Source of the DNA: a virus
Lineage: Duplodnaviria > Caudoviricetes
Virus record (IMG/VR): IMGVR_UViG_3300028832_000114
Span: 1 to 64,000 of that record
DNA length: 64,000 nt
Reading direction: 5' to 3' (one strand)
Shown: piece after piece, positions 1-64,000 of the stretch
Layout: every line of letters starts with the position of its first letter
How positions within the stretch are numbered: the stretch's first letter is position 1
Made by a program: the position numbers and the translations under genes
Notes under the pieces: generated by a model
Seen by the model: only the letters and a program-made list of their open reading frames with translations
Told to the model about the DNA's origin: nothing
The model's database searches: none

Positions 1-1
1 T

Positions 2-184
2 TCACATATTAATTAAATCTATTCTATAAGGATTTTTTTCTTCTCTCATATTTTCTATAGTATTATCTAAAAATACTTTATCACCTTTATCAATATAATT
101 ATTATCTTCATCTATATAAAAATCTATATATACTATTTTTCTAGTTTCTGGTTCTACTATACCATATATAATCCATCTATCCAT
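2..184 (-). CDS. Hypothetical protein, runs off window; possible GIY-YIG-like N-terminus
   Basis: ORF track; IYGI...IVYI pattern only. Confidence 0.4.
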   Translation of the reverse strand: MDRWIIYGIVEPETRKIVYIDFYIDEDNNYIDKGDKVFLDNTIENMREEKNPYRIDLINM

Positions 185-224
185 TCCTTTTTATCCTTCC
201 ATCTGATTTGTGAGGCGCATGGTT

Positions 225-445
225 TTTCACTTTAACAGCCCGTTAGGGATGTTTTGTGAAAAACATATTTATATTTAGGCTTTCTCACAATCTCACATTT
301 CACAAAGTTTTCACAACAATTCTTCACATTTTTCACAATATTTTCTCACAACTTCACAATTTATTCTTCACATTTCACAACACTGTTAGAAACCGTGAGT
401 ATCATATTGTTCACATTCTTCACAATTTTCACTAATAATCACATC
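225..445. repeat. Cluster of TCACA/TTCACA short direct repeats (iteron-like)
   Basis: More than ten copies in about 220 bp; a second cluster at 1179-1212. Confidence 0.7.
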
Positions 446-835
446 TTTATTTTTTCAAGGCTGTCTATGGCGGACAGCATCTCCACTTAGGCCAACCATA
501 GCCCCTAATTCAGTATTACTTGGCAATCTTCCATGACCCCCATAAAACTCAATTATAGCCCCCTTAATTTGTTCATCTGATACTGCGGAAGCACGCCCTC
601 CTTTTTTCCCTTTTCCAGACTGTGCGGCAGTATATTCATGAGAGCCTTCTATTAACGCCCTAACACTAGTTATAAATAACTTTGATACATCTCCAGCATC
701 AGGCGGCAATTCTCCATATACCCCGTAATAACATAAATCATAATTAAGTCTATATCTTAATTGTTCATCTTGTATTTCATTTACTGCTTCTAAATACCTT
801 TCATTATATGTAAAAGTAGTGCCTAATTTTCCCAT
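386..835 (-). CDS. DUF6291-like putative replication initiator with C-terminal HTH (extended through TGA=Trp at 455-457)
   Basis: N-terminus FTYNERYLEAV..L..DLCYYG.YGELP resembles DUF6291; HTH-like PSNTELGAMVGLS; frame continues to TAA at 386-388. Confidence 0.5.
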
Positions 836-843
836 CTCCGCAC

Positions 844-1182
844 CTACCCTTCAATACCTTCAAAGTATTCTTTAATTGCGGGATGTGTTTCTAAAAACTC
901 GCGCAAATCTTGCATTTGTTCTTCTTCGCTTTTATTTACTTTTTCTATATATTCTGCTTTTTTACCTTTTCCAATCTTTTCTATCATTACACCTGTCTTT
1001 TTATATATGCCTGCTTGAACTGCGGGAAAATTTTTATAAATTGACACTTCACTATATCCATATTTTTTTGCTAATTGTTCTTGCGTCATATTTTCCCTCT
1101 TTTCTATTATATATCTATTATACTCAAAATTTTTCCAAAAATCAAATTCTTTTTGTAATGATTGTGCGTATTTTTTCGTCAC
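844..1182 (-). CDS. HTH-containing hypothetical protein
   Basis: MTQEQLAKKYGYSEVSIYK HTH-like motif. Confidence 0.55.
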   Translation of the reverse strand: MTKKYAQSLQKEFDFWKNFEYNRYIIEKRENMTQEQLAKKYGYSEVSIYKNFPAVQAGIYKKTGVMIEKIGKGKKAEYIEKVNKSEEEQMQDLREFLETHPAIKEYFEGIEG

Positions 1183-1270
1183 AACCTCACAATTTCACAA
1201 TAGTTTCACACAGCCCCTTTCTTTATATAGATGCGGAAATGCTTGTTTTGATGCAACTTTAGCCGCAAAT

Positions 1271-1292
1271 AAAAAGGCTAGTTATCTAGCCT
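1271..1292 (-). terminator. Intrinsic terminator
   Basis: AGGCTAG-loop-CTAGCCT hairpin followed by T run on minus strand. Confidence 0.6.
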
Positions 1293-1298
1293 CTATTT

Positions 1299-1556
1299 TT
1301 AAATACACTCAATTAAATATGATATAATTTCTTGTGGGTCTTTAGCATATATTTCTAAATCTGCATCTCCCCATCTATCAAAAGTTGCTTTATCGTTAAT
1401 TCTTAACATATAATGAAAATTATTGCCACCGTGAGGTTCAACAGCACAGAAATATCTATCTTCAAACTCCCAATATATATGGCTTATTTCTCCATCGTCA
1501 TATAGACAATCTATATTATTACCCCAACCTTTTACATATTCTAATATTTTATTCAT
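1299..1556 (-). CDS. Hypothetical protein
   Basis: ORF with upstream AGGTG SD-like sequence. Confidence 0.6.
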   Translation of the reverse strand: MNKILEYVKGWGNNIDCLYDDGEISHIYWEFEDRYFCAVEPHGGNNFHYMLRINDKATFDRWGDADLEIYAKDPQEIISYLIECI

Positions 1557-1567
1557 GCGGCAGCACC

Positions 1568-1999
1568 TTAATCTTTCTTAACTCTCGTTTCAATTAAATC
1601 TAACTTAAACTTTTTACCCTTATATTCAAATGTGATTAATTTACCAACATTCTCAACTTTTATATTATCGCAATCTTCACATCTATCTAAATCTTCTGCT
1701 AACATTGAAATTAAGAATTCTTTATCAGGATTTGGTTTTCTTTCAACTTTCTTGCGTTCTTTTTTCTTAGCCTCTGCTTTATGAATAGTTGCAGTTACTC
1801 TATTATCCTTTGCTTTCTTTGTTAATTCTTCCTGTTCCTCGTTAATTTCATAACCTTCATCTTCAAGATATACTTGAATAGCATCTTCTCTATCTAGCCC
1901 TAATTGTGTCATTAAATTCTCGATTGTCTTTTCACTTATTCTTATTATTTTTCCATCTTCTAACTTATAATCAAACATATTAATTCCCTCTCTTTCCAA
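1568..1999 (-). CDS. Hypothetical phage protein
   Basis: ORF track; start probably at MFDY after GAGGG. Confidence 0.65.
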   Translation of the reverse strand: MEREGINMFDYKLEDGKIIRISEKTIENLMTQLGLDREDAIQVYLEDEGYEINEEQEELTKKAKDNRVTATIHKAEAKKKERKKVERKPNPDKEFLISMLAEDLDRCEDCDNIKVENVGKLITFEYKGKKFKLDLIETRVKKD

Positions 2000-2447
2000 A
2001 TTTAATTACATATACTTTACCATTATTATATCTTTCAACAACAATAGGCAATTCATAGCGTTCATAACCATCTAATATTCTATCTAGCGTGAACCCCATT
2101 TCAATGTCATCACTATAATTACTACACCAATCCCCTATATAATCAATAATTGCATACTTATTTAACATATCAATCACTTTCCTTTCTTATTCTAAATTAC
2201 TTAAAATTTTAAATCGTGGATTTGGGTCTCCATCTGCGGCAGTGCAATTATATAAATAGATTTCTTGCTTTACAATATTTGCGGCACTATCTATCGTATC
2301 ATAACTACCTACAAAATACCAACTTTGTCCTTGATGAATAAGATACCCTTCTTCATCATAAATACTTTTTTCAAGCCACCTATAAACACTCCACATATCA
2401 ATCACCTTCCCTATAAAATATTTCTTATTTTTTTATTTTACATATAT

Positions 2448-2476
2448 ATTATATCATTTTTTTAAAAATTTGTCAA
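2448..2476 (-). promoter_or_regulatory. Consensus sigma70/SigA promoter
   Basis: TTGACA-N17-TATAAT exact; similar promoters head most transcription units. Confidence 0.8.
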
Positions 2477-2527
2477 TAGTTTCGGTGTTTTTTTGATAAA
2501 AAATCGTATGGACTAAAAAATTGACGA

Positions 2528-3382
2528 CTATGCCGCCAATTCTTCCATATATGCTCTAAGTTGATTACTTCTTATAGGGTTTCTCATTTTACGCAAAGCC
2601 TTTTCTTCAATTTGTCTTATACGCTCCCTAGATAAATTCATATCTTTTCCAATTTCTTCAAGTGTCATTGGCTCTCCATCAAGTAATCCATATCGTTTAA
2701 TTAATACTTGTTTTTCTCTTTCTTCCAAACTATCCATAACTTTAAAAAGTTGTTCTTTTAAATCCATTTTAGCAACTGCGGCAGCAGGTGATATGAAATG
2801 CTTATCCTCGACAAAGTCTACTAAACAGTCATCGTCTTCTTCATTAACTGGCATATCTAATGAGATTAAATATTGCCCCATATCAAATAAATTCTTTACT
2901 TCTAGCACTTCCATATGCATACGCTCTGCTAATTCCTCTACAGTTGGTTCTCTTCCTAGCTCATTTGACATTAATTTTTCAGTTTGACGCATTTTATAAT
3001 ACTTATCATTTATATGAGCAGGCAATCTAATAGCACGCCCTTTATTAATTATTGCTTTAGTAATTGCTTGTCTTATCCAATATGTTGCATATGTAGAGAA
3101 CTTATAACCTAGATCTACATCAAATCTATCAACAGCTGCCATTAGTCCAAAAGCACCCTCTTGAATTAAATCTTGAAATTGTAGACCTGAGCCCTTATAT
3201 CGTTTAGCAATAGCAACAACTAATTTTAAGTTTCTATTAATTATTTCAGTGCGGGCGTCCTCGCTACCTTCTTTTAACTTTTTAAATAATGTCTTTTCTT
3301 CATCATCAGTTAATATATCATATTCTCCAATTTGCTTTAAATATGTTTGAATGTCGTTAATATTTAATTTCATATGTATCAA
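2528..3382 (-). CDS. RNA polymerase sigma-70 factor, SigA/RpoD-like, lacking region 1.1
   Basis: Region 2 DLIQEG..GL, KFSTYATYWIRQAI; region 4 TLEEIG..LSRERIRQIE. Confidence 0.93.
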   Translation of the reverse strand: MIHMKLNINDIQTYLKQIGEYDILTDDEEKTLFKKLKEGSEDARTEIINRNLKLVVAIAKRYKGSGLQFQDLIQEGAFGLMAAVDRFDVDLGYKFSTYATYWIRQAITKAIINKGRAIRLPAHINDKYYKMRQTEKLMSNELGREPTVEELAERMHMEVLEVKNLFDMGQYLISLDMPVNEEDDDCLVDFVEDKHFISPAAAVAKMDLKEQLFKVMDSLEEREKQVLIKRYGLLDGEPMTLEEIGKDMNLSRERIRQIEEKALRKMRNPIRSNQLRAYMEELAA

Positions 3383-3478
3383 CTCCCTTTCGCGGCAATG
3401 CCTGCCTTATTATTTCATAAACCTCAAATCGGCGAGCCTCATCCCGAGGTCGCCGTGAAGTTATTAACTAATTTCTAA

Positions 3479-3814
3479 TTATTCAGCGATAGCGTAGATA
3501 GTTTTCTTTCCATCTTTACCACGAGTTACTCTATTAGTATCAACTAATTTCTTAACTAATGCAGATGCTTTTTGACTAGAAGCTATTTCACAATTTGCCA
3601 TAATGTCAGCAACTGTAACTGGAGTTCCAGCATTTACCATATAATTGTAAATGTTTTCAACGATTTCTTTATTCTCTTTTTGAGTTTTAGTTTCACCAGT
3701 TCTTTTCTTAGATACTAATTCAATTTGACGGTCTAAGAATGCAACTAATTCATCGTTACCAGCAACAAATCCTTTCAATGTTTCAAAATAATCTTTCTTT
3801 GTCATCTTTTCCAT
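3479..3814 (-). CDS. Small winged-helix-like DNA-binding protein; paralog of 24653-25060
   Basis: Shared TKKDY N-terminus and C-terminal wHTH-like pattern. Confidence 0.6.
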   Translation of the reverse strand: MEKMTKKDYFETLKGFVAGNDELVAFLDRQIELVSKKRTGETKTQKENKEIVENIYNYMVNAGTPVTVADIMANCEIASSQKASALVKKLVDTNRVTRGKDGKKTIYAIAE

Positions 3815-4741
3815 AATTTTTCACTCTCCTTTTCCTAATATTTCTTATAAATAAGATAACTAAATGGTGTCTTTCTTTTTGTAAACACCACCTAGAATAA
3901 ATATATTATCAGTTTACATTTATTCTAGGTGCTATCTACAAAGAGATAGCATATATGAAACCTAAAACGTTCCACGCATTTACAGCTACTAAGTAGCACA
4001 CGTTCCACGCAATTACATAGATTTCTTAGTGGACTTATTGCCGTAGTTTTTTAAAGAGAACCTCCTGTTTAAGCATTACCCTGTTCACCAGTGGGTTTCA
4101 CAAACTCTTTTTAACACTGCTATTATGCAAGCAGCACTGCTGTTCTTTATTTATACTCGCAGCCCCTAACGAGTTATTAATTATTTATTTATTTATTACA
4201 TAATAATTATATAATATTTTTTATAAATAATCAATAGTAGTTATTTTTTACTCAACTTATAGTCTTTCAACTGGAACCAACAGACCTTAAATTATTTTGT
4301 AAATATTTCTTTTCTTATTTACATATTAATTATATAATATTTTTTAATAATAATCAATTTAAGTAGTTTTTATCAGGTTCTCCTAAAGCCGTGACCCTGC
4401 GGGATAAACTATAACCAACTAAACACTCTACGACACCCGTATAGACCTGTCGCCGCCTGGGAAATTTTGATTGGCGTTCCCGCTATAACGCAAGGATTAG
4501 CTAACGCGGGTATTCCCTACCATATATATTTTAACTCAAAGGGTATTTCAACCTCCGCACAGTATTAATATTTTACTGGACTTACACCAGTGCACGACTT
4601 TATTTTTGAGTTGCCATATGCGGCGGTGGTAGCCATTTCCACTCCTTAGGTTAGTTCTACGCCTCTAACGACCAATTTCTATAAATATGTTTTATTTATT
4701 TATTACATTATAATTATATAATAATTTTTAATAATAATCAA

Positions 4742-5014
4742 TTATTTATTTACTTTGCTAGATAAGAATGTTATTTTTTCAGCTTCAATTATATTGCCTT
4801 CTCTAATACTACCTCTTATTCCAACTACATCTCCACGATGACAATATGCTTTAACATTTTTAGCAAGTCCACCTGATATATGAATTATAAGATTGTCGTT
4901 TTCATATTTGCCTTTTTCATTTTTATATGCTCTTGGAACTATAAGAGTTAAATTTTCATTTTTAAATTCTTTTAGTCTTCCAACTAACATAACGCTGTTT
5001 ACCATATCAATCAC
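4742..5014 (-). CDS. ssb: Single-stranded DNA-binding protein (short OB fold)
   Basis: NSVMLVGRL...YCHRGDVVGIRGSI SSB motifs. Confidence 0.75.
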   Translation of the reverse strand: MIDMVNSVMLVGRLKEFKNENLTLIVPRAYKNEKGKYENDNLIIHISGGLAKNVKAYCHRGDVVGIRGSIREGNIIEAEKITFLSSKVNK

Positions 5015-5269
5015 TTTCCTTTCTTATTACATTATAATTATATAATATTTTTATTAAAAAATCAATAAAAATATTAAGGGTAAAGTTCAAACCTCCTACT
5101 TGGCGTCCCTTCTACTGTTCTTTCAGCCCTATCGACGCGTTCCCTATTCTTTTTATATAGGAGCAACCCACAGTTTTTATAAGATTTATATTTCCTTTTT
5201 CATCTTACATATATATTATATAATATTTTTAATAAAAAATCAATAGCAAAATAAAAAGCGGCAATCCTT

Positions 5270-7063
5270 TTAATTAGATTGCTCACTATATATTGTATTT
5301 TTTATATATTCAACTATTTCTTGCTCGTCCGTTATAATTTTTGGAACAATTATTGAAATATATTTACTATTATCTCCATTTGAAATAGTATATTCTATAT
5401 TATCAAAAGCACGTATTTCTCGTATTATTAGTTTTTTAAATTCTTCAAAAGTAAAATTTCTTCTATTTATAATGTTTTGATATATTTCTTCTTTTTCAAC
5501 ATCAACGTTATGTTCATTTGTATATGCATATGGCATATAATTAAACATAGGATTATATAAATCTGTTGTAACTGCCCAACTTTGTGTATTAGCTCGTGGA
5601 ATTATAAATGTATGACTATCAGCGGCAGCTGGTTCTTCATTTGCAGGATCTTGATCAGCGTGCTCTTCTGCCGCATTATCCGCTTCTTGAAGCTCTGGAT
5701 GATGTTGCCTATAGAATGGACAGTTTGCACAATGTTCTGGATTACATTCTATTACACTGCTATCATCAAAGTCGGCATCTCCTTCTTGCTCAGCTTGCCA
5801 TAGATCTCGTTCTGAACAAGCATGTTCTTCACCATCTATCTCACAGTGTGCATGCGCCCAAAGATATGAACGACAATTTTCACAATCATGGTCGCATTCT
5901 ACATAATCATCAGCATAATCACACCATTCTTCATTAGAACCCTCTTCACACCAATTTTCATTTATATGCCCATCACCATTATATTCCATATAATCTTCAT
6001 CACTACCACAATATTTTTCTCCACAGCCACATGGACATACTATATCATCACAATATATGTCAAATGGTGCGTGAAATTCATCATTTTTTAATACCCACAC
6101 ATTATCATTATGATATTCACTATATCCATACTCTCCATGCTGTCTATATGCATTCAATTTATCATCATATGTGCTTTTTCTCCATAGATTTTCTTTACCT
6201 GTTTTTTCGCATATGAAAGTCTCTACCTTGTTTCTTATCATTTTCATAAATTGCTCAGAACAATCTCTCTTCCATGGATATACGCTATTAAAATGAACAG
6301 CATTAAAAGTCTCATTAAATGCTAGTGTAATACGAAGTCTTTTATATCTTATATTTTTAAAATCATATTTATTATAAAGCATAAATTTACCTGCATCAGT
6401 CCAAACATAACTAATTACAGTTGCTTTATCTAATACGCCCGCCAAACAACCATCAGCATGACTATCACTAAAATTCTCTAGTCTATAACAAGATGTCCAA
6501 TTATAAGGATTTTCACTTGATAACATTATATCAACAGGGTCAATAGATAAAGTATATGTTGCATTTAATTCAGCATTTTCAAATACTTGCCCTATTTCAG
6601 TAACTACTTCATCAGGCGCATTTAATTTGCTTTTAAAGAAATGTGTGATAGAAGTTCCCTCCGCTATAGTAGGAAATATTTCATCTAACATTTTTCTTTC
6701 ATCCCATCCTATATTTTGGTATCTTATTTTATTATCACAATGATTTGAAAATATTTCGAGCCAAGGATAAAATACGACATGTTTTCTACCCACTTCTAAC
6801 ATTTTTTCTTTATAATCTCTCTGTTCATCGCGGTAAGTAATAGGCATATCTACCCTTAATTCACCACCAAAGAAATCAAATAGATATTTTTTATTTCTAG
6901 CCCATCTTATTAAATATTCTTCAATTATTTCATCTTTTAATTCTGTCATAGATAACCCCGAATATTGAGCAATACATTTTGTAAAATCGGGAATACTAAT
7001 TTTATTTACCATTGGAGTATATTCTTCTCCTAATTTATCTATTAAAGTTTTTTTAGTTAACAT
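5270..7063 (-). CDS. Large hypothetical protein with Cys/acidic-rich region
   Basis: 597-aa ORF; CPCGC and many CxxC motifs in the C-terminal half. Confidence 0.75.
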   Translation of the reverse strand: MLTKKTLIDKLGEEYTPMVNKISIPDFTKCIAQYSGLSMTELKDEIIEEYLIRWARNKKYLFDFFGGELRVDMPITYRDEQRDYKEKMLEVGRKHVVFYPWLEIFSNHCDNKIRYQNIGWDERKMLDEIFPTIAEGTSITHFFKSKLNAPDEVVTEIGQVFENAELNATYTLSIDPVDIMLSSENPYNWTSCYRLENFSDSHADGCLAGVLDKATVISYVWTDAGKFMLYNKYDFKNIRYKRLRITLAFNETFNAVHFNSVYPWKRDCSEQFMKMIRNKVETFICEKTGKENLWRKSTYDDKLNAYRQHGEYGYSEYHNDNVWVLKNDEFHAPFDIYCDDIVCPCGCGEKYCGSDEDYMEYNGDGHINENWCEEGSNEEWCDYADDYVECDHDCENCRSYLWAHAHCEIDGEEHACSERDLWQAEQEGDADFDDSSVIECNPEHCANCPFYRQHHPELQEADNAAEEHADQDPANEEPAAADSHTFIIPRANTQSWAVTTDLYNPMFNYMPYAYTNEHNVDVEKEEIYQNIINRRNFTFEEFKKLIIREIRAFDNIEYTISNGDNSKYISIIVPKIITDEQEIVEYIKNTIYSEQSN

Positions 7064-7089
7064 ATTATCATCTCCCTTTCCAATATATT

Positions 7090-7527
7090 CTAATAACTAT
7101 CGTAAAATTTAACTACATCATTATGACTATCTATATAAGTTTCAAGCCATTTTAAATTAATAATAATTTGTATTATCTTTTCAGCATATTCTTCAAATTC
7201 CCATATTGAGTCAGCATATTCATCCCAATACTCTTTTGATAAAAATGGTGTTAATACTTTTATTAACGCAGGAATGTCTTCTTTATCAAGAGTAAAACTA
7301 GCATCGTTTTGGTCTAAATGAAATTTGTCTATAATTGCTTGTCTAATACCCCAACATTTTCTAAAATATGCAATATCTATATCTACATAGTCTTTATCAA
7401 TTTTTGGCATATCACTAAAAAAATCATAAGTATAACTATTTAAAACATCATATTTTACAAAATTAGGAATTTCTTTAACCTTGTCTTTTTTTACTCGTTT
7501 AATAATAATTCCATTATCAAGTCCCAT
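7090..7527 (-). CDS. Hypothetical phage protein (MGLD... family)
   Basis: MGLD start, YFRKCW, FYDSY end; SD AGGAG. Confidence 0.7.
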   Translation of the reverse strand: MGLDNGIIIKRVKKDKVKEIPNFVKYDVLNSYTYDFFSDMPKIDKDYVDIDIAYFRKCWGIRQAIIDKFHLDQNDASFTLDKEDIPALIKVLTPFLSKEYWDEYADSIWEFEEYAEKIIQIIINLKWLETYIDSHNDVVKFYDSY

Positions 7528-7592
7528 TTTTTATCACTCCTTTTATTTATTACATATATATTATAATATAATTTTATAAAAAAATCAACAGA

Positions 7593-7979
7593 TTATTCAT
7601 CTGTTGAGTCCTTTATTAATTTTTTATCAAATAATCCAAATTTATGTTTGGTTTCACCTGTTATAGCTCTAAAATCAGTTTTATATTTCTTTGCGGGAAT
7701 AATTATTGTATATTCAATACCATATGAAGTAAATCTGGCGCGACCTCCATATTTAGGATCTTCAGTCTCATATTCAGGTTCCCATTCTCTCCCACATTGG
7801 TCATATACATATGCCCCATCACGCAATTCTTCTCTTATTGTTTTATCTAATAAAAATATTCTTTCAATTTCATCTAATGTTTTGTGTTTATAATAAGTAT
7901 AATATGTATTAAATGAATATCTTTCATGTTCCACTTCAATAATTATCCAATTTGGTTTAAACAAATTTTTAATTTTCAT
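7593..7979 (-). CDS. Hypothetical protein
   Basis: ORF with GGAGG SD. Confidence 0.6.
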   Translation of the reverse strand: MKIKNLFKPNWIIIEVEHERYSFNTYYTYYKHKTLDEIERIFLLDKTIREELRDGAYVYDQCGREWEPEYETEDPKYGGRARFTSYGIEYTIIIPAKKYKTDFRAITGETKHKFGLFDKKLIKDSTDE

Positions 7980-8155
7980 TTTCTTCCTCCTTTTCCTTTA
8001 TATAATATGTTCCACTATACCCTAAAATAGCATTTTCTTCATCAGTAAGTCCTATATGATTATAAATTTCTTCTTCATTAGAAGCCATTAAGAAAATTTC
8101 TAAATGCATTTTTCTTGCTAAATATAATAATCTATCATAAGGTATTTTTTTCATA

Positions 8156-8485
8156 TTATTCTCCTTTATTCTTTTTATATTCTAAATATTTGTTCAAATT
8201 AGCTGAAATTCTTTTCATTTCCTCATCAAGATGAACATATACATATAATAAATCTTCAGGGTGAAAATGAATTAATTGACATATATCATCATAAAAACCG
8301 TTTTCATCCATTAAATCTTTATCATCTACATATACTGTAAATTCACAATTATTTTTTTCATAATAGAAATCAATTTGTTTTTCCATCTTTTCTCTATCAA
8401 AAACAATATCTATATATCCTTCTAATTGTGTATATACAAATTCTCTAATTTGGTCATACATTGTTTCTTGTAATTTCTTTCTCAT
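8156..8485 (-). CDS. Hypothetical protein
   Basis: ORF with AGGAG SD and own promoter. Confidence 0.6.
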   Translation of the reverse strand: MRKKLQETMYDQIREFVYTQLEGYIDIVFDREKMEKQIDFYYEKNNCEFTVYVDDKDLMDENGFYDDICQLIHFHPEDLLYVYVHLDEEMKRISANLNKYLEYKKNKGE

Positions 8486-8549
8486 TTATATTTTCTCCTT
8501 TTCATTCTATATAAATATTATAACATAAAAAAAAGAAATAATCAATTAA

Positions 8550-9758
8550 TTATTGATTATTTCCGAATTTACTTAATAAATATGTATTGCTTACTGCTTT
8601 AAATGAATTTACTCCATCATATGTTCTTAATACAACACCTTCACGATAATCGCCATCTACAACAGAGGCTCCATCTGCATATGTAACCATTTCATCAATA
8701 GAATTAGGTAATGTAAAATGTTCCTCTAATATAGGTACACAAGGAAGATCATATATGACTAAAAATTCTGTCATATCTTTAGGATTTAATCTTTTAACTT
8801 CCCCTGTTTTATAACCTAATATTAAATTAAATACTTTAAAATCTATATCATTCATATGATAATCGCGATCTTGGATCCCCTTACCATAAGTTTCCCCTTG
8901 AATAGTAACGAAAGCCAAATTGTCATATCTTTTTAAAATGTCTTTTAATACATCTTCTAAATGATATTTTTCAGCCATTTCAGTATATACATTAGTTTCA
9001 TAAAAACATTCTTTATCTGCTTTATCAAAACATACATTGCGGCTGCACACATAATAATCATATCTATTAAAATGTTTACGCTTCATAGTCATTGTTGTTG
9101 AAGTTCCATCTATTTTTTCCGTTACAATCCACTCAGTATTATCTGGCGGGAATAGCTGAGGTAAATTTTGAACACGTTCCTCATCTGTTTTAACTACCCA
9201 ATCGGGCCAGAATGACGCCTTAGCATCTCTTCTACGACCCAAGAATAAAAATAATACTTTCTTACCAAAGTTGTTTTTATACATTTTATTTAAAAAATTA
9301 TATTTTGCAAATAATTTAGCATTTCTTTGTTTCATTCTTGCATATTTATTTACAGTTGTTTTTCTTTTATTATCATCAGCTACCGAATAAACTACACCTA
9401 ATTCTTTTGTAACAAAATCTCCAAGTTCATGTTCATCCATTTCCCAACCTAAGTCCGCAAATGAAACAAGTAAACCTTGAGATATAAAATTACCCTTACC
9501 CCCAAACGTATATTTTTGAGTTTTTACTTTGTAATGTTTTGGTGCTAGAAATTGCGCCCACTCTGCTGTTTCTGGTAATTTACTATCAATTTCAAAATAT
9601 ACTGCAATACTACCTGGAATATAGGTATTTTTTCTAACCATTATATGCCAGCCGCCAACAACAGCACATTCACAATTATCTGAACCCTCAATTGGTTGTA
9701 TATCATCAATTTGCACTATGTATGCTAATTCTCTTTCTTTTGTTTTTGGATTAATCAT
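8550..9758 (-). CDS. RNA ligase (Rnl2 / DRB0094-like)
   Basis: Motif I TEKIDGT, IQGETYG, REGVV, SFKAVS; N-terminal OB-like IQPIEGSD. Confidence 0.88.
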   Translation of the reverse strand: MINPKTKERELAYIVQIDDIQPIEGSDNCECAVVGGWHIMVRKNTYIPGSIAVYFEIDSKLPETAEWAQFLAPKHYKVKTQKYTFGGKGNFISQGLLVSFADLGWEMDEHELGDFVTKELGVVYSVADDNKRKTTVNKYARMKQRNAKLFAKYNFLNKMYKNNFGKKVLFLFLGRRRDAKASFWPDWVVKTDEERVQNLPQLFPPDNTEWIVTEKIDGTSTTMTMKRKHFNRYDYYVCSRNVCFDKADKECFYETNVYTEMAEKYHLEDVLKDILKRYDNLAFVTIQGETYGKGIQDRDYHMNDIDFKVFNLILGYKTGEVKRLNPKDMTEFLVIYDLPCVPILEEHFTLPNSIDEMVTYADGASVVDGDYREGVVLRTYDGVNSFKAVSNTYLLSKFGNNQ

Positions 9759-9777
9759 ATATATTACCCTCCTTTCC

Positions 9778-10038
9778 TTAACATTTTGGCATTTCATATA
9801 ATCTTGAATAATATCCATTATGATAATTACAACTTGCTAGATTATACATTTTCTCTTGTATTTCATCTAATATTTGAATAGCTCTTTCTTTTGTTTCATA
9901 GATTCCAAGTTCAAAACTAAAATCTGCATTTGCCATAATAGAAACATAACCTTGATCTGTCATACCAGTAGTATCAATTCATATATTATTAACTTTTAAC
10001 AAACTCTTTTTATCTTGAGTGCGGATCCATAGTTCCAA
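9778..10038 (-). CDS. Hypothetical protein (MELWIRTQDK...), joined through one TGA
   Basis: Frame open from TTG at 10038 when TGA=Trp. Confidence 0.6.
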
Positions 10039-10182
10039 GTTTCTTCACCTTGACCTTTCCTTTATCATATCTTACAATATCAATATCTTCTTCTTCCTCT
10101 TCTTCATATGTTCCTTGCTGTGTTAATATTCTAATATATTTATTCCAAATATATGGGTCTTTATCTTGTTTTGTTTCCATTA

Positions 10183-10878
10183 TTACTCCAATTCTATAAA
10201 ATCATTATAGATACATCTAAATTTATCATTAATTTGTTTCTCTACGTGATAGTGTCCAAAAATCCAATGATCAAAGGTTATTTTATCTTTTACTTTATCT
10301 AATTGCTTTTCACTTTCATGAATTGCATTACTATCACTAATATTACTTAAAGTAAATAACCAATGTTTAGCTTGTTGAACTTCACTATGTGGACAACAGT
10401 GACTAAATACATAATCATAATGTGCCCCTTCAATAATTTTATCAACATCTGTATCAGTAATAGCTTCACCTTCCCACCAACCTAGATGTCTTATTTTTCT
10501 AATAAATTTATCTACACTATCAGCACCACCCATAAATAATACAGATTTATTTCCTATAAAACCCGAAAAACCTCTAGGACAATAGTGAATATGTTCTGAA
10601 TTATTATATAAATGATTTTTATCACAATTCCAACTATTAATTATATCAAAATTTTCATGATTGCCATCTAGCCAATAAAGATGTGTTCCGCGGCAATGCT
10701 CTTCATAAAACTTAATATTTTCTTCCGCATCTTTCTGGTCATCTCGCCAGTAAAGACCCATATCACCGCATACAATAATGCCATCATTTTGTAGATTATA
10801 TTTTTCAATAAATTCAACTATTTTATTTAAACTGCCGTGACAATCGCCCGTAACAAATATTCTATTCATATTAATCAC
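10183..10878 (-). CDS. Calcineurin-like metallophosphoesterase
   Basis: GDCHG, CGDMG, DGNHEN, FGHYH motifs. Confidence 0.9.
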   Translation of the reverse strand: MINMNRIFVTGDCHGSLNKIVEFIEKYNLQNDGIIVCGDMGLYWRDDQKDAEENIKFYEEHCRGTHLYWLDGNHENFDIINSWNCDKNHLYNNSEHIHYCPRGFSGFIGNKSVLFMGGADSVDKFIRKIRHLGWWEGEAITDTDVDKIIEGAHYDYVFSHCCPHSEVQQAKHWLFTLSNISDSNAIHESEKQLDKVKDKITFDHWIFGHYHVEKQINDKFRCIYNDFIELE

Positions 10879-10930
10879 CTTTCTCTCATTTTCTATATAT
10901 ATTATAATATATTTTTATAAAGAAATCAAT

Positions 10931-11131
10931 TTATTTTACCCTTTTAAGAACTTTAATTTCTTCTTCTTCATTTTCAAATGTTAAAACTCAACATATATTT
11001 TTAAACTCTTGTAAATTATGTCAAGTTAAAGCTAAATTGTTTTGTTTTAATCAAGTTATAAAATTTTTTCAAGTAAACATTTTATGAAATGTTTGTTGTT
11101 CTATCTCTTCCGTTGTTATAAACTCTTTCAT
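10931..11131 (-). CDS. 66-aa hypothetical protein with four TGA(Trp) codons
   Basis: GGAGG SD, ATG, frame open to TAA only if TGA=Trp. Confidence 0.6.
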
Positions 11132-11260
11132 ATTATTTTTCCTCCTACAAATAAAAAAAGACGACCCGCAGGCCGTCCTTGGAAAGGGATTGAACGTAAG
11201 TAAGATTTAGGAAAATCCTTAATCATTACTTACAAGTATATTATAACGAAAAATTTTCGT

Positions 11261-11374
11261 TTTATCAAATTCATTATTGAATATCTTATTACCTGAAAAT
11301 ATACATATTATTAAATAACTTATAAACACTATTAGTAGGCTTTACATAAGATATTCAATAACGAATTTGATAAA
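11261..11374. repeat. 29-bp inverted repeat (one mismatch) with 56-bp spacer
   Basis: TTTATCAAATTC[A/G]TTATTGAATATCTTAT at 11261-11289 and inverted at 11346-11374. Confidence 0.8.
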
Positions 11375-11391
11375 CTAAATTTTTGTTAGCA

Positions 11392-11468
11392 TGGTTGCGA
11401 GAGGGTAGATTCGAACTACCGATCCCCAGCTTATGAGGCTAGTGAGATGACCGCTTCTCTACTCCGCG
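11392..11468 (-). tRNA. tRNA-Met(CAT), initiator-like
   Basis: Cloverleaf, C1:A72 mismatch, CCA encoded; one extra base in acceptor stem. Confidence 0.85.
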
Positions 11469-12324
11469 ATATAGAAAGGTCTATTATGCACCCGACCAAA
11501 AGGCTGGTTTCATGTTGCTTTTTTTATGGGGTTGGAACATCACCACCGCAGTCTCCCCAATAATATACTAGAGGCTGCACGAAACGAATACACATTTAAT
11601 CTATAATTCCTATAGAACCTTTTCCTAGTAATTGTATAATTAATTGATTGAAATGTCCCTTGATAAAAAAAGTAATTTCGATGTTCCTCACATTAAGAAT
11701 GATATAAGTAAACTTCGGTCATTAGCGAATAAAGAGCCTCATATGGGGAGCTACCCCATAATCTTCTTTATCCGAAGCAGATGCTTCCAAAACTAAACAA
11801 GGTCAATACTTGCTACTTTCACGGGCGATAGGCAATTTTCCAAATATTTATCTTTTTCATAAAACCATCGCACGGTTTGAAACTAAACAGTAAATGTGTA
11901 GATTTCCGCTACTCGCACTACTATCCATTTTTATATCGTGTTACCACGACTCAACTACACAATGACTTATTGGTCTTAATATGGTTTCAACCTATAGCCA
12001 CCACAGCTATCAGTTCCATACCTTACACACCCACAGGGCTGTCAGAATTGTCAACAATAGGATAGTATACCTTATCTAAATATATTCATCCCCACCACAA
12101 TCCTCTTTTTTGTGCTATTAACACATCTGGCGGCAATCGTTACCTTTTGCTGCATCTCCGTCCATTTAAAGTTTTCACTCTAAACCTTGAAGTTGAGGCA
12201 TCGTGTCCATCCCTAGAAGTCTGTCTAGGTTTTTCATATGGTTCAAAATTATTTTTTTTATCAAAGAACATTTCGTAATCATTAATTACATACTTATTAT
12301 ATAAAAAATTTTTAAAACTTTCAA

Positions 12325-12882
12325 CTATTTTTTAAAATAATTGTTAATTTCTTCGGTACTCCATAGTTTTAAAATATCAACAGATACATTATCAACTTTT
12401 GTCTTAGATTTATCAATTTTTTTTGATATATCGTCCCATTGGTCCAGTCCTACATAGATAATATCATTATCTACTGTAATACTTTTTGCATCAACCATAA
12501 TAAGAGTTCCTTTTTTAATTATTTCTTTTATTCCCTTATCACTAGTATCTTTTTTAAATCTAATGACAAACCGTTTAGAATAACATTTTTTTAAATTGAA
12601 TTCAGTTATTATATAACCTTTATTTTTTATTTCTTTTGTATATTCATATAAAGTTTCATCTATTAAATTTTTATTTGTAGAAAAACCAATAGAAATCTTC
12701 TCTTGATTTTCTTCTATTTCATAATATTGATACCCGCATTGAAATAAAAGTTTAAATAAAACAATCATTATTAAAACAATACTTGGTATAAGTATATAAA
12801 GCAATGTTTTCTTTTTTGGAAGTTTTATTTTAAATTTTTTATCTTTTAATTTAATTGTTTCCATTCTTTTCCCTTTCATCAC
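12325..12882 (-). CDS. Membrane-anchored hypothetical protein
   Basis: Hydrophobic N-terminal helix. Confidence 0.6.
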   Translation of the reverse strand: MMKGKRMETIKLKDKKFKIKLPKKKTLLYILIPSIVLIMIVLFKLLFQCGYQYYEIEENQEKISIGFSTNKNLIDETLYEYTKEIKNKGYIITEFNLKKCYSKRFVIRFKKDTSDKGIKEIIKKGTLIMVDAKSITVDNDIIYVGLDQWDDISKKIDKSKTKVDNVSVDILKLWSTEEINNYFKK

Positions 12883-12993
12883 AGATTAAAGGGAACTTAT
12901 TGCAATTCCCTCTAACTTTAATATATTCTCTTTGGAAGAAATGAAAATATGAAATTGTTATTATTTTTTTAAGCATCACAACTTCGCTTTCAG

Positions 12994-13060
12994 GGGTGTT
13001 TCTTGACTGGAATTGCACCAGTATCTACAAATGTAGGTCTTTCTATTAAACGACAGAAAC
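12994..13060 (-). ncRNA. tRNA-like element with truncated anticodon arm
   Basis: Acceptor GTTTCTG/CAAGAAAC, D arm, T arm ACTGG-TGCAATT-CCAGT; anticodon arm only CTAC-ATTT-GTAG. Confidence 0.55.
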
Positions 13061-13406
13061 ATATGATGGGTGATTAGATTGGAGGACAATCACACCGCAA
13101 AACCTTTGAAATGAAATAACTATTGCATTTCGTTAGCACTCCCATGGATATAAGTGCAAACGTAATTAATTACCGATAGTAGAAGCCCTATCAAGCCGCT
13201 GGTTAGAGGTCAGCTACCTGTAAGAATTAGTGCCTTACACACAACCAAAACCCTTTTGTATTACCAAAATCATTTTGGTAATATAATTATAATAAAAATT
13301 TTTCAAACTGTCAAAAAAGTTTTCTTAATTTTTATTACATTAATATTATATAATATTTTTTATAATTTATCAAATAAACACGCGGCAGACCGCGATCAGT
13401 TCTTCA

Positions 13407-13482
13407 TGGTGCCTCGGGAGAGATTCGAACTCTCGACCCTTTGATTAAAAGTCAAATGCTCTACCTGCTGAGCTACCGAAGC
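13407..13482 (-). tRNA. tRNA-Lys(TTT)
   Basis: Canonical cloverleaf with CCA. Confidence 0.95.
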
Positions 13483-13488
13483 ATAGCC

Positions 13489-13564
13489 TCCCCGGGAGGG
13501 AGTAGAACCCTCTAACCTCTTAATATAATATTAAGTGTTCTATCCGATTTTGAACTATCCGAGT
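13489..13564 (-). pseudogene. Degenerate tRNA (pseudo-tRNA)
   Basis: D arm and T arm recognisable; weak acceptor stem, no CCA; anticodon arm CTTAATA-TTA-TATTAAG. Confidence 0.55.
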
Positions 13565-13569
13565 ACATA

Positions 13570-13988
13570 TGGTGGAGATGACGGGACTCGAACCCGTGTC
13601 CAAAAACAACTACTAATCACAAATCTCATTCTTACCTTACAAGTTTTGTGCATACCGTTCTATCTATACTCTTTACCATATGCAAATCTCAAGAGTAAGT
13701 CTATGCTAAAAGTAAACATTAAGTGCGGCTGGCATAGATAGCTGACACCTTAATGGCGGTCTTTGTTAGTTAATACGATTATATTTTTCTCTGTCCGCTA
13801 CTGATACTTCATATAAAAGCTACTTAGTCTTACGCAAAGGCTACGCAATTAGATGCGAATAAAGATTTAACTTTATTAGTAATTTTTGATAAAATGTTTC
13901 CATTTAATTTTTTATGTGCTATTTAACGCATAACTACGACTTGTATTGTGATGGTTCGCTTGCTCCTGTCGAAACCAGAAACATCCCC
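13570..13988 (-). ncRNA. ssrA: tmRNA; tag (A)GNILSKITNKVKSLFASNCVAFA* at 13830-13901
   Basis: 5' GGGGATG..GGTTTCGAC, G3:U70, 3' T arm and CCA, resume codon after TAAAT. Confidence 0.93.
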
Positions 13989-13991
13989 ATA

Positions 13992-14068
13992 TGGCGCCTC
14001 AGGAAGGACTTGAACCTCCGACCCTCTGATTAACAGTCAGATGCTCTAACCGACTGAGCTACTGAGGC
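13992..14068 (-). tRNA. tRNA-Asn(GTT)
   Basis: Canonical cloverleaf. Confidence 0.95.
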
Positions 14069-14073
14069 AAAAA

Positions 14074-14150
14074 TGGTGCAGATTCTAGGGCTCGAACCTA
14101 GGACCTCTAGTTTGTAGGACTAGCGCTCTAACCAACTGAGCTAAACCTGC
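14074..14150 (-). tRNA. tRNA-Val(TAC)
   Basis: Cloverleaf; C at position 33. Confidence 0.9.
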
Positions 14151-14155
14151 AAAAA

Positions 14156-14232
14156 TGGCGGGCTGTACGGGATTCGGACCCGTGATCTCCTGCGTGACAG
14201 GCAGGCGTGGTAGGCCACTGCACTAACAACCC
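14156..14232 (-). tRNA. tRNA-Asp(GTC)
   Basis: Cloverleaf with CCA. Confidence 0.92.
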
Positions 14233-14285
14233 ATATAATCGGAACATAATATATGTTCCAACCACCTGTTTTATTTGTTTTATTT

Positions 14286-15230
14286 TTAGATAACTCTTCT
14301 TGCTGTCATTTTAATCATAACATTAACAGAAGTGATACCTATTCCCTTTTTTGGAGTTCTGGCGTGTATTATTTTTCCGCCGCCTATATATAAAGCAACA
14401 TGCGTAATACTTTTGCCACCATTTCCGCTATAAAACACTAAATCGCCAGCTTTTAATTCATTAAAGCCAACCTTTCTACCTACTCTTGCTTGAGCGGCAG
14501 GTGTTCTTGGTATACTAACTCCAAAATGCTTATAGATACTTTGTGTAAAACCACTACAATCAGCCCCCCTAGTTAAACTAGTTCCGCCAGAAACATACGG
14601 ATTTCCATTAAATTGAATAGCATATCTCACTATTGCATTAGAAGTATCTATATTGCCTGATGTATATATAACTTTATTTGTTGTTTTCTTTTTAGTTTTT
14701 TGTTTTTGTCTTGCTATATAATCTTGTTTTGCTTTATTGATAATATTATTGACTTGTTTCTGTTCAGTTTCAATCCCTATTTGTTTCCACATTATTTTTT
14801 CCACATAATCATTTTTTTGATATTTTGTTATTTGTTTAATAAAATCTTTCTTTTCTTTTTCAGTTTTAAAATATATTGTATTCTTTTTATTTGAAACAAC
14901 AAAATATTTTACGGAAAAAACATACTCCTTTAAAACCAATTTTTCTATATTTGTTTCATAATTATTAGATATGTAATTATGCCCCTCTATTTGTAAAAGT
15001 GGCGATACTATATATCTAACATCTGTATACCCCTTATCTTTAATTTCTTGTATATGATTATTAATAATTTCATTTACAAAAATCTCTTGCTGTGTTGTTT
15101 CTACTTCAGTAGCCGCAAAACAAGAGGTTAAGATAGGAGGAACAAACATCATCATAATTATAAAACAAATAAATACCTTTTTCAACACCCTCTCTAACGA
15201 GGGCAGATACTCATTGTTTTTTTCATTCAT
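14286..15230 (-). CDS. NlpC/P60 peptidoglycan endopeptidase with N-terminal membrane anchor
   Basis: GNPYVSGG, DCSGF, GDLVFY, HVALYIG; true start MNEKNN after AGGAG (track ORF extends into tRNAs). Confidence 0.9.
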   Translation of the reverse strand: MNEKNNEYLPSLERVLKKVFICFIIMMMFVPPILTSCFAATEVETTQQEIFVNEIINNHIQEIKDKGYTDVRYIVSPLLQIEGHNYISNNYETNIEKLVLKEYVFSVKYFVVSNKKNTIYFKTEKEKKDFIKQITKYQKNDYVEKIMWKQIGIETEQKQVNNIINKAKQDYIARQKQKTKKKTTNKVIYTSGNIDTSNAIVRYAIQFNGNPYVSGGTSLTRGADCSGFTQSIYKHFGVSIPRTPAAQARVGRKVGFNELKAGDLVFYSGNGGKSITHVALYIGGGKIIHARTPKKGIGITSVNVMIKMTARRVI

Positions 15231-15268
15231 ATTTTTTACTCCTAAAAATAAAACAGGGTTTTTAATAA

Positions 15269-15354
15269 TGGTGGGCGGAGAGGGACTTGAACCCTCACGG
15301 GATTGCTCCCATAGCATTTTAAGTGCTATGTGTCTACCATTCCACCATCCGCCC
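15269..15354 (-). tRNA. tRNA-Leu(TAA)
   Basis: Type II cloverleaf. Confidence 0.95.
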
Positions 15355-15358
15355 ATAT

Positions 15359-15434
15359 TGGTGACGCCGCCGGGATTCGAACCCGGGAATGTCAGGATGA
15401 AAACCTGATGTGTTGACCGCTTCACCACGGCGCC
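15359..15434 (-). tRNA. tRNA-Glu(TTC)
   Basis: Canonical cloverleaf. Confidence 0.95.
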
Positions 15435-15442
15435 ATATACAA

Positions 15443-15611
15443 AAGATTAGTTAGGACTCACACCTAAATTTTTGCACTCCACGTGCAATGTACTGGACAT
15501 TATATAGACTTCTGCAGTGCCTCATATAATGGACTAGCAGACTTACACACCCATAGGCTCTGTTAGATTTTGGGCCCGCCTAGGTTCTGTATCATCTTAT
15601 ACTACTAATCT
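15443..15611 (-). ncRNA. tRNA-shaped RNA with about 105-nt structured insertion
   Basis: Acceptor AGATTAG/CTAATCT, anticodon-like arm TTGCA-CGTGGAG-TGCAA, T arm TTAGG-TGTGAGT-CCTAA. Confidence 0.55.
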
Positions 15612-15659
15612 CTCATTTGATTACATATATATTATATTATATTTTTTAATAAAAATCAA

Positions 15660-16277
15660 TTATAATTCTTCATCGTCATCTTCTGGTTCACCATAGATAA
15701 CTTCACAAGTACAATAAGGATGATATGGAGGTTCATCAATCTCATCAATAGGCATCCATTCTTCAGTACTTTCGTTACAACATTCTCTGTCACAACCGCC
15801 ACCGGGAACAACCATTCCATATTCTATTTTTGCACTTTTCAATCTCTTTTTTAATATTTTATGAGATACTACTTTTGTTTCATTTTCTAAAATCTTTTTT
15901 TCTTTATGAATTAAAACATCGCGGATAATCTCTTCATTTTTCGCCATTTCTACATATTGTTTAATACGCTCTTCTAATGTTTTATTATCTTTATCATATG
16001 TATATTTATCAATTTCCTTTTTAGTAATAGTTTTAGGAATTGATTTATCCATTTCTTTATAAATTTTACTACCTTCTTTAATAGTTAATTTATATGTTTC
16101 TTCTAATGAACTATATATGATTATAATAATATCATTAGCTAATTCATTTCATTTTTGAGATTTTTTATCATAAAAATCTTTTACAACATTTTCAATTTCA
16201 TCAGCCCTATCTCTTTCCTTGTCTAAGATTAGCTTCATCATTTTTTTATGAGCTTTAAGTTTTTCTTTTTTAGTCAT
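15660..16277 (-). CDS. Mu gpF-like minor head/morphogenesis-domain protein (extended through TGA)
   Basis: C-terminal PPYHPYCTC resembles PPxHPNCRC; AGGAG SD before 16277. Confidence 0.5.
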
Positions 16278-16293
16278 ATTTTCTCCTTAAAAA

Positions 16294-16370
16294 TGGCGCC
16301 CCCTCAGGGATTCGAACCCCGGACACACGCCTTAGAAGGGCGTTGCTCTATCCTACTGAGCTAAGAGGGC
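16294..16370 (-). tRNA. tRNA-Arg(TCT)
   Basis: Canonical cloverleaf. Confidence 0.95.
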
Positions 16371-16382
16371 AAGTAAAGCATA

Positions 16383-16583
16383 TTATTTATGCTTTGTTTC
16401 AGTGTAATTATATCCATTTTGTAGCAATAGGTCATCAAATGATATTCCCATATTATTAAATGGAACATACATTCTACAAGTTAATTCATAAATAATTGCA
16501 TTATATTCCTCTTTTGATATTTCTTCACTTAAACGGTGCATTAATTCAGCAGTTGGTGTTGTTCTTAATTCTAATATTGTCAT
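16383..16583 (-). CDS. Hypothetical protein
   Basis: ORF with AGGAG SD between tRNAs. Confidence 0.6.
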   Translation of the reverse strand: MTILELRTTPTAELMHRLSEEISKEEYNAIIYELTCRMYVPFNNMGISFDDLLLQNGYNYTETKHK

Positions 16584-16604
16584 ACTTTCTCCTTATTTTT
16601 TTTA

Positions 16605-16689
16605 TGGTGCGGGAAGCAGGACTTGAACCTGCACGAACTAGGTTCACTGGTTTCTAAGACCAGCGCGGCTGCCATTACGCCATTCCCGC
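16605..16689 (-). tRNA. tRNA-Leu(TAG)
   Basis: Type II cloverleaf. Confidence 0.95.
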
Positions 16690-16690
16690 A

Positions 16691-16780
16691 TGGCGTCCAG
16701 TGCTAGATTCGAACTAGCGGACCGCATAACGGCCGGCACTTTAGCAAAGTGCTGGGTTAAGCCATCTCCCCCAACTGGAC
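16691..16780 (-). tRNA. tRNA-Ser(GCT)
   Basis: Type II cloverleaf. Confidence 0.93.
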
Positions 16781-16782
16781 AT

Positions 16783-16858
16783 TGGAGCACCCAGTAGGAT
16801 TCGAACCTACGTTGCTGAAGTTGCAGTTCAGTGCCTTATCCAACTTGGCTACGGGTGC
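16783..16858 (-). tRNA. tRNA-Cys(GCA)
   Basis: Cloverleaf, U73. Confidence 0.95.
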
Positions 16859-16861
16859 ATA

Positions 16862-16938
16862 TGGTGCGGGATCTAGGATTTGAACCTAGGACCCCCGACG
16901 TATCAGATCGGTGCTCTAACCAACTGAGCTAATCCCGC
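16862..16938 (-). tRNA. tRNA-Ile(GAT)
   Basis: Canonical cloverleaf. Confidence 0.95.
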
Positions 16939-16939
16939 A

Positions 16940-17026
16940 TGGCGCAGAGTCAGGGACTCGAACCCTGAAGCCCGTGAAGACCAACGGTTTTCAAGACCGC
17001 CCGACTACCAATTATCACAACTCTGC
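16940..17026 (-). tRNA. tRNA-Ser(TGA)
   Basis: Type II cloverleaf. Confidence 0.9.
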
Positions 17027-17029
17027 ATA

Positions 17030-17104
17030 TGGTGGCTCCCAAAGGTAACGATCCTTCCTATCCGGTTTTTCAGACCGGTGCTAATCCATCTCAGCTAAAG
17101 AGCC
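17030..17104 (-). tRNA. tRNA-Phe(GAA)
   Basis: Cloverleaf; deviant T loop. Confidence 0.88.
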
Positions 17105-17113
17105 ATAAAAATA

Positions 17114-17199
17114 TGGTGGAGGTTGAGGGGATCGAACCCACTCGGTACAATGTAAAGGGATTTACAGTCCCTCCCGCCTCCTTAACGGACTACACCTCC
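17114..17199 (-). tRNA. tRNA-Tyr(GTA)
   Basis: Type II cloverleaf. Confidence 0.9.
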
Positions 17200-17211
17200 A
17201 AATAAAAATCA

Positions 17212-17532
17212 TTACCACCAAAGGTAATGAAAAGTTGTCTTAAATATATCTAATAATTCGTTAACAGTATCATCAACTTCTGTCCCTAAATTATAATACC
17301 ATTCCTCATCTAACAATTTATCAGACAATTCAATCATTTTATTAATCAATGCTTTTTGAGTATATTCTTGGTCTTTATACATAATTCTATGATATTCTAA
17401 ATCAATATACTTTTCAGCATCTTCTTTATATACCTTTAATCGCTTATTTAACCATTGTATAAAAGAAAAACTTATATCAAAACATTCTTCTTTAATAATT
17501 TTTTCTTCTCTTTTTTTAGTCATCAAAAACAT
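17212..17532 (-). CDS. Hypothetical phage protein
   Basis: ORF ending in FHYLWW. Confidence 0.65.
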   Translation of the reverse strand: MFLMTKKREEKIIKEECFDISFSFIQWLNKRLKVYKEDAEKYIDLEYHRIMYKDQEYTQKALINKMIELSDKLLDEEWYYNLGTEVDDTVNELLDIFKTTFHYLWW

Positions 17533-17547
17533 AACAATCCCTCCTTA

Positions 17548-17802
17548 TTAAGCAGCTGCTTCAACCCTCTTTTCAATTTCTTTTAATTTAGCTTGCTTTT
17601 TCTTCCCTGAACCTGGAGGATGAAGTTTTACATACTCAGCTGCAGCCTCCTTTAACTCTCTACCTCGTGGTGTTAAATTTTTTTGAGCCATAGGGTTTCT
17701 TTTTAATTTCTTATTTGTTTTACCTTTTCTATCTAAATTTAATTGTGTAATTAAATATTGTGATTCTCCACTACCAGATTTACCTTTTTTTCTTTTTGCC
17801 AT
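17548..17802 (-). CDS. Small basic protein
   Basis: Lys/Arg-rich ORF with GAGG SD. Confidence 0.6.
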   Translation of the reverse strand: MAKRKKGKSGSGESQYLITQLNLDRKGKTNKKLKRNPMAQKNLTPRGRELKEAAAEYVKLHPPGSGKKKQAKLKEIEKRVEAAA

Positions 17803-18013
17803 ATTACTTTCCTCTCTTTTCTAACAATATTATATTATAAATTATTTAAAAAATAAAGTAAAAACATGCGGACGCGAGGTTAAATAATCTTTTAATCGCG
17901 TCCTAATTTATACAAGGGCTAGTTATACATACTTCAGCTATCAATTCCCCGTCGGATGCGGTTCAGTTTTCTTCACATTAATAACTATTTCCAATTAACC
18001 CTTATTACTTTTT

Positions 18014-18089
18014 TGGCAGGGGATGAAGGCATCGAACCTCCGACCTACGGTTTTGGAGACCGTCGCTCTGCCAGCTGAGCTAATCCCCT
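18014..18089 (-). tRNA. tRNA-Trp(CCA)
   Basis: Canonical cloverleaf, G73. Confidence 0.95.
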
Positions 18090-18092
18090 ATA

Positions 18093-18188
18093 TGGCAGGG
18101 GCTGTAGGATTCGAACCCACACCCCGGGTTTTGGAGACCCGTCTTTACGGTTTTGAAGACCGCTGTGCTACCATTACACTAAGCCCCT
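18093..18188 (-). tRNA. tRNA-Trp(TCA), UGA-decoding, with a second CCA anticodon stem-loop in the variable region
   Basis: AGGGGCT acceptor, GCGGT-CTTCAAA-ACCGT then AAAGA-CGGGT-CTCCAAA-ACCCG-GGGT, normal T arm, G73, CCA. Confidence 0.88.
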
Positions 18189-18197
18189 AATTTATAA

Positions 18198-18272
18198 TGG
18201 ACTAGAATAAGAAGATCGGACTCTTGCTTTCAGTGCCACAAACTAACGTGCTACCATTACACCAATTCTAGT
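18198..18272 (-). tRNA. tRNA-His(GTG), atypical
   Basis: Anticodon loop TTGTGGC; A-1/U73 instead of G-1/C73; deviant T loop. Confidence 0.75.
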
Positions 18273-18672
18273 ATATATCTTTACACACCGCGTCTATTTC
18301 CGCAATATTATCAAACATTCCACATAAATATTTTTCATATAAATTATAATAGCATATTTTTAAATATAAATCATTCATTTTATCTTTATACACATTTTCA
18401 AGAGGCAATAATACATAATCAGGTTTTAAACTAACTATTTTATTCCATACTGAATCCATAGTTCTAATACCCCTATTTTTCATTTCTTCTCTTAAATAAT
18501 ATGCATATGAAATTAAATTACTATAATCATAGTCCAAAACAAAATTAACTAACACATGATTTGGAGTTCCATTTTTTTGAATAGCCCCCGCAATTGCGGA
18601 AACCTCTCTCCATTGTGCTACTAAATGTTGTTTTGGTAATACACTAATTAATTTTGTATGCCACAATCTCAT
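18268..18672 (-). CDS. Pyrimidine-dimer DNA glycosylase / endonuclease V family
   Basis: MRLWH..L..LP.QHLVAQWRE, EM..RG motifs. Confidence 0.8.
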   Translation of the reverse strand: MRLWHTKLISVLPKQHLVAQWREVSAIAGAIQKNGTPNHVLVNFVLDYDYSNLISYAYYLREEMKNRGIRTMDSVWNKIVSLKPDYVLLPLENVYKDKMNDLYLKICYYNLYEKYLCGMFDNIAEIDAVCKDIY

Positions 18673-18736
18673 AATTCTCTCCTTTTTTATACATATTTAT
18701 TATATAATAAATTAATAAAAAAGTCAAAAATAAGAA

Positions 18737-18979
18737 TTAAGCACCAATAAAATATTTTAATATTAAAGTTTCTTCGTCATATAAACAGAAAATAATATCT
18801 CTATATAATACTTCATCTTGATGTAATTCAGCATTTGCTTCTCTATAAATAGCATCTTTATTAGATGTAGCAAATGATTTCATTGTATTGAAATATTTTT
18901 CTGCCTTAATTAATTCTGAAAACTTTTTTTCTTTTAATAAACTCTCATCACTATTGTGAAGTAATTTTACACTATACAT
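18737..18979 (-). CDS. Hypothetical protein
   Basis: AGGAGG SD. Confidence 0.6.
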   Translation of the reverse strand: MYSVKLLHNSDESLLKEKKFSELIKAEKYFNTMKSFATSNKDAIYREANAELHQDEVLYRDIIFCLYDEETLILKYFIGA

Positions 18980-19040
18980 TTAAAAATCCTCCTAAACAAA
19001 AAAACCCTATAATAAAAATGCTTATTATAGGGTAATATTT

Positions 19041-19862
19041 TTATTCTGTTAAAGCTTTACAAGTTGAAGGGCCAACATATCCATCTACATTTAGATGTTT
19101 ATCTTTTTGGAATTTTTTAACTGCTGTATTTGTGGCAGGTCCAAATGAACCATCTACACCAGAACTTCCAACACTATAACCTAATTCAATTAATCTATTT
19201 TGTAACCATTTAACCATGATTACTGCTTTAACACCTTTATATAATTGATGTTTTGCACATGCAGCTGTAGTTGCTGGTCCAAATGATCCATCAACTGCAA
19301 GTCCACATTGCCATTGTTCATTCATTTTTTGTTGTAAAAGTTTTACTTGGTCAACTGGAACATCTTGATCACTATAATCTATATACTTAAGTAATCCATG
19401 ATAAGTCCATTTTAAATTTTTCTTTCCTTGATAATATCTGTTTCCTTTACTATCAATTTCACTAATTATTGCTTTTTTAGTTCCCCAACCAGTCGTATCT
19501 TCAAATACTTTTCCGTTTCCAATATAAATTCCTGTATGATTATATTTTGTATCTTTCATACATAAATATTCACCTGGAACTAAATTACTGAAATTAGTAG
19601 ATACTTTTGTACAATAATTTAATGCTCCATTACAAGTAAAATCTGCTACACCATTAGATTTGTATACTGTGCCACCACGAGATAAATTTTTATCCGCTTT
19701 AAAACCCCATAAAATACATTTTACTGATAAAACGCAATCAAATTGCCATTTTCCATTACTATTTAATTTACTTCAATTTTTACCACTATAATATACATTT
19801 GGTACGCTATTTACTAACCATTTCAATTTTTCAATAAATTGTTTACTTTTCATTACAGCCAT
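19041..19862 (-). CDS. Endolysin-like protein: NlpC/P60-type catalytic domain plus two PG_binding_1 repeats (one internal TGA)
   Basis: FDC...ILWG, HTGIYIG; two VDGSFGPAT repeats; AGGAGG SD before 19862. Confidence 0.85.
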
Positions 19863-19939
19863 AGTATAACCTCCTTTTACTTAATATTAAAAAAAGGTTA
19901 TTAAAATTAAACATTTTTGCTAAAATAAATAATAAAAAA

Positions 19940-20017
19940 TGGTCGGGGATGAGAGATTTGAACTCCCAATCTCTCGGTCCCAAACCGAGTGCCTTAGCCA
20001 AATTGGGCTAATCCCCG
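19940..20017 (-). tRNA. tRNA-Pro(TGG)
   Basis: Canonical cloverleaf. Confidence 0.95.
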
Positions 20018-20046
20018 ATATAAAAAGCTCTATATTAAGAGCTTAA

Positions 20047-20454
20047 CTAAATAATTTCTATTGTTTTTGTTTGTGGCAACTCTGCCTTTTTAGATGCGAT
20101 GGTAATATATAATAAACCATTTTTCATAGTTGAAGTAATATTATCTAAATCGCAACTAGTTTCATCACAAGAGAACTTAGAATTAATTGAATATGTTTTT
20201 CCTGTGATTTCATCTTTTGTTTTGCCTTCTATTAAAATATAATGTTTTCCATTAATACATTTAACAGAAACTTTTAAATCTTTTTTGTCTAATCCTAAAA
20301 CATTGTGAACAATAGTAATAGAACCGTCTTTATTATTATTGATTGAATAAGGGTGCATATCTTTTTCATCTCTAATAAATTTGTAGAATCCCTTATCTCA
20401 ATCGAAAGGGTCAACAGCCCAATCTAATAAATTAATATCATTTAATAAACTCAT
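20047..20454 (-). CDS. Small heat-shock protein (Hsp20), extended through one TGA
   Basis: GLDKKDLKVS, MKNGLLYITI alpha-crystallin motifs; AGGAGG SD. Confidence 0.8.
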
Positions 20455-20513
20455 AAAAACCTCCTAAAAATAAAAAATAAAATAAAAAAACTTAATATAG
20501 AGCTTATATAAAA

Positions 20514-20588
20514 TGGCTCGGGGTGGTAGATTCGAACTACCAAATGCAGGAGTCAAAGTCCTGTGCCTTACCGTTTGGCTAACCCCGA
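20514..20588 (-). tRNA. tRNA-Gln(TTG)
   Basis: Canonical cloverleaf. Confidence 0.95.
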
Positions 20589-20695
20589 ATGTAAAAACCC
20601 TCAAGGCGAAACTCGTATCTTGAGGTTGGACTTACACATATATTATATGCTGCCATGCGGCCGCCGGTTAATCATTTGACGAACCGCGGTTACCG

Positions 20696-20899
20696 CTAAA
20701 TCTTTATAGTGTTTAACCTTGTAATCCCATTCGCTTTTAACTGTCTTTTAGTTAAAGCAGCTGCAAGTCTTTTCATATTGGTTATTTTTTTAAATTTTCT
20801 AAACCAATATGAAGCAAGAAAATCTCTTCCTTCTACCACGTAATCGCGGTATTTCAGGAATGCCTCCTGTTCTTGCTTTAAAAGTGTTTGTTTTTCCAT
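20696..20899 (-). CDS. Small basic hypothetical protein
   Basis: ORF track; likely start MEKQ. Confidence 0.45.
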   Translation of the reverse strand: MEKQTLLKQEQEAFLKYRDYVVEGRDFLASYWFRKFKKITNMKRLAAALTKRQLKANGITRLNTIKI

Positions 20900-20938
20900 A
20901 AGTCTCACTTTCTTTGCATATAGCAATAAATTTCAAAA

Positions 20939-21014
20939 TGGTGGAGAGCAGGGGGCTCGAACCCCTGACCTCCTCGGTGCAAACGAGGTGCTCTCCCAGC
21001 TGAGCTAGCTCCCC
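20939..21014 (-). tRNA. tRNA-Ala(TGC)
   Basis: Cloverleaf, G3:U70. Confidence 0.95.
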
Positions 21015-21022
21015 ATTTATAT

Positions 21023-21099
21023 TGGTGGCTCTACTAGGACTTGAACCTAGAACCTATCGGGTATGAACCGATCGCTCTAGCCCATTGAGCTATAGAGCC
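21023..21099 (-). tRNA. tRNA-Met(CAT), elongator (Ile2 not excluded)
   Basis: Canonical cloverleaf, loop TTCATAC. Confidence 0.9.
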
Positions 21100-21180
21100 A
21101 TAAAAAACATACGCCTTTTATTTAATTTTCCAAAGAATATTAAATTTTAACGGTCTTCCGAAGATTCCGAGGGCACTATT

Positions 21181-21570
21181 TTAATTAGGCATAGCCGCCT
21201 TTTTAGTAATTTCAATTTTAAAGATATTGCCAAAGTGTTTAAAAGTAATAAATTTACCACTATTAACAGTGCAATCTACATTATTATCTTTTAACTTATT
21301 AACAATCATATCAACAATAGTATCTTTTGTTGCATCTCTAAATGCTTTTTTACCATCATTATCTAATAATTTAGTAGTAGTTTTAAAATCAACTTCATAA
21401 ATTTTATTATCTATAAGAACTAAATTATAAATGCCACTACCTGTTAATGAATATTTATGTTTATAATTTTCTTTAAATAGTTCTTGTAAAAAATCACTAT
21501 CAAAAGCCCACTCATATTCAGTTAAACAATTATTCTTTTCAAAAAATTTAAACTTTGACATATCCATCAC
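21181..21570 (-). CDS. Hypothetical protein
   Basis: ORF track. Confidence 0.6.
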   Translation of the reverse strand: MMDMSKFKFFEKNNCLTEYEWAFDSDFLQELFKENYKHKYSLTGSGIYNLVLIDNKIYEVDFKTTTKLLDNDGKKAFRDATKDTIVDMIVNKLKDNNVDCTVNSGKFITFKHFGNIFKIEITKKAAMPN

Positions 21571-21854
21571 TTCCTTATATAAATATTATATAATATTTTT
21601 ATAAAAAAGTAAAATATATATAAAAAATGGCGGTTCATTGAGTAATCCTATGTCTTAGGTCAAGTAGAGTTTCTCCAAAGATTACATCTCGTTACCAAAA
21701 TTGCACTTTCGTTTTAAAATCTTGATATGCGGTTACCCTGCATATGACTTGATTGCCACTTAGTACACACTTCAAACTCAATAAACATCGGTCTAGAAGT
21801 TTTCCTTAACAATAATTTGCTATTAACTAGAATACCGTGCCATTTATTACTTAT

Positions 21855-21928
21855 TGGAGCGGATAAGGGGAATTGAACCCCTACAAACAGCTTGGAAGGC
21901 TGTAATTCTACCATTAAACTACATCCGC
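21855..21928 (-). tRNA. tRNA-Gly(TCC)
   Basis: Canonical cloverleaf. Confidence 0.95.
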
Positions 21929-21931
21929 ATA

Positions 21932-22007
21932 TGGTGCCGACTGTAGGAATTGAACCCACAACCTACTGATTACAAATCAGTTGCTCTACCGATTGAGCTA
22001 AGTCGGC
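21932..22007 (-). tRNA. tRNA-Thr(TGT)
   Basis: Canonical cloverleaf. Confidence 0.95.
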
Positions 22008-22635
22008 AAATCGTGGATTCTTTCTTTATAAAGGAAGAAGAATCCGTAAGAAACCTTATAATATTGCAATATATATTACTGTTCGGTACAGTAATAACCA
22101 ACAGTAGCCAATCATAGGCAAGTACGTCCTTCTATTTTTTGTTTTACCTATAAAGGTCGCCGAAGCTAGGCTGGGTCTGTTATCTCCCGTCTACGTATAC
22201 GTACAATACTCCGCTCCTTTAACACTAGGTTAATGAGCAATGTAGAGCCACGCTCTCTACTCGTGCCTTTTCTCCGATAAAACTCGGACTCGGTCAGCCT
22301 TATAAGTCTATATATAAAATATAGCGAACCCGATGTCGTATTATGTTCGAATTTTCCTAATTTATATTGCGGTATTCAGTCCTCGTAACTCGTTTCTGGT
22401 CCCGCACAAGCCCCATAAAATATATCCCTCATCCCGAGTCGCCCGTATCTTGATATATTCTATATAGTTTTTACTATTCCTTCAGTTAATGGATAAGCAA
22501 TAGTTAAGCAACCAACTATCTCTTTATACCATAGCGGCAGTGAGGTTTCTTACGCCCAAATCTCACTAAACGGTGTGGTCTATCTGCCAGTAAAACTATA
22601 AACTTGGCACGCGTGACACAGCCCGCGTATTAATA

Positions 22636-22854
22636 TTATTCTTCATCACTATCTTCATTTTCAATAGTTTTTTTAACTTTAAATTTTACTCCTGTAAAAT
22701 CGTTTTCATCAAGAATAATATCGCATTTATCATACGCTGCTTCAACTTTTGCAACAGCGTTTTGCTCATTTTCAGCTTCTACTTCAACTCTTTTTTTAAG
22801 AGTTTCAATAACCGTTACATAATATGTATTTTCTTTTGAATTCATATTTCTCAC
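22636..22854 (-). CDS. DpnD/PcfM-like small protein
   Basis: VTVIETL..RVEVEA....A...V...Y....IILD..DF pattern. Confidence 0.6.
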   Translation of the reverse strand: MRNMNSKENTYYVTVIETLKKRVEVEAENEQNAVAKVEAAYDKCDIILDENDFTGVKFKVKKTIENEDSDEE

Positions 22855-23472
22855 TTCCTTTTTATATATTAATTATATAATATTTTTTAAAAATAATCAA
22901 TATATAAATTTTACTTCCATAATATTCTTCAAAAGTAGATAGACAATAGTAACAAAAAATGTCCTTTTTTTAGAATTATTTCAGCGGCGGCCGCCGATCC
23001 ATCAAATGTAAAATCTAAATTCTACAAATGACAGGCCAACTGCCGCCGCATATACAATTTAGGAAACCTCCTCACGTTCTGTTTTACAAATTACTTTACT
23101 GCATAAAGCAAATTATTTTTCTCAAAGAGCGACCTTGATACTTATTCACTCGCTTATCGGAGCAACTCGTTCTGCAGTGGAGTCTAACCTTTAGCAAGAG
23201 AAGATACTTAAATCTCCTTAGGTAATTTAACCGTAATGTATATTTTGGCAAGTTTCTTAAATAAGGGACTTAGGTTAAGATTTTACGAAACTTACAAATA
23301 TTATCTCTAGCCCCAACCAATATTGATATTGTTAATAATACTTAAAAAATAATTCAATAGTAAGTAAACCTATAAACTCTTTAGGAGCGTATCGCTTCCT
23401 CTTACTAAATCATTATTTTTCTTTTTCTTATTAACAAATATATTATACTATAAAATTTTTTAAAATACAATT

Positions 23473-23793
23473 TTATAAACCTAACGCCCTTAATAAATCA
23501 TTAACATTGTTTTTTTCATCTTCTGTTGGTTCAACAATAGGTTTAGATGTTGTTGTTTCAACATCTTCAAATTCTATTTTATTTGCGGCAATACCTGGTA
23601 CTGCATTGTCAGCACCCTGTTCAACATTTTCTTTAGCCGCAGTTAAAGTAACTTTAATTTGAATAGTTTCTCCATTTTCTAAGATAGGAATTCTTATTTC
23701 TTTTCCATCATTATATAAAAATGAACCTTCAAAATTACTTAATATTTTCTTCTGTATTTCCGCTTTCGCTATCTGACCCTTCGCCATCTTCAA
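23473..23793 (-). CDS. Hypothetical phage protein
   Basis: ORF track. Confidence 0.65.
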   Translation of the reverse strand: MKMAKGQIAKAEIQKKILSNFEGSFLYNDGKEIRIPILENGETIQIKVTLTAAKENVEQGADNAVPGIAANKIEFEDVETTTSKPIVEPTEDEKNNVNDLLRALGL

Positions 23794-24607
23794 AATCTCC
23801 TCTCACAATTCTTAAATCTGTTTTGCCTAATGATTGAGCTAATGCAGCAGTGTGATAACACATTTTACATATGTCACCTTTCATACATTTTCTACCACAA
23901 TATACTCTTTTTATTCCAAACCTAGGAACTAAACAAGTACTATCTAAAGAATCTTTTAATCCAATAATAATTTCTTTTAGATCTCCCATCCATTTACCAT
24001 CTATTGCATATATTTCATAATATATTTTTTGTTTTTTCCCATCTCCAAAAAATTCAAAAACATCAATATAATCTTCATACAATTCAACATCTTCTGGGCG
24101 GATTCAAAATTTACATATATCATCAAGTTTTTCATATTGTGATTGAGCTACATTTGGAAACGCTCTAACTTGAACATTTTTAGAATGTGCTATTTCTGCA
24201 ACTTTATCAACTTCAAAACCTAATTGTTCTGTAATAAAAACATCTGTAACCCCATAATCTAAATATTCATATAACATATCTCAATTATTAATATATACAT
24301 TAAAATATATTTTACATTCAGGATACATTTTTTTAAGTTCTGCCGCATATGTTGTATCTCATTTAGACAGACGAATTTTTACATTGTATTCAGGATTATT
24401 TTTTTGAAAATCAAAACATATAAATACTTTTTTTTCATTAATTGCATCATCAAGATTGTTAATACATAAATTAATCCTTTGGTCTTTATGTAATTCGCAA
24501 TATTCTTTTAAATCATCTAATTTAGTTTTTAAAACATCAATATTTATTTCATTAACTTCTTCAAAATAATTTAAATCTTTTCCCTGAAAATCAATACAAT
24601 ATTTCAT
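23735..24607 (-). CDS. Hypothetical protein (possibly U32-peptidase-like), joined through three TGA
   Basis: Track fragments 24359-24607 and 23735-24082 are one frame; C-terminal Cys cluster. Confidence 0.7.
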
Positions 24608-24652
24608 AAAACCTCCTAAAAATAAAAAGTGTTGAACTCAACACTTTATTAA

Positions 24653-25060
24653 CTATGCTAAGCGATATGCTTTTCTAGTTTTTCCATCGTCAGATTTAAC
24701 ATCTGTTTTTTCAACTTCACCAAGAGTTACTAATTGAGTTAAACGAGCGATAACTTTTGCTTTTGAAATTTCTTCATCATTAATAGCTGATACAATATTT
24801 TCAACTGTTTGAAAATCATTAGTTAATACTGATTTAACTGTTTCTCTTAATTCGTCTCCTTCAGCTCTCTTCTCAGCAGCTCTTTCTTTTGCTTTTTCAG
24901 CTCTCTTATCAAGAGTGTCAATTTGATTTTGAACGAAATCGATTAATTCTTGTGATTCATCTTTCTCAGTTAAAATACTTAAAATTTCATTGTAGTAATC
25001 TTTCTTAGTTAATTTTTTGTCTTCCATAATCTTATTCTCCTTTTCTCTTTCGTTTTTCAT
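24653..25060 (-). CDS. Small winged-helix-like protein; paralog of 3479-3814
   Basis: Shared motifs. Confidence 0.6.
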   Translation of the reverse strand: MKNEREKENKIMEDKKLTKKDYYNEILSILTEKDESQELIDFVQNQIDTLDKRAEKAKERAAEKRAEGDELRETVKSVLTNDFQTVENIVSAINDEEISKAKVIARLTQLVTLGEVEKTDVKSDDGKTRKAYRLA

Positions 25061-25922
25061 AATAATATTATATTACAAATTTTTTTGAAAATCAACTGTA
25101 CCCATTATCCTATCCAGTTCATATGACTTTGGATTGCATCTAATAAATCATGCTCATCTGCAACAGTTAATTCATCTATTCTATAGTTATTTGCAACTAA
25201 CATTCTTTCTAATATATCTAAAGCACTATCATTTTCATTTGCACAATAGATGTAGTATCCAATATGCGGCATTAATTCCTCTTTAATGCTAACACTATTA
25301 CGAATATGAAATCTAACACCATCAACAAATGGATTTCCCCCATCTTTACTAGGATCTAATGGATTTTCAAATCTAAACATATTCATCTCCTCCTTTTTCT
25401 ACTTCTTCAATTTTTGGACTTGAAATTATTATTTCATCTACATTATGAAAACGCTTTTTAAGTTCTTTGCTTAAATGAACCCCATATATATCTTCTTTAA
25501 GCTCACCCAACCAATCTATTTCATCAATATAGCCATTTTTTAATTTAACAAAATCTCCTGTTTTCATAACTACTCCTCATCATTATTTAATATATTAAAT
25601 ATTTCACATAATTCTTCTTGAGTTGCTGGTTCACCATCAATAGTATCCATATCAAAAATTATCATATCTAATTCTTTTTGTGCTAATTTCTGTTTTTCTA
25701 TTAAACGATTAATAAAATCTTTTTGTATTGCAATAACTTTATTTAATCTTTTTATTTCGTCTTTATATTCGTTAAATTGGTCTACTACCCAATCTGTTAA
25801 ATCGTGCATCTTATCACCTTTTCTTTCTTTACATTTATATTTTATAATATTTTTTAAAAATAATCAATAAGAACGTGCGGCCGCCGATCTATCAAATACA
25901 TAATCTGGGTTATTTCTGGATC

Positions 25923-25951
25923 TTGACAATTATAAAAAAATATTATATAAT
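25923..25951 (+). promoter_or_regulatory. Consensus sigma70 promoter at the strand-switch point
   Basis: TTGACA-N17-TATAAT; divergent promoter near 25840-25868. Confidence 0.75.
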
Positions 25952-26073
25952 CACGCGTGTGCACGCGCGCGTATATTAAAATAAGGTTGGACATCGCTGC
26001 CAGCCCCACACGATTTTATTGATAATTTTTTAAAAATATTATATAATTATTATATATGAGATAGAAAAGAAAG

Positions 26074-26442
26074 GTGATGAAGATGAATATGTCTCAAAGC
26101 AGGTTCTTTTGTACAGAATGTGGAAATGAAGGAATTCCTATTATGCGTCCTGCAGGACAACAAAGAGAACCTGGTCATTTAAAAAAATTGTATTGTATCC
26201 ATTGTAAAAAAGAAGTTAATCACGCAGAGGTTCGTGAAATAGGTGGATATACTGAAGAAGATTTTAGAAAAGAATTTGAACTCGGTCGATTTAAAGATGG
26301 TCAACGAGTTGAAGGTAAGAATCTTTTACTATGTTCTAATGTAACCTGTCCTTTTAATATAAAAGGTAAATGTTGGAATAGTAATAATTCAAATGATTGT
26401 GGTTATAAGCCGGTTTATGAGGAGGGTGATAAAAATGAGTAA
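26074..26442 (+). CDS. Zn-ribbon protein (L33-like first domain)
   Basis: CTECG...KKLYCIHCKK..NH. Confidence 0.65.
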   Translation: MMKMNMSQSRFFCTECGNEGIPIMRPAGQQREPGHLKKLYCIHCKKEVNHAEVREIGGYTEEDFRKEFELGRFKDGQRVEGKNLLLCSNVTCPFNIKGKCWNSNNSNDCGYKPVYEEGDKNE

Positions 26443-26890
26443 AATGTATGTAATGATAGGATTGCCCGGATGTGGTAAAAGCACATACATAGCAACACAT
26501 AAACAGCCTGACGATATAATTGTATCAAGAGATGTAATTCGTTATAGTATGCTAAAAGATGGCGATGCATATTTCTCAAAAGAAAAAGCAGTGTATAATG
26601 AATTCATAAGACAAATAAATGCGGCAATCGAAACTGGAAAAACTGTATGGGTAGACCAAACATCTTTAAACCGTGGATCCCGCAGTAAATTATTTAGTCA
26701 TATAGCTACTAAACCAGACACTGTAGTTGGTATTTATATGAATATTCCTCTTGATACAGTATTAGCCCGCAATTCTTTAAGGACTGGACGAGCTCTAGTT
26801 CCTGAAGATGCTATTTTAAATATGTGTTTTCATTTTGAAGAACCGCAAGAGTGTGAAGGATTTGATTATATAGTGGAGGTGAAACATTAA
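26435..26890 (+). CDS. Polynucleotide kinase-like P-loop kinase (AAA_33)
   Basis: GLPGCGKST, SRDVIR, RN..R lid. Confidence 0.85.
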   Translation: MSKMYVMIGLPGCGKSTYIATHKQPDDIIVSRDVIRYSMLKDGDAYFSKEKAVYNEFIRQINAAIETGKTVWVDQTSLNRGSRSKLFSHIATKPDTVVGIYMNIPLDTVLARNSLRTGRALVPEDAILNMCFHFEEPQECEGFDYIVEVKH

Positions 26891-27124
26891 TGAAATCAAT
26901 ATGTAGATATTTAAAATTAAGAAAATTAAAATCTGGAGTTGCAAAAGAAAGCTGGGAAAAATTAGAAGGACAAGAATTTTTAGTTGTGTTTTTTGATGGA
27001 ACAACAGAATGGTGCATTGATAAAGATGAATTATATACTTGTTTATCAAAAGACCATATAAAACAAATTCATTATATTTTTGATATGACAGATAGAATTG
27101 CAGTTGAACGAAGCATAATGATTA

Positions 27125-27706
27125 ATGCTGAGGACATTTAATATGGAAAAGAAAATTTGGTTCACAAGTGATACTCACTTTGGACATAATAAAGAATTTT
27201 TATATGAACCTCGCGGCTTTGCATCAATAGAACAACATGATTGGGAAATTATCCGTAATTGGAATTCTGTAATAGGACCAGATGATGAAGTATACCATCT
27301 AGGCGATATGATGCTGGTAGATAATGAGCACGGAATGCATTGTATTCGTATGCTTAATGGTCATATTCACCTTATTCTAGGTAACCATGATACTGAAAGC
27401 AGACATGTATGTTATGAAGAGTGTCCTAATATATATGAAATTGTTTTTGCAACTCAATTAAAGTATAAGAAAAATTATTTCTTTTTATGCCACTATCCAG
27501 TGATAACCGCAAACTATGATGACCAAAAACCATGGGCTATGCATTTAATTAATCTATTTGGTCATACACATCAAAAAGAAAAATTTTATAATGATAATCC
27601 ATATATGTATAATGTAGGACTAGATGCACATAATAATTACCCTGTTGAAATTAATGAAATTATTGCCGATATCAAGGCTAAAAAAGAAACACTTGATAGA
27701 CAATAA
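27125..27706 (+). CDS. Calcineurin-like metallophosphoesterase
   Basis: SDTHFGH, HLGD, GNHD, GHTH. Confidence 0.9.
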   Translation: MLRTFNMEKKIWFTSDTHFGHNKEFLYEPRGFASIEQHDWEIIRNWNSVIGPDDEVYHLGDMMLVDNEHGMHCIRMLNGHIHLILGNHDTESRHVCYEECPNIYEIVFATQLKYKKNYFFLCHYPVITANYDDQKPWAMHLINLFGHTHQKEKFYNDNPYMYNVGLDAHNNYPVEINEIIADIKAKKETLDRQ

Positions 27707-27744
27707 TTTTTTTCTTATAATAACAATAGAATAGGAGAATAAAA

Positions 27745-27984
27745 ATGTTTAAAATATTTAAAACTTTAATCTTAATTATTTGATTAATTGATATATTAAA
27801 TATTGATTTTATTATTAATAATATTCATATTGCACAATTTTTAGATACTACATTACCAATAAACTTTTGATTTTGGTTATTGTTTTGATTATTAGTGCCA
27901 ACATCTCAATTAGTTACAATAAATAAAGATTATGATTATATTACTGATAAATATTTAAGAATTAAAAGAAATAGAAAGGATTAA
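27745..27984 (+). CDS. Small membrane protein with three TGA(Trp)
   Basis: AGGAG SD, two hydrophobic segments, TAA stop. Confidence 0.6.
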
Positions 27985-27988
27985 TATT

Positions 27989-28450
27989 ATGAATTGGAAA
28001 ATTAAAGATGCTTGGTTTGCTAAAGAAACTGGTATATCTAGTGTAACAATTAGTACACGATTAGGTTTATTTAATGGCAGTAGTTTAGTTCATCCTGATG
28101 ATAAAGATATTGCTTCTGAGTTCGAAGGTTGTCGTTATGCTGAAGGTAGAGCCGCTATCGAATATTTAAAAGAAGAAAAAAGAATTGCAATAATTAAATT
28201 AGAAACATTAAAAGATTTATATAAAAATTATGAGCAAATGAAATATTTTAGTGAGAATAAAAAAGAAATTAAAACGTTAAAAGCAAAAATAAGAGATTGT
28301 GAAAATAAATTAAATGAAATTACAAAAGGAATTGAAGGAATTAAAAAACATCTTGCCTATTCAATGGAAAATTACAGAAAAGATAGAGAAGAATTTTATA
28401 ATACAGTAAATAAAAATAGAGAAAAAAAGAAATTAGTTCCTGAGGACTAA
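27989..28450 (+). CDS. Hypothetical coiled-coil protein
   Basis: ORF track. Confidence 0.65.
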   Translation: MNWKIKDAWFAKETGISSVTISTRLGLFNGSSLVHPDDKDIASEFEGCRYAEGRAAIEYLKEEKRIAIIKLETLKDLYKNYEQMKYFSENKKEIKTLKAKIRDCENKLNEITKGIEGIKKHLAYSMENYRKDREEFYNTVNKNREKKKLVPED

Positions 28451-28476
28451 TTTTTTTATTAAGGAGTTGATAATAT

Positions 28477-29022
28477 ATGAGAACAATTATTCGTTTATAC
28501 ACTGATGGAGCTTGCAATAACAATCCTGGTATCGGAGGTTGAAGTTGTATAAGATATGATGCGGAAACTAATACTATATATGATGCTTATACAGGCGGAG
28601 AAGAGACCTATATGGATGGACACCTCGTGCAAAAGAAAGAAACAACAAACAATCGTATGGAGTTAAAAGGTCTAATACAAGCATTAGAATTAGCCACTAC
28701 AAAATATCAAGATTGTGATGTATTAATATATAGCGACAGTGCTTATGTTGTTAATATGTTTAATACTTGAATATACAGTTGAGCTAAAAATAATTGGATA
28801 AACAGCTCAAAAGGAGAAGTTAAAAACTTAGATTTAGTTAAAAAAATATATGAATATACAAAAGTAGATTTCCCTAACTATGGTGTATATAAGATCGCGG
28901 GTCATAACAATGAAATTGGAAATGAACTTGCGGATGCCTACGCTGTTGCGGAAAGAAGCGGAGATGCAACAAAATTAGCCAAAATTTTAAAAGAAAATAA
29001 TATTACTCTTGCCATAGAGTAA
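28477..29022 (+). CDS. rnhA: Ribonuclease HI (three internal TGA=Trp; missed by ORF track)
   Basis: YTDGAC..NPG.GGW, TTNNRMEL, SDSAYV, AGH....GNELAD. Confidence 0.93.
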
Positions 29023-29086
29023 TTTTTTGATTTTAGAGGAAAATTTTGATATAATTATATTAGATGATTTTTAGAAAGGAGAAAAT

Positions 29087-31006
29087 ATGGCGGATAAAAA
29101 GTTATATACTAAAGATAGTATTGAATCATTATCACCTCTAGAGTTTACTCGTCTTAAACCGGGTGTTTATGCAGGTGATACAACATATTCAACACAATTA
29201 TTAGTAGAGATTGTATCTAATGCTGTTGACGAATATAGACTAGGTCATGGTGATAAAATCAATATTACCATTTCTAATAAAGATAAAGATACTACTGTTA
29301 CAGTTGAAGATTTTGGTCAAGGTTTTATTCCTAATGAAATTCGAGATGACGGTAAATCTGTATTAGAGGCTGCATTCAGTGTATTAAATACTTCAGGTAA
29401 ATATCGTGAAGATGGTACATATGAAGGAACATCACTAGGTTCATTTGGTATTGGTTCTAAAATTACAACTTTCTTATCTCATAAACTAGAAGTAACGACA
29501 TATAGAGATAACAAATATGAAACTGTTATTTTTAAAGAGGGAGTATTTCAAGAAAGAAAAACTGGTAATTTAGTTCACCCATCTGGAACTATTGTAAAAT
29601 GGTCTCCAAGTGAACAATTCTTTACACATACAACAATAGAAGAAAATAAAATTAAAGATTTATTTAACACTATCACTTGTTTGTGTCCTGGATTGACTAT
29701 TAACTTGAATATTAATGGTGGTGAAACTTTAATTCAATATTATTCACAAAATGGTATAAATGATTTAGTTGATGAAGCAGTAAGAAATAAAGAAATTATA
29801 GCTAATAGATTTAATTTAAAATATGAAGAAGGTAAAGAAAAAATAGATATGGTATTAACATATACATCAAATTATTCTTCTATATTAGTTCCTTATGTTA
29901 ATACAGGTCTTACAGAAAAAGGACCTCATATTACGCAAGTTAAATCTATAATTACAAGAGAATTTAATAAATTCTTTAAAGATAAAAAATGGCTAAAAGA
30001 TAAAGAAGAAAATTTAACAGGTGATGATATACAAGAGGGTATGTATATTGTATTTAATATCACAGCCCCTAATGTTGCATATGATGCACAAGTTAAATCA
30101 ACTGTAACTAAATTAGATATGAGTAATTTTGCTACTGTTATTGCAACAAACTTACAATATTGGTTAGCAAATAATGAAAAAGAAATAAAAATAATATTTG
30201 ATAAAGCGGCGGCCGCACGAAAAGCTAGAGAGGCAGCTAAATCTGCTCGTGAAAGAGTTAGAGAAAATAATAAGAAAAAAGAAAAAGCATTAAAATTTGA
30301 TAGTAAATTAGCTGATTGTTATTCAAAAGATAGAAGTAAATGTGAAATCTATATCACAGAGGGTGATTCAGCGAGTGGAAACTTAAAGTCAGCAAGAAAT
30401 AATGAATTCCAAGCTGTTATGCCTGTTCGTGGTAAAATACTTAATACACAAAAAGCTAGTTTAGATAAAATACAAAAAAATGCAGAGATTATGACAATGA
30501 TTGATGCTTTTGGATTGTATATTGATACTAAAACTATGACCGTTACTTATGACAAGAGTAGTTTAAGATATGGAAAGATTATTATTGAGTCAGATGCGGA
30601 TGTCGATGGCGCTCATATTAAAAACTTATTTTATACTTTTATATGGAACTTCTGTCCACAATTAATTGCAGATGGATATATATATGCAGGTGTTCCACCA
30701 TTATATAAAGTAACAATAGGTAAAGAATATAAATATATTAAAAATGATGAAGAATTAGAAGAGTTTAAAAAGACAATAGGCGATAAAAAAATAACTGTAA
30801 ATCGTATGAAAGGTTTAGGTGAAATGTCTGTTGATGAAACAGAGGAAACATTAACTGACCCTAATAATAGAATTATTAAACAAATTACAGTTGAAGATGC
30901 GGAGGCCGCAGATGAATTGTTTAACGACCTAATGGGAACAGGAGTTGTTGCTCGTAAAGAGTTTATAAAAGCTCATAGTGAGGAGGCTACATATAATGCA
31001 GAATAA
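29087..31006 (+). CDS. gyrB: DNA gyrase / type IIA topoisomerase subunit B
   Basis: EIVSNAVDE, EGDSA, PVRGKILN, DADVDG. Confidence 0.93.
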   Translation: MADKKLYTKDSIESLSPLEFTRLKPGVYAGDTTYSTQLLVEIVSNAVDEYRLGHGDKINITISNKDKDTTVTVEDFGQGFIPNEIRDDGKSVLEAAFSVLNTSGKYREDGTYEGTSLGSFGIGSKITTFLSHKLEVTTYRDNKYETVIFKEGVFQERKTGNLVHPSGTIVKWSPSEQFFTHTTIEENKIKDLFNTITCLCPGLTINLNINGGETLIQYYSQNGINDLVDEAVRNKEIIANRFNLKYEEGKEKIDMVLTYTSNYSSILVPYVNTGLTEKGPHITQVKSIITREFNKFFKDKKWLKDKEENLTGDDIQEGMYIVFNITAPNVAYDAQVKSTVTKLDMSNFATVIATNLQYWLANNEKEIKIIFDKAAAARKAREAAKSARERVRENNKKKEKALKFDSKLADCYSKDRSKCEIYITEGDSASGNLKSARNNEFQAVMPVRGKILNTQKASLDKIQKNAEIMTMIDAFGLYIDTKTMTVTYDKSSLRYGKIIIESDADVDGAHIKNLFYTFIWNFCPQLIADGYIYAGVPPLYKVTIGKEYKYIKNDEELEEFKKTIGDKKITVNRMKGLGEMSVDETEETLTDPNNRIIKQITVEDAEAADELFNDLMGTGVVARKEFIKAHSEEATYNAE

Positions 31007-33316
31007 TGATATTTTAAATGAATTAAGCACAAATTTTATTGAATATGCAGTAGCGGTAAACACAGATAGAGCAATTCCTGACGCAACTTGTGGATTAAAA
31101 CCTGTAGCCCGCAGAATTTTATGGGGAGCTTTTGAAAAAGGATATACATTCTCTAAACCTCATGTTAAATCAGCTAAAATTGTTGGAGATGTAATGGGAA
31201 CATATCACCCACATGGCGATAGTTCTATCTATGGAGCTCTTGTAAGATTATCTCAACCTTGGGTTATGAGATATCCGCTTATTGATTGGCACGGTTCTAA
31301 TGGAAATATTGATGGTGATGGACCAGCTCATATGCGTTATACTGAAGCAAGGTTATCAAAACTTGCGGAAGATGGTATGTTAAAAGGAATTAAAAAGAAA
31401 AATGTTGATTTTATTCCTAACTACTCTGAGGACGCTGAAGAACCAGTTACATTACCTGCAATATTCCCTAACTTATTATGCAATCCAAATACTGGTATTG
31501 GTGTTGCGATGGCGTGTAATTTTGCCCCTCATAATTTAAAAGAAGTTGCGGAAGCTATATGCGACTATATTGAGGGCAAAGATCCAATGTTACCTGGTCC
31601 TGACTTTCCAACTGGTGGTGTAGTAATTAATAAAAATGATATACCAAACATTATGAAAACGGGTCATGGTAGTATTAAAATTAGAGCAAAATATAAACTT
31701 GAAGGACAAAATATAGTATTCTATGAAATCCCTTACGGAACATCAACTGAGAGCTTAATTGCAGAAATCGGGGAAATAGCTGAAAAAGATATTCCTGAAA
31801 TTATAAATATTAGAAATGAAAGTAATAAAAAAGGTTTAAGAATTGTAGTTGAATGTGGAAAAGGTATTAATCCAGACTCAATAGCAAATAAATTATTCTT
31901 AAAAACTGATTTACAAAGTAGTTTTTCATATAATCAAGTTGCTTTAATTAATAAAACTCCAACAGAAGTTAATTTAAAAGATTGTATTAAATTATATTTA
32001 GACCATAATATTAATTGCTTAATTAAAGAAACCGAATATGATTTAAATGCTGCGGAAGCCCGCCTAGAGATTGTAGATGGATTATTAAAAGCATTAGCAG
32101 ATATTGATAATATAATTGCTTTTATTAAGAAATCTGAGTCAAGTGCAGCCGCACGTGATGGTTTAATTAAAGAATATAAATTTACTGAACCTCAAGCAAA
32201 ATCAATTGTTGCTATGAGATTAGGTAGTTTGGCTAAACTTGAAGGTGTTGAGCTTAATACAGAAAAAGCTGATTTAATAAAAGATATTAAAAATTATAAT
32301 AAAATTTTATCTTCAAAAGATAGTCAAATAGAAATTATAAAAAATAAATTAAATGAATTAGTTAAAAAATATGGTGATGATAGAAGAACTGAGTTAGCAC
32401 AAATTGATATTCCAAAAGAAGATAAGGAAATTCAAGCCGTTGTTCCTGAAGATGTTGTAGTTATGTTATCTCAATCTGGAGATATTAAGCGTATTCCTAA
32501 ATCAAGTTTTAGAACCCAAAGAAGAAATGGTAAAGGTGTTAAATCAGAAGATGACGCAGTATTAGCATCTATCAGAACCAACACTATTGATAATTTATTA
32601 TTATTTACTAATAAAGGCAAAATGTATAAAATATTAGTTGATAAATTACCTGTTGGAACAAACGCTTCAAAAGGTCAAAATATTGCTAGTTTAGTATCAA
32701 TAGAATCAGATGAAAAAGTAATGGCGGCAGCATCATTAGATAAGGTGTAGATGCAGATTATGTTGTCTTTATCACAAAACAAGGAATTGTTAAAAAGTCA
32801 TTATTATCTGAATATACGGGTCTTAAAAAATCTACTGGAGCTCAAGCTATTAAGTTAAAAGATGGTGACAGTATTGCTAATGTTCTATTTATGAAAGATG
32901 AAGATTTAATTTTAGTATCTAAACAAGGTATGATGATTAGATTTACTACAAGTGATATTGCCCCTATTGGAAGAGTAACCACTGGTGTAAAAGGAATTAG
33001 ATTAAATGAGGGAGATGAAATTCTAACCGGAGTTATGCTTAAAGGTGGAACACATCTAGTCCTAATTAATAAAAGTGGAACTGGTAAAAAATGTTTATTA
33101 ACAGAATTTACTCCTCAAGGTAGAGGCGGTAAAGGAGTTAAGGGTTGCGGTGAAGAATTAGCTGGTGCCGCACTGGTTAATAATGAAGATAGTTTATTAT
33201 TAATTGGAAAACCTAATAGTATATGTATTGATGCAAGTGAATTGCCAGAACAAGGTAGAACTACTATTGGTGTAAAGATAGCTAAAAATGAAATTAAAAA
33301 TGTTGTTAAACTATAA
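30978..33316 (+). CDS. gyrA: DNA gyrase subunit A, interrupted by a -1 frameshift near 32743
   Basis: HPHGDSS, MRYTE, GyrA-box-like QRRNGKG; pinwheel repeats continue in the frame of ORF 32891-33316. Confidence 0.88.
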
Positions 33317-33378
33317 CAACATTTTTTATTATTCTTGAAAATACTGAAAAAATATTATATAATATATTTATAAGGGAA

Positions 33379-35319
33379 GTGATATATATGGAAAACGAAA
33401 TAAGAAATTTAATTGATAAATTAAATTATTATACAAAATTATATGATGAAGGACATCCAGCAATAACTGATCAACAATGGGATATGTTATATTTTCAATT
33501 ACAAAAAATGGAAAATGAATCTGGTATATATTTTTATGATAGTCCAACACAATCAGTTAATTATCAAGTAGTTAATAAATTAAATAAAGTAAAACATAAT
33601 CACCAAATGTTATCATTAGATAAGACAAAAGATATAAATGTAATTAAATCTTTTATTAGTGGAAAAAATTATATCGCTATGGCTAAAATGGACGGACTAA
33701 CTTGTTCACTTCACTATTTAGATGGTAAACTTATATCTGCAGAAACCCGCGGAAATGGTATTGAGGGTGAAGATATTTTACATAATGCTTTACAAGTAAA
33801 AAATATTCCTAATAAAATTAATTATAAAGAAGAATTAATAGTAGATGGCGAAATAATTTGTACTTATAAAGATTTTAAAGATTTTGAAACTGAATATAAA
33901 AATCCTAGAAATTTTGCTTCAGGAAGTATTAGATTATTAGATAGCAAAGAAAGTTCTTCTAGACATCTTACTTTTATTGCGTGGGATTGTATTAAAGGTT
34001 TTGATAAATTTGAAACATTAGCTGGAAAATTATATCAATTATCATTAATTGGTTTTACCGTTGTTCCTCAAGCACCAGAACATATAAATTTAGAAGAACA
34101 AATAAATCATATTATAGACTGGGCAAAAGAAGAAGGATATCCAATTGATGGTATTGTATTTAAATACAATAATTGCGATGAATATGAAGCTGCAGGTAAA
34201 ACTGACCATCATTTTAAAGGTGGTTTAGCATATAAATTTTATGATGAAGAGTATGAAACTCAATTAATAGATATAGAATGGAGTATGGGCAGAACTGGAG
34301 TTCTTACGCCTGTTGCTATATTTGAACCTGTCGAAATAGATGGTACTGAGGTATCAAGAGCAAGTTTACATAATATTAGTATTATTAGGGATTTATTTGG
34401 TCAAATACCTAAAAAAGGACAAAAAATATGGATATACAAAAGCAATATGATTATACCTCAAATATCAAAAGTAGAAAAATACAAAGAAACAGGAGAAGAT
34501 GATTTAAAATATCTTAATCCCCCTACCATATGTTCTATATGTGGAGAATCTACACAATTATCTGGCGATAATGATAGTATATTTTTAAGTTGCGGCAATC
34601 CACATTGTCAAGGTAAGTTTATAAACCGTTTAGACCACTTTTGTGGTAAATCCGGTTTAGATATAAGAGGGCTTTCAACGGCAACTCTCGAGAAACTTGT
34701 GAACTGGGGCTGGATTTCTAATTATGTAGATATATATAAATTAGAAAACAAGTCAAATGAATGGAAAAACAAAGCTGGTTTTGGAGAAAAGTCAGTAGAG
34801 AGGATCTTGGAAGCCATCAACAATAGTAAACATCCAACTCTTGAAGCAGTAATTGCGGCAGCGGGTATTCCTTTGATAGGACGCGCTGTTGCGAAAGAGT
34901 TGTGTAAATATATTAAAACCTATGAGGATTTTAAAAATAAGATTAACTCAGGTTTTGATTTTACTGAATATAATGGATTTGGTGAAGCTATGAAAGATGC
35001 TTTATTAAACTTTGATTACACAGAGATTGATGAAGTAGTAAATCAAATGCTTAATATTCAAACAGATATACAAAAAAATAATAGTAATAAGTTAGATGGA
35101 CTTGTATTCTGTGTTACAGGAAAAGTTCATCTATATAAAAATAGAGATGAATTAAAAGCAGATGTTGAAAATAAAGGCGGAAAAGTTGTTAGTTCAATGA
35201 GTAGCAAGGTTAATTATCTTGTTAATAATGATATAACTAGCACATCTAGTAAAAATATTGCCGCCCAACAAATGAATATTCCAATTATTACGGAAGAAGA
35301 ATTACGATTAATGTTTTAA
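33379..35319 (+). CDS. ligA: NAD-dependent DNA ligase
   Basis: KMDG, TRGNG, NPRN, Zn finger, BRCT. Confidence 0.95.
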   Translation: MIYMENEIRNLIDKLNYYTKLYDEGHPAITDQQWDMLYFQLQKMENESGIYFYDSPTQSVNYQVVNKLNKVKHNHQMLSLDKTKDINVIKSFISGKNYIAMAKMDGLTCSLHYLDGKLISAETRGNGIEGEDILHNALQVKNIPNKINYKEELIVDGEIICTYKDFKDFETEYKNPRNFASGSIRLLDSKESSSRHLTFIAWDCIKGFDKFETLAGKLYQLSLIGFTVVPQAPEHINLEEQINHIIDWAKEEGYPIDGIVFKYNNCDEYEAAGKTDHHFKGGLAYKFYDEEYETQLIDIEWSMGRTGVLTPVAIFEPVEIDGTEVSRASLHNISIIRDLFGQIPKKGQKIWIYKSNMIIPQISKVEKYKETGEDDLKYLNPPTICSICGESTQLSGDNDSIFLSCGNPHCQGKFINRLDHFCGKSGLDIRGLSTATLEKLVNWGWISNYVDIYKLENKSNEWKNKAGFGEKSVERILEAINNSKHPTLEAVIAAAGIPLIGRAVAKELCKYIKTYEDFKNKINSGFDFTEYNGFGEAMKDALLNFDYTEIDEVVNQMLNIQTDIQKNNSNKLDGLVFCVTGKVHLYKNRDELKADVENKGGKVVSSMSSKVNYLVNNDITSTSSKNIAAQQMNIPIITEEELRLMF

Positions 35320-35604
35320 TACATTGATACTATAAAAATTTTTGTATATAATATTAGTATGAAAGATAAAGAAATTGAAGAAATAGCCAAATATTTTTAT
35401 GAATTAGAATTGCAATATCAAAGCAATCCTCAAGACCAAACTATTATTAATCGTTTAGAGGAATTGACCGAGCATCTTTCACTCGAAGATATTCTTGCAA
35501 TAAGTGATTACTTAGATGAACATTTTCATTGAAACAATAAAAATTTTTAGTTATAATATTCATATAAAAAAATAAAAGGTTTAAGAAAAGGAGAAAAGAA
35601 GATT

Positions 35605-35874
35605 ATGTTAAAACCAAATAGTAAATTAGTTTTTGATTATGTAAAAGCACATGGAAGCGAAAATATTACAGCTAATGATATCGCTGAAGGAACTGGATTA
35701 GCAGTTAGAAGCGTAAACGGTATCGTTACATCAGCATTCCAAAGAAAAGGATTAATGGAAAGAGTTCCTGCTGAAATCGAAATGCCAGATGGTACTCATA
35801 AAGCTATTAAGTTAATCAAACTTACTGCTGAAGGAGAAGATTTCGATCCAGAAGCTGTAGAAGAAGCTGAATAA
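35605..35874 (+). CDS. Small wHTH DNA-binding protein
   Basis: TANDIAEGTGL.VRSV HTH-like. Confidence 0.6.
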   Translation: MLKPNSKLVFDYVKAHGSENITANDIAEGTGLAVRSVNGIVTSAFQRKGLMERVPAEIEMPDGTHKAIKLIKLTAEGEDFDPEAVEEAE

Positions 35875-35894
35875 TTATAAATGGATTATTAGGA

Positions 35895-35925
35895 GGAGTT
35901 GGGTTTAACCCAGCTCCTTTTTATT
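35895..35925 (+). terminator. Intrinsic terminator
   Basis: GGAGTTGGG-loop-CCCAGCTCC then T run. Confidence 0.7.
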
Positions 35926-35938
35926 TTAGGAGAGAGAA

Positions 35939-36865
35939 ATGAAAGATTTTATAACTATATTTTTTGGTATAATGTGTTGTATTCTATTTGTAATATTAAT
36001 ATTTAAAAAATGAAAAATTTATGAAGTTAATAAAGATATAGAAAATTATAATGAAAATTTAAGAAGAGAAAGAGATTTAATTATTGAAGATATACACACT
36101 TTAAATAATTCAAAACTAGAAAAAAGTAAAGAATTAGAAAAATTAACTGATATAACTAAAGATATTAATGCCGCCGCCTATGACGCTTTTTCTCAATATT
36201 GTGAGTCATTAGATACTAAATATAAATTAACAGAAGAAGAGTATGATGATGCTATTGAATCATTAGAAGAAGCATATGATGAAATACAAAAAAATTTAAT
36301 GGCGGAAATAGATAATATAAAAAAAGATTTAAAGAAAATCTCTGCAACACGTGCTGCCGCAATGGAGGCTCAACTTAAAGAACAAGAGGTTAAAGATAGA
36401 CAAACATTCTATTGTCCACAAATTCCTGAAGCTGATCTTAAAGATGCTAAAACTCTACACGATATAGAATATAAATTAAACAATCCTCGTATATTGCGTA
36501 TGTTAATATGACAATCTTATTATCAAAAGCCAATGAATCAAGTATGTGCTAACGTATTAGGCGGCAATACTGCAGAAAAGTGCGGCATATATAAAATTAC
36601 AAATCAAAAAACTGATTTGGTATATATAGGTCAAGCTGTTGATATAGCCACTCGTTGGAAAAATCATGCGAAAGCCGGTCTAGGGATCGATACTCCCGCA
36701 AATAATAAACTATATAAAGCTATGCTAGATGATGGACTAGAATCATTCTCTTTTGAGGTTTTAGAAGAGTGTAGCCGCGATCAACTTAATGAAAAGGAAA
36801 GATTTTATATTCAACTTTATCAATCCGACCTATATGGTTATAATAGCCAATCTGGGAATAAATAA
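35939..36865 (+). CDS. Membrane-anchored coiled-coil protein with C-terminal GIY-YIG nuclease (joined through two TGA)
   Basis: N-terminal hydrophobic helix; GIYKITN..VYIGQ..RW..H, GYN. Confidence 0.75.
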
Positions 36866-37070
36866 GTAGTTTTGATAACTATTTATTTTTTTTATATAAT
36901 ATATATATGAAAAGAAATAAATTCTAAAACCGTGAAAAGAGTACAGATTTGACATCTGTAAAATTTTTTGGTATAATTATTATGAGAATAATTGTAAATC
37001 ATAAAGATAAATAAAAGATTAAGATTTTAGAATTATTTGAAAAGAAAATTTAAAGAAAAGGAGAAAAAGA

Positions 37071-38006
37071 ATGAGAAAAGCACAAAACACAGAGAGAATT
37101 GAAGGTAGAATTTATCAACATGATTTAACGGTTAAGCAAGTTCAAAACCAAGCATCTGAAAATTTTGGTAAAGATTTCATAGCTGGTAATATCGAAGTTG
37201 CAACTGATGACGAAATGTTAAATGTTATCAAGGTTCACTTCACTTATGTAACTGAAACTAATAAGAATGGAGTTAAGAACGCAACTTATGCAACTTTAAA
37301 GAAAATTATTGATGAAAATAAAACTTGCGTTACAGTTGGAAAGGATACAGCAACAAAAGTTAGAATTGATACTGCATTAGCATTAAATGACTTCTATAAT
37401 AATAATGATGAGTTAGTATCTGCAAAAACAAATGAAGGCGGATTTGTAACAATCATTAATGAATTAGGAGAGCCTAAAGAAAGAAACACATTCTCAGTTG
37501 ATATGGTTATCACAGGTGTAACACATGTAGATAAAGATGATGAGAAAAATATTAAAGAACATGCATTAGTTAAAGGAGCAATCTTTAACTTCAGAAATGA
37601 TTTATTACCTGTTGAGTTTAAAGTTGAAAATGAAGCTGGTATTAAATATTTTGATGATTTAGGAGCTTCAGGTTCTGAACCAGTATACACAAGAGTTTGG
37701 GGAAAGATTATATCTGAAACTAAAACTACAACTCAAGAAGTTGAAAGTGCATTTGGTGAGGCAGCAGTTAGAACATATAGAAACACAAATAAAGAATGGG
37801 TTATCACAGGAACTGCAAAAGTACCTTATGATTTTGGTGATGAAAATATCTTAACTGCAGAAGAATTAACTAAAGCAGCTCAAAATAGAGAAGTTTATTT
37901 AGCAGATGTTAAAAAAAGAGCAGAAGAATATAAAGCTAGTCGTGCAGCAGGAACAGCTCCAGCAGCAGGAACTACAGCTACTAAAACAGCAGAATTTAAT
38001 TTTTAA
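37071..38006 (+). CDS. Putative phage ssDNA-binding protein
   Basis: Beta-rich, next to Sak4-like ATPase, C-terminal EFNF tail. Confidence 0.55.
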   Translation: MRKAQNTERIEGRIYQHDLTVKQVQNQASENFGKDFIAGNIEVATDDEMLNVIKVHFTYVTETNKNGVKNATYATLKKIIDENKTCVTVGKDTATKVRIDTALALNDFYNNNDELVSAKTNEGGFVTIINELGEPKERNTFSVDMVITGVTHVDKDDEKNIKEHALVKGAIFNFRNDLLPVEFKVENEAGIKYFDDLGASGSEPVYTRVWGKIISETKTTTQEVESAFGEAAVRTYRNTNKEWVITGTAKVPYDFGDENILTAEELTKAAQNREVYLADVKKRAEEYKASRAAGTAPAAGTTATKTAEFNF

Positions 38007-38018
38007 TAGGAGAACCAT

Positions 38019-39041
38019 ATGGCTATAAATTTATTGGAAATTGAACCACATAAGGTTAGCCGCGATTTAAAAGGATATTCAGTATTCTTTTATGGAGAAC
38101 CAAAGAGTGGGAAGACAACTACTGCCGCCCACTTTCCAAAAGCTCTATTACTAGCTTTTGAAAAAGGTTATAACGCAATCCCAGGAATTATGGCTCAACC
38201 TATTAATAAGTGGTCTGAATTTAAAAGTGTATTAAGAGAATTAAAAAAAGAAGAAGTAAAACAAAAATTTGAAACAATTATTATAGATACTGCGGATATT
38301 GCATATGATTATTGCACAAAATATATTTGTGATAACACTAAACGCCCAGATGGTTCATTTGGAGTAGATTCTGTAAGTGATATACCTTATGGTAAAGGTT
38401 ATGGAATGGTTGGACAAGAGTTCGACGAGTGTTTAAGAAGTATTGTTCAAATGGATTACGGTCTAGTTATTATTTCTCACGCAACTGATAAAACATTTAG
38501 AAATGAAAGTGGCGAAGAATATAATCAAATCGTTCCAACATTAGACAAAAGAGGAACAAATATAGTTTCAAGAATGGCAGATATCATTGGTTACTCTAGA
38601 ATTGTAGATACAGAAGCTGGAGAAAAAACAATGTTATTTATGAGAGGAACTAATAGATATATGGCGGGATCAAGATTTAAATATACCCCTGACTATATTG
38701 AATTTAGTTATGAAAATTTAACAAATGCTATTGCTGACGCTATTGATGCTCAAGCTAAAGAAGATGGACAACAATTCTTCACAAATGAAAAAAGCAATTT
38801 ATATTTAAAAAAGGATAACGAGTTGGATTTTGATAAATTAATGTTAGAGTTCCAAGATGTTATTAATAGAATAATTAAAAAAGCTAACTCTGAGGAAGTA
38901 TTCCAAAATGAATATACTCCAAAAATTACTCAAATTACTGATAAATATTTAGGTAGAGGAAATAAAGTTAGTCAATGTTCAAGAGAACAAGTAGAAGCAT
39001 TATCTCTAATTGTTGAAGAACTAAAAGAATTAGAAAAATAA
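38019..39041 (+). CDS. Sak4-like / AAA_24 ATPase
   Basis: YGEPKSGKTT, IIIDT, IISH. Confidence 0.8.
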   Translation: MAINLLEIEPHKVSRDLKGYSVFFYGEPKSGKTTTAAHFPKALLLAFEKGYNAIPGIMAQPINKWSEFKSVLRELKKEEVKQKFETIIIDTADIAYDYCTKYICDNTKRPDGSFGVDSVSDIPYGKGYGMVGQEFDECLRSIVQMDYGLVIISHATDKTFRNESGEEYNQIVPTLDKRGTNIVSRMADIIGYSRIVDTEAGEKTMLFMRGTNRYMAGSRFKYTPDYIEFSYENLTNAIADAIDAQAKEDGQQFFTNEKSNLYLKKDNELDFDKLMLEFQDVINRIIKKANSEEVFQNEYTPKITQITDKYLGRGNKVSQCSREQVEALSLIVEELKELEK

Positions 39042-39044
39042 TAC

Positions 39045-39070
39045 AGGACGCAGATTAATGCGTCTTTTTT
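39045..39070 (+). terminator. Intrinsic terminator
   Basis: GACGCA-loop-TGCGTC then T run. Confidence 0.7.
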
Positions 39071-39135
39071 GATTTATTATAAAATAAGTAGTATAATATT
39101 ATTAGATATGAATATGTTAAAGAGGAGGTGCGGAA

Positions 39136-39657
39136 ATGGCTAAACTACTCGCTAAATGTTACTATTGTAATCAGCAATTTGACAGAAACAAAGAAGAATG
39201 AGTATCTGTAAATGCAAGAAGATATGCACACAAGTCTTGTCATGAAAAAGCTCAAGCTGGTAAAAGTCAAGATGAAAAAGATTATGAAGAACTTATTAGC
39301 TATGTTAAACAAAAATTTGGCTATCAAACTATTCCCGCAAAAATCTCCAGACAAATAACAGATTATAAAAAAGCTTATAACTTTACATATAGCGGAATGT
39401 TAAAAGCATTAAAATGGTGATTTGATATTAAGGGCAATACCTTGGAGGGTACAAATGGCGGTATAGGAATTTTACCCTATATATATAATGATGCAAGAAC
39501 ATACTATTATGGTTTATACGTTGCTAAATTAGTAAATGAAAATAAAGATTTAGAGCATTATAAAACTAAAGTTGAAATTGTAGAGATTGCACCTCCACAA
39601 GTTTATGTGCAACCGCCGCGTTTATTTAATATAGAGGGAGAAGATGAAAATGAGTAA
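39136..39657 (+). CDS. Zn-finger protein upstream of helicase (joined through two TGA)
   Basis: CYYC...H..C; GAGGAGG SD. Confidence 0.7.
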
Positions 39658-41185
39658 GTATGTAGATATTCCAGCTATTGTTCAAGTTATAGGTAATATA
39701 TATTTGAATCCAGGATTATTAGATAATGAAAAATATAAATTTTATGAAGAAGATTTTCCTAATGAATTTCATAAAGTTATATTTGGAAGTATTTATAATT
39801 TACATGCTCTTGGAGCAAAAGAAATAAATATAAATACAATTGAAGATTATTTATATAACCGTCCAAAATCATATGGCGTGTATCAAAATAATAATGGTAA
39901 AGAATATTTACAAAAATTATCTGATACAGTTCAATTAGCAACATTTGATTATTATTATAGTCGAATGAAAAAAATGACATTATTAAGAATGTATGATAAA
40001 ACTGGACTAGATTTAAAATGGTTATATGATCCAGATAATATATTAGATAGTAAAAAGAAACAAGCACAAGAGGATTGGTTAGATAACACCTCTCTTGAAG
40101 ATATAGCCGAAAGTATAGATAAAAAAATAGTTGATATAAAATTAAAATATGTAGATGGAACAGATGAAGAATATGTTCAAGCTGGAGATGGAATCACAGA
40201 TTTGATTGAGAGATTACAGCGTAATCCTGAAGTTGGTTATCCATTATATGGACCTCTAGTTAATACAGTTACAAGAGGAGCAAGATTAAAAAAACTATAT
40301 TTAAGAAGTGCGGCAACCGGTGTAGGAAAGACAAGGGCGATGATCGCTGACGCATGTAACATAGCCTGTGATGAAATATGAAGTGCGGAAACAAATAAGT
40401 GGGAAGTTAATGGAACGAAAGAACCTACATTATTTATAACTACCGAGCAGGAAGTTGATGAAATTCAAACAATGATGTTAGCGTTCTTATCAAATGTTAA
40501 TGAAGCACATATTATATATAATAAATATGAGAACGATGAATTTGAACGCGTTATGCATGCGGCAAATCTTATTAAAAACTCACCGCTTCATATAAAGAGA
40601 TTACCTGACTTCAGTTTGCAAGATATTGAAAATGCAATAAAATATGGTATTCACGAATGGGGTATTAGATATGTATTCTTTGATTATCTACATACATCAT
40701 TAAAAATCTTAGGTGAAGTATCATCTAAGGCAGGAATAAAGGGTTTAAGAGAAGATAATGTTCTCTTTATGATAGCAATAAGATTAAAAGATTTGTGTAA
40801 TGAATATGGTGTCTTTATTATGACATCAACACAGTTAAATGCAGAGTATACAACAGCACAACAATATGACCAAAACTTATTGCGTGGTGCAAAATCTATT
40901 GCAGATAAGATTGACTACGGTGCGATTATGCTACAAACTAGTCAAGAAGATAAAGAGGCATTAAAGCCAATATTAGTTAAGCAAGGCTTCCCTGAACCAA
41001 TTATTAAAATGTCTGTTTATAAGAATAGACGAGGACAATATAAAGACATATTATTATGGTGTAAAGCAGATAGGGGTACTTGTAGAATAGAACCTATGTT
41101 TGCTACAACATATCAATATGAACTTGTTGATTTACCTGATTTAAAAATTAAGATAAATCCTAGTATGTCAGCAAGTGCATTTTAG
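39644..41185 (+). CDS. DnaB-like replicative helicase (TGA=Trp at 40379-40381)
   Basis: SAATGVGKT, FFDYL, TSTQLN, KNRRG; track fragments in the same frame. Confidence 0.9.
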
Positions 41186-41202
41186 GAAAGGAGAGTGCGG
41201 CA

Positions 41203-42303
41203 ATGGATGATAAAGAACAATTAGAGCAAATAAAAAATAATTTATCTATTGACCAGATATTTGATTTGCTTATATCTTTAGGTGCGGATCCTGTACTTAA
41301 AGATGATATAATCATGTGCCGTACAATCTGTCATGGCGGTGATAGTCATAAATTATACTATTATGATAACACAAAACTATTCCGCTGTTATACAGAATGT
41401 AGTGATACCTTCGATGTATTTCAACTCGTGGTTAAAGTACAATCGACCGGCGGCCGCACATTCTCATTACCGAAAGCTGTCAACTATATAATTAATTATT
41501 TTAATTTAAGCGTAGAAACTAAAAATTTTCCTGATGATAAGGATAAACTATCTGATTGGCAAATTTTATACAGGTATGGCAAAAATTTAAAAGAAGAGGA
41601 TAGCGAAAGAAAAATTGAGATAAAGTTTTATGATGATAAGATTTTATCATTCTTACCGCGTCCCCGCATTTTACCATGGGAGGCTGAAGGGATTAGTAAG
41701 GAAGTTATGAATTATCATAATATATGTTATAACCCTTCGTCTCAAGCAATAGTAATTCCTCACTATGATGTTGAGGGTAGATTAGTGGGAATCAGAGAAA
41801 GAACTCTTATAAAAGAGAATGAGATCTATGGTAAATATAGACCTATGTATTTGAATAAACAAATGTATAATCACCCGCTAGGATTTAATCTATATAATCT
41901 TAATTATAGTAAAGAAAATATAAAGCAAACTAAAAAAGCAATTATATTTGAAGGTGAAAAAAGTTGTTTATTATTTCCTAGTTATTTTGGACAAGAGAAT
42001 GATATATCTGTGGCTGTATGCGGCAGCTCGTTATCTAGTTATCAAGTTCAACTATTATTAGATTTAGGAATTGAAGAAATGATTATTGCTTTTGATAAAC
42101 AGTTTCAACAACTTGGTGACAAAGAGCATCAAGGTTGGGTTAAAAAATTAAAAGATATTAATAAAAAATATAGTAAATATATAAAAATTAGTTATATTTT
42201 TGACAAAGAAAATCTTTTAGGTTATAAGGATTCTCCTATCGACCGAGGTAAGGAGGTATTCTTAGAATTATTTAATAAAAGATTTAGTTTGGAGGAGGAA
42301 TAA
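41203..42303 (+). CDS. DNA primase (DnaG-like)
   Basis: Zn-binding CH...CYTEC, Toprim FEGEKS, AFD. Confidence 0.85.
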   Translation: MDDKEQLEQIKNNLSIDQIFDLLISLGADPVLKDDIIMCRTICHGGDSHKLYYYDNTKLFRCYTECSDTFDVFQLVVKVQSTGGRTFSLPKAVNYIINYFNLSVETKNFPDDKDKLSDWQILYRYGKNLKEEDSERKIEIKFYDDKILSFLPRPRILPWEAEGISKEVMNYHNICYNPSSQAIVIPHYDVEGRLVGIRERTLIKENEIYGKYRPMYLNKQMYNHPLGFNLYNLNYSKENIKQTKKAIIFEGEKSCLLFPSYFGQENDISVAVCGSSLSSYQVQLLLDLGIEEMIIAFDKQFQQLGDKEHQGWVKKLKDINKKYSKYIKISYIFDKENLLGYKDSPIDRGKEVFLELFNKRFSLEEE

Positions 42304-42307
42304 AAAT

Positions 42308-42517
42308 ATGAACGATAAACTCGAGTTATGAATAAAAACTTGAGACAACCCTACGTTTACGTTCTTTGGTTGAGTAACCGAGGCGGGACAATATTCCGCT
42401 TTAAGTCAGCTTGATGAAAATCAAGTTAAAGAAGCTATTATTATAGCTCGTGGAGCCAACGACCAAATACGTATGGTTAATTATCGAGACTATGAAAACA
42501 AAGGCAAGGTGAGATAA
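42308..42517 (+). CDS. Small hypothetical protein with three TGA(Trp)
   Basis: Exactly fills the gap between primase and RecJ under code 4. Confidence 0.6.
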
Positions 42518-42518
42518 A

Positions 42519-44324
42519 ATGAAATATAAATTAATTAAAGAAGTCGATCCAGCCCTAAGTCCTATTCAGCAAATATTGTTGAATAGGGGTATTAAGTTAA
42601 GTGATATGCATCATTACTTAAATACAACAGACGCAGATATTTTGGACGCGGAGATGCTCGGTTCTGAGAGCATCAAAGCGGCCGCTGCCGCATTAATTTT
42701 AGCGATAAATAATAATTCAAAAACATTAGTATTGGTAGATTGCGATTGCGATGGTTATACATCTGCCGCAATACTTATAAATTACTTATATGATTTATTC
42801 CCTACTTTTGTAACAAATAATTTAAAATATTATTTACACGAAGATAAAACACATGGTTTATCAGATTGTATAGATTATATAGAAAAAAATGATTTTAAAT
42901 TAATTATTATCCCTGATGCTGCAAGTAATGATTATGAGTATCATCACAAACTAAAAGAAGAGGGTCGTACAATTATTATTCTAGACCACCATGAAGCACC
43001 AATGGTATCTAAAGATGCTATTGTGCTTAATAATCAATTATCAAATTATCCAAATAAACAATTATCAGGAGCTGGTGTCGTATGGCAGTTTTGTCGTTAT
43101 TTAGATAAGATACGTGGTGGACATACAGCAGATGAATATATAGATTTAGCCGCATTAGGAAATTGCGGCGACATGATGAGTTTACGCTCAATCGAGACTA
43201 AACATATTATAACCAAGGGTTTCCGCAACGAAAATATAAAGAACCCATTTATATATGGTATGGCTGAAAAGAACGCATACTCATTAGGAAATAAAATAAC
43301 CCCAATAGGTGCAGCATTTTATATAGTTCCTTTTGTTAACTCAATGGTTAGAAGTGGAACTCTTGAAGAAAAAGAAATCTTATTTAAATCAATGCTTAAA
43401 AACGAAGCATTTAAAATGATATTATCTAATAAGCGTGGACATAAATTAGGTGAAGAAGAAAAATTAGTTGACCAAGCGTTAAGAACTGCGACCAATGTAA
43501 AAAGTCGTCAAACAAGAGAACAAGATAAAGGTATGGCTTTAGTAGAAGAGCAGATAGAAAAAAATAATATGATGCAACATAAAGTATTAATTTTCTTATT
43601 AGAACCAGGACAAATTGATCCTAATATTGCGGGATTGATAGCTAATAAAATAATGGCTAAATATCAAAGACCCGTATTAATGCTAACAAAAGTAAAAGTA
43701 TTAAATCAAAATATGATATTAACATCTAATCCACCACAACCTTATTATGATACTTATTACAGGGGTAGTGCGCGTGGATACTCTAAATCAGGAATTGAAA
43801 ATTTTAAAGATATATGTCAAGAAACCGGTTTGGTAGAATACGCAGAAGGACATCAAAATGCTTTTGGTATTAGTATTTTATCATCTTATATTGATAGGTT
43901 TATAGAATTAACAGATGAAGCATTAAAAGATTTACAAAGCGAACCTTTATATTATGTTGATTATATTTTCAAAGGGGTTGATGTTCAACCCAATACAATT
44001 TTAGATATAGCCAATCTAAGTGATATATGGGGACAAGATATGGATGAAAGTTTAATTTGTATTGAAAACTTAAAGGTTGTAAAAGAAAATTTAACTTTGA
44101 TGAGTCCTGATAAAAAGCCAACATTGAAAATAACTTTACCAAATAAGATTAGTTTAATTAAGTTTGGTAGTTCACAAGAAGAATATGATAAATTATTAAC
44201 AGATGGATATATAGAATTAAATGTCGTGGGTAAATGTAATGCAAACGAATGAATGGGAAATATTACACCACAAATACTTATTGAAGATTATGAAGTTATA
44301 GGACAAAGTAAATATAATTTTTAG
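42519..44324 (+). CDS. recJ: RecJ-like DHH ssDNA exonuclease
   Basis: DCDCDG, LDHH, GSARG, GHQNAFG; C-terminal NE[TGA]MG..PQ.LIED. Confidence 0.9.
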
Positions 44325-44376
44325 TTGATAAATATTTAAAAATATAATATAATATAAATGAAAGTGAGGGCAGCAG

Positions 44377-45579
44377 ATGATTCAATTAAACGATAAACAA
44401 CTTGAAGGTTTAAATCTTGCAGTAGCCAGATATAGAGATGGTGAAAAGACTACTATTATATCAGGTTATGCGGGAACTGGAAAGTCAACCTTAGTTAAAT
44501 TTATTATTGCCGCCCTAAATAATGACGGTATTGATCCAGATAAAGATGTTGTATATACATCGTTCACTGGTAAAGCAACTCAAGTATTACAAAAAAAAGG
44601 AAATAAAAATGTTAGTACATTGCACAAACTATTATATGAGTATTTTCCTAGAGCAGATGGCACATTCTTTAGGAAACCAGTATTAGATATACCATATAAA
44701 ATTGTTATTGTAGATGAATGTAGTATGGTGCCTAAAGAATTATTAATGCAACTTGCAAAATATAAAGTTCATATAATTTGTTTAGGAGATCCAGGCCAAT
44801 TGCCGCCAATAAATAAAGATGAAGATAATCATTTACTTGACAATCCACACGTATTTCTAAATGAGATTATGCGTCAAGAAGAACAAAGTGAAATAATAAA
44901 ACTTACTATGGATGTCAGAGCAGGAAAACCTTTAAATCATTTTATTGGAAAAGAAGTTCAAATATTAGATAAAGATGAGCTTACAACAGGTATGTTAATG
45001 TGGGCAGACCAAATTATTTGTTCTACCAATGCAACAAGAATAGCATTAAATAAACAAATGAGGGCTTTATTAGGTCGCTGTGATAATCCTGAAGATGGAG
45101 ATAAAGTAATTTGTCTTCGTAATTATTGAGATATATTAAGCGAAGATAAATCACCACTTGTAAATGGAACAATTGGAACATTAAAAAATAGTTTTGAAAG
45201 TTTCTTTAAATTACCTGGATATATTACAAATTATAGAATATCACAGATACCAACTGTTCTTGCAACTTTTGCATCAGATGATGGTATAACTACATTTAAT
45301 AATTTAACAATGGATAAAAAAATGATTTTAGAGGGTGAACCAACATTAACTTCTAAAGAAAATTTTAAATTAAGTAAAAATAAAAAATATGTAAATAGTA
45401 TTCCATTAAGTTTTACTTATGGATATGCCATTACTTGCCACAAAGCACAAGGTAGTGAATGGGATAATGTACTTGTTATTGAAGAAGGCTTTCCTTTTGA
45501 TAAACAAGAACATATTAAATGATTATATACAGCCGCAACTAGGGCTGCTAAAAAACTAGTTATAATAAGAAAGATATAG
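44377..45579 (+). CDS. RecD/Dda-like SF1B helicase (two TGA)
   Basis: GYAGTGKS, VDECSM, GDPGQL, HKAQGSEW, [TGA]LYTAATRA. Confidence 0.9.
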
Positions 45580-45591
45580 GAGGAATAATTA

Positions 45592-45882
45592 ATGAATAAT
45601 AAGTATACAGTGCAAGGAGTTATGAATGACAGATGAGTTATTTGGTATAAAGATTTAAAGAAAAAAGGTAATAAAATAGGTGTTTATAAAATAATTGATT
45701 TAAATGATGGCAAAAAGACAGCAAGATTTGCAGTAAGATATAAACCAAGAGAGAATCAAACTCAAGAAGTTTCAGATTCATTAATTATATCTAACTGTAT
45801 TGCAAATTTTTATAAACATTCTTACACAAATCCAAGAGTAAGATCTAGGGGCGGAAGACGCAGTTCATTCGTTTCAGGATAG
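45592..45882 (+). CDS. Small basic hypothetical protein (one TGA)
   Basis: AGGAGG SD; frame open under code 4. Confidence 0.55.
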
Positions 45883-45890
45883 GCGGCCGC

Positions 45891-46358
45891 ATGAAACTTA
45901 GGTTATCTTACTTTTATCAAATAAGAAATTTTAAACCTAATATGATACCAATGTCAACTGCAATGTCAGATCCAGCCTGGTATCATGATTTTAAAGACTC
46001 AACTCATATCTTCACAGATAAACGAGGAATATTAAATGGACTTAGGTTACTCCCTATTATAGTTCAAAATGCAAATGGTGAAGTTCACTGTCCATGCGAA
46101 CATAGAGATGCAACTAGATGTCCACTAGCTCATGATTATGAGGCGGCTCTTGAAAAAGTAGACCTCCCTAAATTAATGAAAGGCGTAAAATCATTTTGTG
46201 ATGATTACTGCCAACAAAATAAAATTAAAGAAGAGCCTATTGCAGTATTAATGGTATATGAAGCACCTAATAATCCTTGCAGTGAAAGATATAGTTTATT
46301 AAAATATTTTAATTCACACGGAATTGAATGTAAAGAACTAGACTACCCTATAGAGTAG
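45891..46358 (+). CDS. Hypothetical protein (DUF488-like)
   Basis: SYF start, YE.P...CSER motif. Confidence 0.55.
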   Translation: MKLRLSYFYQIRNFKPNMIPMSTAMSDPAWYHDFKDSTHIFTDKRGILNGLRLLPIIVQNANGEVHCPCEHRDATRCPLAHDYEAALEKVDLPKLMKGVKSFCDDYCQQNKIKEEPIAVLMVYEAPNNPCSERYSLLKYFNSHGIECKELDYPIE

Positions 46359-46406
46359 TCTATTTGATTTTTATTTAATTTTTTAGTATAATATAAATAT
46401 ATAGGT

Positions 46407-49400
46407 ATGAAAGGAAGGGAAGATATGAGTAATAGATTTGAAGTTCATAGTCATACAATGTATAGTAATTTAAGACTTTTAGATAGTATTAACCGTCCGA
46501 AAGATTTAATTAATAAAGCAATTGAATTAGGATTAGCTGGTATAGCAATCACAGATCATGAGTGTATAAGTTCTCATCCTGAAATAAATTTTTATCAAAC
46601 AGAAGTTCAAAAAGAACATCCTGATTTTAAAATAGCATTAGGAAATGAAATATATTTAACTGACACAAGAGATAGTGGTCAAAGATATTATCACTTTATT
46701 TTAATAGCAAAAAATAAAATAGGTCATCGCGCATTAAGAGAATTATCTTCAAGAGCGTGGATGAATAGTTATTGGAATCGAGGTCTTGAACGTGTTCCAA
46801 CATTAAAAGATGATTTAGAAGAAATATTAAAAAAGTATCCGAATAGTTTAATTGGAACAACAGCATGTTTAGGTGGGGAATTAAGTATTAATACATTAGA
46901 ATTAATAAAATGTGAAAAAACTAATGATAAAGATGGTGCGGCAGTTGCACATAATAATATAGTAAAATTTTTGTTATGGTGCAAAAATGTATTTGGAGAT
47001 AATAATTTTTATATTGAATGTGCTCCTGGTACAAGTCGTGAACAAATCTTAGTTAATAAAAGATTTCCCGCAATTGCAAAAGCATTTGGATTAAAAATGG
47101 TTATTGGAACAGATGCACATTATCTTAAAAAAGAAGATAGATATGTTCATAAAGCATATCTTAATAGTAAGTTTGGAGAGCGTGAAGTAGATGAGTTCTA
47201 TGAATTTGCATATCTTCAAAATAACGAAGAAATAATAGAACATTTAAAAGCATCTGATTTTAGTAATGAATTTATAGATGAAATGTTTCAAAATAGTTAT
47301 GAAATATATGCAAAGATAGAAAATTATAATTTAGCTCATGCGCAAACAATCCCTCATGTTGAAGTAGAAGATTATCCTATTATAGAGATTGAATCAGAAG
47401 AATTTTTAGATAAGTATCCAGTTTTATCTGATATGTTTCAATCAAATGATCAAATAGAAAGATATTGGGTAAACAAATGTTCAAATAAATTAAGAAAATT
47501 GGGTTTAAGAAATGAAACTTATCTAAGTAGATTAGAAGAAGAGGCGGATATTAAAAGAACAATTAGTGAAAAATTAGGAACTAATATGTTTGCATATCCA
47601 GTTACACTTCAACATTATGTAGATTTATTTTGGAATTGTGGAAGTATAGTAGGAGCTGGTCGTGGTTCAAGTTGTTCAGGTTTAAATCATTATTTATTAG
47701 GTATAACTCAACTTGATCCGATACAATGGAATCTTCCATTCTGGAGATATTTAAATAAAGAGCGTGTTGAGTTAGGTGATATAGATTTAGATTTATGTCC
47801 AAGTAAGCGTCCTAAGATTTTAAATGAAATTAAAAAAGAAAGAGGACAAAATTTTAAGGCGGAAATAGATGATTTAAGTAGAAAGAATCTTGGTTGTACA
47901 TTAATAGCAACATTTGGTACAGAGGGTACAAGATCAACAATATTAACTGCATGTCGTGGTTATAGGAATGAAGAGTATCCAGATGGTATAGATGTTGATA
48001 CAGCACAATATTTATCATCATTAATCCCAAGTGAACGTGGGTTCTTATGGCCGCTTAATGATGTTATTAATGGTGATGAAGAAAAAGGTAGAAAGCCAAT
48101 TAAAACATTTATAAATGAAGTAAATATGTTTCCTGGATTATTAGATATAATGTCTGGTATTGAAGGTTTAGTAAATAAAAGAAGTAGTCATGCTTCAGGA
48201 GTTATCTTATTTGATGAAGATCCATATGAGTTTGGTGCATTTATGAGAACTCCAAAAGGAGAAATTATCACAGCGTATGATTTGCATATGTGTGAAGCAT
48301 GTGGTATGACGAAATATGACTTCTTAGTAACAGAAGTTCAAGATAAATTAACAGAAGCAATTAAAATGTTGCAAGATTATGGAGAAATTGAAAGTGATTT
48401 AACATTAAGAGAAGTATATGATAAATATTTTCACCCAAATGTTCTTCCTATTGAAGATAATAAATATTGGAAAGTATTGCAAGATAATAGTGTTTTAAAT
48501 ATCTTTCAGTTTGATAGTGATGTTGGAGGTCAAGCCGCAAAAAAGATTAAGCCAACAAATATAATGGAAATGGCGGATGCAAATGGTTTGATGAGATTAA
48601 TGACTGCGGAAAAAGGTCAAGAAACTCCAATGGAAAAATATATAAGATTTAAGAATAATATAAATTTATGGTATAGAGAAATGGACTCATATGGTCTAAC
48701 AAAAGAAGAACAAAAAGTATTAGAGCCATATTTTAAGAGTTCACATGGTGTTCCTCCAAGCCAAGAGCAGTTAATGAGAATGTTAATGGATGAAAAGATT
48801 TGTAACTTTACTCTTGCGGAAGCGAATGCCGCACGTAAGATAGTTGGTAAGAAACAAATGAATAAGATCCCCGCATTAAGACAACAGGTATTAGATCAAG
48901 CGTCAAGTCCATGTATGGGTAATTATATATGGAAGTGTGGTGTTGGTCCGCAGATGGGATATTCATTTAGTATCATTCACGCGTTAGCATATAGTTTCAT
49001 TGGTTTTCAAACAATGTATATAGCGACAAGATGGAATCCGATATATTGGAACACAGCGTGTTTAATAGTTAATAGCGGAAGTCTTGAAGAAGATAGTGAT
49101 TTTGAAGAAGACGAGGATGGATATATAGTTGAGAAAAAAGAAAAATCAACAGATTATAGTAAAATAGCAAAAGCGTTAGGAGATATAATTAATAAAGGAA
49201 TTAAAGTTAGTTTAGTTGATATAAATAGGTCAGATTATAGTTTTCAACCAGATGTAGATAATAATGAAATATTATTTGGTATGAAAGCATTAAATAATGT
49301 TGGCGGTCCGATTATTGAACAAATAAAAGCAAGTCGTCCTTATGCGGGAATCGCAGATTTTATGGCAAAGTGTCCGTTGAATAAGAGTGCAATGATTAGT

Positions 49401-50378
49401 TTAATTAAGGCGGGTGCATTTGATAAAGTAGATAGAGATAATGCGGCGGCCGCAGGTGTAGAACCACGAATCTGGACAATGGTATATTATTTAAGTAAGG
49501 TTTGTGAAGCAAAGAAAAGATTAACCTTACAAAACTTTAATGGTCTATTGCAACACGAACTTATTCCTCAAGAATTAGATTTTCAAAAAAGAACTTTTGT
49601 ATTTAATAAATATTTAAAAGCAAATCAAAAAGTTGGAAAATATTATGTATTTAATCCATCTTGCGAAGAGTTTTATAATAAGTTTTTTGATGCTGACCAG
49701 TTAGAAGTAATAAATGGTTTAACTTGTATTCTTCAAACAAGATGGGATAAGATTTATCAAGATGTTATGGCGGAAGCCCGCACATGGTTACAAGAACATC
49801 AAGAAGAAATGTTAAAGAAATTTAATATGATATTATTTAAAGAATATTGGGATAAATATGCACAAGGAAATATTTCTGCGTGGGAAATGGAATCATTATG
49901 TTTCTATTATCATGAACACGAGTTAGCACATGTTAATACATATAAATATGGAATTGCAAATTTCTTTGATTTGCCAACAGAACCTCCTATTGATTCAATG
50001 TTTAAGAGAAATGGTAAAGACATTCCAATCTATCAAACATTTAAAATAATAGGAACAGTAATTAATAAAAATGATGTAAAAAGTTCAATCACAATATTAA
50101 CGACAAAAGGTATCGTAACTGTCAAATTTACAAAAGAATATTATGCAATGTATAATCGTCAGTTAAGCGAAATCCAAGAAGATGGAACAAAAAAGATAAC
50201 TGAAAAAGGTTGGTTCACAAGAGGAACAAAAGTTATGATAACTGGGTTTAGAAGAGATGATATGTTTGTTGCAAAAAGTTATACAAAAACACAAACACAT
50301 CAATTATATAAAATATTAGAAGTAGATGGCGGCAATATGAAACTCGAACATGAAAGAAAAACAGCCGCAGAAGAATAG
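46407..50378 (+). CDS. dnaE: DNA polymerase III alpha subunit
   Basis: PHP HSHT..S/TDH, GRGS, DIDLD, HASG, OB fold. Confidence 0.95.
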   Translation: MKGREDMSNRFEVHSHTMYSNLRLLDSINRPKDLINKAIELGLAGIAITDHECISSHPEINFYQTEVQKEHPDFKIALGNEIYLTDTRDSGQRYYHFILIAKNKIGHRALRELSSRAWMNSYWNRGLERVPTLKDDLEEILKKYPNSLIGTTACLGGELSINTLELIKCEKTNDKDGAAVAHNNIVKFLLWCKNVFGDNNFYIECAPGTSREQILVNKRFPAIAKAFGLKMVIGTDAHYLKKEDRYVHKAYLNSKFGEREVDEFYEFAYLQNNEEIIEHLKASDFSNEFIDEMFQNSYEIYAKIENYNLAHAQTIPHVEVEDYPIIEIESEEFLDKYPVLSDMFQSNDQIERYWVNKCSNKLRKLGLRNETYLSRLEEEADIKRTISEKLGTNMFAYPVTLQHYVDLFWNCGSIVGAGRGSSCSGLNHYLLGITQLDPIQWNLPFWRYLNKERVELGDIDLDLCPSKRPKILNEIKKERGQNFKAEIDDLSRKNLGCTLIATFGTEGTRSTILTACRGYRNEEYPDGIDVDTAQYLSSLIPSERGFLWPLNDVINGDEEKGRKPIKTFINEVNMFPGLLDIMSGIEGLVNKRSSHASGVILFDEDPYEFGAFMRTPKGEIITAYDLHMCEACGMTKYDFLVTEVQDKLTEAIKMLQDYGEIESDLTLREVYDKYFHPNVLPIEDNKYWKVLQDNSVLNIFQFDSDVGGQAAKKIKPTNIMEMADANGLMRLMTAEKGQETPMEKYIRFKNNINLWYREMDSYGLTKEEQKVLEPYFKSSHGVPPSQEQLMRMLMDEKICNFTLAEANAARKIVGKKQMNKIPALRQQVLDQASSPCMGNYIWKCGVGPQMGYSFSIIHALAYSFIGFQTMYIATRWNPIYWNTACLIVNSGSLEEDSDFEEDEDGYIVEKKEKSTDYSKIAKALGDIINKGIKVSLVDINRSDYSFQPDVDNNEILFGMKALNNVGGPIIEQIKASRPYAGIADFMAKCPLNKSAMISLIKAGAFDKVDRDNAAAAGVEPRIWTMVYYLSKVCEAKKRLTLQNFNGLLQHELIPQELDFQKRTFVFNKYLKANQKVGKYYVFNPSCEEFYNKFFDADQLEVINGLTCILQTRWDKIYQDVMAEARTWLQEHQEEMLKKFNMILFKEYWDKYAQGNISAWEMESLCFYYHEHELAHVNTYKYGIANFFDLPTEPPIDSMFKRNGKDIPIYQTFKIIGTVINKNDVKSSITILTTKGIVTVKFTKEYYAMYNRQLSEIQEDGTKKITEKGWFTRGTKVMITGFRRDDMFVAKSYTKTQTHQLYKILEVDGGNMKLEHERKTAAEE

Positions 50379-50386
50379 GAGAATAT

Positions 50387-50740
50387 ATGAAAAAAATAAT
50401 TGAACATGGTTTTATGAGTTATATGGAAACTACCTGTCCATACTGCGGTTGTAAGTTTTCATTTGAATGGGAAGATGTAATTAGCCCAACATGAGGTCCT
50501 ACTTGAAGATATGATAATACAAATATTACAGTTAGTGGTTGTTGTATTACTACAGGAACGGCTCAAAATTATGAAATTTTCTGCCCTGAATGCAAAAGAA
50601 AATTTCCTATTTTAAACTGGTCTTTCTCATATCCTAGAGGTAATTGTCCTTTTACTTATAGTGGAGAATGGAAAAATACATCTGTAACAAAATGTGACAC
50701 AGAATGTACGTGTCATAAGTGTTCAGACAAAAATGATTAA
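50387..50740 (+). CDS. Cys-rich Zn-ribbon protein (two TGA)
   Basis: CPYCGC...CPEC. Confidence 0.6.
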
Positions 50741-50814
50741 TCATATTAAGCAAAAATTAAAATTGTCATAGAGGTTAAAATCCTTGAAATAATTTAAATA
50801 CTAAGGAGGAGACT

Positions 50815-53070
50815 ATGAAAGTCATTAAACGTGATGGTCGCTTGGTTGTTTTTGACCCAGCGAAAATCGAGAGAGCTATTCTCGCAGCATTCGAGGATGT
50901 AGATGGTGAAATATCTGACTACGCTAAAGATAAAGCTGAAAATATAGCAAGTTATATTGAAGGATATTATTTAGATGTTGATGAAACACCTAATATTGAA
51001 GATATCCAAGACCTAGTAGAAAAAGGTCTAATGGCAACAAAAAGAAAAGATGTTGCAAAAGCCTATATTTTATATAGGGAAGAAAGAAATAAAATTAGAA
51101 ATTCCAATAGCCAATTAATGAAGGCTATTAAGGAAAAGATTGAAGCATCAGATGTTCAAAATCAAAATGCTAATATTGATGAATATTCTTTCGGCGGCCG
51201 TATGGGTGAAGCCCGCAGTGAGTTAATGAAAGATTATGCATTAAATTATTTAGTATCTGATATGGCAAGAGAAAATCATTTAAATAATGAAATTTATATT
51301 CATGATTTAGATGCTTATGCTGTTGGTATGCATAACTGTTTAACCATTCCTTTTGATAAACTATTAGCAGAAGGATTTAACACAAGACAAACAGATGTTA
51401 GACCAGCTCGTTCAATTAACACAGCATTTCAATTAGTTGCAGTTTTATTTCAATTACAATCACTTCAACAATTTGGAGGAGTTAGCGCAAGTCATTTAGA
51501 TTGAACTATGGTTCCATATGTTCGTATGTCATTTAGAAAACATTGGATTAATGGTGTAAAATATATTGAAGATAAAGTTAATGAAATTCCTGTTCAATAT
51601 TTACCAGAAGAAACATCTATTGAAGATGAAGATTATCAAATGTTTCCAAGAGCATATCAATATGCAATGGATATGACAACAAAAGAACTTATGCAAGCTG
51701 TTCAAGGTATGTATCATAATCTAAATACACTACAATCTAGAAGTGGAAATCAATTACCTTTTACTTCTATTAACTATGGTACTTGTACTTTACCTGAAGG
51801 TAGAATGGTTACAAAAGCATTATTAGAAGGCTCTATTGAAGGTGTAGGAAAAGTTAGAAAAACTCCTATATTCCCATGCGGTATATTCCAATGTATGAAA
51901 GGTGTTAATCGTAAACCTGGAGACCCTAACTATGATTTATTTAAGTTAGCATTAAAATCAACAGCTCAAAGATTATATCCTAATTATGTTAATATAGATT
52001 GGTCTACTAACGCGGGATATGATATTAACGATCCTAAAACATATGTTTCAACTATGGGTTGTAGAACTTATAATGGTGCGGATATTAATGCTGAACCTGG
52101 CACAAATCCTCAAACTAAGGACGGCCGCGGCAATATATGTCCAGTTACTATTGTAATGCCAACATTAGCTATGGAAGCTAAAGAAGAAGCTGAAAGATTT
52201 AGAGAGGGAGCAGATGTATATTTTGATAAAATTGAATTATTTATGACGCTATTAGATAAAAAAATCCATGAAGCTAGAGATATGTTAGTTGAAAGATATA
52301 AATGGATTATTAGTCAAAATCCTGAATCTGCAAAATTTATGTATGAAAATGGATTAATGCTTGGCTATGATGGTAAGACAGTTGAAAGTGCTATGAAACA
52401 TGGAACTCTTGTAATAGGTCAAATTGGTATGGCTGAAACATTACAAATTTTAATTGGTTGCGACCATACAGAACCTAGAGGAATGGAATTAGCAAAAAGA
52501 ATTGAACAATTATTTAAAGATAGATGTGCTGAATTTAAAAAAGAATTACACTTAAATATTGGTGTTTATTATACACCTGCTGAAAATATGTGTTATACAT
52601 CTATGAAAAAATTTAGAAAAAAATATGGAATTATTCCTAATGTAAGTGATAGAGATTATTTCACAAATAGTATTCATGTTCCTGTATGGAAAGAAATGAG
52701 TCCATTTGAAAAAATTGATATTGAAAGTCAATTAACTGGATATAGTAATGCAGGATGTATTACTTATGTAGAATTAGAGGGCGGAGTTAAAAATAATTTA
52801 GACGCTCTTGAAACTATTGTTAACTATGCTATGGATAAAGATATTCCATATTTCGCAATAAATGTTCCAAATGATATATGTTTAGATTGTGGCTATACTG
52901 ATGAATTCAATGATAAATGTCCAATGTGCGGAAGCACGCATATTCAACAACTTAGACGTGTTACTGGATATTTAACAGGAGATTATAAAACAGCATTTAA
53001 TAAAGGTAAACAACAAGAAACTGAACAAAGATATAAACATAGTAAAAAATTGGAGAACTGGCATGATTAG
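50815..53070 (+). CDS. nrdD: Anaerobic ribonucleoside-triphosphate reductase (TGA=Trp at 51502-51504)
   Basis: ATP cone VIKRDG, MGCRT, RRVTGYL. Confidence 0.95.
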
Positions 53071-53560
53071 AATTGCTGGGTTAAATGGAAATGATTTTGT
53101 CAATGGAGAAGGTGTAAGCGTTAGCTTATTCCTTCAAGGTTGTCATTTTCATTGTAAAGGATGTCATAATCCTGAAACTTGGAATCCTGAAGGCGGAATT
53201 GAAGTTGATGAAGGAGATTTAATTCAACAAATTTTAACATTAATAAATGCTAATAATATTACTCGTAATCTTAGTATCTTAGGTGGAGAACCACTTGATA
53301 CCGAACAAAAAAGATATTTTTTAAGAGAATTAATAATACGAGTAAGATATTATTATCCAGAAATTAAAATTGTGCTTTGGACAGGATATAAATATAATGA
53401 TATAAAAGATAAAGAAGATTTTAAATATATATTAGAAAATATAGATTATTTGATTGAAGGCCCTTTTATATTAGAGGAACGCGACATAACGCTTAAATGG
53501 CGCGGCAGCCGCAATCAAAATATAAGAAATATGAAAACAGGAGAAAACATCAATGATTAA
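53063..53560 (+). CDS. nrdG: NrdD activating radical-SAM enzyme
   Basis: CHFHCKGC, GGEPL, RGSRNQ. Confidence 0.95.
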   Translation: MIRIAGLNGNDFVNGEGVSVSLFLQGCHFHCKGCHNPETWNPEGGIEVDEGDLIQQILTLINANNITRNLSILGGEPLDTEQKRYFLRELIIRVRYYYPEIKIVLWTGYKYNDIKDKEDFKYILENIDYLIEGPFILEERDITLKWRGSRNQNIRNMKTGENIND

Positions 53561-53718
53561 TTTTTTAAAAATATTTTTTCCAGCTCTTATGGTAACTGGA
53601 GCAGTTGGTAGCTGCGTTGTAAATCTTGTTACAGATAAATCTAATTGGCCTGTAACATTGCAATGGTTTGGAGCTGCATTGCTATATACAGCATTATTAT
53701 TTAGAAACAAATAAAAGG

Positions 53719-53765
53719 TAAGGAGGTAAGTTATAATTTATTAAAATAGCTTACCTCCTTTTTCT
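53719..53765 (+). terminator. Intrinsic terminator
   Basis: AAGGAGGTAAG...CTTACCTCCTT then T run. Confidence 0.65.
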
Positions 53766-53784
53766 TATTTTTCAGGGGGTAATC

Positions 53785-54717
53785 ATGGAAAGAAAAGAAA
53801 TATGTGATAAGATTTATTACATGACTAAAAAAAGAAAATCTTTTAAAACCGTTTGTCAAGAATTAAATTTAAAAGATTATGAAGTTATAGGTTTAGTAAC
53901 TATAATGGCACAAGAGGGATATAATATTGATTTTGTAGATGGAGAGCTTATTATTAGAAAAGTTCCTAAACAAAATCAAGATGTTTATGAAATTCCATAT
54001 AATTTAGAACATTTAAAATTATTATTAATTAGTGATACTCATTTATGTTCTAAATATGATAGATTAGATATTTTAAAATATTTATATTCAAAAGCAGAAG
54101 ATAAAGGTATTCAACATATATTACACTCAGGTGATTTTACTGATGGTCGTTCAAATAGACCAGAACATGTATATGAATTAAAAGAGCATTCTTATGAAGG
54201 ACAAGTTGATTATTGTGTTGATAGATATCCTCAATTTAATGGAAAAACATATATAATTTCAGGTAATCATGATGACTGGTGGTATAAATCTGCAGGAAGT
54301 GAAATTGTAAAAACAATAGCTAAACAAAGAGAAGATATGGTTTATTTAGGTCCTGATGTTGCAGATTTAAAAATTGGTAAATTAAAAATTAGATTATTTC
54401 ATGGAATGGGCGGCGGCGCATATGCTAAATCTTATAAATTACAAAAATATTTAGATAGCATTCCAACCGCAGAAAGACCTGATATTTTACAAACAGGACA
54501 TACTCATCAATCATTCTATATGAAACAAGATGGTACACATTGTTTTCAAACCAGCTGTTTAGAAGATCAAACGCCATATTGTAGAAGTATGGGTATGGGA
54601 AATGATAAATCATGTTGATGAGTTGATGTAGACTTTGATGATAAGGGAAATATTTATAGTATTAAACCTGAATTAGAAACATTTGGAGACAAGAAAATTT
54701 ATACTAAAAGGAAGTAG
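53785..54717 (+). CDS. Metallophosphoesterase with N-terminal HTH (tandem TGA TGA)
   Basis: SDTH, HSGD, GNHD, GHTH; frame continues CWWVDV to TAG. Confidence 0.85.
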
Positions 54718-54722
54718 TTTTT

Positions 54723-55142
54723 ATGAAAGATGTTACACAATGAATGATAAACAGCTATGGGTTAGATGATAAGGGCTATGATTTTATGGGTTATACTTTT
54801 ACAGATCAAAGACAATTAAGCTTTCATCATCTCATCGTTCCTAAAAAAGATTGCCCTAAATTAAGATTGGGCAATGGATACTTTTTATGAAATGGAGCTA
54901 TTTTAAAACAACTAACCTCACATAATTATTTACACGTAATAGAAAGAATAGATAGAAATACTTTTTTAAAAATTACACAAATATTAATAGCAGAAAATCA
55001 AACAGGAGAAATAAATATAGAATTATTAAAACAAATTAGATTTTTATTAGAACATTTTGAAAAAGAGCATTATGATGAAACTGATAAAAAAGGCAAAATT
55101 TTAATTAAATCGAAATATATAACAGAAAGGATCCCGCTATAA
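54723..55142 (+). CDS. Hypothetical protein, HNH-like (two TGA)
   Basis: FHHLIVP...NGAIL...H..LH pattern. Confidence 0.55.
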
Positions 55143-55424
55143 ATGACAATAGAAGAAAAAATACAAAAACATCAAGAATTATTGAATATCCTACATGAAG
55201 TTTATATTGCAAAAAATCATGATTATGGGGATAGTGTTCATGATACTTATAATAAATATGGAATAGTTTCTTTTTTGGTAAGACTTGAAGATAAATTAAA
55301 TAGAGCTAGAACAATTAGTTCTAAATCTCAAATGGTAGAAGATGAAAAATTGAAAGACACTTTATTAGATATGGCAAACTATGCTATTTTAGCAATTTTA
55401 GAGTTGGAGGATAATAATGGATAA
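55143..55424 (+). CDS. Nucleotide-modification-associated domain protein (DUF1599-like)
   Basis: [26 protein letters not shown]. Confidence 0.8.
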
Positions 55425-56646
55425 AAAAATAAAAGAAGCATTAGAAAAAGAAATTATAAGACAACAACAAAATATTGAATTAATTGCGAGTGAAAATTAT
55501 GTATCTAATGATATATTAAAATTACAAGGAAGTATATTTACAAATAAATATGCAGAAGGATATCCCTCTAAAAGATATTATGGGGGATGTGAAAATGTTG
55601 ATACTGTTGAACAATTAGCTATTGATTATGTATGTAAATTATTTAATGTAAAATATGCAAATGTTCAACCTCATAGTGGTAGCAGTGCTAATATGGCGGT
55701 ATATAGAGCATTATTACAACCTGGTGATACTGTATTAGGCATGAATTTAAGTTCCGGTGGACATTTAACACACGGATATAAATTAAATTTTAGTGGAAAA
55801 GATTATAATATTATTAGTTATGATGTTGATTATAATGGATATATTAATTATGATAATATTGAAGAATTAGCACTACAATATAAACCTAAAATGATTATAG
55901 CAGGCGCTTCCGCATATCCAAGAAAAATAGATTTTGCAAGATTTAAAGATATTGCAGATAAATGTGGTGCATATTTAATGGTTGATATGGCACACATAGC
56001 TGGATTAGTTGCGGCAGGTTTTCATCAAAATCCTTGTGATTATGCAGATGTAGTAACTTCCACTACACATAAAACACTACGTGGACCTCGTGGAGGAATT
56101 ATATTAACAAATAATAGTGAAATTAGTAAAATAATTAATAAAACAATATTCCCAGGTATTCAAGGTGGACCTTTAGAGCATGTAATCGCCGCAAAAGCTC
56201 AGTGTTTTTATGAGGCACTACAATCCGATTTTAAAGAATATCAAAAACAAGTATTAAAAAATATTACAGCAATGGCTGAAGAGTTTCGTTCACTTGGGGT
56301 TTCTTTAGTAAGTGATGGCACTGATAATCATTTAATTTTAGTTGATGTATTTCACTCTTTTGGTTTAACAGGGGCGGAAGCAGAAATAATTTTAGATAAA
56401 ATTCATATTACAGTTAATAAAAACACTATTCCAGGAGAAACATTAAAAGCAACTGAGGCAAGTGGTATTAGAATTGGTAGTCCTGCTATGACAACTAAAG
56501 GACTTAAAGAAGAAGATTTTAAAACAATAGCAGATATTATTTATATGGCTTTATCTTTAAGAACTGATAAAAATGCATTAGAAAGACAAAAAGAAAGGGT
56601 ATTAGAAATTACAAATAAAATTTATTATGAGCAAACTAATTTTTAG
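55417..56646 (+). CDS. glyA: Serine hydroxymethyltransferase
   Basis: [24 protein letters not shown]. Confidence 0.97.
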
Positions 56647-57202
56647 ATATAGTGCTATGAATAGTGGCAAAACAACCAATTTGTTACAAGTAGCACATAA
56701 TTATGAAGAACGCGGGTTTATGGTTAAAATAGCTAAACCTGAAATAGATACAAAGGCGGATGACCGTGTTTCTAGCCGCATTGGACTAGAACGAAAGGTA
56801 GACTACCTAATACCGCCGCAAGGAGAAATATCAATAGATCTAAGAACTAATGTGCTATTGATTGACGAAGCACAATTTCTAAATAAAGAACAAATAGATC
56901 AATTATATGAAATATCAAAATTATATAATATTTTAATTATTTGCTATGGTTTAAGAACGGATTTCCGCATGCAAGGATTTCCTGGGGCTACTCGTCTACT
57001 AGAAATAGCTGATGAAATTGAAGAATTAAAAACTATTTGCTCTTGTGGCAAAAAGGCTACATTTAATCTTCGTCTAATTAATGGTTTTCCAACATTTGAA
57101 GGAGACCAAGTGTCTATTGATAATCAAGAAGAAATAAAATATGATAGTATATGCGGGGATTGTTATTTAAAATTAAAACAAGGAGCTAAAAATGGATTAT
57201 AA
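56627..57202 (+). CDS. tdk: Thymidine kinase
   Basis: [22 protein letters not shown]. Confidence 0.95.
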
Positions 57203-57815
57203 AATTGAAACTAAAATTACTGATTTTGATATTAATTGAAAAAAAATAAAATCAGCATGTATGACTACTATATCAAAAGAAGCTGGAGATAAAGAACCAT
57301 CAAGTGAATGAAAAAGAAAATTATTATTATGTGAGCATAGTCCTATTCGTCGCGGTACTGTAAGTTGGAAGTGAGATGCTATTCCCTATGCAATTTCAAC
57401 TCATTTTGTAAGACATCATGAAGGTGTAGAAAAATGGGTAGGCACTCAAAGAGCTGATAGAACAGAAGTAAAAGATAGAAGTGAAAGAAGCCAAATGAAT
57501 CCAGTCCCTATGGAGATGGAAGCTAATATTCAAGCATTAATTAATATATCATATAAAAGACTTTGTACTTGTGCAGATCCACTTACTAGAAAATATTGGG
57601 AAAATACTTTATTAGCAATTAAGGAATATGATGAAGATATATTCTGGGCTTGTGTTCCTCAATGTATTAGATGTGGAGGATGCCCTGAATATAAAACTTG
57701 TGGATATTATGAACAATTTGCAAAAAATCTAACAATGGAAGAACAAATAGATATTCATAAAAGATATGATAAATATAATGAAGAAAGAGCTAAAAGACTA
57801 ACTTTGAAAAAATAA
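57192..57815 (+). CDS. thyX: Flavin-dependent thymidylate synthase-like protein (three TGA)
   Basis: EHSPIR, HFVRH, RLC motifs once TGA is read as Trp. Confidence 0.75.
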
Positions 57816-57866
57816 AAAAAATATATTATAATATTTATATATAAAATAAGAAAAGAGGTAAAAAAT

Positions 57867-58352
57867 ATGATAAGACCAATTTTAACATATCCTGCGGATA
57901 AAGAAATATTAACACAAAAAAGTGTTGAAGTAACAGAATTTAATGATGAAATAAAAGAAATTATAACCGATTTAATTGATACATTAAAAAATTCAACTGG
58001 TGCAGGCATTTCCGCAATTCAAATTGGAAAACCTTATCGTATTTGTGTTATAAATTGGTGTGATATTCATGTTTTAGTTAACCCAAAAATAACTAGAACA
58101 AGAGGAACTCATTCAATGAGGGAAGGCTGTTTATCAGTTCCTGGATTATTTGTTGATCATGAACGAGCTCAAAAAGTATGGATCACTGCACTAAACGAAA
58201 ATGGTGAAGAATATGAATATGCTGAGGGCGGCAATGGTAGCTATATTGCTCAACATGAATTAGACCATTTTGAAGGTACTTGTTCATTATTCCAAGCATA
58301 TGATGAAATAGAAAAAAATATAGGGGTTGAAAAGAAAAATGAAAATAATTAA
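57867..58352 (+). CDS. def: Peptide deformylase
   Basis: GISAIQIG, EGCLS, QHELDH. Confidence 0.95.
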   Translation: MIRPILTYPADKEILTQKSVEVTEFNDEIKEIITDLIDTLKNSTGAGISAIQIGKPYRICVINWCDIHVLVNPKITRTRGTHSMREGCLSVPGLFVDHERAQKVWITALNENGEEYEYAEGGNGSYIAQHELDHFEGTCSLFQAYDEIEKNIGVEKKNENN

Positions 58353-58842
58353 AAGATTTTTATTAAATAGAAAATTAAAAAAAGAATATAAAAGAAAAAT
58401 ATTAGAACATAAAACAAAATTAATTCAAATTTTTAGAGAATTATTACAATGAAAAGATTGTGATTGGATAACTAAAGACTTGGATGTAATGAATAATTTA
58501 TGGTATAGAATATTAGAACATGATGATAGTCTATATGATAAAATAGAAATGAAAATATTTAAAAATCCTGATGGGAATTATTCTCAAGAAGAATATGACG
58601 CCGCAGTTCAACATCACATAAATAATAACGACCATCATTGGGAGAATAGAGTAGATGACCAAATTTTAACCTTACAAACTAAGCTAGCCTGTGTTGAAAA
58701 TCTACTAGATTGAATGTCTTATAAAACAGCTCCTTATGAAGAATGATTTACATTCATTGAAAATACAAAACTACCAGAAATACAAAAAAACTTCATGAAA
58801 GAATTTATGTGAGTAATAATAAATAATAAAATGGAGGTATAA
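58339..58842 (+). CDS. HD-like protein (DUF5662-like), several TGA
   Basis: EHDDS, HH...NDHHWE, LLDW. Confidence 0.6.
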
Positions 58843-58974
58843 TTATGTTATGGTTTTGGATATTAGTTGGAATAGTAGTAGTATTAACAATAATATTTGT
58901 AATCTGCGCTATTATAACTGGTAAAAGTATGGAAGCATATTACACAGGACTAGATGACGAAGAGAGGTATTTAA

Positions 58975-59427
58975 ATGATATTCCAGAAAAACAAGAAGAA
59001 AAAATTAAAGAAGAAGAATAGCACTGTTGAAATGGGAACTTCTCTTTACGAAGTAAATAAAGGGCTTGTAGAAAAAAATGTTCCTGATTTAACAGATGAA
59101 GAAATGCAAAATAAAAAAACATTAATAATTGATTTTATAAATAATACAAGTAATCAATATTATATGTTATTATGCAATGATAAAAAAGATTATACAATAT
59201 TTAGAAGAGAAACGAATGAAAATAAAGATTTCTTAGACAATCTTGAAACTCCAGACCGCGATAGATTATGGAATGTATTAATTGATGAATGTCTTCCTAA
59301 CCGCGGCCGCACAAAATCAATAGAATTAACTGAAAATCAAGATGCTGTTGAGATATGGATCTCAATTGAGAGCGAAAGTTATTGCTATATGTTTTTTCCA
59401 TATGATGCAGCTATCATTGAATGTTAG
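58975..59427 (+). CDS. Hypothetical phage protein
   Basis: ORF track. Confidence 0.65.
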   Translation: MIFQKNKKKKLKKKNSTVEMGTSLYEVNKGLVEKNVPDLTDEEMQNKKTLIIDFINNTSNQYYMLLCNDKKDYTIFRRETNENKDFLDNLETPDRDRLWNVLIDECLPNRGRTKSIELTENQDAVEIWISIESESYCYMFFPYDAAIIEC

Positions 59428-59436
59428 GAGGATAAA

Positions 59437-59703
59437 ATGACAATTATTGCAAATGTAAAAGGTTTTACTTTAGCACATCCAGTTATGGTTGTTGATAATG
59501 ATAAAGTCGTTTATGCAACAAAAGCATCTTTAAAAGATATGCCTGAATTACTTTCTCATTTTGCTCAAACTTATAATTGTAATCATATTACTTTTGTAGG
59601 TAATCAAAAATTTGCTGAGAAAATGGCAAATCAAACTAAAGATATTTTTAAAGCTAAATATAGTAAAGAAACTGAATTAGAAATTGAATACATTACTAAA
59701 TAA
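59437..59703 (+). CDS. Hypothetical protein
   Basis: AGGAGG SD. Confidence 0.6.
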   Translation: MTIIANVKGFTLAHPVMVVDNDKVVYATKASLKDMPELLSHFAQTYNCNHITFVGNQKFAEKMANQTKDIFKAKYSKETELEIEYITK

Positions 59704-59780
59704 TAGTAATGTTTTTTTGTTGAAAAAAATAAAAAAATAGAGTATAATAAAGTATAAAGGAAAGAAAAGGAGATAAAATT

Positions 59781-60032
59781 ATGAAATATTTATTAGAAAC
59801 AACTGAATCTTATAGAGTTAGTACTGAAGAAGAAGTAACTCAATTAATAGAAAATGCAAAAAAAGATAATCATTATATATTAAAAAAACACACTTCACAA
59901 ATTAAAGAGCGTAAACAAAAAGGTGAGGTTGTTGATATGTGGTATAAAGTAACCTTAACAAAATATTTTACAAGTGAAAAAGAACCTGAAGGAACAACAG
60001 AAATTGTTTATAATGAGGGGAGCGCATTTTAA
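59781..60032 (+). CDS. Hypothetical protein
   Basis: AGGAG SD, own promoter. Confidence 0.6.
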   Translation: MKYLLETTESYRVSTEEEVTQLIENAKKDNHYILKKHTSQIKERKQKGEVVDMWYKVTLTKYFTSEKEPEGTTEIVYNEGSAF

Positions 60033-60034
60033 TT

Positions 60035-60469
60035 ATGGAAATAAAATATAAAAAATTAGATTCAAATGCAAAAGAACCAACTCAAGGGAGTCCATATGCA
60101 GCAGGATATGATTTATATGCAGCAACAGATAAAGCAACAGGAATTAGACCGCATACAACAGTAAAGATTGGAACTGGTATTGCTATTGAGTTACCTGAAA
60201 ATACCTTTGGTGCTATTTTTGCTAGAAGCGGACTTGCTACAAAACAAGGATTGCGTCCTGCAAATTGTGTAGGAGTAGTTGATTCGGATTATAGAGGAGA
60301 AGTTATTGTAGCATTACACAATGATACAGATAATATACAAGTTATTTCATCTGGTGATCGTATAGCTCAATTGGTAGTTATGCCTTATATACCTGTTAGA
60401 TTTATTGAAACAGAAGAATTAACAGATACTGTCCGTGGTGATGGTGGATTTGGTTCTACAGGAGTTTAA
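60035..60469 (+). CDS. dut: dUTPase (trimeric)
   Basis: AGYDL, RSGLA, GVVDSDYRGE, RG.GGFGSTG. Confidence 0.97.
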   Translation: MEIKYKKLDSNAKEPTQGSPYAAGYDLYAATDKATGIRPHTTVKIGTGIAIELPENTFGAIFARSGLATKQGLRPANCVGVVDSDYRGEVIVALHNDTDNIQVISSGDRIAQLVVMPYIPVRFIETEELTDTVRGDGGFGSTGV

Positions 60470-60682
60470 TATGTTTGCAGCTCTAATGGGATTGCTTACA
60501 GCCCAAAACAATCTTAGAATGACTCAAGCAAGATTAATAACTCATCATATACCAATTAATAATAATGATATTGAAAAAGAACAAAAAGAAAAAGAAGAAT
60601 ATAAACCAAAGCATGAAGAAGAATTTTATAGACCTAAACATGCTAGTGAAATAGATATGTCAATATCAATTTAGGAGGAAAA

Positions 60683-61609
60683 ATGAAATATTTAATTACA
60701 GGTAGCGGTTATTTGGCTAAAAATTTAATAGCTAGATTGTTAAACCACCCAGACACTGAAAAAATTAAAATCTTTTCAAGAGCAGAAAAAGAACAATGAG
60801 AAACAAAAACTCTTTTTAATAATGATTCTAGATTAGAATTTATTATTGGAGATGTTAGAGATTATCAAGCAATTTGTACTGCTTTTGTTGACGTAGATCG
60901 TTGTATTCATACTGGCGCAATTAAAAGAATTGAAGTTGCAGAAAAACAACCAATGGAAGCAATTAAAACTAATGTAATTGGTAGTATGAATGTTATAAAT
61001 GCGGCAATCGCTAATAAAGTTAAAAAACTTATACTTATCTCAACTGACAAAGCGACTTCCGCAACCACTTGCTATGGCAGTACTAAATTCTTAATGGAAT
61101 GTATGGCATATGCAAACGAAAGTGATACAGATATTATTTGCACTCGTTATGGAAATGTATTTGGTTCAACCGGCAGTGTTGTTCCAATATTTGATGAATT
61201 AAGCAAACAAGGTAAACCATTAACTATTAGAAATGGAGAAATGACTCGTTTCTTTATGGAAGTAAGTAAATGTGTTGATATTATTATAACTGCATTAGAT
61301 TGTGGGAAAAATGGAGAATTATGGATATATGCTAGTAAAGCCTGTACAATTAAAGATCTAGCCGATGCTTTTGGCGGAGAACAAATTATTACTGGTGTAG
61401 AAAACATTGAAAAAAATGATGAAGCCCTTATTACTATTAATGAATTAAATCACAGTATAAAAGCTGATGAATATTATATTATTCGTAAAGATTATAAAAG
61501 TGACATTGAATATACAGAGCCGTTAACAAGTTATACAGCAGAAAGATTAACACAAGATGAAATTAAACAAATGATTAAGAATTGGAGGATGGCAAATGAT
61601 AAAAGTTAG
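60683..61609 (+). CDS. NDP-sugar 4,6-dehydratase (PseB/CapD-like), one TGA
   Basis: ITGSG, GDVRD, STDKA, YG.TK, RYGNV.GS.GSV. Confidence 0.85.
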
Positions 61610-62180
61610 TATCTTAATGCCAGCCTTCAATGCTGAACGTTTTATTCGAAATGCTTTAGCAAGCATTCCAAAAACTGACGAGATAGAAATTATAGTTGTT
61701 AATGATGGCTCTACAGATAAAACTGCGGCAATAGCTAAAGAATTTGATGTAAAATTAATTGACCGTAAGAAAAATATGGGCGTTGGTTATTCGCGCAAAG
61801 AGGCGCTTGCCGCCGCACAAGGTGAATACATAATGTTCTTTGATAGTGATGATACTATTAATACTGAAAATTTTAAAAAAGTAGTAGAAATGTTAGATGG
61901 AACTGATATAGTTTATTACGATATGATAAATAATAATGGAGAAATATATCATTTAAATGATTATTATAAAACAAAAGTTGTAGGAATGGTTAAATTTATT
62001 AGAAGAGAATATGCAAATAAATTTGATTATCCAGCACTACCAAGATACGAAGACGTAACTTTTAATGAAATGTTACAAAGTCTTCCACATACAGAAAAAT
62101 TTTCTAATTTAATTGTAGTAAACTATAATAACCCTAGATATGATAGCACTAGCGCAAAATGGCTTAGAGGTGAATTATAA
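61596..62180 (+). CDS. Glycosyltransferase family 2
   Basis: VSILMPAFN, VNDGSTD, FDSDD. Confidence 0.9.
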   Translation: MIKVSILMPAFNAERFIRNALASIPKTDEIEIIVVNDGSTDKTAAIAKEFDVKLIDRKKNMGVGYSRKEALAAAQGEYIMFFDSDDTINTENFKKVVEMLDGTDIVYYDMINNNGEIYHLNDYYKTKVVGMVKFIRREYANKFDYPALPRYEDVTFNEMLQSLPHTEKFSNLIVVNYNNPRYDSTSAKWLRGEL

Positions 62181-62181
62181 A

Positions 62182-62994
62182 ATGAAAATCAAATTATATT
62201 CACAATATCGTAGGTTTAATGATTTTCAAGAGCCAAAATATATTCAATGAGATCCAGACGGACAAATAGAAGCATATCATGATGTTTTTATCTCGGCGGC
62301 AATTCATAATAAAAATAACGGAAAAAAGAAAATTGCAATTATAACAGAACCAAGATGTGTTTGGCAACATGTTTTTGGAAACTTTGATATAGAACTATTT
62401 TTAAAAAGACAATATAATCTTTTTCAATATATATTTACATTTGATAATGAAATATTAAAATTGCCTAATGCTAAACCAATAGGTTTTCCTGGAATATGAT
62501 ATTCAGGAGACGAAGAAAAAACAAAAAATATCTCTATGTGTTGTTCTAATAAATCTATGTGTCCATCACATCTTAAAAGAAAAAAAGTTGCAGATAAATT
62601 AAAAAATAAAGTTGATATATTAGGAGATTATTTAGGAGAAGCAAGAGCTTCAACAAAAGACATATATAGTCAATATAAATACAGTGTTGTGTTAGAAAAT
62701 GATTGCTCTTATTGATATTATACAGAAAAAGTTATTAATGCTTTTGCTAATAAATGTATTCCAATTTATTATGGTACGCCTAGAATATTAGAACTATTTA
62801 ATCCAAAAGGAATAATTTTTGTTGAAAATTTAGATAAAATAGAAGAAATTATTGATAATCTAAACCCTCACTATTATGAAGAAAATATAGACGCAGTAAA
62901 TGAAAATTTTGAACTAGCAAAAAAATATAGTTGTTATGAAGATTGCCTATATTTAGATTATCAAAAAGAATTGGAGGACTTATGAAAATATTAG
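62182..62994 (+). CDS. GT10-like (fucosyltransferase-family) glycosyltransferase, several TGA; missed by ORF track
   Basis: YKYSVVLEN...YYTEK..NAF...CIPIYYG motif. Confidence 0.75.
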
Positions 62995-64000
62995 TTTTAA
63001 GTTGTGATAAGTATTCATATTTATGACCAACTTTTTTTACATTGCTAGATAAGTATTATCCAAATCATCCAGAGGTATATCTTTCAACAGAACAAAAAAA
63101 TTGTAAATATTGTAAAACAATCAATACTAAATCTGAAATATGAACAGATAGATATCAAAATGCGTTAAGACAAATTCCTGATGATTATGTTTTAGTTTTG
63201 TTAGAAGATTTTTTTATTCGTGGACCTGTTGATGAAGAGCGTATTAATCAATCATTAGAACTAATGAAAAACAATAAAAAAATTGCAGTATGTAATTTTG
63301 AATTACAATATAGAAAAGGAATTGAAAATGCATATCCTGGATATGATATTCAAAAAAATAATCAAATATATTTAAACTCTTGTCAACCTAGTTTGTGAAA
63401 TAGAGAAATATTAATTAATAGATTACAAACACCTCAAGATGCATGAGCATGAGAGACAACTCTTATTAATAGTCCATATCTTCATTTAATTAATAATACA
63501 AATAAATATATTATTGATATTGGATATAGACACCAAGCCATAACTGGAGATGGTTGAGGAGTAACAAGAGGCAGATTGTCTCAAGAGTGTCAAGACTTCT
63601 TAAAAACAGAAGGTTTAGAAATTAAAAAACATAAATTAAGTATTATTACACCCTATTACAATGTCTTAAACTATACCAAAGAGTTGGCGGCAGCACTTGA
63701 ACCGCAATTAACAGATGCAGTGGAATGAATTATTGTAGATGATGGTTGTAATGAGACCGAATTAGATAAATTAAATGCTCAAGTTATTCATTTAAAAGAG
63801 AATAGCGGCGGCGCTAGTGTTCCACGAAATGAAGGAATGAAAATTGCAGATGGCGATTATACAGTATTTATAGATGCTGATGATTTAGTTCAACCATATT
63901 ATATAAAAACAATTTTAAATAAAATTGAAAATAGTACATTTGATTATTGCTATTTTGGCTGAAAGGGTATTGGAGCATTACCTGTAAACATAATGATTAC
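62982..64000 (+). CDS. Two-domain glycosyltransferase (N-terminal GT-A-like plus GT2), eight TGA, runs off window
   Basis: LSCDKY..LW, LLEDFF, then SIITPYYN, IVDDG, FIDADD. Confidence 0.8.

Follow-up and report, generated by a model that had tools for sequence, protein, structure and literature searches.

Probable reading of TGA as tryptophan in an SPbeta-like phage with a core of TGA-free genes

Gene content and in-frame TGA codons

The window analyzed here comprises positions 1–64,000 of IMGVR_UViG_3300028832_000114, a contig of 104 kb obtained from a gut or rumen sample and belonging to a phage genome with a GC content of 30%. The nearest relatives of the phage polymerase are those of SPbeta and of Enterococcus phages, and the lysins carry peptidoglycan-binding and NlpC/P60 domains. 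No terminase was found in the 104-kb fragment. The phage appears to be SPbeta-like, with a genome of roughly 130 kb of which the contig would represent about 70%, and its host would be a walled low-GC Firmicute.

On the plus strand, the gene for RNase HI (28477..29022) contains TGA at 28540, 28768 and 28780, and its Pfam match (RNase_H, residues 5–158; 8.6e-30) runs across all three. The corresponding columns are W or Y, W and W in PDB chains, and TGA or TGG in the phage relatives, in agreement with the original prediction that these positions are typically Trp. The same had been expected of the RecJ exonuclease (42519..44324), and here the column of the TGA at 44250 was W in 108 of the 108 homologues that reach it, with TGG (22) or TGA (12) in the relatives. 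Another TGA, at 42510, precedes ATG 42519, the probable start of RecJ. The expectation failed for the RecD/Dda-like SF1B helicase (44377..45579), which has TGA at 45127 and 45520, since PDB homologues carry I, L or V at the latter position and Trp is found only inside the phage family. The relatives had TGG 38 and TGA 3 in the first of these columns and TGG 31 and TTT 4 in the second, and the Pfam domains AAA_30 and UvrD_C_2 together cover the helicase across TGA. In the DnaB helicase (39644..41185) the TGA at 40379 (aa 246) precedes most of the ATPase domain (DnaB_C, residues 207–471), and the column is always aromatic in the relatives (TAT 39, TGG 3, TTC 3). The TGA of the anaerobic ribonucleotide reductase NrdD (50815..53070), at 51502 (aa 230), is crossed by the Pfam NRDD match (residues 118–742; 6e-149) and corresponds to TGG 29 times and to TGA once.

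Further examples on this strand are a metallophosphoesterase (53785..54717), in which a tandem TGA-TGA (54616, 54619) is TGG/TGA and TGA/TGA in relatives with homology carrying on beyond, and a GIY-YIG nuclease (35939..36865, assigned with Pfam), with one TGA at 36509 (aa 191; TGG 21 and TGA 6 in relatives) and a second at 36011, in a variable region. A 207-aa protein of unassigned family (57192..57815) has TGA at 57237, 57309 and 57372, all of them TGG or TGA in relatives. It is probably the gene that had been taken for ThyX, an identification that we abandon, given that it had no match in Pfam, PHROGs or PDB and that PF02511 was not matched anywhere in the contig. The minus strand contains an endolysin (19041..19862; PG_binding_1 and a weak NlpC/P60) with TGA at 19773, an Hsp20 (20047..20454, Pfam) with TGA at 20398 that is TGG in two relatives, an uncharacterized protein of 290 aa (23735..24607) with TGA at 24104, 24281 and 24359 (TGG or TGA in relatives), and another of 149 aa (386..835), read through a TGA at 455 for which one relative has TGG and another TGA. 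Finally, the start of a sugar/glycosyltransferase cassette (60683..64000, plus strand; PseB-like, GT2, GT10-like and a multi-GT fusion, from Pfam) is the most recoded part of the window, with 21 TGA versus 4 TGG (84% of the Trp codons); relatives use one or other of these codons in the matching columns. The in-frame TGAs foreseen in the endolysin, Hsp20 and the glycosyltransferases are thus all present.

TGA as a sense codon

The seven TGA coordinates given in the original prediction (28540, 28768, 28780, 40379, 44250, 45520 and 51502) are exact and in frame, and the ORFs around them open only when TGA is a sense codon. The joined frames had been described as ending in TAA or TAG, and in a gene set built greedily over all 104 kb of the contig the stops were indeed TAA (78) and TAG (41). 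When TGA was read as sense, the part of the contig covered by greedy ORFs increased from 72 to 91%, while strand switches went only from 20 to 22. Reading TAA as sense likewise raised the coverage (to 87%), so that coverage alone is no proof, yet in this case strand switches climbed to 80. A tape measure protein of 2880 aa was restored, with 27 TGA in its frame. In total, the gene set of the contig contains 196 in-frame TGAs, and their mean relative position along the genes is 0.48, equal to that of TGG, i.e., they are evenly spread and there is no pile-up at the 3′ end. Moreover, of 214 orthologues from the recoded clade a single one has TGA at the end of homology, versus 33 of 212 from relatives without in-frame TGA. 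Comparative support was found for 35 TGA codons in the window, at which close relatives have either TGG or TGA. The other 34 of the 69 in window ORFs of the gene set were without it, and most of them fall in short doubtful ORFs or possible N-terminal over-extensions. Taken at the level of sequence, these data confirm that TGA is a sense codon in this phage. Recoding had been proposed to hold across the window; this stands in that no gene in it requires TGA as terminator, but the usage is very uneven and several long genes are TGA-free.

The amino acid at TGA positions

In the comparison with two TAG-recoded sister phages that have TGA only as stop, the TGA columns (n = 116) contained W 54, F 15, Y 15 and G 3, Ser and Cys being absent. 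The substitution log-likelihood for these columns was −248.2 for W and −377.6 for the next best, Y, a difference of 129 log units, and the order placed W far over Y, F and H. When three full close relatives were used (~285 columns), we found TGA 113, TGG/W 93, Y 20, S 8, G 3 and C 3, the same residue profile as that of the TGG columns. Among 58 IMG/VR relatives, the TGA columns of the window contained TGG or TGA and otherwise aromatic codons. As a reference, TGA and TGG together amount to 11–17 per 1000 codons in each module, a normal Trp content, whereas counting TGG alone would leave the late genes with 0.33% Trp. Inspection of the residues at TGA columns, the check put forward with the original prediction, therefore returned Trp, and neither Gly nor a random assortment. 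The alignments support the view that TGA behaves as a Trp codon.

The tRNA genes

The cognate tRNA(UCA), the presence of which had been predicted, is encoded at 18093..18188 on the minus strand. This putative opal suppressor of 96 nt was detected by ARAGORN and by the Rfam tRNA model (61.6 bits), and its fold has a 7/5 acceptor/T geometry, a 4-bp D stem and the anticodon loop CUUCAAA. The 7-bp acceptor stem has A1-U72 and G73, as in Trp tRNAs, and the CCA end is encoded. It also has an extra arm, with a 5-bp stem and the loop CUCCAAA, a copy of the anticodon loop of tRNA-Trp. The gene is conserved in relatives, where the length (96–97 nt) is kept and the extra-arm stem covaries. An ordinary tRNA-Trp(CCA) (18014..18089, minus strand) is located 3 nt downstream; it also has G73, and its acceptor stem (AGGGG.U) resembles that of tRNA(UCA).

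Within the same array, ARAGORN reported a tRNA-Pyl(CUA) at 16294..16370 (minus strand). The ARAGORN model requires a C-C mismatch, and in the Rfam covariance alignment the gene has the loop CUUCUAA, a perfect 5-bp stem and a variable loop of 5 nt, identifying it as a tRNA-Arg(UCU) and no amber suppressor. Arg is otherwise absent from the tRNA array.

Uneven use of TGA among modules

The share of TGA among Trp codons was 0.12 in the tRNA/early block, 0.24 in replication, 0.84 in the glycosyltransferase cassette and 0.72 in virion genes (chi-square P = 7e-18), with A-ending codons making up 0.84–0.90 of those for Lys, Glu and Gln in all four modules. The recoded codon is thus enriched in late (virion and glycosylation) versus early genes, although the replication block is not TGA-free. 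The DnaE-type DNA polymerase III alpha (46407..50378, plus strand; Pfam) has 19 TGG and no TGA (P = 1.7e-14 under an A-ending bias of 0.81), and a gene of 597 aa has TGA in none of its 13 Trp codons. Also TGA-free are the stretch containing GyrB, GyrA, a small ORF and the NAD-dependent DNA ligase (29087..35319, plus strand), with 15 TGG, and the phage sigma-70 factor (2528..3382, minus strand). In the relatives, we counted 10 TGA versus 842 TGG in DnaE and 0 versus 154 in the gyrase/ligase region. Apart from those 10 codons, a fixed core formed by sigma factor, DnaE, gyrase, ligase and primase is TGA-free across the relatives. A simple early/late split fails to describe the window, because TGA-bearing and TGA-free genes are interleaved within one co-directional replication block.

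Origin of the altered code

TAG is the recoded codon in the complete sister genomes G010 and G016, which keep TGA as stop. Together with the uneven use of TGA, this points to a host with the standard code and to a switch made by the phage. We consider it very probable that the phage reads TGA as Trp through its own tRNA(UCA) in such a host. After infection, the phage tRNA(UCA) would be expressed, the host TrpRS would load it with Trp, and it would compete against the host RF2 at UGA. Neither TrpRS nor RF1 was found in the contig (about 70% complete) or in the five relatives searched, including a complete genome with terminal repeats, so that charging would have to depend on the host enzyme. 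The genes needed before the suppressor accumulates (sigma factor, DnaE, gyrase, ligase and primase) would be kept TGA-free, and the replication accessory genes might tolerate a few TGA codons. In the glycosylation cassette and virion genes TGA would be near the level expected from the A-ending bias, and their full-length translation therefore may be tied to the switched code.

A different possibility, which we judge improbable, is that the host itself uses code 4, as a Mollicutes-like organism or another Firmicute with TGA as Trp, the phage simply sharing the code and tRNA(UCA) only boosting the supply. The low GC content and the affiliation of the relatives to Firmicutes phages would fit. However, such a host predicts 84–90% TGA everywhere, while DnaE had 0 of 19, the gene of 597 aa 0 of 13, and early and replication genes 12–24%; the sister lineages keep TGA as stop and recode TAG; and lysins that target peptidoglycan indicate that the host is no wall-less mycoplasma. 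In table 4 organisms (Mycoplasma, Spiroplasma), TGA is the main Trp codon genome-wide and RF2 has been lost. The phage resembles them in that a tRNA-Trp(UCA), arisen next to a tRNA-Trp(CCA), decodes TGA as Trp, but in the phage the usage varies from module to module, and the virus seems to force its code on a standard-code cell.

Less probable still is that TGA is sense but specifies another residue, i.e., Gly, Ser (by means of SerRS and the long extra arm) or Sec/Cys. ARAGORN labeled the tRNA(UCA) as SeC, and a long extra arm as in class II tRNAs (those for Ser, Leu, Tyr and Sec) plus G73 are traits also of tRNA-Ser. Against this, Ser and Cys are rare in the close relatives (8 and 3 of ~285 columns) and absent where TGA is a stop, the likelihood favors W, the TGA columns include positions of RNase HI at which Trp is conserved, and the tRNA has A1-U72. 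Code 25, used by Gracilibacteria/Absconditabacteria and their phages, likewise has TGA as sense, for Gly, but here the columns are Trp or aromatic and Gly makes up about 1–3% (3 of ~285 and 3 of 116), so it was rejected. Selenocysteine decoding was rejected as well: a tRNA-Sec has 8/5 geometry and a 6-bp D stem instead of the 7/5 and 4 bp found here, Cys is as rare as stated, and 196 in-frame TGAs are far too numerous. Lastly, that TGA is not translated through (pseudogenes, assembly errors or split genes) is hardly credible, as nothing beyond the fragmentation of these genes by standard gene callers suggests it, while the TGA columns carry TGA or TGG again in dozens of independent assemblies, the longest frame runs open over 2880 codons, 27 of them TGA, and a cognate tRNA is encoded.

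Comparison with other recoded phages

Phages that read TGA as Trp have already been published, and the present one adds a well-documented case. The Agate phages, TGA-recoded phages of gut Firmicutes with genomes of about 127 kb from cattle, pig and tortoise samples (Borges et al., bioRxiv 10.1101/2021.08.26.457843), bear out the statement of the original prediction that stop-recoded gut phages with suppressor tRNAs are known. As judged from their description only, our phage fits this type by size, habitat, host phylum and mixed codes. Both are large Firmicutes phages of the animal gut with TGA as Trp, a phage tRNA(UCA), heavy use of TGA in structural genes and loss of TGA as stop, and both have close relatives with other codes, including TAG-recoded clade members. 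However, the replication machinery of Agate phages is given as standard-coded (bioRxiv 10.1101/2021.08.26.457843), whereas here RNase HI, DnaB, RecJ, the RecD-like helicase, NrdD and further genes of the replication block carry TGA (24% of the Trp codons in the block) and only the core is TGA-free. The TGA-recoded Jade phages have a code-change operon formed by TrpRS, RF1 and tRNA(UCA), and the TrpRS:tRNA(UCA) pairs of AP1 and HF2 were shown experimentally, in a preprint, to insert Trp at UGA (PMC12636597). The phage tRNA(UCA) as agent of the change from TGA stop to Trp is common to all of them, but TrpRS and RF1 were not found in the contig or its five relatives, and the tRNA described here has an extra arm whose loop repeats the Trp anticodon loop.

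Recoding here extends into essential replication genes. More tentatively, the data could reflect a graded programme of three steps set by the level of suppressor, from a pre-switch core to replication accessories and then to glycosylation and virion genes, with the switch ahead of replication and no phage TrpRS or RF1, the extra arm keeping tRNA(UCA) a substrate of the host TrpRS. In such a programme DnaB, RNase HI, RecJ, the SF1B helicase and NrdD would be full-length only with UGA suppression, and the host TrpRS would still charge tRNA(UCA) because the extra arm copies the CCA anticodon loop. If true, it would replace the published two-step early/late split. Recoded replication genes, a TGA-free core kept across relatives and sister lineages that recoded another stop codon make this family a good system for the transition from the standard to an altered code and for finding which genes stay readable before the switch.

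The code chosen also affects annotation. Under table 11 about a third of the phage genes are split, the tape measure protein into 28 pieces, and any work with the sequence must start from the right code.

Genome organization

The contig is a single sequence of 104,464 bp with a GC content of 30%, classed as linear in IMG/VR and ca. 70% complete according to CheckV, and the window represents its first 64 kb. The genes from 1 to 26 kb are located on the minus strand and include those of a sigma-70 factor, an RNA ligase, two lysins and Hsp20. This part also contains 23 tRNA genes, arranged in an array, a tmRNA, a ROOL RNA and, as a partial match, an OLE-like RNA. From 26 to 60 kb the plus strand contains genes for replication and nucleotide metabolism (RNase HI, GyrB/GyrA, LigA, a GIY-YIG nuclease, an AAA_24 protein, DnaB, primase, RecJ, an SF1B helicase, DnaE, NrdD/NrdG, SHMT and thymidine kinase). 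A sugar/glycosyltransferase cassette starts from 60.7 kb, and the tail and virion genes, including that of a tape measure protein of 2880 aa, are found downstream of the window. The closest matches to the DnaE-type polymerase, at 39% identity, came from SPbeta-like Bacillus phages and from Enterococcus phages of 134–140 kb, and the sole megablast match among GenBank phages was a stretch of 740 bp of NrdD in the Thomasclavelia phages TR-TP1 and TR-TP2. A ThyX had also been listed among the recoded genes, and this assignment was not borne out, as PF02511 gave no match; the ORF at 57192–57815 had no hit in Pfam, PHROGs or PDB and carries a loose RHH..TQR motif, recognized by eye only.

TGA is used as a sense codon

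The original prediction was that TGA is read as Trp across the window, and a TGA was present at every one of the seven coordinates provided for it, i.e., in RNase H (28540, 28768 and 28780), DnaB (40379), RecJ (44250), the helicase (45520) and NrdD (51502). Each of these codons is in frame, its ORF being broken up under table 11 and continuous under table 4, and the Pfam domains of the RNase H, DnaB, NrdD and helicase proteins span the TGA codons. In-frame TGA codons were also found, as anticipated, in the genes coding for the endolysin, Hsp20 and the glycosyltransferases (GT2 and GT10), as well as in that of a PseB-like dehydratase. The TGA at 42510 is located upstream of the probable start of RecJ. 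With TGA taken as sense, a greedy set of non-overlapping ORFs drawn over the whole contig covered 90.6% of it and contained 196 TGA and 212 TGG codons; the terminators were TAA (78) and TAG (41) with no others, so that the joined frames do end as had been proposed.

Coding density, suggested as a check of the recoding, gave a mixed answer. Strand switches numbered 22 with TGA as sense versus 20 with table 11, and opening TGA restored ORFs of 2880 and 1725 aa, while coverage alone did not discriminate. ORF length or coverage was rejected as sole proof, since opening TAA also raises it (to 93% in the window and, with 80 strand switches, to 87% in the contig), and for this reason we have relied on homology across the TGA codons. 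These are evenly distributed along the genes, like TGG, indicating that there are no hidden TGA terminators among them. The context 3′ of the sense TGA codons had no significant bias toward weak termination (P ~0.06–0.09), the base at +4 being A in 47%, C in 8%, G in 30% and T in 14%, against a background of 37, 10, 31 and 21%, respectively. Within the window, 35 of the 69 TGA codons in ORFs of the gene set were directly supported by comparison, and the remainder were mostly found in short doubtful ORFs (e.g., 243–425 and 10931–11131) or in N-terminal extensions. The five full relatives offered no homologue of the GT10-like gene (62140–62994), which carries four TGA codons.

TGA columns correspond to tryptophan

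Four independent comparisons agree with the expectation that the TGA columns align to Trp rather than to Gly or to random residues. When RNase HI was aligned to PDB structures its three TGA columns were W/Y, W and W, the last two matching adjacent Trp residues of the E. coli chain. At the codon level, the window TGA positions were compared with 58 related IMG/VR loci. The column in NrdD contained 29 TGG and one TGA, those in the helicase 38 TGG and three TGA at one and 31 TGG at the other, that in RecJ 22 TGG and 12 TGA, and that in the GIY-YIG gene 21 TGG and six TGA; the column in DnaB was occupied by aromatic codons (39 TAT, three TGG and three TTC). In the reverse direction, the TGA codons of the relatives faced TGG (65), TGA (40) or TAT (10) in the window. 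The helicase column at 45520, expected to be typically Trp in SF1B proteins, is Trp only within the phage family, and the more distant homologues have I, L or V there.

When three relatives were compared in full with the whole contig, its TGA columns were occupied by TGA 113 times, by Trp 93 times, by Tyr 20 times and by Gly three times, and the TGG columns had the same profile (Trp 277, TGA 44, Tyr 19, Phe 10). The cleanest residue test is provided by the two sister genomes that are complete and terminate genes with TGA; of 116 positions compared, 54 were W, 15 each F and Y, and three G, with empirical substitution log-likelihoods of −248.2 for W, −377.6 for Y and −380.4 for F. The sum of TGA and TGG was 11–17 per 1000 codons in all modules, a normal Trp content. 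Judged from this conservation, the evolutionary meaning of TGA is Trp; Gly, Ser, Cys and Sec were rejected by the column profiles, the likelihoods and the Trp content.

The opal suppressor tRNA

The cognate tRNA(UCA) that had been predicted is encoded at 18093–18188 (minus strand), 3 nt from a tRNA-Trp(CCA). Both share A1-U72, G73 and the acceptor stem AGGGG.U, and the anticodon loop of the former is CUUCAAA. The bacterial Trp identity set consists of A1-U72, G73 and the anticodon. The tRNA(UCA) reaches 96 nt owing to a 5-bp extra arm, the loop of which (CUCCAAA) is that of the tRNA-Trp anticodon. This arm is conserved in the relatives, with compensatory changes in the stem (covariation). A pattern scan of IMG/VR retrieved 59 long-arm tRNA(UCA) genes, 16 of them with the exact CUCCAAA arm loop, and most of the other loops contained CCA by eye (GUCCAAA, GUCCAAG, UUCCAAC). 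A possible role of the arm is to present the host TrpRS with a decoy anticodon. In a scan of bacterial genomes for tRNA look-alikes, the matches listed included ordinary tRNA-Sec and a single case with a CCA loop, from a Phoenicibacter MAG (low-GC contig). Searches for RF1 and TrpRS genes were negative for the contig and for five relatives, of which one is complete.

In the complete genome of the relative G006, the tRNA(UCA) (L069:1500–2203) is split after U34 by an insertion of ca. 640 nt and is missed by ARAGORN; a comparison with Rfam at E ≤ 0.01 gave no match for the insertion, either to group I introns or to any other family. A tRNA-Pyl(CUA) called by ARAGORN at 16294–16370 (minus strand) turned out to be a tRNA-Arg(UCU) by Rfam covariance alignment. 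The phage therefore lacks a second suppressor, for amber codons, and TAG serves as an ordinary stop. The identical mis-call in the related genome G001 would falsely imply a second suppressor there. In the distant relative G017 (168,960 bp), a tRNA of 93 nt (L065:2064–2156) has the anticodon CUA and a long variable arm, and its acceptor stem appears to contain an A1-C72 mismatch.

TGA use differs among modules

The TGA share of Trp codons was 0.12 in the tRNA/early block, 0.24 in the replication block, 0.84 in the glycosyltransferase cassette and 0.72 in the virion block (chi-square P = 7e-18), and the share of A-ending codons for Lys, Glu and Gln was 0.84–0.90 everywhere. Several genes were free of TGA, namely those of DnaE (19 TGG, P = 1.7e-14), a 597-aa protein (5270–7063, 13 TGG), LigA (8 TGG), GyrB (4 TGG), GyrA (3 TGG) and primase (3 TGG). 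The relatives are nearly TGA-free in those genes (10 TGA versus 842 TGG in DnaE; 0 versus 135 in LigA). Genes with and without TGA are interleaved in the replication block, and full-length replication proteins would need suppression because the TGA of DnaB precedes most of its ATPase domain. The glycosyltransferase cassette, which extends from 60683 to the end of the window at 64000 and on to ca. 67 kb, has the strand of the replication genes and the recoding level of the virion genes (84% TGA). This pattern suggests that it is expressed late, perhaps for the glycosylation of virion parts.

The code of the host and the sister lineages

Four points argue for a host that would use the standard code. 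TGA is strongly avoided in some genes in spite of the bias toward A-ending codons, for which there would be no reason in a cell where TGA is Trp. In relatives without in-frame TGA in the region, 33 of 212 orthologues stop at a TGA where homology ends, versus one of 214 in the recoded clade. Two sister genomes, G010 and G016, both complete, have TAG recoded; with TAG read as sense their coverage goes up (63 to 89% and 70 to 91%) and tape measure proteins (2880 and 3118 aa) are restored. A true tRNA(CUA) with loop CUCUAAA is present in both (G010:84243–84316; G016:88856–88931). Finally, the phage lysins bind and cut peptidoglycan. That the host itself reads TGA as Trp (code 4) has these same four points against it and appears unlikely.

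In these sisters (G010, L192–L198 and L326; G016, L199–L205) the in-frame TAG aligns to Glu, not Gln. Against the contig, the TAG columns were E in 32%, D in 11%, K in 9% and Q in 9% (log-likelihood −589.5 for E and −660.2 for Q), and three TAG columns of NrdD corresponded in PDB chains to E (or P), E and D. According to ARAGORN, the anticodon of a putative tRNA at G016:90222–90296 (L203) would be UUA, which would make it an ochre “Stop” tRNA.

Comparison with known recoded phages

The Agate phages are TGA-recoded phages of Firmicutes, of ca. 127 kb, from cattle, pig and tortoise guts, with suppressor tRNAs, heavy TGA use in structural and lysis genes and loss of TGA stops; they have very close standard-code relatives, and some members are TAG-recoded (Borges et al., 10.1101/2021.08.26.457843). 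Phage pairs of TrpRS and tRNA(UCA) insert Trp at UGA (2025 preprint, PMC12636597). The contig agrees with the Agate type in every feature tested, a likeness of kind and not a clade placement. However, the replication machinery of Agate phages has been described as standard-coded (10.1101/2021.08.26.457843), whereas the replication genes of the contig carry TGA. The phenomenon is thus already known, and what the contig adds is that TGA extends to replication genes, that a TGA-free core is conserved and that no phage TrpRS or RF1 was found alongside the recoding.

Other RNAs in the tRNA region

A full-length ROOL RNA (RF03087, 174.5 bits) was found at 11661–12265 (minus strand), adjoining an initiator-type tRNA-Met, and accounts for a structured region free of ORFs. 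Between tRNA genes, at 21632–21835 (minus strand), part of the OLE RNA model (RF01071; positions 279–595 only) was matched with 107.5 bits; OLE RNAs are known from extremophilic and anaerobic Firmicutes and are not known from phages. The phage-encoded tmRNA (RF00023, 89.9 bits) is located within the tRNA array at 13570–13988 (minus strand), with the tag peptide DREKYNRIN according to ARAGORN.

Follow-up and report, generated by a model that had tools for sequence, protein, structure and literature searches.

Phage tRNA clusters hide stable RNAs, among them RNAC and RNAD of T4 and, more recently, giant self-assembling RNAs. RNAC and RNAD have tRNA-like ends and are matured by the tRNA-processing machinery; to our knowledge, palindromic apical loops have not been described for either. 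They are small stable RNAs encoded among the phage tRNA genes and their function is still unknown (PMC9697503). ROOL, GOLLD and OLE, RNA-only homo-oligomers (PMC12286853), are phage-encoded beside tRNA islands and have loop palindromes that covary. From switching between one palindrome and another Kretsch et al. draw evolutionary support for the symmetric kissing loops between molecules that they saw in OLE and GOLLD; this argument was used for loop L9.3 of OLE and loop L21a of GOLLD and was then structurally verified (PMC12286853).

Other non-decoding RNAs (tmRNA, YrlA, mascRNA and the herpesvirus TMERs) reuse tRNA-like parts for processing or protein binding. In tmRNA, which is charged with alanine, a pseudoknotted mRNA-like domain takes the place of the D and anticodon arms, while mascRNA and the TMERs are simple cloverleaves that act as processing signals. 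We know of no two-arm D-loop insertion with palindromic loops in any of the four. Self-complementary loops also occur in the dimerisation initiation site (DIS) of HIV-1, a 9-nt apical loop in which a 6-nt palindrome is flanked by unpaired A. YrlA has its tRNA-like module embedded in a Ro-binding stem (PMC4201824).

The element described here shares features with each of these. Like RNAC and RNAD, the nearest in kind, it lies inside a phage tRNA cluster and is not a tRNA; it has no sequence similarity to them, keeps a full cloverleaf and carries its extra domain in the D-loop. ROOL, GOLLD and OLE, the nearest in principle, resemble it in their place beside tRNA islands and in their covarying loop palindromes, but the element is 3-5 times smaller, is built on a cloverleaf and matches none of their covariance models, and its oligomerisation is a proposal. 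Nor does it strictly co-occur with ROOL: G007 and G053 have the element without ROOL. None of the Rfam models for tmRNA, YrlA, mascRNA or the TMERs matches it (E<=10), and it differs from tmRNA in having neither a tag ORF nor an encoded CCA. One of its loops, A-CUGCAG-AA, shares the design of the HIV-1 DIS; the context is unrelated and the likeness is one of design only.

The window (the whole stretch of DNA analysed, 64,000 nucleotides) covers the initial 64 kb of an IMG/VR virus record of 104 kb from cattle rumen, and near-identical DNA is present in runs of about 16 bovine and goat gut studies. Between 11.4 and 22 kb it carries 24 tRNA genes, a tmRNA, a ROOL RNA and a partial OLE-like match. 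This whole block of RNA genes is on the minus strand, so the element must be read on that strand too. ROOL occupies 11661-12265, the tmRNA model matches 13570-13988 and the gene for an RNA ligase is some 6 kb away from the element. A gene at 16294-16370 listed as 'tRNA-Pyl(cta)' reads as tRNA-Arg(UCU), with the loop CUUCUAA. The element and its immediate neighbours are as follows; nucleotide i of the RNA corresponds to window position 15612 - i.

15443-15611, minus strand: whole tRNA-shaped RNA, 169 nt (nt 1 at 15611, nt 169 at 15443; the discriminator U at 15443 is included)
15359-15434, minus strand: neighbouring tRNA-Glu(UUC), 8 nt downstream of the element; given as context and taken as co-transcribed
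15631-15659, minus strand: phage promoter of sigma-70-like type, TTGATT-17-TATAAT, some 10-20 nt ahead of nt 1

No ORF of more than 27 codons lies within the element. Its outer part is a tRNA-shaped shell composed of the following segments.

15605-15611, minus strand: acceptor stem 5' strand AGAUUAG (nt 1-7), pairing with 15444-15450; compensatory changes in 2-4 pairs
15444-15450, minus strand: acceptor stem 3' strand CUAAUCU (nt 162-168), followed by U and no CCA
15599-15602, minus strand: D-stem 5' strand GUAU (nt 10-13), in long-range pairing with 15490-15493
15490-15493, minus strand: D-stem 3' strand GUAC (nt 119-122), with the same evidence as the 5' strand
15472-15488, minus strand: anticodon-like arm UUGCAC-GUGGA-GUGCAA (nt 124-140), a 6-bp stem with the pentaloop GUGGA at 15482-15478
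15451-15467, minus strand: T arm UUAGG-UGUGAGU-CCUAA (nt 145-161), with G55 and U56 in place of psi-C

The 7-bp acceptor is followed by U8 and A9, and the D-stem encloses nt 14-118, an insertion of 105 nt (window 15598-15494). The first-pass annotation, made from the letters of the window, had listed the acceptor, T8A9, the D-stem halves GTAT/GTAC, the anticodon-like arm and the T arm; all are present on the minus strand, and its boundaries for the insertion in the D-arm region (15494-15598) are exact.

The likeness to a canonical tRNA (RF00005) is extensive. Besides the 7-bp acceptor and U8, the element has a 4-bp D-stem, a 17-nt anticodon arm, a 4-nt variable loop, a 5-bp T-stem with G53-C61, U54 and A58 in the T-loop and a place in a tRNA array. 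(By a crude estimate the variable loop is 4 nt in many tRNA types, not in tRNA-Glu alone.) It differs in the 105-nt D-loop insertion and in the features needed for decoding. Read as 7 nt, the anticodon-like loop is CGUGGAG with G at position 33, as the first-pass annotation had seen in this copy; throughout the family this base is G or, once, A, and U33 occurs in no member. The Watson-Crick pair C32-G38 is invariant, so that there is no open 7-nt anticodon loop but a closed pentaloop, G(U/C)GGA, which is near-invariant (the exceptions are one GUGGGA and one AUGGA). An arm sealed in this way cannot read codons. The T-loop, UGUGAGU, lacks the T-psi-C signature (U54 U55 C56), and G18G19 is missing, the D region being devoid of GG in every member. 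The lack of an encoded CCA, also remarked on earlier for this copy, extends to the family (0/17 members, compared with 22-25 of the 24-26 real tRNAs per genome in five phage genomes). The RF00005 model gives no match at 15443-15611 even at E<=10; ARAGORN does not call the element by default and at an 80% threshold offers only a poor intron model. The element is not a decoding tRNA.

With the insertion cut out computationally, ARAGORN recognises a tRNA-Pro(UGG/CGG) in 6 of the 15 shells by default and in 12 of 15 at a 90% threshold. The shell is therefore truly cloverleaf-like and what is missing are the decoding features. A parent tRNA for the shell was sought among the tRNAs of six phage genomes, none of which aligns well. 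The idea that the element replaces a missing tRNA-Arg (ARAGORN lists none in G000 or G001) was also abandoned: G053, G037 and G007 carry tRNA-Arg(UCU) as well as the element, and the tRNA-Arg(UCU) at 16294-16370 of the window counts against it too. Two pairings considered for the pentaloop fared no better. Pairing of UGGA with a conserved UCCA that follows the second insertion arm shows no covariation (L031 combines UACA with CGGA), and in a T-box-like pairing with a tRNA 3' NCCA end the discriminator does not track the loop.

The insertion consists of two arms, each with a self-complementary apical loop.

15532-15596, minus strand: insertion arm H1 (nt 16-80); P-c, P-b and P-a are its helices, its internal loop is asymmetric and its apical loop has 19 nt
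15572-15577, minus strand: palindrome L1, GGGCCC (nt 35-40), at the start of the H1 apical loop
15498-15531, minus strand: insertion arm H2 (nt 81-114), a 12-bp hairpin with the 9-nt apical loop ACUGCAGAA
15512-15517, minus strand: palindrome L2, CUGCAG (nt 95-100), in the H2 apical loop

In H1, P-a is UAGGC/GCCUA plus two C-G pairs, P-b is CAGA/UCUG and P-c is GAU/GUC; three, two and one of their pairs covary, respectively, and the 3' side of the internal loop has 9-10 nt. H2 has five covarying pairs and keeps its stem length in the homologues inspected, except in the L250 clade (9 bp). Of the two insert helices proposed initially, CATTATAT/ATATAATG corresponds to H2 and stands, while CTAGGCGGGC/GTCTGCTAG is not conserved and gives way to P-a, P-b and P-c, which covariation backs. 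A local hairpin, GUAU-AAGAUG-AUAC, can also be folded in the window copy; it is not conserved among homologues.

The comparison rests on 17 distinct homologues, all on phage contigs from ruminant gut, with covariance-model scores of 113-178 bits (174.9 bits for the full-length match of the window copy), well above anything chance would give, and RNA lengths of about 150-170 nt. The neighbouring RNA ligase served as the route to related phages, and blastn and nhmmer then gave diverged copies in two more lineages. Covariance model R1 added one member, from a complete 136-kb phage, a motif scan of JGI metagenomes ten loci and ENA/Logan contigs with ligase homologues four. The family has two subtypes: type A, with a 65-nt H1 like that of the window, and type B, with a shorter H1.

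Compensatory changes back all four stems of the cloverleaf. The D-stem, for example, reads GUAU/GUAC, GCUU/GAGC, GUUC/GAAC, GUUU/AAAC or GUGU/GCAU, with 100% of alignment cells paired and two pairs changing on both sides. In the anticodon-like stem five of six pairs covary, and the T arm is invariant apart from one compensatory pair. Pairing reaches 96% of cells in alignment A4, which was fitted to the model, and both sides have changed in 17 of its 34 pairs; 0/500 shuffles equal this. An unfitted MAFFT alignment (A8) gives 99% of cells paired and 20 of 47 pairs changed on both sides (again 0/500 shuffles), compared with 30-42% pairing in slid controls. The unfitted MAFFT alignments taken together have 99% pairing and 17-20 such double-change pairs, and only 27-44% pairing when the partners are slid by 1-3 columns. 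RNAalifold, working from the alignment alone, recovers the acceptor, the long-range D-stem, P-c, P-b and P-a, H2 and the anticodon-like and T arms. The U13-G22 pair and the G-U pairs of H2 would be A-C on the opposite strand, which indicates that selection acts on this RNA strand.

Covariation thus supports a cloverleaf in which the D-loop is replaced by the arms H1 and H2. Judged from these alignments, the element is a real conserved non-coding RNA and the insertion is itself under structural selection. The covariation analysis of homologues advised in the first-pass annotation therefore gave strong support across the 17 members, and the proposal made there of a non-coding RNA using a tRNA fold fits the covariation of the shell, the absence of decoding features in all members and the selection on the insertion. 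A check against Rfam, advised at the same time, gave no match even at E<=10: neither at the gathering threshold nor at E<=10 is there a family on the element, or any intron or ribozyme model.

Searches further afield returned no relatives. Against GenBank phages, T4 among them (blastn, word 11, 50,697 records), the only matches are chance ones to the AT-rich promoter and to tRNA-Glu. The strict sequence pattern finds nothing in 185,579 prokaryote species genomes; a relaxed pattern finds 54 loci in the same genomes, of which the one read (Prevotella, L184) is in a protein-coding gene and none of the 23 scanned matches R2. Some 95 more distant phage records, reached through RNA-ligase homologues, contain no full-length member and give only ordinary tRNAs at 25-37 bits, the best being a tRNA-Arg(UCU). 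The family is well supported and new, previously undescribed in phages and, in these searches, without a sequence relative outside its own clade.

We consider the self-complementary apical loops to be the main mechanistic clue. (They had been missed in the first-pass annotation.) In type A, L1 reads GGGCCC (window), GUGCAC or GAGCUC, palindromes that reach 10 nt in some members; its inner pair is AU in seven cases, GC in two and UA in two, with 100% pairing. In type B it reads UCUCGAGA, UUCUCGAGAA or UCGCGA. L2 is (A)CUGCAG(AA) in 14 members and (A)UUGCAA(U), in the loop AUUGCAAU, in the clade of L250, L251 and L254, which was retrieved through a protein and not by the L2 motif. Its outer pair is CG in nine cases and UA in two, and every cell is paired. 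The independent switches are few (about two or three for L1 in type A, one in type B and one for L2), and a 6-nt palindrome arises in shuffled loops at about 0.11-0.23 per sequence. Bases so close together within one chain cannot pair with each other. Since the palindromes are nevertheless kept while their sequence switches, we infer that they pair between molecules: both apical loops most likely form symmetric kissing interactions between copies.

Other explanations were tried and set aside. Avoidance of restriction sites does not account for the palindromes, as CTGCAG is over-represented in these genomes, not avoided. A twister-like motif (UAACAGAGCC...AAGUC) matches no twister model and its helices do not fit. 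A module common to the element and ROOL (UGGGUGUGUAAG, found also at 12033-12022) is not kept in the family, other members reading GGCAAUGAAAG; the 12-mers shared with the window are at about chance level (7 found) and, as noted above, ROOL is absent from two genomes with the element.

Our preferred reading, to which we give a probability of roughly 0.55, is that the locus encodes a stable tRNA-shaped RNA which does not decode, is processed like a tRNA and forms homo-oligomers through loop pairing between its copies. The RNA would be transcribed with the tRNA operon, in the window from its own copy of the standard phage promoter ahead of tRNA-Glu. The intact acceptor/T-arm stack predicts that RNase P and the 3' tRNA-processing enzymes should release it as they do a tRNA. 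The self-complementary loops would then kiss between copies, as the palindrome switching suggests, and with two such loops per molecule the products could be dimers or closed or alternating higher oligomers (rings, chains) that display tRNA-like bodies. Self-assembly is a plausible mechanism for the family. The more specific proposal, that the element is the protomer of a natural RNA-only assembly of tRNA-shaped units, in which two symmetric kissing loops on elbow arms build dimers, rings or chains, is more tentative and we put it at somewhat less than an even chance. As to its role, we can only guess that the assembly may bind or sequester a tRNA-recognising factor as a multivalent tRNA mimic, or may be structural, as ROOL and GOLLD may be.

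The strongest competing account is a monomeric tRNA mimic or decoy, in which the body and the invariant loops bind a tRNA-recognising protein (for example, a synthetase, an enzyme of modification or processing or a tRNA nuclease of the host) and the palindromes either serve a dimeric protein as binding sites or are there by accident. A tRNA decoy had been among the readings of the first-pass annotation. There is almost no variation in the T arm and pentaloop, whereas the stems covary, as would be expected of a recognition surface, and this could reflect a protein partner without oligomerisation. The RNA repair genes of the phage (RNA ligase, a kinase-like AAA_33 protein and phosphoesterases) hint at conflict over tRNAs, and each palindrome taken alone is not very improbable. 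However, double substitutions keep the palindromes in both apical loops, which is predicted by symmetric RNA-RNA pairing and needless for a monomer. The anticodon loop (G33, closed by C-G) is like that of no natural tRNA and would be poor bait for an anticodon nuclease, and no partner protein co-occurs in the neighbourhood of the members. We therefore regard a purely monomeric mimic as unlikely, though it deserves to be kept in view beside the homo-oligomer.

The genomic context bears on whether the element acts in cis, as a leader controlling the transcription, processing or stability of the tRNA-Glu or tRNA-Gln downstream. All 17 members lie 6-41 nt from tRNA-Glu(UUC) (11 members) or tRNA-Gln(UUG) (6 members), and most lie between a promoter and this first tRNA. 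On its other flank the neighbour differs from member to member (Arg, Gly, Met, ORFs), so that the Glu/Gln adjacency looks non-random. The promoter-like sequence noticed earlier directly upstream (15659-15631) is a repeated phage promoter: the window contains four copies, with none expected, and in related phages this box is found ahead of both protein genes and tRNA operons, which marks it as a working phage promoter type. The usual order is promoter, element, tRNA, but it is reversed in the G007 clade (5 distinct members), which has the element 10 nt behind tRNA-Glu. Sister phages, moreover, run the same promoter straight into tRNA-Gln. In L243 and L252, which are otherwise collinear, 168 nt are precisely present (L243) or absent (L252) between promoter and tRNA-Gln, and in L240 tRNA-Arg(UCU) is 82 nt from tRNA-Glu and the element is absent. 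Such clean absences mark the element as a discrete and dispensable cassette. With a complete acceptor/T-arm module that predicts release by RNase P, a cis-acting leader seems improbable to us. A related idea, that GAA and CAG 'codons' in the H2 loop act as specifiers for the adjoining tRNA-Glu and tRNA-Gln, was rejected: six triplets fit into any 8-mer, the same loop stands next to Glu as next to Gln, and UUGCAAU takes its place in the L250 clade, which has Gln as its neighbour.

Some RNA data cover the locus. In metatranscriptome X20 thin contigs, the only RNA-library coverage of the element, extend over both of its ends, with the promoter covered too, and may be DNA carry-over, and in RNA libraries X23 and X24 contigs cover only the multicopy promoter; neither ends nor strand can be read from such contigs.

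The first-pass annotation had also entertained a tRNA with a new type of intron. This would formally be a tRNA-Pro (UGG/CGG) whose 105-nt D-loop intron is removed and the ends resealed, perhaps by the phage RNA ligase encoded about 6 kb away. It draws on the ARAGORN calls for the excised shell and on the anticodon-like loop, in which position 34 varies between U and C and G35 and G36 are fixed. The spliced product, however, would keep G33 (once A33), the Watson-Crick 32-38 closure and G55-U56 and would have neither G18G19 nor CCA. A normal tRNA-Pro(UGG) is already present in three (G000, G037 and G007) of four complete member genomes examined for it. At 105 nt the insert is below the size known for group I introns, which normally lie in the anticodon loop; here it sits in the D-loop and no Rfam intron or ribozyme model, Intron_gpI included, matches at E<=10. 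Its loops and helices are conserved like those of a functional domain and unlike a spacer. The interrupted tRNA gene is accordingly a highly improbable reading. The last alternative, a chance resemblance or a decaying tRNA pseudogene with a junk insert, might appeal to the silence of the tRNA finders and a single-sequence folding energy that is not unusual (z = -1.3), but is refuted by the 17 homologues with compensatory changes in all helices and conserved loops, and by 99% conservation of the element (one substitution) between G000 and its sister record G001 while both flanks diverge, and we give it practically no weight.

Default annotation with tRNA finders and Rfam overlooks this recurrent class of 'tRNA-shelled' genes. 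The family indicates that a tRNA D-loop tolerates a two-arm domain of 100 nt, which is relevant to engineered tRNA scaffolds. If the RNA is indeed a self-assembling tRNA mimic, it would be the first of its kind and, in principle, a relative of the ROOL and GOLLD cages that is small and tractable. An RNA-only assembly, if real, would display numerous tRNA bodies together, one possible use being to trap or organise a factor that binds tRNA in the course of infection. Because the family is small, has a fold backed by covariation and carries two loops with the signature of intermolecular pairing, a short in vitro transcript could be used to ask three questions: whether a tRNA scaffold can carry quaternary-structure modules, what use RNA self-assembly is to a phage, and which tRNA-binding target such an assembly may have.

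Two sister phage contigs, L243 with the tRNA-shaped element and L252 without it, are collinear apart from the element itself, which measures 168 nt in L243 (L243:2219-2386 versus L252:2273-2330). In L243 it stands between the promoter and tRNA-Gln; in L252 precisely these 168 nt are missing. A conserved structured segment of ~150 nt, common to the two contigs, is located upstream; it lies 3' of tRNA-Met and terminates in a GC-rich hairpin (GGCGGGAGG...CCUCCCCGC).

A highly conserved promoter box of ~40 nt (TTGATT..17..TATAAT with a conserved downstream ATATATATGTAA) is repeated across this phage group and precedes tRNA operons as well as protein genes. Many copies are found in the sister phage record G001, in the related genome G003 and in rumen runs, and in metagenome contigs the box is by far the deepest-covered segment. 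Its copies in the window are:

15631-15659, minus strand, promoter box
4329-4357, minus strand, promoter box
4713-4741, minus strand, promoter box
22872-22900, minus strand, promoter box

Within the D-loop insertion of the element, U-CCA (nt 115-118) comes right after the 12-bp hairpin of the H2 arm (together window 15494-15531, minus strand), and this U-CCA is kept in 15 of the 17 family members. Hairpin and tail together formally look like a tRNA acceptor/T minihelix ending in NCCA that is embedded within the RNA. UGGA of the pentaloop capping the anticodon-like arm is complementary to the U-CCA; this pairing has no covariation support in the family.

The window also includes matches to two large structured RNA families:

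11661-12265, minus strand, full-length ROOL RNA (174.5 bits)
21632-21835, minus strand, partial OLE RNA match (204 nt; 107.5 bits, cut-off 50)

The ROOL RNA adjoins an initiator-like tRNA-Met. The 12-mer UGGGUGUGUAAG occurs both in the internal loop of the element's other insertion arm, H1, and in this ROOL RNA (15542-15553 and 12022-12033, both minus strand), with similar flanks. It is not kept in other members of the element's family, and the number of such shared 12-mers is within chance level. Among 38 records of related phages, ROOL occurs in 15, and it is lacking from some of those that carry the element.

Other tRNA-like sequences occur in related phages:

L028:2070-2330 (G001, IMGVR_UViG_3300028797_000121, 102070-102330), plus strand, second 'tRNA-shelled' RNA of ~260 nt
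L030:54-118, minus strand, short tRNA-like sequence
L034:2801-2875, minus strand, short tRNA-like sequence

The ~260-nt RNA, located between tRNA-Asp and tRNA-Val, is unrelated to the element and is missing from the corresponding slot of the window's genome. It has an acceptor UUAAGUG/CACUUAA, a D-arm containing GG with a large insert 3' of it, an anticodon-like arm GGCGU-CCACGAA-ACGCC (ACG, C33) and a T arm GUGAGG-UGCAAAU-CCUCAC (G55), with no CCA. In the short sequences (65-75 nt), for which ARAGORN makes no call, the anticodon loop is reduced or 5 nt long and the T-loop is unusual or of the G55 type. They may be relatives of the tRNA-shelled RNAs that lack the insert or, alternatively, belong to the 'anticodon-less mini-tRNA' type described for window 12994-13253.

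ARAGORN labels window 16294-16370 (minus strand) tRNA-Pyl(cta). We rejected this label: stems ACGCC/GGCGU enclose the anticodon loop CUUCUAA, which makes the gene tRNA-Arg(UCU), and it closely resembles tRNA-Arg(tct) of the related genome G007. The call therefore gives no evidence for a TAG suppressor, and the window's phage has an Arg tRNA.

The OLE-like match covers model positions 279-595, the 3' half of OLE RNA, and adjoins tRNA-Gly inside the tRNA array of this rumen phage. Since OLE is known from extremophilic Firmicutes, a partial relative on a phage is unexpected.

Follow-up and report, generated by a model that had tools for sequence, protein, structure and literature searches.

Bacteriophages that read TGA as tryptophan and encode a suppressor tRNA(UCA) were reported by Borges et al. 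(preprint 10.1101/2021.08.26.457843) and Seki et al. (PMC12636597). As far as the accessible parts of these two sources go, such phages have in common with the phage described here the UCA anticodon, in-frame TGA standing for Trp in late genes, a tRNA cluster and a host that presumably uses the standard code. The same parts describe no extra arm in their tRNA(UCA), and the characterised pairs there use a phage tryptophanyl-tRNA synthetase (TrpRS), whereas the phage considered here has none. In all domains of life the main identity element for TrpRS is the anticodon, joined in bacteria by G73 and acceptor pairs (PMC12135181, PMC9976931). The identity of Trp and Gln tRNAs lies largely in the anticodon, so that conversion to reading of a stop codon should harm charging, which is also the central obstacle in the engineering of suppressor tRNAs.

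Two further systems are close in structure. In the allo-tRNAs of Mukai 2020 (PMC7590224), the real anticodon is directed at a stop codon (amber), and a hairpin in the variable (V) arm imitates a cognate anticodon arm; this engineered pseudo-anticodon arm can enhance aminoacylation and specificity, which required a HisRS with a further anticodon-binding domain fused to it. The thrS operator of E. coli and other mRNA mimics of anticodon arms are bound by their own synthetases under identity rules, the thrS operator presenting two anticodon-like arms to a dimeric enzyme (Giege and Eriani, PMC9976931). These elements likewise place an anticodon-loop look-alike outside the anticodon position of a tRNA (PMC9976931), but they are regulatory parts of mRNAs and are not aminoacylated. 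Here we describe a natural tRNA in which a mimic of this kind stands inside the decoding molecule itself.

The window (the whole stretch of 64,000 nucleotides that was analysed) belongs to an IMG/VR virus record of 104,464 bp, a cattle-gut phage. A 96-nt tRNA gene occupies positions 18093-18188 of the window on the minus strand and is supported as a whole opal-suppressor tRNA-Trp(UCA) by ARAGORN, Rfam RF00005 and the predicted fold; it is the sole tRNA(UCA) listed by ARAGORN in the window. Its body is that of a tRNA-Trp, with A1-U72, G2-5:C68-71, A9, G73 and an encoded CCA end. Reading along the minus strand, the 5' strand of the acceptor stem, AGGGGCU (18182-18188, with A1 and G2-G5), is followed by UA (U8 and A9), by the D arm GUGU-AAUGGUA-GCAC (18165-18179), which is of class I as in tRNA-Trp, by a single A, and by the true anticodon arm GCGGU-CUUCAAA-ACCGU (18147-18163), whose UCA anticodon lies at 18154-18156. 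A single-stranded linker of 5 nt, AAAGA (18142-18146), separates this arm from an extra hairpin, CGGGU-CUCCAAA-ACCCG (18125-18141), and a 3' linker GGGU (18121-18124), resembling the short variable loop of an ordinary tRNA-Trp, leads to the T arm GUGGG-UUCGAAU-CCUAC (18104-18120). The 3' acceptor strand AGCCCCU, the discriminator G73 (18096) and the CCA end (18093-18095) close the gene at 18093-18103. The variable region therefore measures 26 nt and contains a hairpin of 5 bp and 7 nt, in which CCA (18132-18134) sits in the centre of the loop, preceded by a U33-like U and followed by A. An ordinary tRNA-Trp(CCA) (18014-18089, minus strand; ARAGORN and the Rfam tRNA model) lies immediately downstream. 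Its anticodon loop, CUCCAAA, recurs letter for letter in the extra hairpin, which has the 5-bp stem and cognate loop of a pseudo-anticodon V arm. A preliminary description of this DNA had read the sequence and its arms in the same way, and the minus strand matches that reading exactly; its view that the extra arm is a complete look-alike of an anticodon arm with CCA is correct.

Both the minimum free energy and the centroid fold of the two-armed tRNA are predicted to be a cloverleaf with five arms, in which the pairs of the two hairpins have probabilities of 0.73-0.98; fold prediction gave no cross-complementarity between the UCA arm and the extra arm, and no alternative secondary structure. 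The Rfam model RF00005 scores 61.6 bits against a gathering threshold of 29 (E 4.9e-13) over its full length (1-71), and its alignment accommodates 23 nt of the variable region as inserted residues. An intron was rejected as the explanation of the extra region.

The gene is part of a minus-strand cluster of 24 tRNA genes and a tmRNA. The tmRNA, predicted by ARAGORN inside the cluster at 13570-13988 (minus strand), has the tag peptide DREKYNRIN*; tmRNAs are also carried by the relatives L005, L006, L007, L011 and L012, with quite different tags. ARAGORN further called a 'tRNA-Pyl (cta)' of 77 nt at 16294-16370 (minus strand), a call repeated in the relatives L009 and L010. The Infernal register gives a perfect 5-bp stem ACGCC/GGCGU with the loop CUUCUAA at this place, so the gene is a tRNA-Arg(UCU) and the phage therefore has no amber suppressor.

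The stretch is present in bovine-gut runs of more than 10 studies. A 216-nt contig from a different study shows 0 differences over 17974-18189, and further contigs hold diverged versions of the same 96-nt gene. Contigs of other bovine-gut studies thus reproduce the two arms; the argument of the preliminary description that the design is no assembly duplication stands, independent assemblies repeating the layout with compensatory changes in the extra stem. The two-armed tRNA is real, widespread and under selection, and neither a product of chance nor an assembly artefact. In two metatranscriptome runs the matching contigs were solely short ones, falling on conserved parts of the tRNA with 88-95% likeness. 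Contigs in two other runs join across 18003-18092, skipping 85-86 nt with 6-8 other letters in between; they represent relatives without the adjacent ordinary tRNA-Trp(CCA), and since that gene is absent from them, the two-armed tRNA may be their sole Trp tRNA. The metagenome-assembled bins that hold relatives were assigned to Coriobacteriia, Treponema and Bacteroides, possibly through mis-binning of phage contigs.

The meaning of UGA was assessed by a codon-by-codon comparison of the coding-strand open reading frames of the phage with two complete relatives. Restriction to the coding strand mattered here: antisense frames overlapping real genes had given 22 TGA/TGT pairs, and zero were left once coding-strand frames alone were kept. 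The 103 aligned in-frame TGA codons of the phage face TGG in 57 cases, TGA in 15, TTT in 9 and TAT in 7, and their substitution profile is that of TGG itself. Since TGA aligns with TGG and shares its profile, the comparison shows that UGA stands for Trp in this phage. Many coding-strand frames are open only when TGA is read through. In NrdD, W230(TGA) aligns in solved structures to Phe or to a non-conserved position, and this site is uninformative on the meaning of TGA. A UCA anticodon in a phage whose conserved genes carry TGA in frame where Trp stands is the pattern of a code-4-like recoded phage, and the earlier identification of the gene as a UGA-reading tRNA-Trp is upheld by the anticodon, the Trp-type acceptor and the alignment of TGA with TGG.

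Among 53 homologue-supported genes there are 137 TGA and 121 TGG codons, about half of the Trp codons being UGA. Their use depends on the gene: the TGA/TGG counts are 0/19 at 46392-50375 and 0/8 at 33310-35316, and they become high in large genes further on (14/1 at 62931-65318, 16/6, and 28/6 at genome positions 91890-100559). This unevenness fits recoded phages on standard-code hosts as described in the preprint by Borges et al. (10.1101/2021.08.26.457843). Between this phage (G000) and its relatives G004/G005 the use of TGA is strongly asymmetric: a TGA of G000 faces TGG 57 times, and a TGA of the relatives faces a TGG of G000 4 times. TGA is thus used far more by this phage than by G004/G005, so its use is expanding, or strongly different, within one clade.

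Conservation of the extra arm was followed by pattern scans of several collections. A scan of IMG/VR that required both loops (UCA and CCA) found 12 tRNAs in phage contigs of 97-136 kb, whose extra stems differ by compensatory changes. The second IMG/VR scan fixed the UCA loop and the T loop and left the extra loop free; it brought in a further 12 tRNA(UCA), which differ widely and have long variable regions, in some cases together with a class II-like D arm; all 12 show U-CCA-A in the variable region. The same kind of scan over 185,579 prokaryote genomes gave 12 long tRNA(UCA), about six of which are genuine tRNA-Sec (8-bp acceptor, long D stem), none with the motif, and five Trp-like, all with it. 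Metagenomes contributed at least 104 more long tRNA(UCA), at least 83 of them distinct, with UCCAA in 71 of 83 among the matches listed; the loop is fixed there over at least 43 distinct extra-stem strands, again among the matches listed. When the scans are pooled, U-CCA-A occurs in the extra region of 88 of the 100 distinct long-arm tRNA(UCA) among the matches listed. In the same listed set, U72 together with G73 is present in 86 of the 88 motif-bearing sequences and A1-U72 in 75 of them, and the 12 sequences without the motif are mostly G1-C72 and Sec-like or Ser-like. The motif was found in 0 of 38 distinct Leu, Ser and Tyr tRNAs of the same phages.

The pattern of substitution agrees with selection on the loop. 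In a covariance-model alignment of 21 family members, an alignment fitted to the model, A1-U72 is invariant (21/21), 94% of the cells of the extra stem (helix 4) pair, with changes on both strands at four of the five base pairs. No other pairs in the molecule vary as much, and the loop is unchanged; each variable region folded alone gives the same hairpin. Tandem arms with compensatory stem changes, which the preliminary description had proposed to look for in related phages, were thus found. A relaxed scan (CTTCAAA..GGTTCGAATCC) added at least three members, with mostly chance matches among those listed.

Several other elements turned up in these scans. L151, L156, L498, L500 and L502 (IMG/VR) are tRNA-like: they combine a CUUCAAA loop with a GGTTCGAATCC T arm and lack a recognisable D arm or normal acceptor; elements of this type receive no ARAGORN call and recur in several large phage contigs. 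L325 and its metagenome relatives form a separate group of long tRNA(UCA) with G1-C72, a Cys-like discriminator U73 and the extra loops AUCCA or AACCA. L103, on a contig of a Chloroflexota metagenome-assembled genome, is an 88-nt tRNA(UCA) with G1-C72, G73, a class II-like D arm and the extra loop CACCAA, which has A, not U, before CCA.

A counterpart exists among amber suppressors. We found 49 long tRNA(CUA), 33 of them distinct, in which the loop of the extra hairpin is CUCUGAA or CUUUGAA, that is, a Gln anticodon loop; the scan forced the Gln motif, and so demonstrates that the counterpart exists and not how frequent it is. The productive pattern was CTCTAA; scans with TCTAA..TTYTGA and TTCTAA..TTYTGA were discarded, having matched only ordinary tRNA-Gln(UUG) with TCTAA in the D loop. 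Many of the long tRNA(CUA) have U1-A72 and G73. The layout is shared with the UGA suppressors, a stop-reading arm followed by a small hairpin with the cognate sense anticodon, while the amino acid and the synthetase (GlnRS) are different and the extra stems are mostly shorter (3-5 bp). GlnRS is a monomer. With CCA on UGA suppressors and a Gln loop on amber suppressors, two anticodon-dependent synthetases appear to be served by the same solution, which argues for a charging handle and against regulators specific for Trp, and does so more strongly than the distribution of phage TrpRS genes given below.

The bacterial identity elements of tRNA-Trp can be followed through the two-armed molecule one by one. 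G73 (18096) is present, as are all of A1-U72, G2-C71, G3-C70, G4-C69 and G5-C68. The decoding arm does not have C34 C35 A36 (it reads U34 C35 A36), and CCA is found in the extra hairpin only. Neither TrpRS nor RF1 is encoded in the phage or in four relatives, two of them complete. A match to PF00579, the TrpRS/TyrRS family, was absent from all 26 records that carry a long-arm tRNA(UCA), nine of them at least 90% complete, and present in 3 of 11 records with a tRNA(UCA) of normal length, where the matches are trpS at 281-289 bits. The difference is suggestive of an association of the long arm with absence of a phage TrpRS (one-sided Fisher test about 0.02, or about 0.07 with G011 and G012 counted once, the lineages being few and non-independent). 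The records with trpS, L153/L154 (G011/G012) and L149 (G007), are phages of 223-237 kb with a normal 75-nt tRNA(UCA). In G011 this tRNA and trpS stand about 2.5 kb apart, an arrangement resembling the 'code change operon' of Borges et al.

Other observations set bounds on what the extra arm can contribute. Phage tRNA(UCA) of normal length also occur without a phage TrpRS in the same record; therefore the handle is not obligatory. The structure paper on E. coli TrpRS states that the enzyme need not distinguish C34 from U34 (PMC12135181), and all 13 phage tRNA(UCA) tried in E. coli extract inserted Trp (PMC12636597). Given these insertions and the existence of normal-length suppressors, the handle would be at most an enhancer. 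It is perhaps needed once U34 is modified. In addition, the tip of the variable arm is not the usual place where TrpRS meets the anticodon, which counts against a handle; this tip lies far from the CCA end (Mukai 2020, PMC7590224).

As to origin, no GenBank phage record covers at least 80% of the two-armed tRNA. Its nucleotides 50-96 (the CCA hairpin, GGGU, T arm and acceptor) align with ordinary tRNA-Trp(CCA) genes of GenBank phages over their 3' halves, and for nucleotides 6-40 the match, at 91-94%, is with Bacillus-phage tRNA-Trp genes over their 5' halves. The homology of both halves to tRNA-Trp genes therefore gives the molecule the look of an arm duplication or a gene fusion, and its likely origin, judged from these alignments, is a duplication of the anticodon arm or a fusion of tandem tRNA-Trp(UCA) and tRNA-Trp(CCA) genes. 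The same homology would be expected of a neutral relic of such an event without present function. A relic should decay, yet the loop is fixed over at least 43 stems with compensatory changes and the motif also sits on class II-like bodies, and we hold this reading to be very improbable. The ARAGORN label of the 96-nt gene, 'tRNA-SeC (tca)', suggests a tRNA for selenocysteine, or one of serine type, that SerRS would charge by way of the long arm, and indeed the UCA anticodon, the long variable region and G73 are shared with tRNA-Sec, the long arm also with the class II tRNAs for Ser, Leu and Tyr. In bacterial tRNA-Sec the 8-bp acceptor and the 5-bp T stem form a branch of 13 bp, and the D stem has 6 bp and its loop 4 nt; class II tRNAs combine a D arm of class II with a long variable arm that has 3-5 nt in its loop and is flanked by 1-2 nt at the base. 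The two-armed tRNA differs from both, with an acceptor of 7 bp and a T stem of 5 bp (a 7/5 branch, not 8/5), A1-U72, a 4-bp D stem and 7-nt D loop in a class I D arm, a fixed anticodon-like loop of 7 nt, and linkers of 5 and 4 nt, although class II-like D arms and short linkers are found in its distant relatives L014, L018, L023 and L026. The genuine tRNA-Sec retrieved with the same pattern look different, having an 8-bp GGAAG-type acceptor and no loop motif, and TGA aligns with TGG rather than with Cys or Ser codons. A Sec or Ser tRNA is accordingly exceedingly improbable here.

Two functional alternatives deserve more attention. The molecule could be two-headed, with alternative stacking that brings the CCA head under the D stem during charging (and perhaps lets it read UGG) and the UCA head there during decoding of UGA. 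Both hairpins are of 5 bp and 7 nt and share one junction, in which each has one canonical side, A26 before the UCA arm and the GGGU 'variable loop' after the CCA arm; the linkers are long and single-stranded (5 and 4 nt), and nucleotides 50-96 and 6-40 correspond to the 3' and 5' halves of ordinary tRNA-Trp genes. This arrangement is harder to extend to the class II-like members L014, L018 and L026, whose 1-nt linkers and longer V stems could not replace an anticodon arm, or to the 3-bp extra stems of the amber counterparts, which could not do so either. Moreover, the separate tRNA-Trp(CCA) of the phage makes reading of UGG by the two-armed tRNA unnecessary, and no alternative secondary structure is predicted, so we think the two-headed reading unlikely while worth weighing. 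The other alternative is that the extra loop is read by a partner other than TrpRS. It might bind a phage factor, or it might serve as a sponge or decoy for a host factor that recognises the anticodon loop of tRNA-Trp, such as an anticodon nuclease, a T-box leader whose specifier is UGG, or an A37 modification enzyme of the MiaA type. The loop does keep the U33-like, CCA and A37-A38-like positions that any reader of anticodon loops needs. However, the motif co-occurs with G73 and U72 (86/88 among the matches listed), features relevant to charging but not to a decoy; the Gln loop in the same layout on amber suppressors speaks against a regulator specific for Trp; and the great diversity of the carrier phages points to a universal partner in the host. 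A nuclease decoy had been offered in the preliminary description, and nothing in support of it was found; we know of no nuclease defence specific for tRNA-Trp. On balance, a reader other than TrpRS is distinctly unlikely.

The explanation that we favour, and regard as fairly probable on the comparative sequence evidence, is that the extra hairpin is a natural 'pseudo-anticodon' that keeps recognition by the host TrpRS while the real anticodon reads UGA. Under this model, the phage encodes an opal-suppressor tRNA-Trp whose UCA arm would decode UGA as tryptophan, the UGA codons (about half of those for Trp) being concentrated in putative late and structural genes. The oversized variable region would be a selected hairpin that shows U-CCA-A in the geometry of an anticodon loop. 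The phage has no TrpRS, and the host enzyme therefore must charge the two-armed tRNA; the pseudo-anticodon may supply it with the C34 C35 A36 that were lost from the decoding arm or are masked by modification of U34, and charging would thereby stay quick enough to win the competition with RF2. One arm of the molecule would then serve identity and the other decoding, and TrpRS would be, as we infer, the reader of the extra loop. Help in charging of the UCA tRNA by the host TrpRS is the only one of the three roles in the preliminary description that has gained support, because the CCA loop is found together with the Trp identity set, because no TrpRS was found in any of the 26 records with the long arm, and because there is a Gln counterpart in amber suppressors as well as an engineered precedent. 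The third role, a switch in folding or processing that times the change of code, does not agree with two stable hairpins whose arms lack cross-complementarity; we are aware of no mechanism for removing an arm from a tRNA.

The two-armed tRNA thus adds a new structural form to the phage suppressor tRNAs known so far, with a function that we infer. No published natural tRNA of this layout was found in open-access papers and bioRxiv, in agreement with the earlier statement that no tRNA of this design had been described, and the engineered arm of Mukai 2020 is the only precedent found. That design is synthetic, belongs to the His system and is built on an allo-tRNA (9/3) chassis, whereas the two-armed tRNA is natural, belongs to Trp, has the 7/5 body of a tRNA-Trp and presumably works with an unmodified host TrpRS.

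The consequences reach beyond one phage. Genes of this kind are labelled tRNA-Sec by tRNA finders, so that recoding of UGA to Trp goes unnoticed when phages are annotated. Should the extra arm be a pseudo-anticodon, then phages have met the charging problem by moving an identity element to another place, a fifth functional arm would be added to the tRNA repertoire, and a compact, transferable design would be available for genetic-code expansion and therapeutic suppressor tRNAs. We consider it evenly balanced whether a general rule holds in recoded phages, by which a suppressor retains in its variable arm, as a pseudo-anticodon addressed to the host synthetase, a copy of the sense anticodon loop that it had before: suppressors of UGA would show CCA to TrpRS, and suppressors of UAG would show CUG or UUG to GlnRS. 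Were this rule true, one small RNA gene without a synthetase of its own would change the code of a standard-code host, and the pseudo-anticodon would explain how recoded phages that lack their own synthetase take over the code of such a host.

What the first reader, a model, noticed from the sequence alone, without database searches (positions are those of the whole stretch)
20657..59310. Strong over-representation of GCGGCCGC and GCGG/CCGC words in an AT-rich genome
Seen: nine GCGGCCGC sites (20657, 22987, 25877, 30209, 41450, 42678, 45883, 49446, 59303). At under about 30% GC a rough independent-base estimate is about 0.01 sites per window. GCGGC/GCCGC and TGCGG recur in both orientations, inside genes and between SD and start codons (before starts at 835, 1556, 39136, 41203, 45891). 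Inference: a HIP1-like dispersed signal for DNA modification/repair, nucleoid or packaging protein binding, or recombination.
Basis: partly seen in the sequence, partly recalled or inferred. Interest (0 to 1): 0.7.

Follow-up and report, generated by a model that had tools for sequence, protein, structure and literature searches.

The report
Selected TGCGG word in rumen phage
This cattle-gut phage and its whole clade choose rare codons so that the short DNA word TGCGG/CCGCA (two abutting copies make a NotI site) is scattered in equal numbers over both strands. What reads the word is unproven; my best guess is the phage's own primase.

Summary
All nine GCGGCCGC sites are at the stated places, against 0.04 expected from shuffles, and a tenth lies at 104149 in the 104-kb phage record.

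The unit is GCGG/CCGC, more exactly BGCGG (TGCGG, GGCGG; never AGCGG). It occurs 392 times against about 190 expected. It is enriched 1.7-2.8-fold after synonymous-codon shuffling, in nearly all reading frames, in both orientations and in non-coding DNA.

NotI and GCGG-N3/4-CCGC pairs exceed even a model that rewards the word and its flanks.

The trait marks one clade of SPbeta-related, stop-codon-recoded gut and rumen phages. Sister clades, SPbeta, Enterococcus phage H1 and the candidate host bins lack it; the host bins carry 7-10 times fewer sites.

I found no C5, N4/N6 or Dam-type methylase, Vsr or DpdA gene. In eight genomes the two orientations reach equal counts despite 1.4-3-fold different chance levels. 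This suggests a quota for each strand.

My best guess (about 35%) is start sites for the phage's DnaG-type primase. Rivals are a Chi-like signal, a duplex-binding protein and a modification or repair drive.

This scan found the same phenomenon before on other phage DNA (e1-1068126, e1-5687591, e1-3696375). I found no published description.

The parts
1..64000 (.). Dispersed GCGG/CCGC words, about 280 in the window and 392 in the 104-kb record. The effective word is BGCGG / CCGCV, best TGCGGC and GGCGGC.
20657..20664 (.). GCGGCCGC. On the minus strand it lies directly before an ATG.
22987..22994 (.). GCGGCCGC, part of GCGGCGGCCGCCG; also a GCGG-N3-CCGC pair (22984-22994).
25877..25884 (.). GCGGCCGC in a minus-strand gene, encoding an Ala run.
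30209..30216 (.). GCGGCCGC in gyrB (K-A-A-A-A-R-K written GCG GCG GCC GCA); also a GCGG-N3-CCGC pair (30206-30216).
41450..41457 (.). GCGGCCGC inside the primase gene (T-G-G-R-T, frame +1).
42678..42685 (.). GCGGCCGC in the RecJ-like gene, followed by TGCCGC (Ala run).
45883..45890 (.). GCGGCCGC directly before the ATG at 45891.
49446..49453 (.). GCGGCCGC in the Pol III alpha gene (N-A-A-A-A-G); also a GCGG-N3-CCGC pair (49443-49453).
59303..59310 (.). GCGGCCGC in the 150-aa ORF 58975-59427 (N-R-G-R-T).
20686..20696 (.). GCGG-N3-CCGC pair. Further pairs: N3 at 30899 and 53502; N4 at 13382, 32052 and 49770.
41203..42303 (+). DnaG-type primase, 366 aa, with an N-terminal Cys/His zinc-binding motif and a Toprim-like EGEKS...AFD segment. 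It is the candidate reader of CCGCA. This role is inferred, not shown.
   Evidence: orthologous in all relatives
39644..41185 (+). DnaB-type replicative helicase, read through one TGA; the primase's partner at the fork.
46407..50378 (+). DnaE-type DNA polymerase III alpha; used as the marker gene for the family tree.
24653..25060 (-). 135-aa protein with a long helix plus a PadR-like winged helix. It is specific to the clade that carries the word. A lead only for a duplex-DNA reader.
23735..24607 (-). 290-aa TIM-barrel protein with four invariant C-terminal cysteines and three TGA=Trp codons. It is adjacent to the winged-helix gene in most relatives and is clade-specific. A lead only.

Best explanation
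Shown: the phage keeps a short DNA word at high density by selection on the DNA itself. The word is TGCGG/CCGCA, widened in this lineage to KGCGGC. It is written mainly with codons that are otherwise rare: 61% of all GCG codons are followed by G, and 60% of CGC codons are preceded by C. Individual sites turn over, but their density is kept up, and each strand carries about one BGCGG per 600 nt. NotI sites are two such words abutting head to head (8 of 10 are KGCGGCCGCM). Inferred, my preferred mechanism: CCGCA is the template start site of the phage's own DnaG-type primase. The 3' A would be the uncopied 'cryptic' base and the primer would begin pppGCGG, by analogy with T7 (5'-(G/T)(G/T)GTC) and SP6 (5'-GCA). 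In a 30%-GC genome such sites would be too sparse by chance, so codon choice is bent to supply Okazaki start sites on whichever strand is the lagging-strand template. Head-to-head pairs 8-12 nt long would give a primer GC-rich at both ends.
For: Selection acts at the DNA level. The word is enriched after synonymous shuffling in five of six frame-by-orientation classes, and by the same fold in the early and late arms. It is also enriched in non-coding, non-tRNA DNA, 18 vs 7.2±2.5. Motif sites are conserved 3-5 times more often than other NCGN 4-mers, yet 60-85% are not positionally conserved at 73-80% nt identity while the numbers stay up. Changes occur at wobble positions. The factor looks phage-linked. 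The trait marks one clade on the Pol III alpha tree and is absent from the sister clade, SPbeta and Enterococcus phage H1. Contigs of the three Bacilli MAGs that bin relatives have 0.4-0.6 sites/kb against 3.75, and TGCGG there is 9/9.8 and 5/13.5 with no skew. There is a quota per strand. In eight genomes TGCGG and CCGCA on the coding strand are nearly equal (84/86, 110/116, 181/145, 177/174, 233/251, 205/190, 98/79, 127/141), although their nulls differ 1.4-3-fold. Fitting this needed unequal bonuses, 1.1 vs 1.75. The word fits the shape of a primase site. The 3' flank of CCGC is A > C,G >> T, and AGCGG/CCGCT is not enriched (0.87x). It ends in GCA, the SP6 primase trinucleotide. T7 uses pentamers, and E. 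coli primers are 10-12 nt and start with a purine (PMC2532735, PMC12839067). The phage encodes a primase with a zinc-binding motif, plus DnaB and Pol III alpha. As a precedent computed here, T7's three major primase pentamers are enriched on both strands and nearly equal in number: 138 vs 95 and 132 vs 101.
Against: There is no biochemical or read-level evidence for priming at the word. The primase is orthologous in relatives that lack the word (36-47% identity), so a specificity change has to be assumed. Same-strand spacing is only Poisson-like: CV 1.07 and 1.04 against a model 1.16 and 1.12, P about 0.16. A need for regular priming predicts more even spacing. Head-to-head pairs are strong only in this sub-lineage and absent in G023 and G009, so the 'double-clamped primer' idea is an after-the-fact rationalisation. 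The T7 enrichment is modest (1.3-1.45x) and not top-ranked. Host assignment rests on metagenomic binning only.
Confidence: 0.35

Rival explanations
1. A Chi-like signal. TGCGG is read on single-stranded DNA by a translocating helicase-nuclease (host AddAB/RexAB or a phage enzyme). It switches DNA-end degradation to recombination and so protects phage DNA ends during recombination-dependent replication.
For: It is a 5-mer differing by one base from B. subtilis Chi (AGCGG; the known Chi sequences are from my own knowledge). Non-TGCGG relatives carry other CG-rich words (TGCGCAA, GGCGCGA, CGCGCGA) that recall Firmicute Chi variety. The per-strand quota fits enzymes entering from either end. Chi-rich phages are documented (PMC12315714).
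Against: AGCGG itself is not enriched, at 0.87x. Documented Chi-rich phages are strongly polar, with sites clustered at one end, and lack their own recombination genes. Here the word is non-polar and uniform, and the phage carries Sak4-like, RecJ-like and RecD-like genes (RuvC only per an earlier scan note). In the candidate host bins TGCGG is neither over-represented nor skewed. AddB was not detected in those bins, which are incomplete. The phage RecD-like helicase is absent from G020 and G023, which have the strongest enrichment.
Confidence: 0.2
2. Binding sites for a phage-encoded duplex-DNA protein (nucleoid organiser, packaging or replication factor). One candidate is the clade-specific winged-helix protein at 24653-25060, perhaps working with the adjacent TIM-barrel/4-Cys protein.
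For: Head-to-head pairs (NotI, N3, N4) exceed a flank-aware independent-site model: 8 vs 2.5, 5 vs 1.2 and 3 vs 0.2. The pseudo-palindrome TGCSGCA is 8-10x enriched in four genomes. The two-gene module is present in every genome of 88% or more estimated completeness that carries the word (9 of them at 90% or more), and absent from all non-carriers of 93% or more. The small protein folds as a PadR-like winged helix.
Against: The gene-trait link is one phylogenetic event, so any clade-specific gene would show it. Pair spacings of 0, 3 and 4 put half-sites on different faces of the helix. Pairs are absent in G023 and G009 despite very strong word enrichment. A symmetric duplex reader does not predict equal counts in the two orientations. 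PadR-type proteins usually bind a few operators (my own knowledge).
Confidence: 0.15
3. A HIP1-like modification or repair drive. The word is the target of a DNA-modifying enzyme of an unrecognised family, and biased mismatch repair or protection of modified sites raises its frequency.
For: The word contains CpG, 27% of all phage CpGs lie in it against 4-8% in controls, and other CpG words decay faster. The TIM-barrel/4-Cys protein of unknown function could be an enzyme.
Against: There is no C5, N4/N6 or D12 methylase, Vsr or TGT/DpdA gene in this record or in five near-complete relatives. GTGG/CCAC is not depleted and the deficits are diffuse. The GCWGC deficit is fully explained as a by-product. 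The word is mostly non-palindromic. The candidate host genomes are not enriched.
Confidence: 0.1
4. A translational or codon-context effect, or a by-product of avoiding other words (restriction sites).
For: The sites sit mostly at codon junctions and use rare codons. GATC, GTAC and ACGT are clearly avoided.
Against: Both complementary words are enriched on the sense strand in nearly all frames, and in non-coding DNA. Restriction-site avoidance varies between close relatives (GATC 0/59 to 50/55), while the word's enrichment is constant. The deficits of other words are too small and too diffuse.
Confidence: 0.05

Closest known systems
Primase recognition sites of phages T7 (5'-(G/T)(G/T)GTC-3') and SP6 (5'-GCA-3') (PMC2532735, PMC12839067)
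   Same: A short word read on single-stranded template, with a 3' base that is not copied and degenerate 5' bases that become primer. It is needed at some density on both strands and is read by a phage-encoded zinc-finger primase. CCGCA ends in GCA. In T7 the three pentamers are mildly enriched and nearly equal in number on both strands.
   Different: No primase assay exists for this phage. The enrichment here is far stronger (2-4x, the top word of the genome) and works against a strong AT bias. I found no published case of genome-wide selection for primase sites.
Chi sites and Chi-rich phages (E. coli LLS class, P. aeruginosa MD8; PMC12315714); B. subtilis Chi AGCGG
   Same: An over-represented short word in a phage, plausibly read strand by strand. 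It differs by one base from B. subtilis Chi.
   Different: It is non-polar and evenly spread, not clustered at one end. AGCGG is excluded. The candidate hosts show no enrichment or skew, and no AddB was detected. The phage has its own recombination genes.
HIP1 (GCGATCGC) of cyanobacteria
   Same: A GC-rich word dispersed through coding and non-coding DNA and maintained against expectation, with its reader still debated.
   Different: HIP1 is a true palindromic octamer of a cellular chromosome and is linked to methyltransferases. Here the unit is an asymmetric 5-mer in a phage, no methylase was found, and the palindrome is a minority composite.
DNA uptake sequences (Haemophilus USS AAGTGCGGT, Neisseria DUS)
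   Same: Equal numbers on both strands, about one per kb, inside genes and between them, sometimes as inverted pairs. From my own knowledge, the USS core is also GCGG.
   Different: Uptake sequences belong to the chromosomes of competent bacteria and spread by biased uptake. This word is phage-specific and nearly absent from the candidate host.
Earlier reports of this scan (e1-1068126, e1-5687591, e1-3696375)
   Same: The same GCGG/TGCGG enrichment, with GCGG-N3-CCGC pairs, in related AT-rich gut and rumen phages; reader unidentified.
   Different: This report adds several things: the exclusion of AGCGG, two explicit selection models for the NotI and pair excess, mapping of the trait to one clade, candidate host bins without the word, elimination of GyrA and RecD-like as readers, equal counts on the two strands in eight genomes, a T7 control, and the primase reading.

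Membership tests
Chi (crossover hotspot instigator) site | Identical to a characterised Chi word (B. subtilis AGCGG, S. aureus GAAGCGG) | tested here: not met
   AGCGG/CCGCT is 0.87x of the codon-shuffle null, while TGCGG is 2.6x and GGCGG 2.9x. AGCGG is never enriched in 12 genomes.
Chi (crossover hotspot instigator) site | Over-represented and strand-skewed in the host chromosome | tested here: not met
   In the candidate host MAG contigs TGCGG is 9/9.8 and 5/13.5, and CCGCA 8/5.7 and 7/13.2. The host link rests on binning only.
Chi (crossover hotspot instigator) site | Host encodes AddAB/RecBCD | tested here: inconclusive
   There is a partial AddA-like ORF in one MAG, only PcrA-like helicases in the other two, and no AddB match. 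The MAGs are incomplete.
Chi-rich phage class (LLS/MD8) | Sites polar (one orientation) and clustered towards one genome end; no phage recombination module | tested here: not met
   The orientations are equal and the fold enrichment is uniform in the early and late arms. Sak4-like, RecJ-like and RecD-like genes are present. The class definition is from PMC12315714.
HIP1-like iterated palindrome | The palindromic octamer is the enriched unit | tested here: not met
   Only 10 of 392 words are in NotI sites. The 4/5-mer is enriched with any non-A 5' flank. The palindrome does show an extra 3-fold excess over the flank-aware model.
HIP1-like iterated palindrome | A cognate DNA methyltransferase and/or a very-short-patch repair enzyme is present | tested here: not met
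   PF00145, PF01555 and PF02086 were searched in this record; PF00145, PF01555 and PF03852 in near-complete relatives. None matched. An unrecognised enzyme family cannot be excluded.
Primase recognition site | The genome encodes a sequence-specific (zinc-binding, DnaG/T7 gp4-type) primase | tested here: met
   The protein matches phrog_47 'DNA primase' at E 6e-40. Cys39/Cys43-His and Cys62/Cys66 motifs and a Toprim-like segment are read directly from the translation.
Primase recognition site | A 3-5-nt template word with a 3' uncopied base, and a purine-initiated primer | tested here: inconclusive
   CCGCA would give pppGCGG. The 3' flank preference is A > C,G >> T. This is compatible, but it is not a test.
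Primase recognition site | Primers start at the word in vitro or in vivo | not testable with these tools
   No raw reads were available; all 24 listed runs (20 of which hold the stretch) are kept as contigs. There is no cultured host.
DNA uptake sequence | Abundant in the chromosome of the (competent) bacterium | tested here: not met
   0.4-0.6 sites/kb in the candidate host contigs against 3.75 in the phage.
CGGN four-base glycine codon system (earlier scan reports) | Reading frames break at in-frame CGG followed by an open +1 frame | tested here: not met
   There are only two candidates, both antisense to the gene arm. xxG|CGG is the one frame not enriched (8 vs 4.5).

The most novel reading that the evidence does not exclude
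TGCGG is the mark of an undescribed phage 'self' system. The clade-specific pair at 23735-25060 (a TIM-barrel enzyme with a four-cysteine motif, plus a PadR-like winged-helix protein) would read or chemically mark the word. The word is ten-fold denser in phage DNA than in host DNA, so the system could tell the two apart during replication, host-DNA breakdown or packaging.
Probability: 0.1. Interest if true: 0.85.

Novelty: new variant of a known kind. Interest (0 to 1): 0.66.

Why it matters
Genome-wide selected words (Chi, uptake sequences, HIP1, KOPS) have each led to a piece of DNA machinery. Here a whole clade of abundant, uncultivated cattle-gut phages pays a clear coding cost: most of its GCG, CGC and CCG codons exist only to spell the word. 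It keeps a 5-mer at equal density on both strands, while its likely hosts almost lack the word. It would also give a way to read primase specificity from sequence alone. In practice, the word and its lineage-specific variants (TGCGC, GCGCGA) are compact signatures for classifying these phages.

Tried and rejected
1. Very-short-patch-type mutational drive. The one-step neighbours of CCGC show only diffuse deficits and GTGG/CCAC is at 1.01. No Vsr gene was found.
2. GCWGC (TseI/BbvI) avoidance as the cause. The deficit is reproduced as a by-product by the flank-aware model.
3. Special placement between the SD and the start codon. Density there equals the genome average.
4. Regular spacing. No significant evenness.
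5. GyrA/GyrB, LigA or the RecD-like helicase as reader. GyrA is present in carriers and non-carriers alike. RecD-like is absent from the strongly enriched G020 and G023, and LigA is sporadic.
6. DpdA/TGT-type guanine modification. No TGT gene.
7. CGGN quadruplet or +1 shift sites, a lead from earlier scan notes. None found here.
8. Fold of the 290-aa clade-specific protein. Only generic TIM-barrel matches, tied at Z about 11; no Pfam or PDB sequence match.
9. PHROG scans of 20 ORFs, 19 of them previously unassigned. These gave only a GIY-YIG homing-endonuclease-like ORF (36533-36865), a weak DenV-like hit and the primase.
10. Read-level evidence. All 24 listed runs (20 of which hold the stretch) are kept as contigs, so ends, nicks and modification cannot be seen.
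11. Literature searches for the word in phages found no description.
12. Primase gene replacement at the base of the clade. Not seen; the primase is orthologous throughout.

Full report
WHAT THE DNA IS. The window is the first 64 kb of a single 104,464-bp virus record, 29.7% GC. CheckV estimates it as 70% complete. It carries 25 tRNA genes, including suppressors with anticodons UCA and CUA. It reads TGA as a sense codon mainly in the late arm. Genes run leftward from about 26 kb and rightward from 26 to 67.6 kb, and the late genes run leftward again from 104 to 67.7 kb.

The replication genes include GyrB/GyrA, an NAD-dependent ligase, a Sak4-like ATPase, DnaB, a DnaG-type primase, RecJ-like and RecD-like proteins and DnaE-type Pol III alpha. 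The yorG-I-J-K-L part matches the order in Bacillus phage SPbeta. The closest cultured relatives of Pol III alpha (39% identity) are SPbeta-like phages and Enterococcus phages. Near-identical DNA is held by 20 runs from 13 studies, mostly labelled bovine gut, gut or rumen metagenomes.

All nine GCGGCCGC sites are at the stated coordinates, against 0.04 expected from dinucleotide shuffles. A tenth lies at 104149. The driver is the tetramer: GCGG 193 and CCGC 199, against 87 and 107 under a maximal-order Markov model. The octamer is not an outlier once its sub-words are given.

With synonymous codons shuffled within each ORF fragment, which keeps protein sequence and codon usage, CCGC (154 vs 53, z 17.6) and GCGG (198 vs 119, z 9.5) are the two most enriched of all 4-mers. 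By contrast GGCC, GCGC, CCGG and CGCG are not enriched, and GATC, GTAC and ACGT are depleted.

Five of the six frame-by-orientation classes are enriched; xxG|CGG is not (8 vs 4.5). The early and late arms show the same fold. Non-coding, non-tRNA DNA has 18 sites against 7.2±2.5. Much of the rare-codon use exists only to spell the word: 113 of 184 GCG codons precede G, 43 of 71 CGC codons follow C, and 30 of 58 CCG codons precede C. In the phage 27% of all CpGs lie in the word, against 4-8% in SPbeta, Enterococcus phage H1 and the candidate host contigs.

THE REAL WORD. The flanks matter. TGCGG is 2.6x and GGCGG 2.9x, but AGCGG is only 0.87x. On the 3' side, GCGGC is 3.0x and GCGGT 1.4x. The best hexamers are GGCGGC (5.3x) and TGCGGC (3.6x).

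I fitted a Gibbs model that keeps the proteins and rewards only the tetramer. It reproduces the counts but predicts 0.9 NotI sites where 8 coding sites are observed. A second model that also fits all eight flank classes predicts 2.5±1.4 NotI sites (P about 0.007). It predicts 1.2 GCGG-N3-CCGC pairs against 5 observed and 0.2 N4 pairs against 3. It does explain CCGCGG, GCGGCGG and the GCWGC deficit.

So NotI sites are head-to-head word pairs (8 of 10 are KGCGGCCGCM) with a real extra excess of about 3-fold. This pair excess is strong in the close relatives (pooled N3 64, N0 29, N4 25, against about 0 for the everted arrangement). It is absent in G023 and G009. It is therefore secondary to the word itself. 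Same-strand spacing is Poisson-like. The SD-to-start spacer is not specially enriched.

WHO HAS IT. All 36 close IMG/VR relatives show the same 1.4-2.7-fold excess, while their GATC avoidance ranges from 0/59 to 50/55. A profile scan added 74 more distant relatives. I fetched eleven whole genomes. At the 5-mer level TGCGG/CCGCA ranks 1-3 of 512 in G000, G003, G009, G018, G020, G021, G023 and G024 (z 12-26), at GC contents of 28-39%. AGCGG is never enriched. TGCSGCA is 8-10x enriched in four of these genomes.

On a Pol III alpha tree rooted on the SPbeta-like phages, the trait maps to one clade (branch support 0.85). The sister clade, L140, Enterococcus phage H1 and the SPbeta-likes lack it. 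A few members inside the clade have lost it or carry another CG word: TGCGCAA in G013, and GGCGCGA/CGCGCGA in G010/G011 of the sister clade.

Within aligned homologous DNA, word sites are conserved 3-5 times more often than other NCGN 4-mers. Yet most sites are not shared at 73-80% identity, while the numbers stay high. The alternative states differ at wobble positions. This is selection for density, with turnover of individual sites.

HOST SIDE. Relatives are binned in three MAGs of about 1.1 Mb and 27-28% GC, labelled Bacilli (two) and Erysipelotrichaceae. Their other contigs carry 0.4-0.6 sites/kb, observed/expected 1.0-1.5. TGCGG there is 9/9.8 and 5/13.5, with no orientation skew. AddA is at best partial and AddB was not found, though the MAGs are incomplete. 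Binning is weak evidence for a host, so these points are conditional.

WHAT IS EXCLUDED.
- No C5, N4/N6 or D12 methylase, Vsr or TGT gene was found in this record or in near-complete relatives, one of which is complete with terminal repeats.
- There is no clean neighbour-word depletion.
- There are no CGGN frame-shift sites, a lead from earlier notes of this scan.
- GyrA occurs in carriers and non-carriers alike.
- The RecD-like helicase is missing from the two most enriched genomes.
- The primase is orthologous throughout.

A KEY REGULARITY. In all eight carrier genomes the observed numbers of TGCGG and CCGCA on the coding strand are nearly equal: 84/86, 110/116, 181/145, 177/174, 233/251, 205/190, 98/79 and 127/141. 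Their codon-shuffle expectations differ 1.4-3-fold. Equal selection per duplex site would keep the chance ratio. Equalised counts instead suggest that each strand has its own required density, which means a reader that works on one strand at a time.

MECHANISM. Inference begins here. A strand-wise, density-dependent, phage-specific reader of a 5-mer is most simply the phage's own primase. The enzyme has the Cys/His zinc-binding motif and a Toprim-like segment of DnaG-type primases. Such primases start at fixed tri- to pentanucleotides with an uncopied 3' base: T7 at GTC within (G/T)(G/T)GTC, SP6 at GCA, E. coli at CTG, and Aquifex at all-G/C triplets (PMC2532735, PMC12839067). CCGCA ends in GCA and would template pppGCGG. 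The flank rule (A > C,G >> T on the 3' side, G preferred on the 5' side) is of the expected kind.

About one BGCGG per 600 nt of each strand is on the scale of Okazaki fragments (this scale is from my own knowledge). As a control, T7's three major pentamers are enriched on both strands and nearly equal in number: 138 vs 95 and 132 vs 101.

Against this reading: there is no assay, spacing is not more even than chance, a specificity shift in an orthologous primase must be assumed, and the pair excess is explained only after the fact. I put this reading at about 35%. The others are a Chi-like signal at 20%, a duplex-binding protein at 15%, a modification or repair drive at 10%, and a translational effect at 5%. 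The rest is for something not considered.

A LEAD FOR THE RIVALS. Few genes are present in at least 7 of 8 carrier genomes and absent from the three larger non-carrier genomes compared. They include an adjacent pair near the divergent early region:
- A 290-aa TIM-barrel protein with four invariant C-terminal cysteines. It has no Pfam or PDB sequence match and only generic TIM-barrel fold matches.
- A 135-aa protein with a long helix and a PadR-like winged helix.

The 290-aa family is in all eleven carrier genomes of 88% or more estimated completeness that were tested (including G009 and G022, both under 90%). It is in none of five non-carriers that are at least 93% complete. But carriers form one clade, so this is a single evolutionary event and only a lead.

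NOVELTY. The same enrichment was reported earlier in this scan on other phage DNA. Two of those genomes appear, from adjacent note ids, to share Pol III alpha words with mine, so they probably belong to the same broad family. I found no published description.

Noticed in passing
window 32739-32760 (GyrA 30978-32750 and ORF 32891-33316): The GyrA C-terminal beta-pinwheel continues in the -1 frame, open from 32744, with no start codon before 32891. Relatives have one continuous 780-800-aa GyrA. This is either an assembly error or a -1 frameshift.
   Followed up: partly
whole record: There is classical restriction-site avoidance of GATC, GTAC and ACGT (z -8 to -10). It varies sharply between close relatives (GATC 0/59 to 50/55), unlike the constant TGCGG enrichment.
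   Followed up: partly
whole record: TACTA/ACTA words are depleted (TACTA 114 vs 174). From my own knowledge, TACTA and AACTA are the preferred sites of the B. subtilis xenogeneic silencer Rok. The depletion could equally follow from GTAC/CTAG avoidance.
   Followed up: no
G010 (L149-L154), G011, G013: Relatives without TGCGG have their own over-represented CG words: GGCGCGA and ACGTATAC (42 vs 1.6) in G010, CGCGCGA in G011 and TGCGCAA in G013. The 'word' trait may be a family feature with changing specificity.
   Followed up: partly
window 36533-36865 (+): A 110-aa ORF is similar to the catalytic domain of GIY-YIG homing endonucleases (phrog_7168, E 2e-22). With TGA read as Trp it joins upstream ORF fragments into a 308-aa gene (35939-36862).
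   Followed up: no
window 11396-22007 (-): There are 25 tRNA genes, including tRNA(UCA) at 18093-18188 and tRNA(CUA) at 16294-16370. ARAGORN also calls a 419-nt tmRNA at 13570-13988. tRNA genes hold 22 of the GCGG/CCGC words, mostly in acceptor stems.
   Followed up: no
window 2528-3382 (-): A full-length sigma-70 family factor (regions 1.2, 2, 3 and 4) is encoded by the phage.
   Followed up: no
SPbeta, L037 and L038: In SPbeta the B. subtilis Chi word AGCGG is strongly polar (12 vs 2 and 21 vs 2 in two 50-kb stretches). This contrasts with the non-polar word of the rumen clade.
   Followed up: no
window 40001-50000: Near-identical DNA occurs in 20 public runs from 13 studies, mostly labelled bovine gut, gut or rumen metagenomes, so the phage lineage is widespread in cattle.
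   Followed up: no
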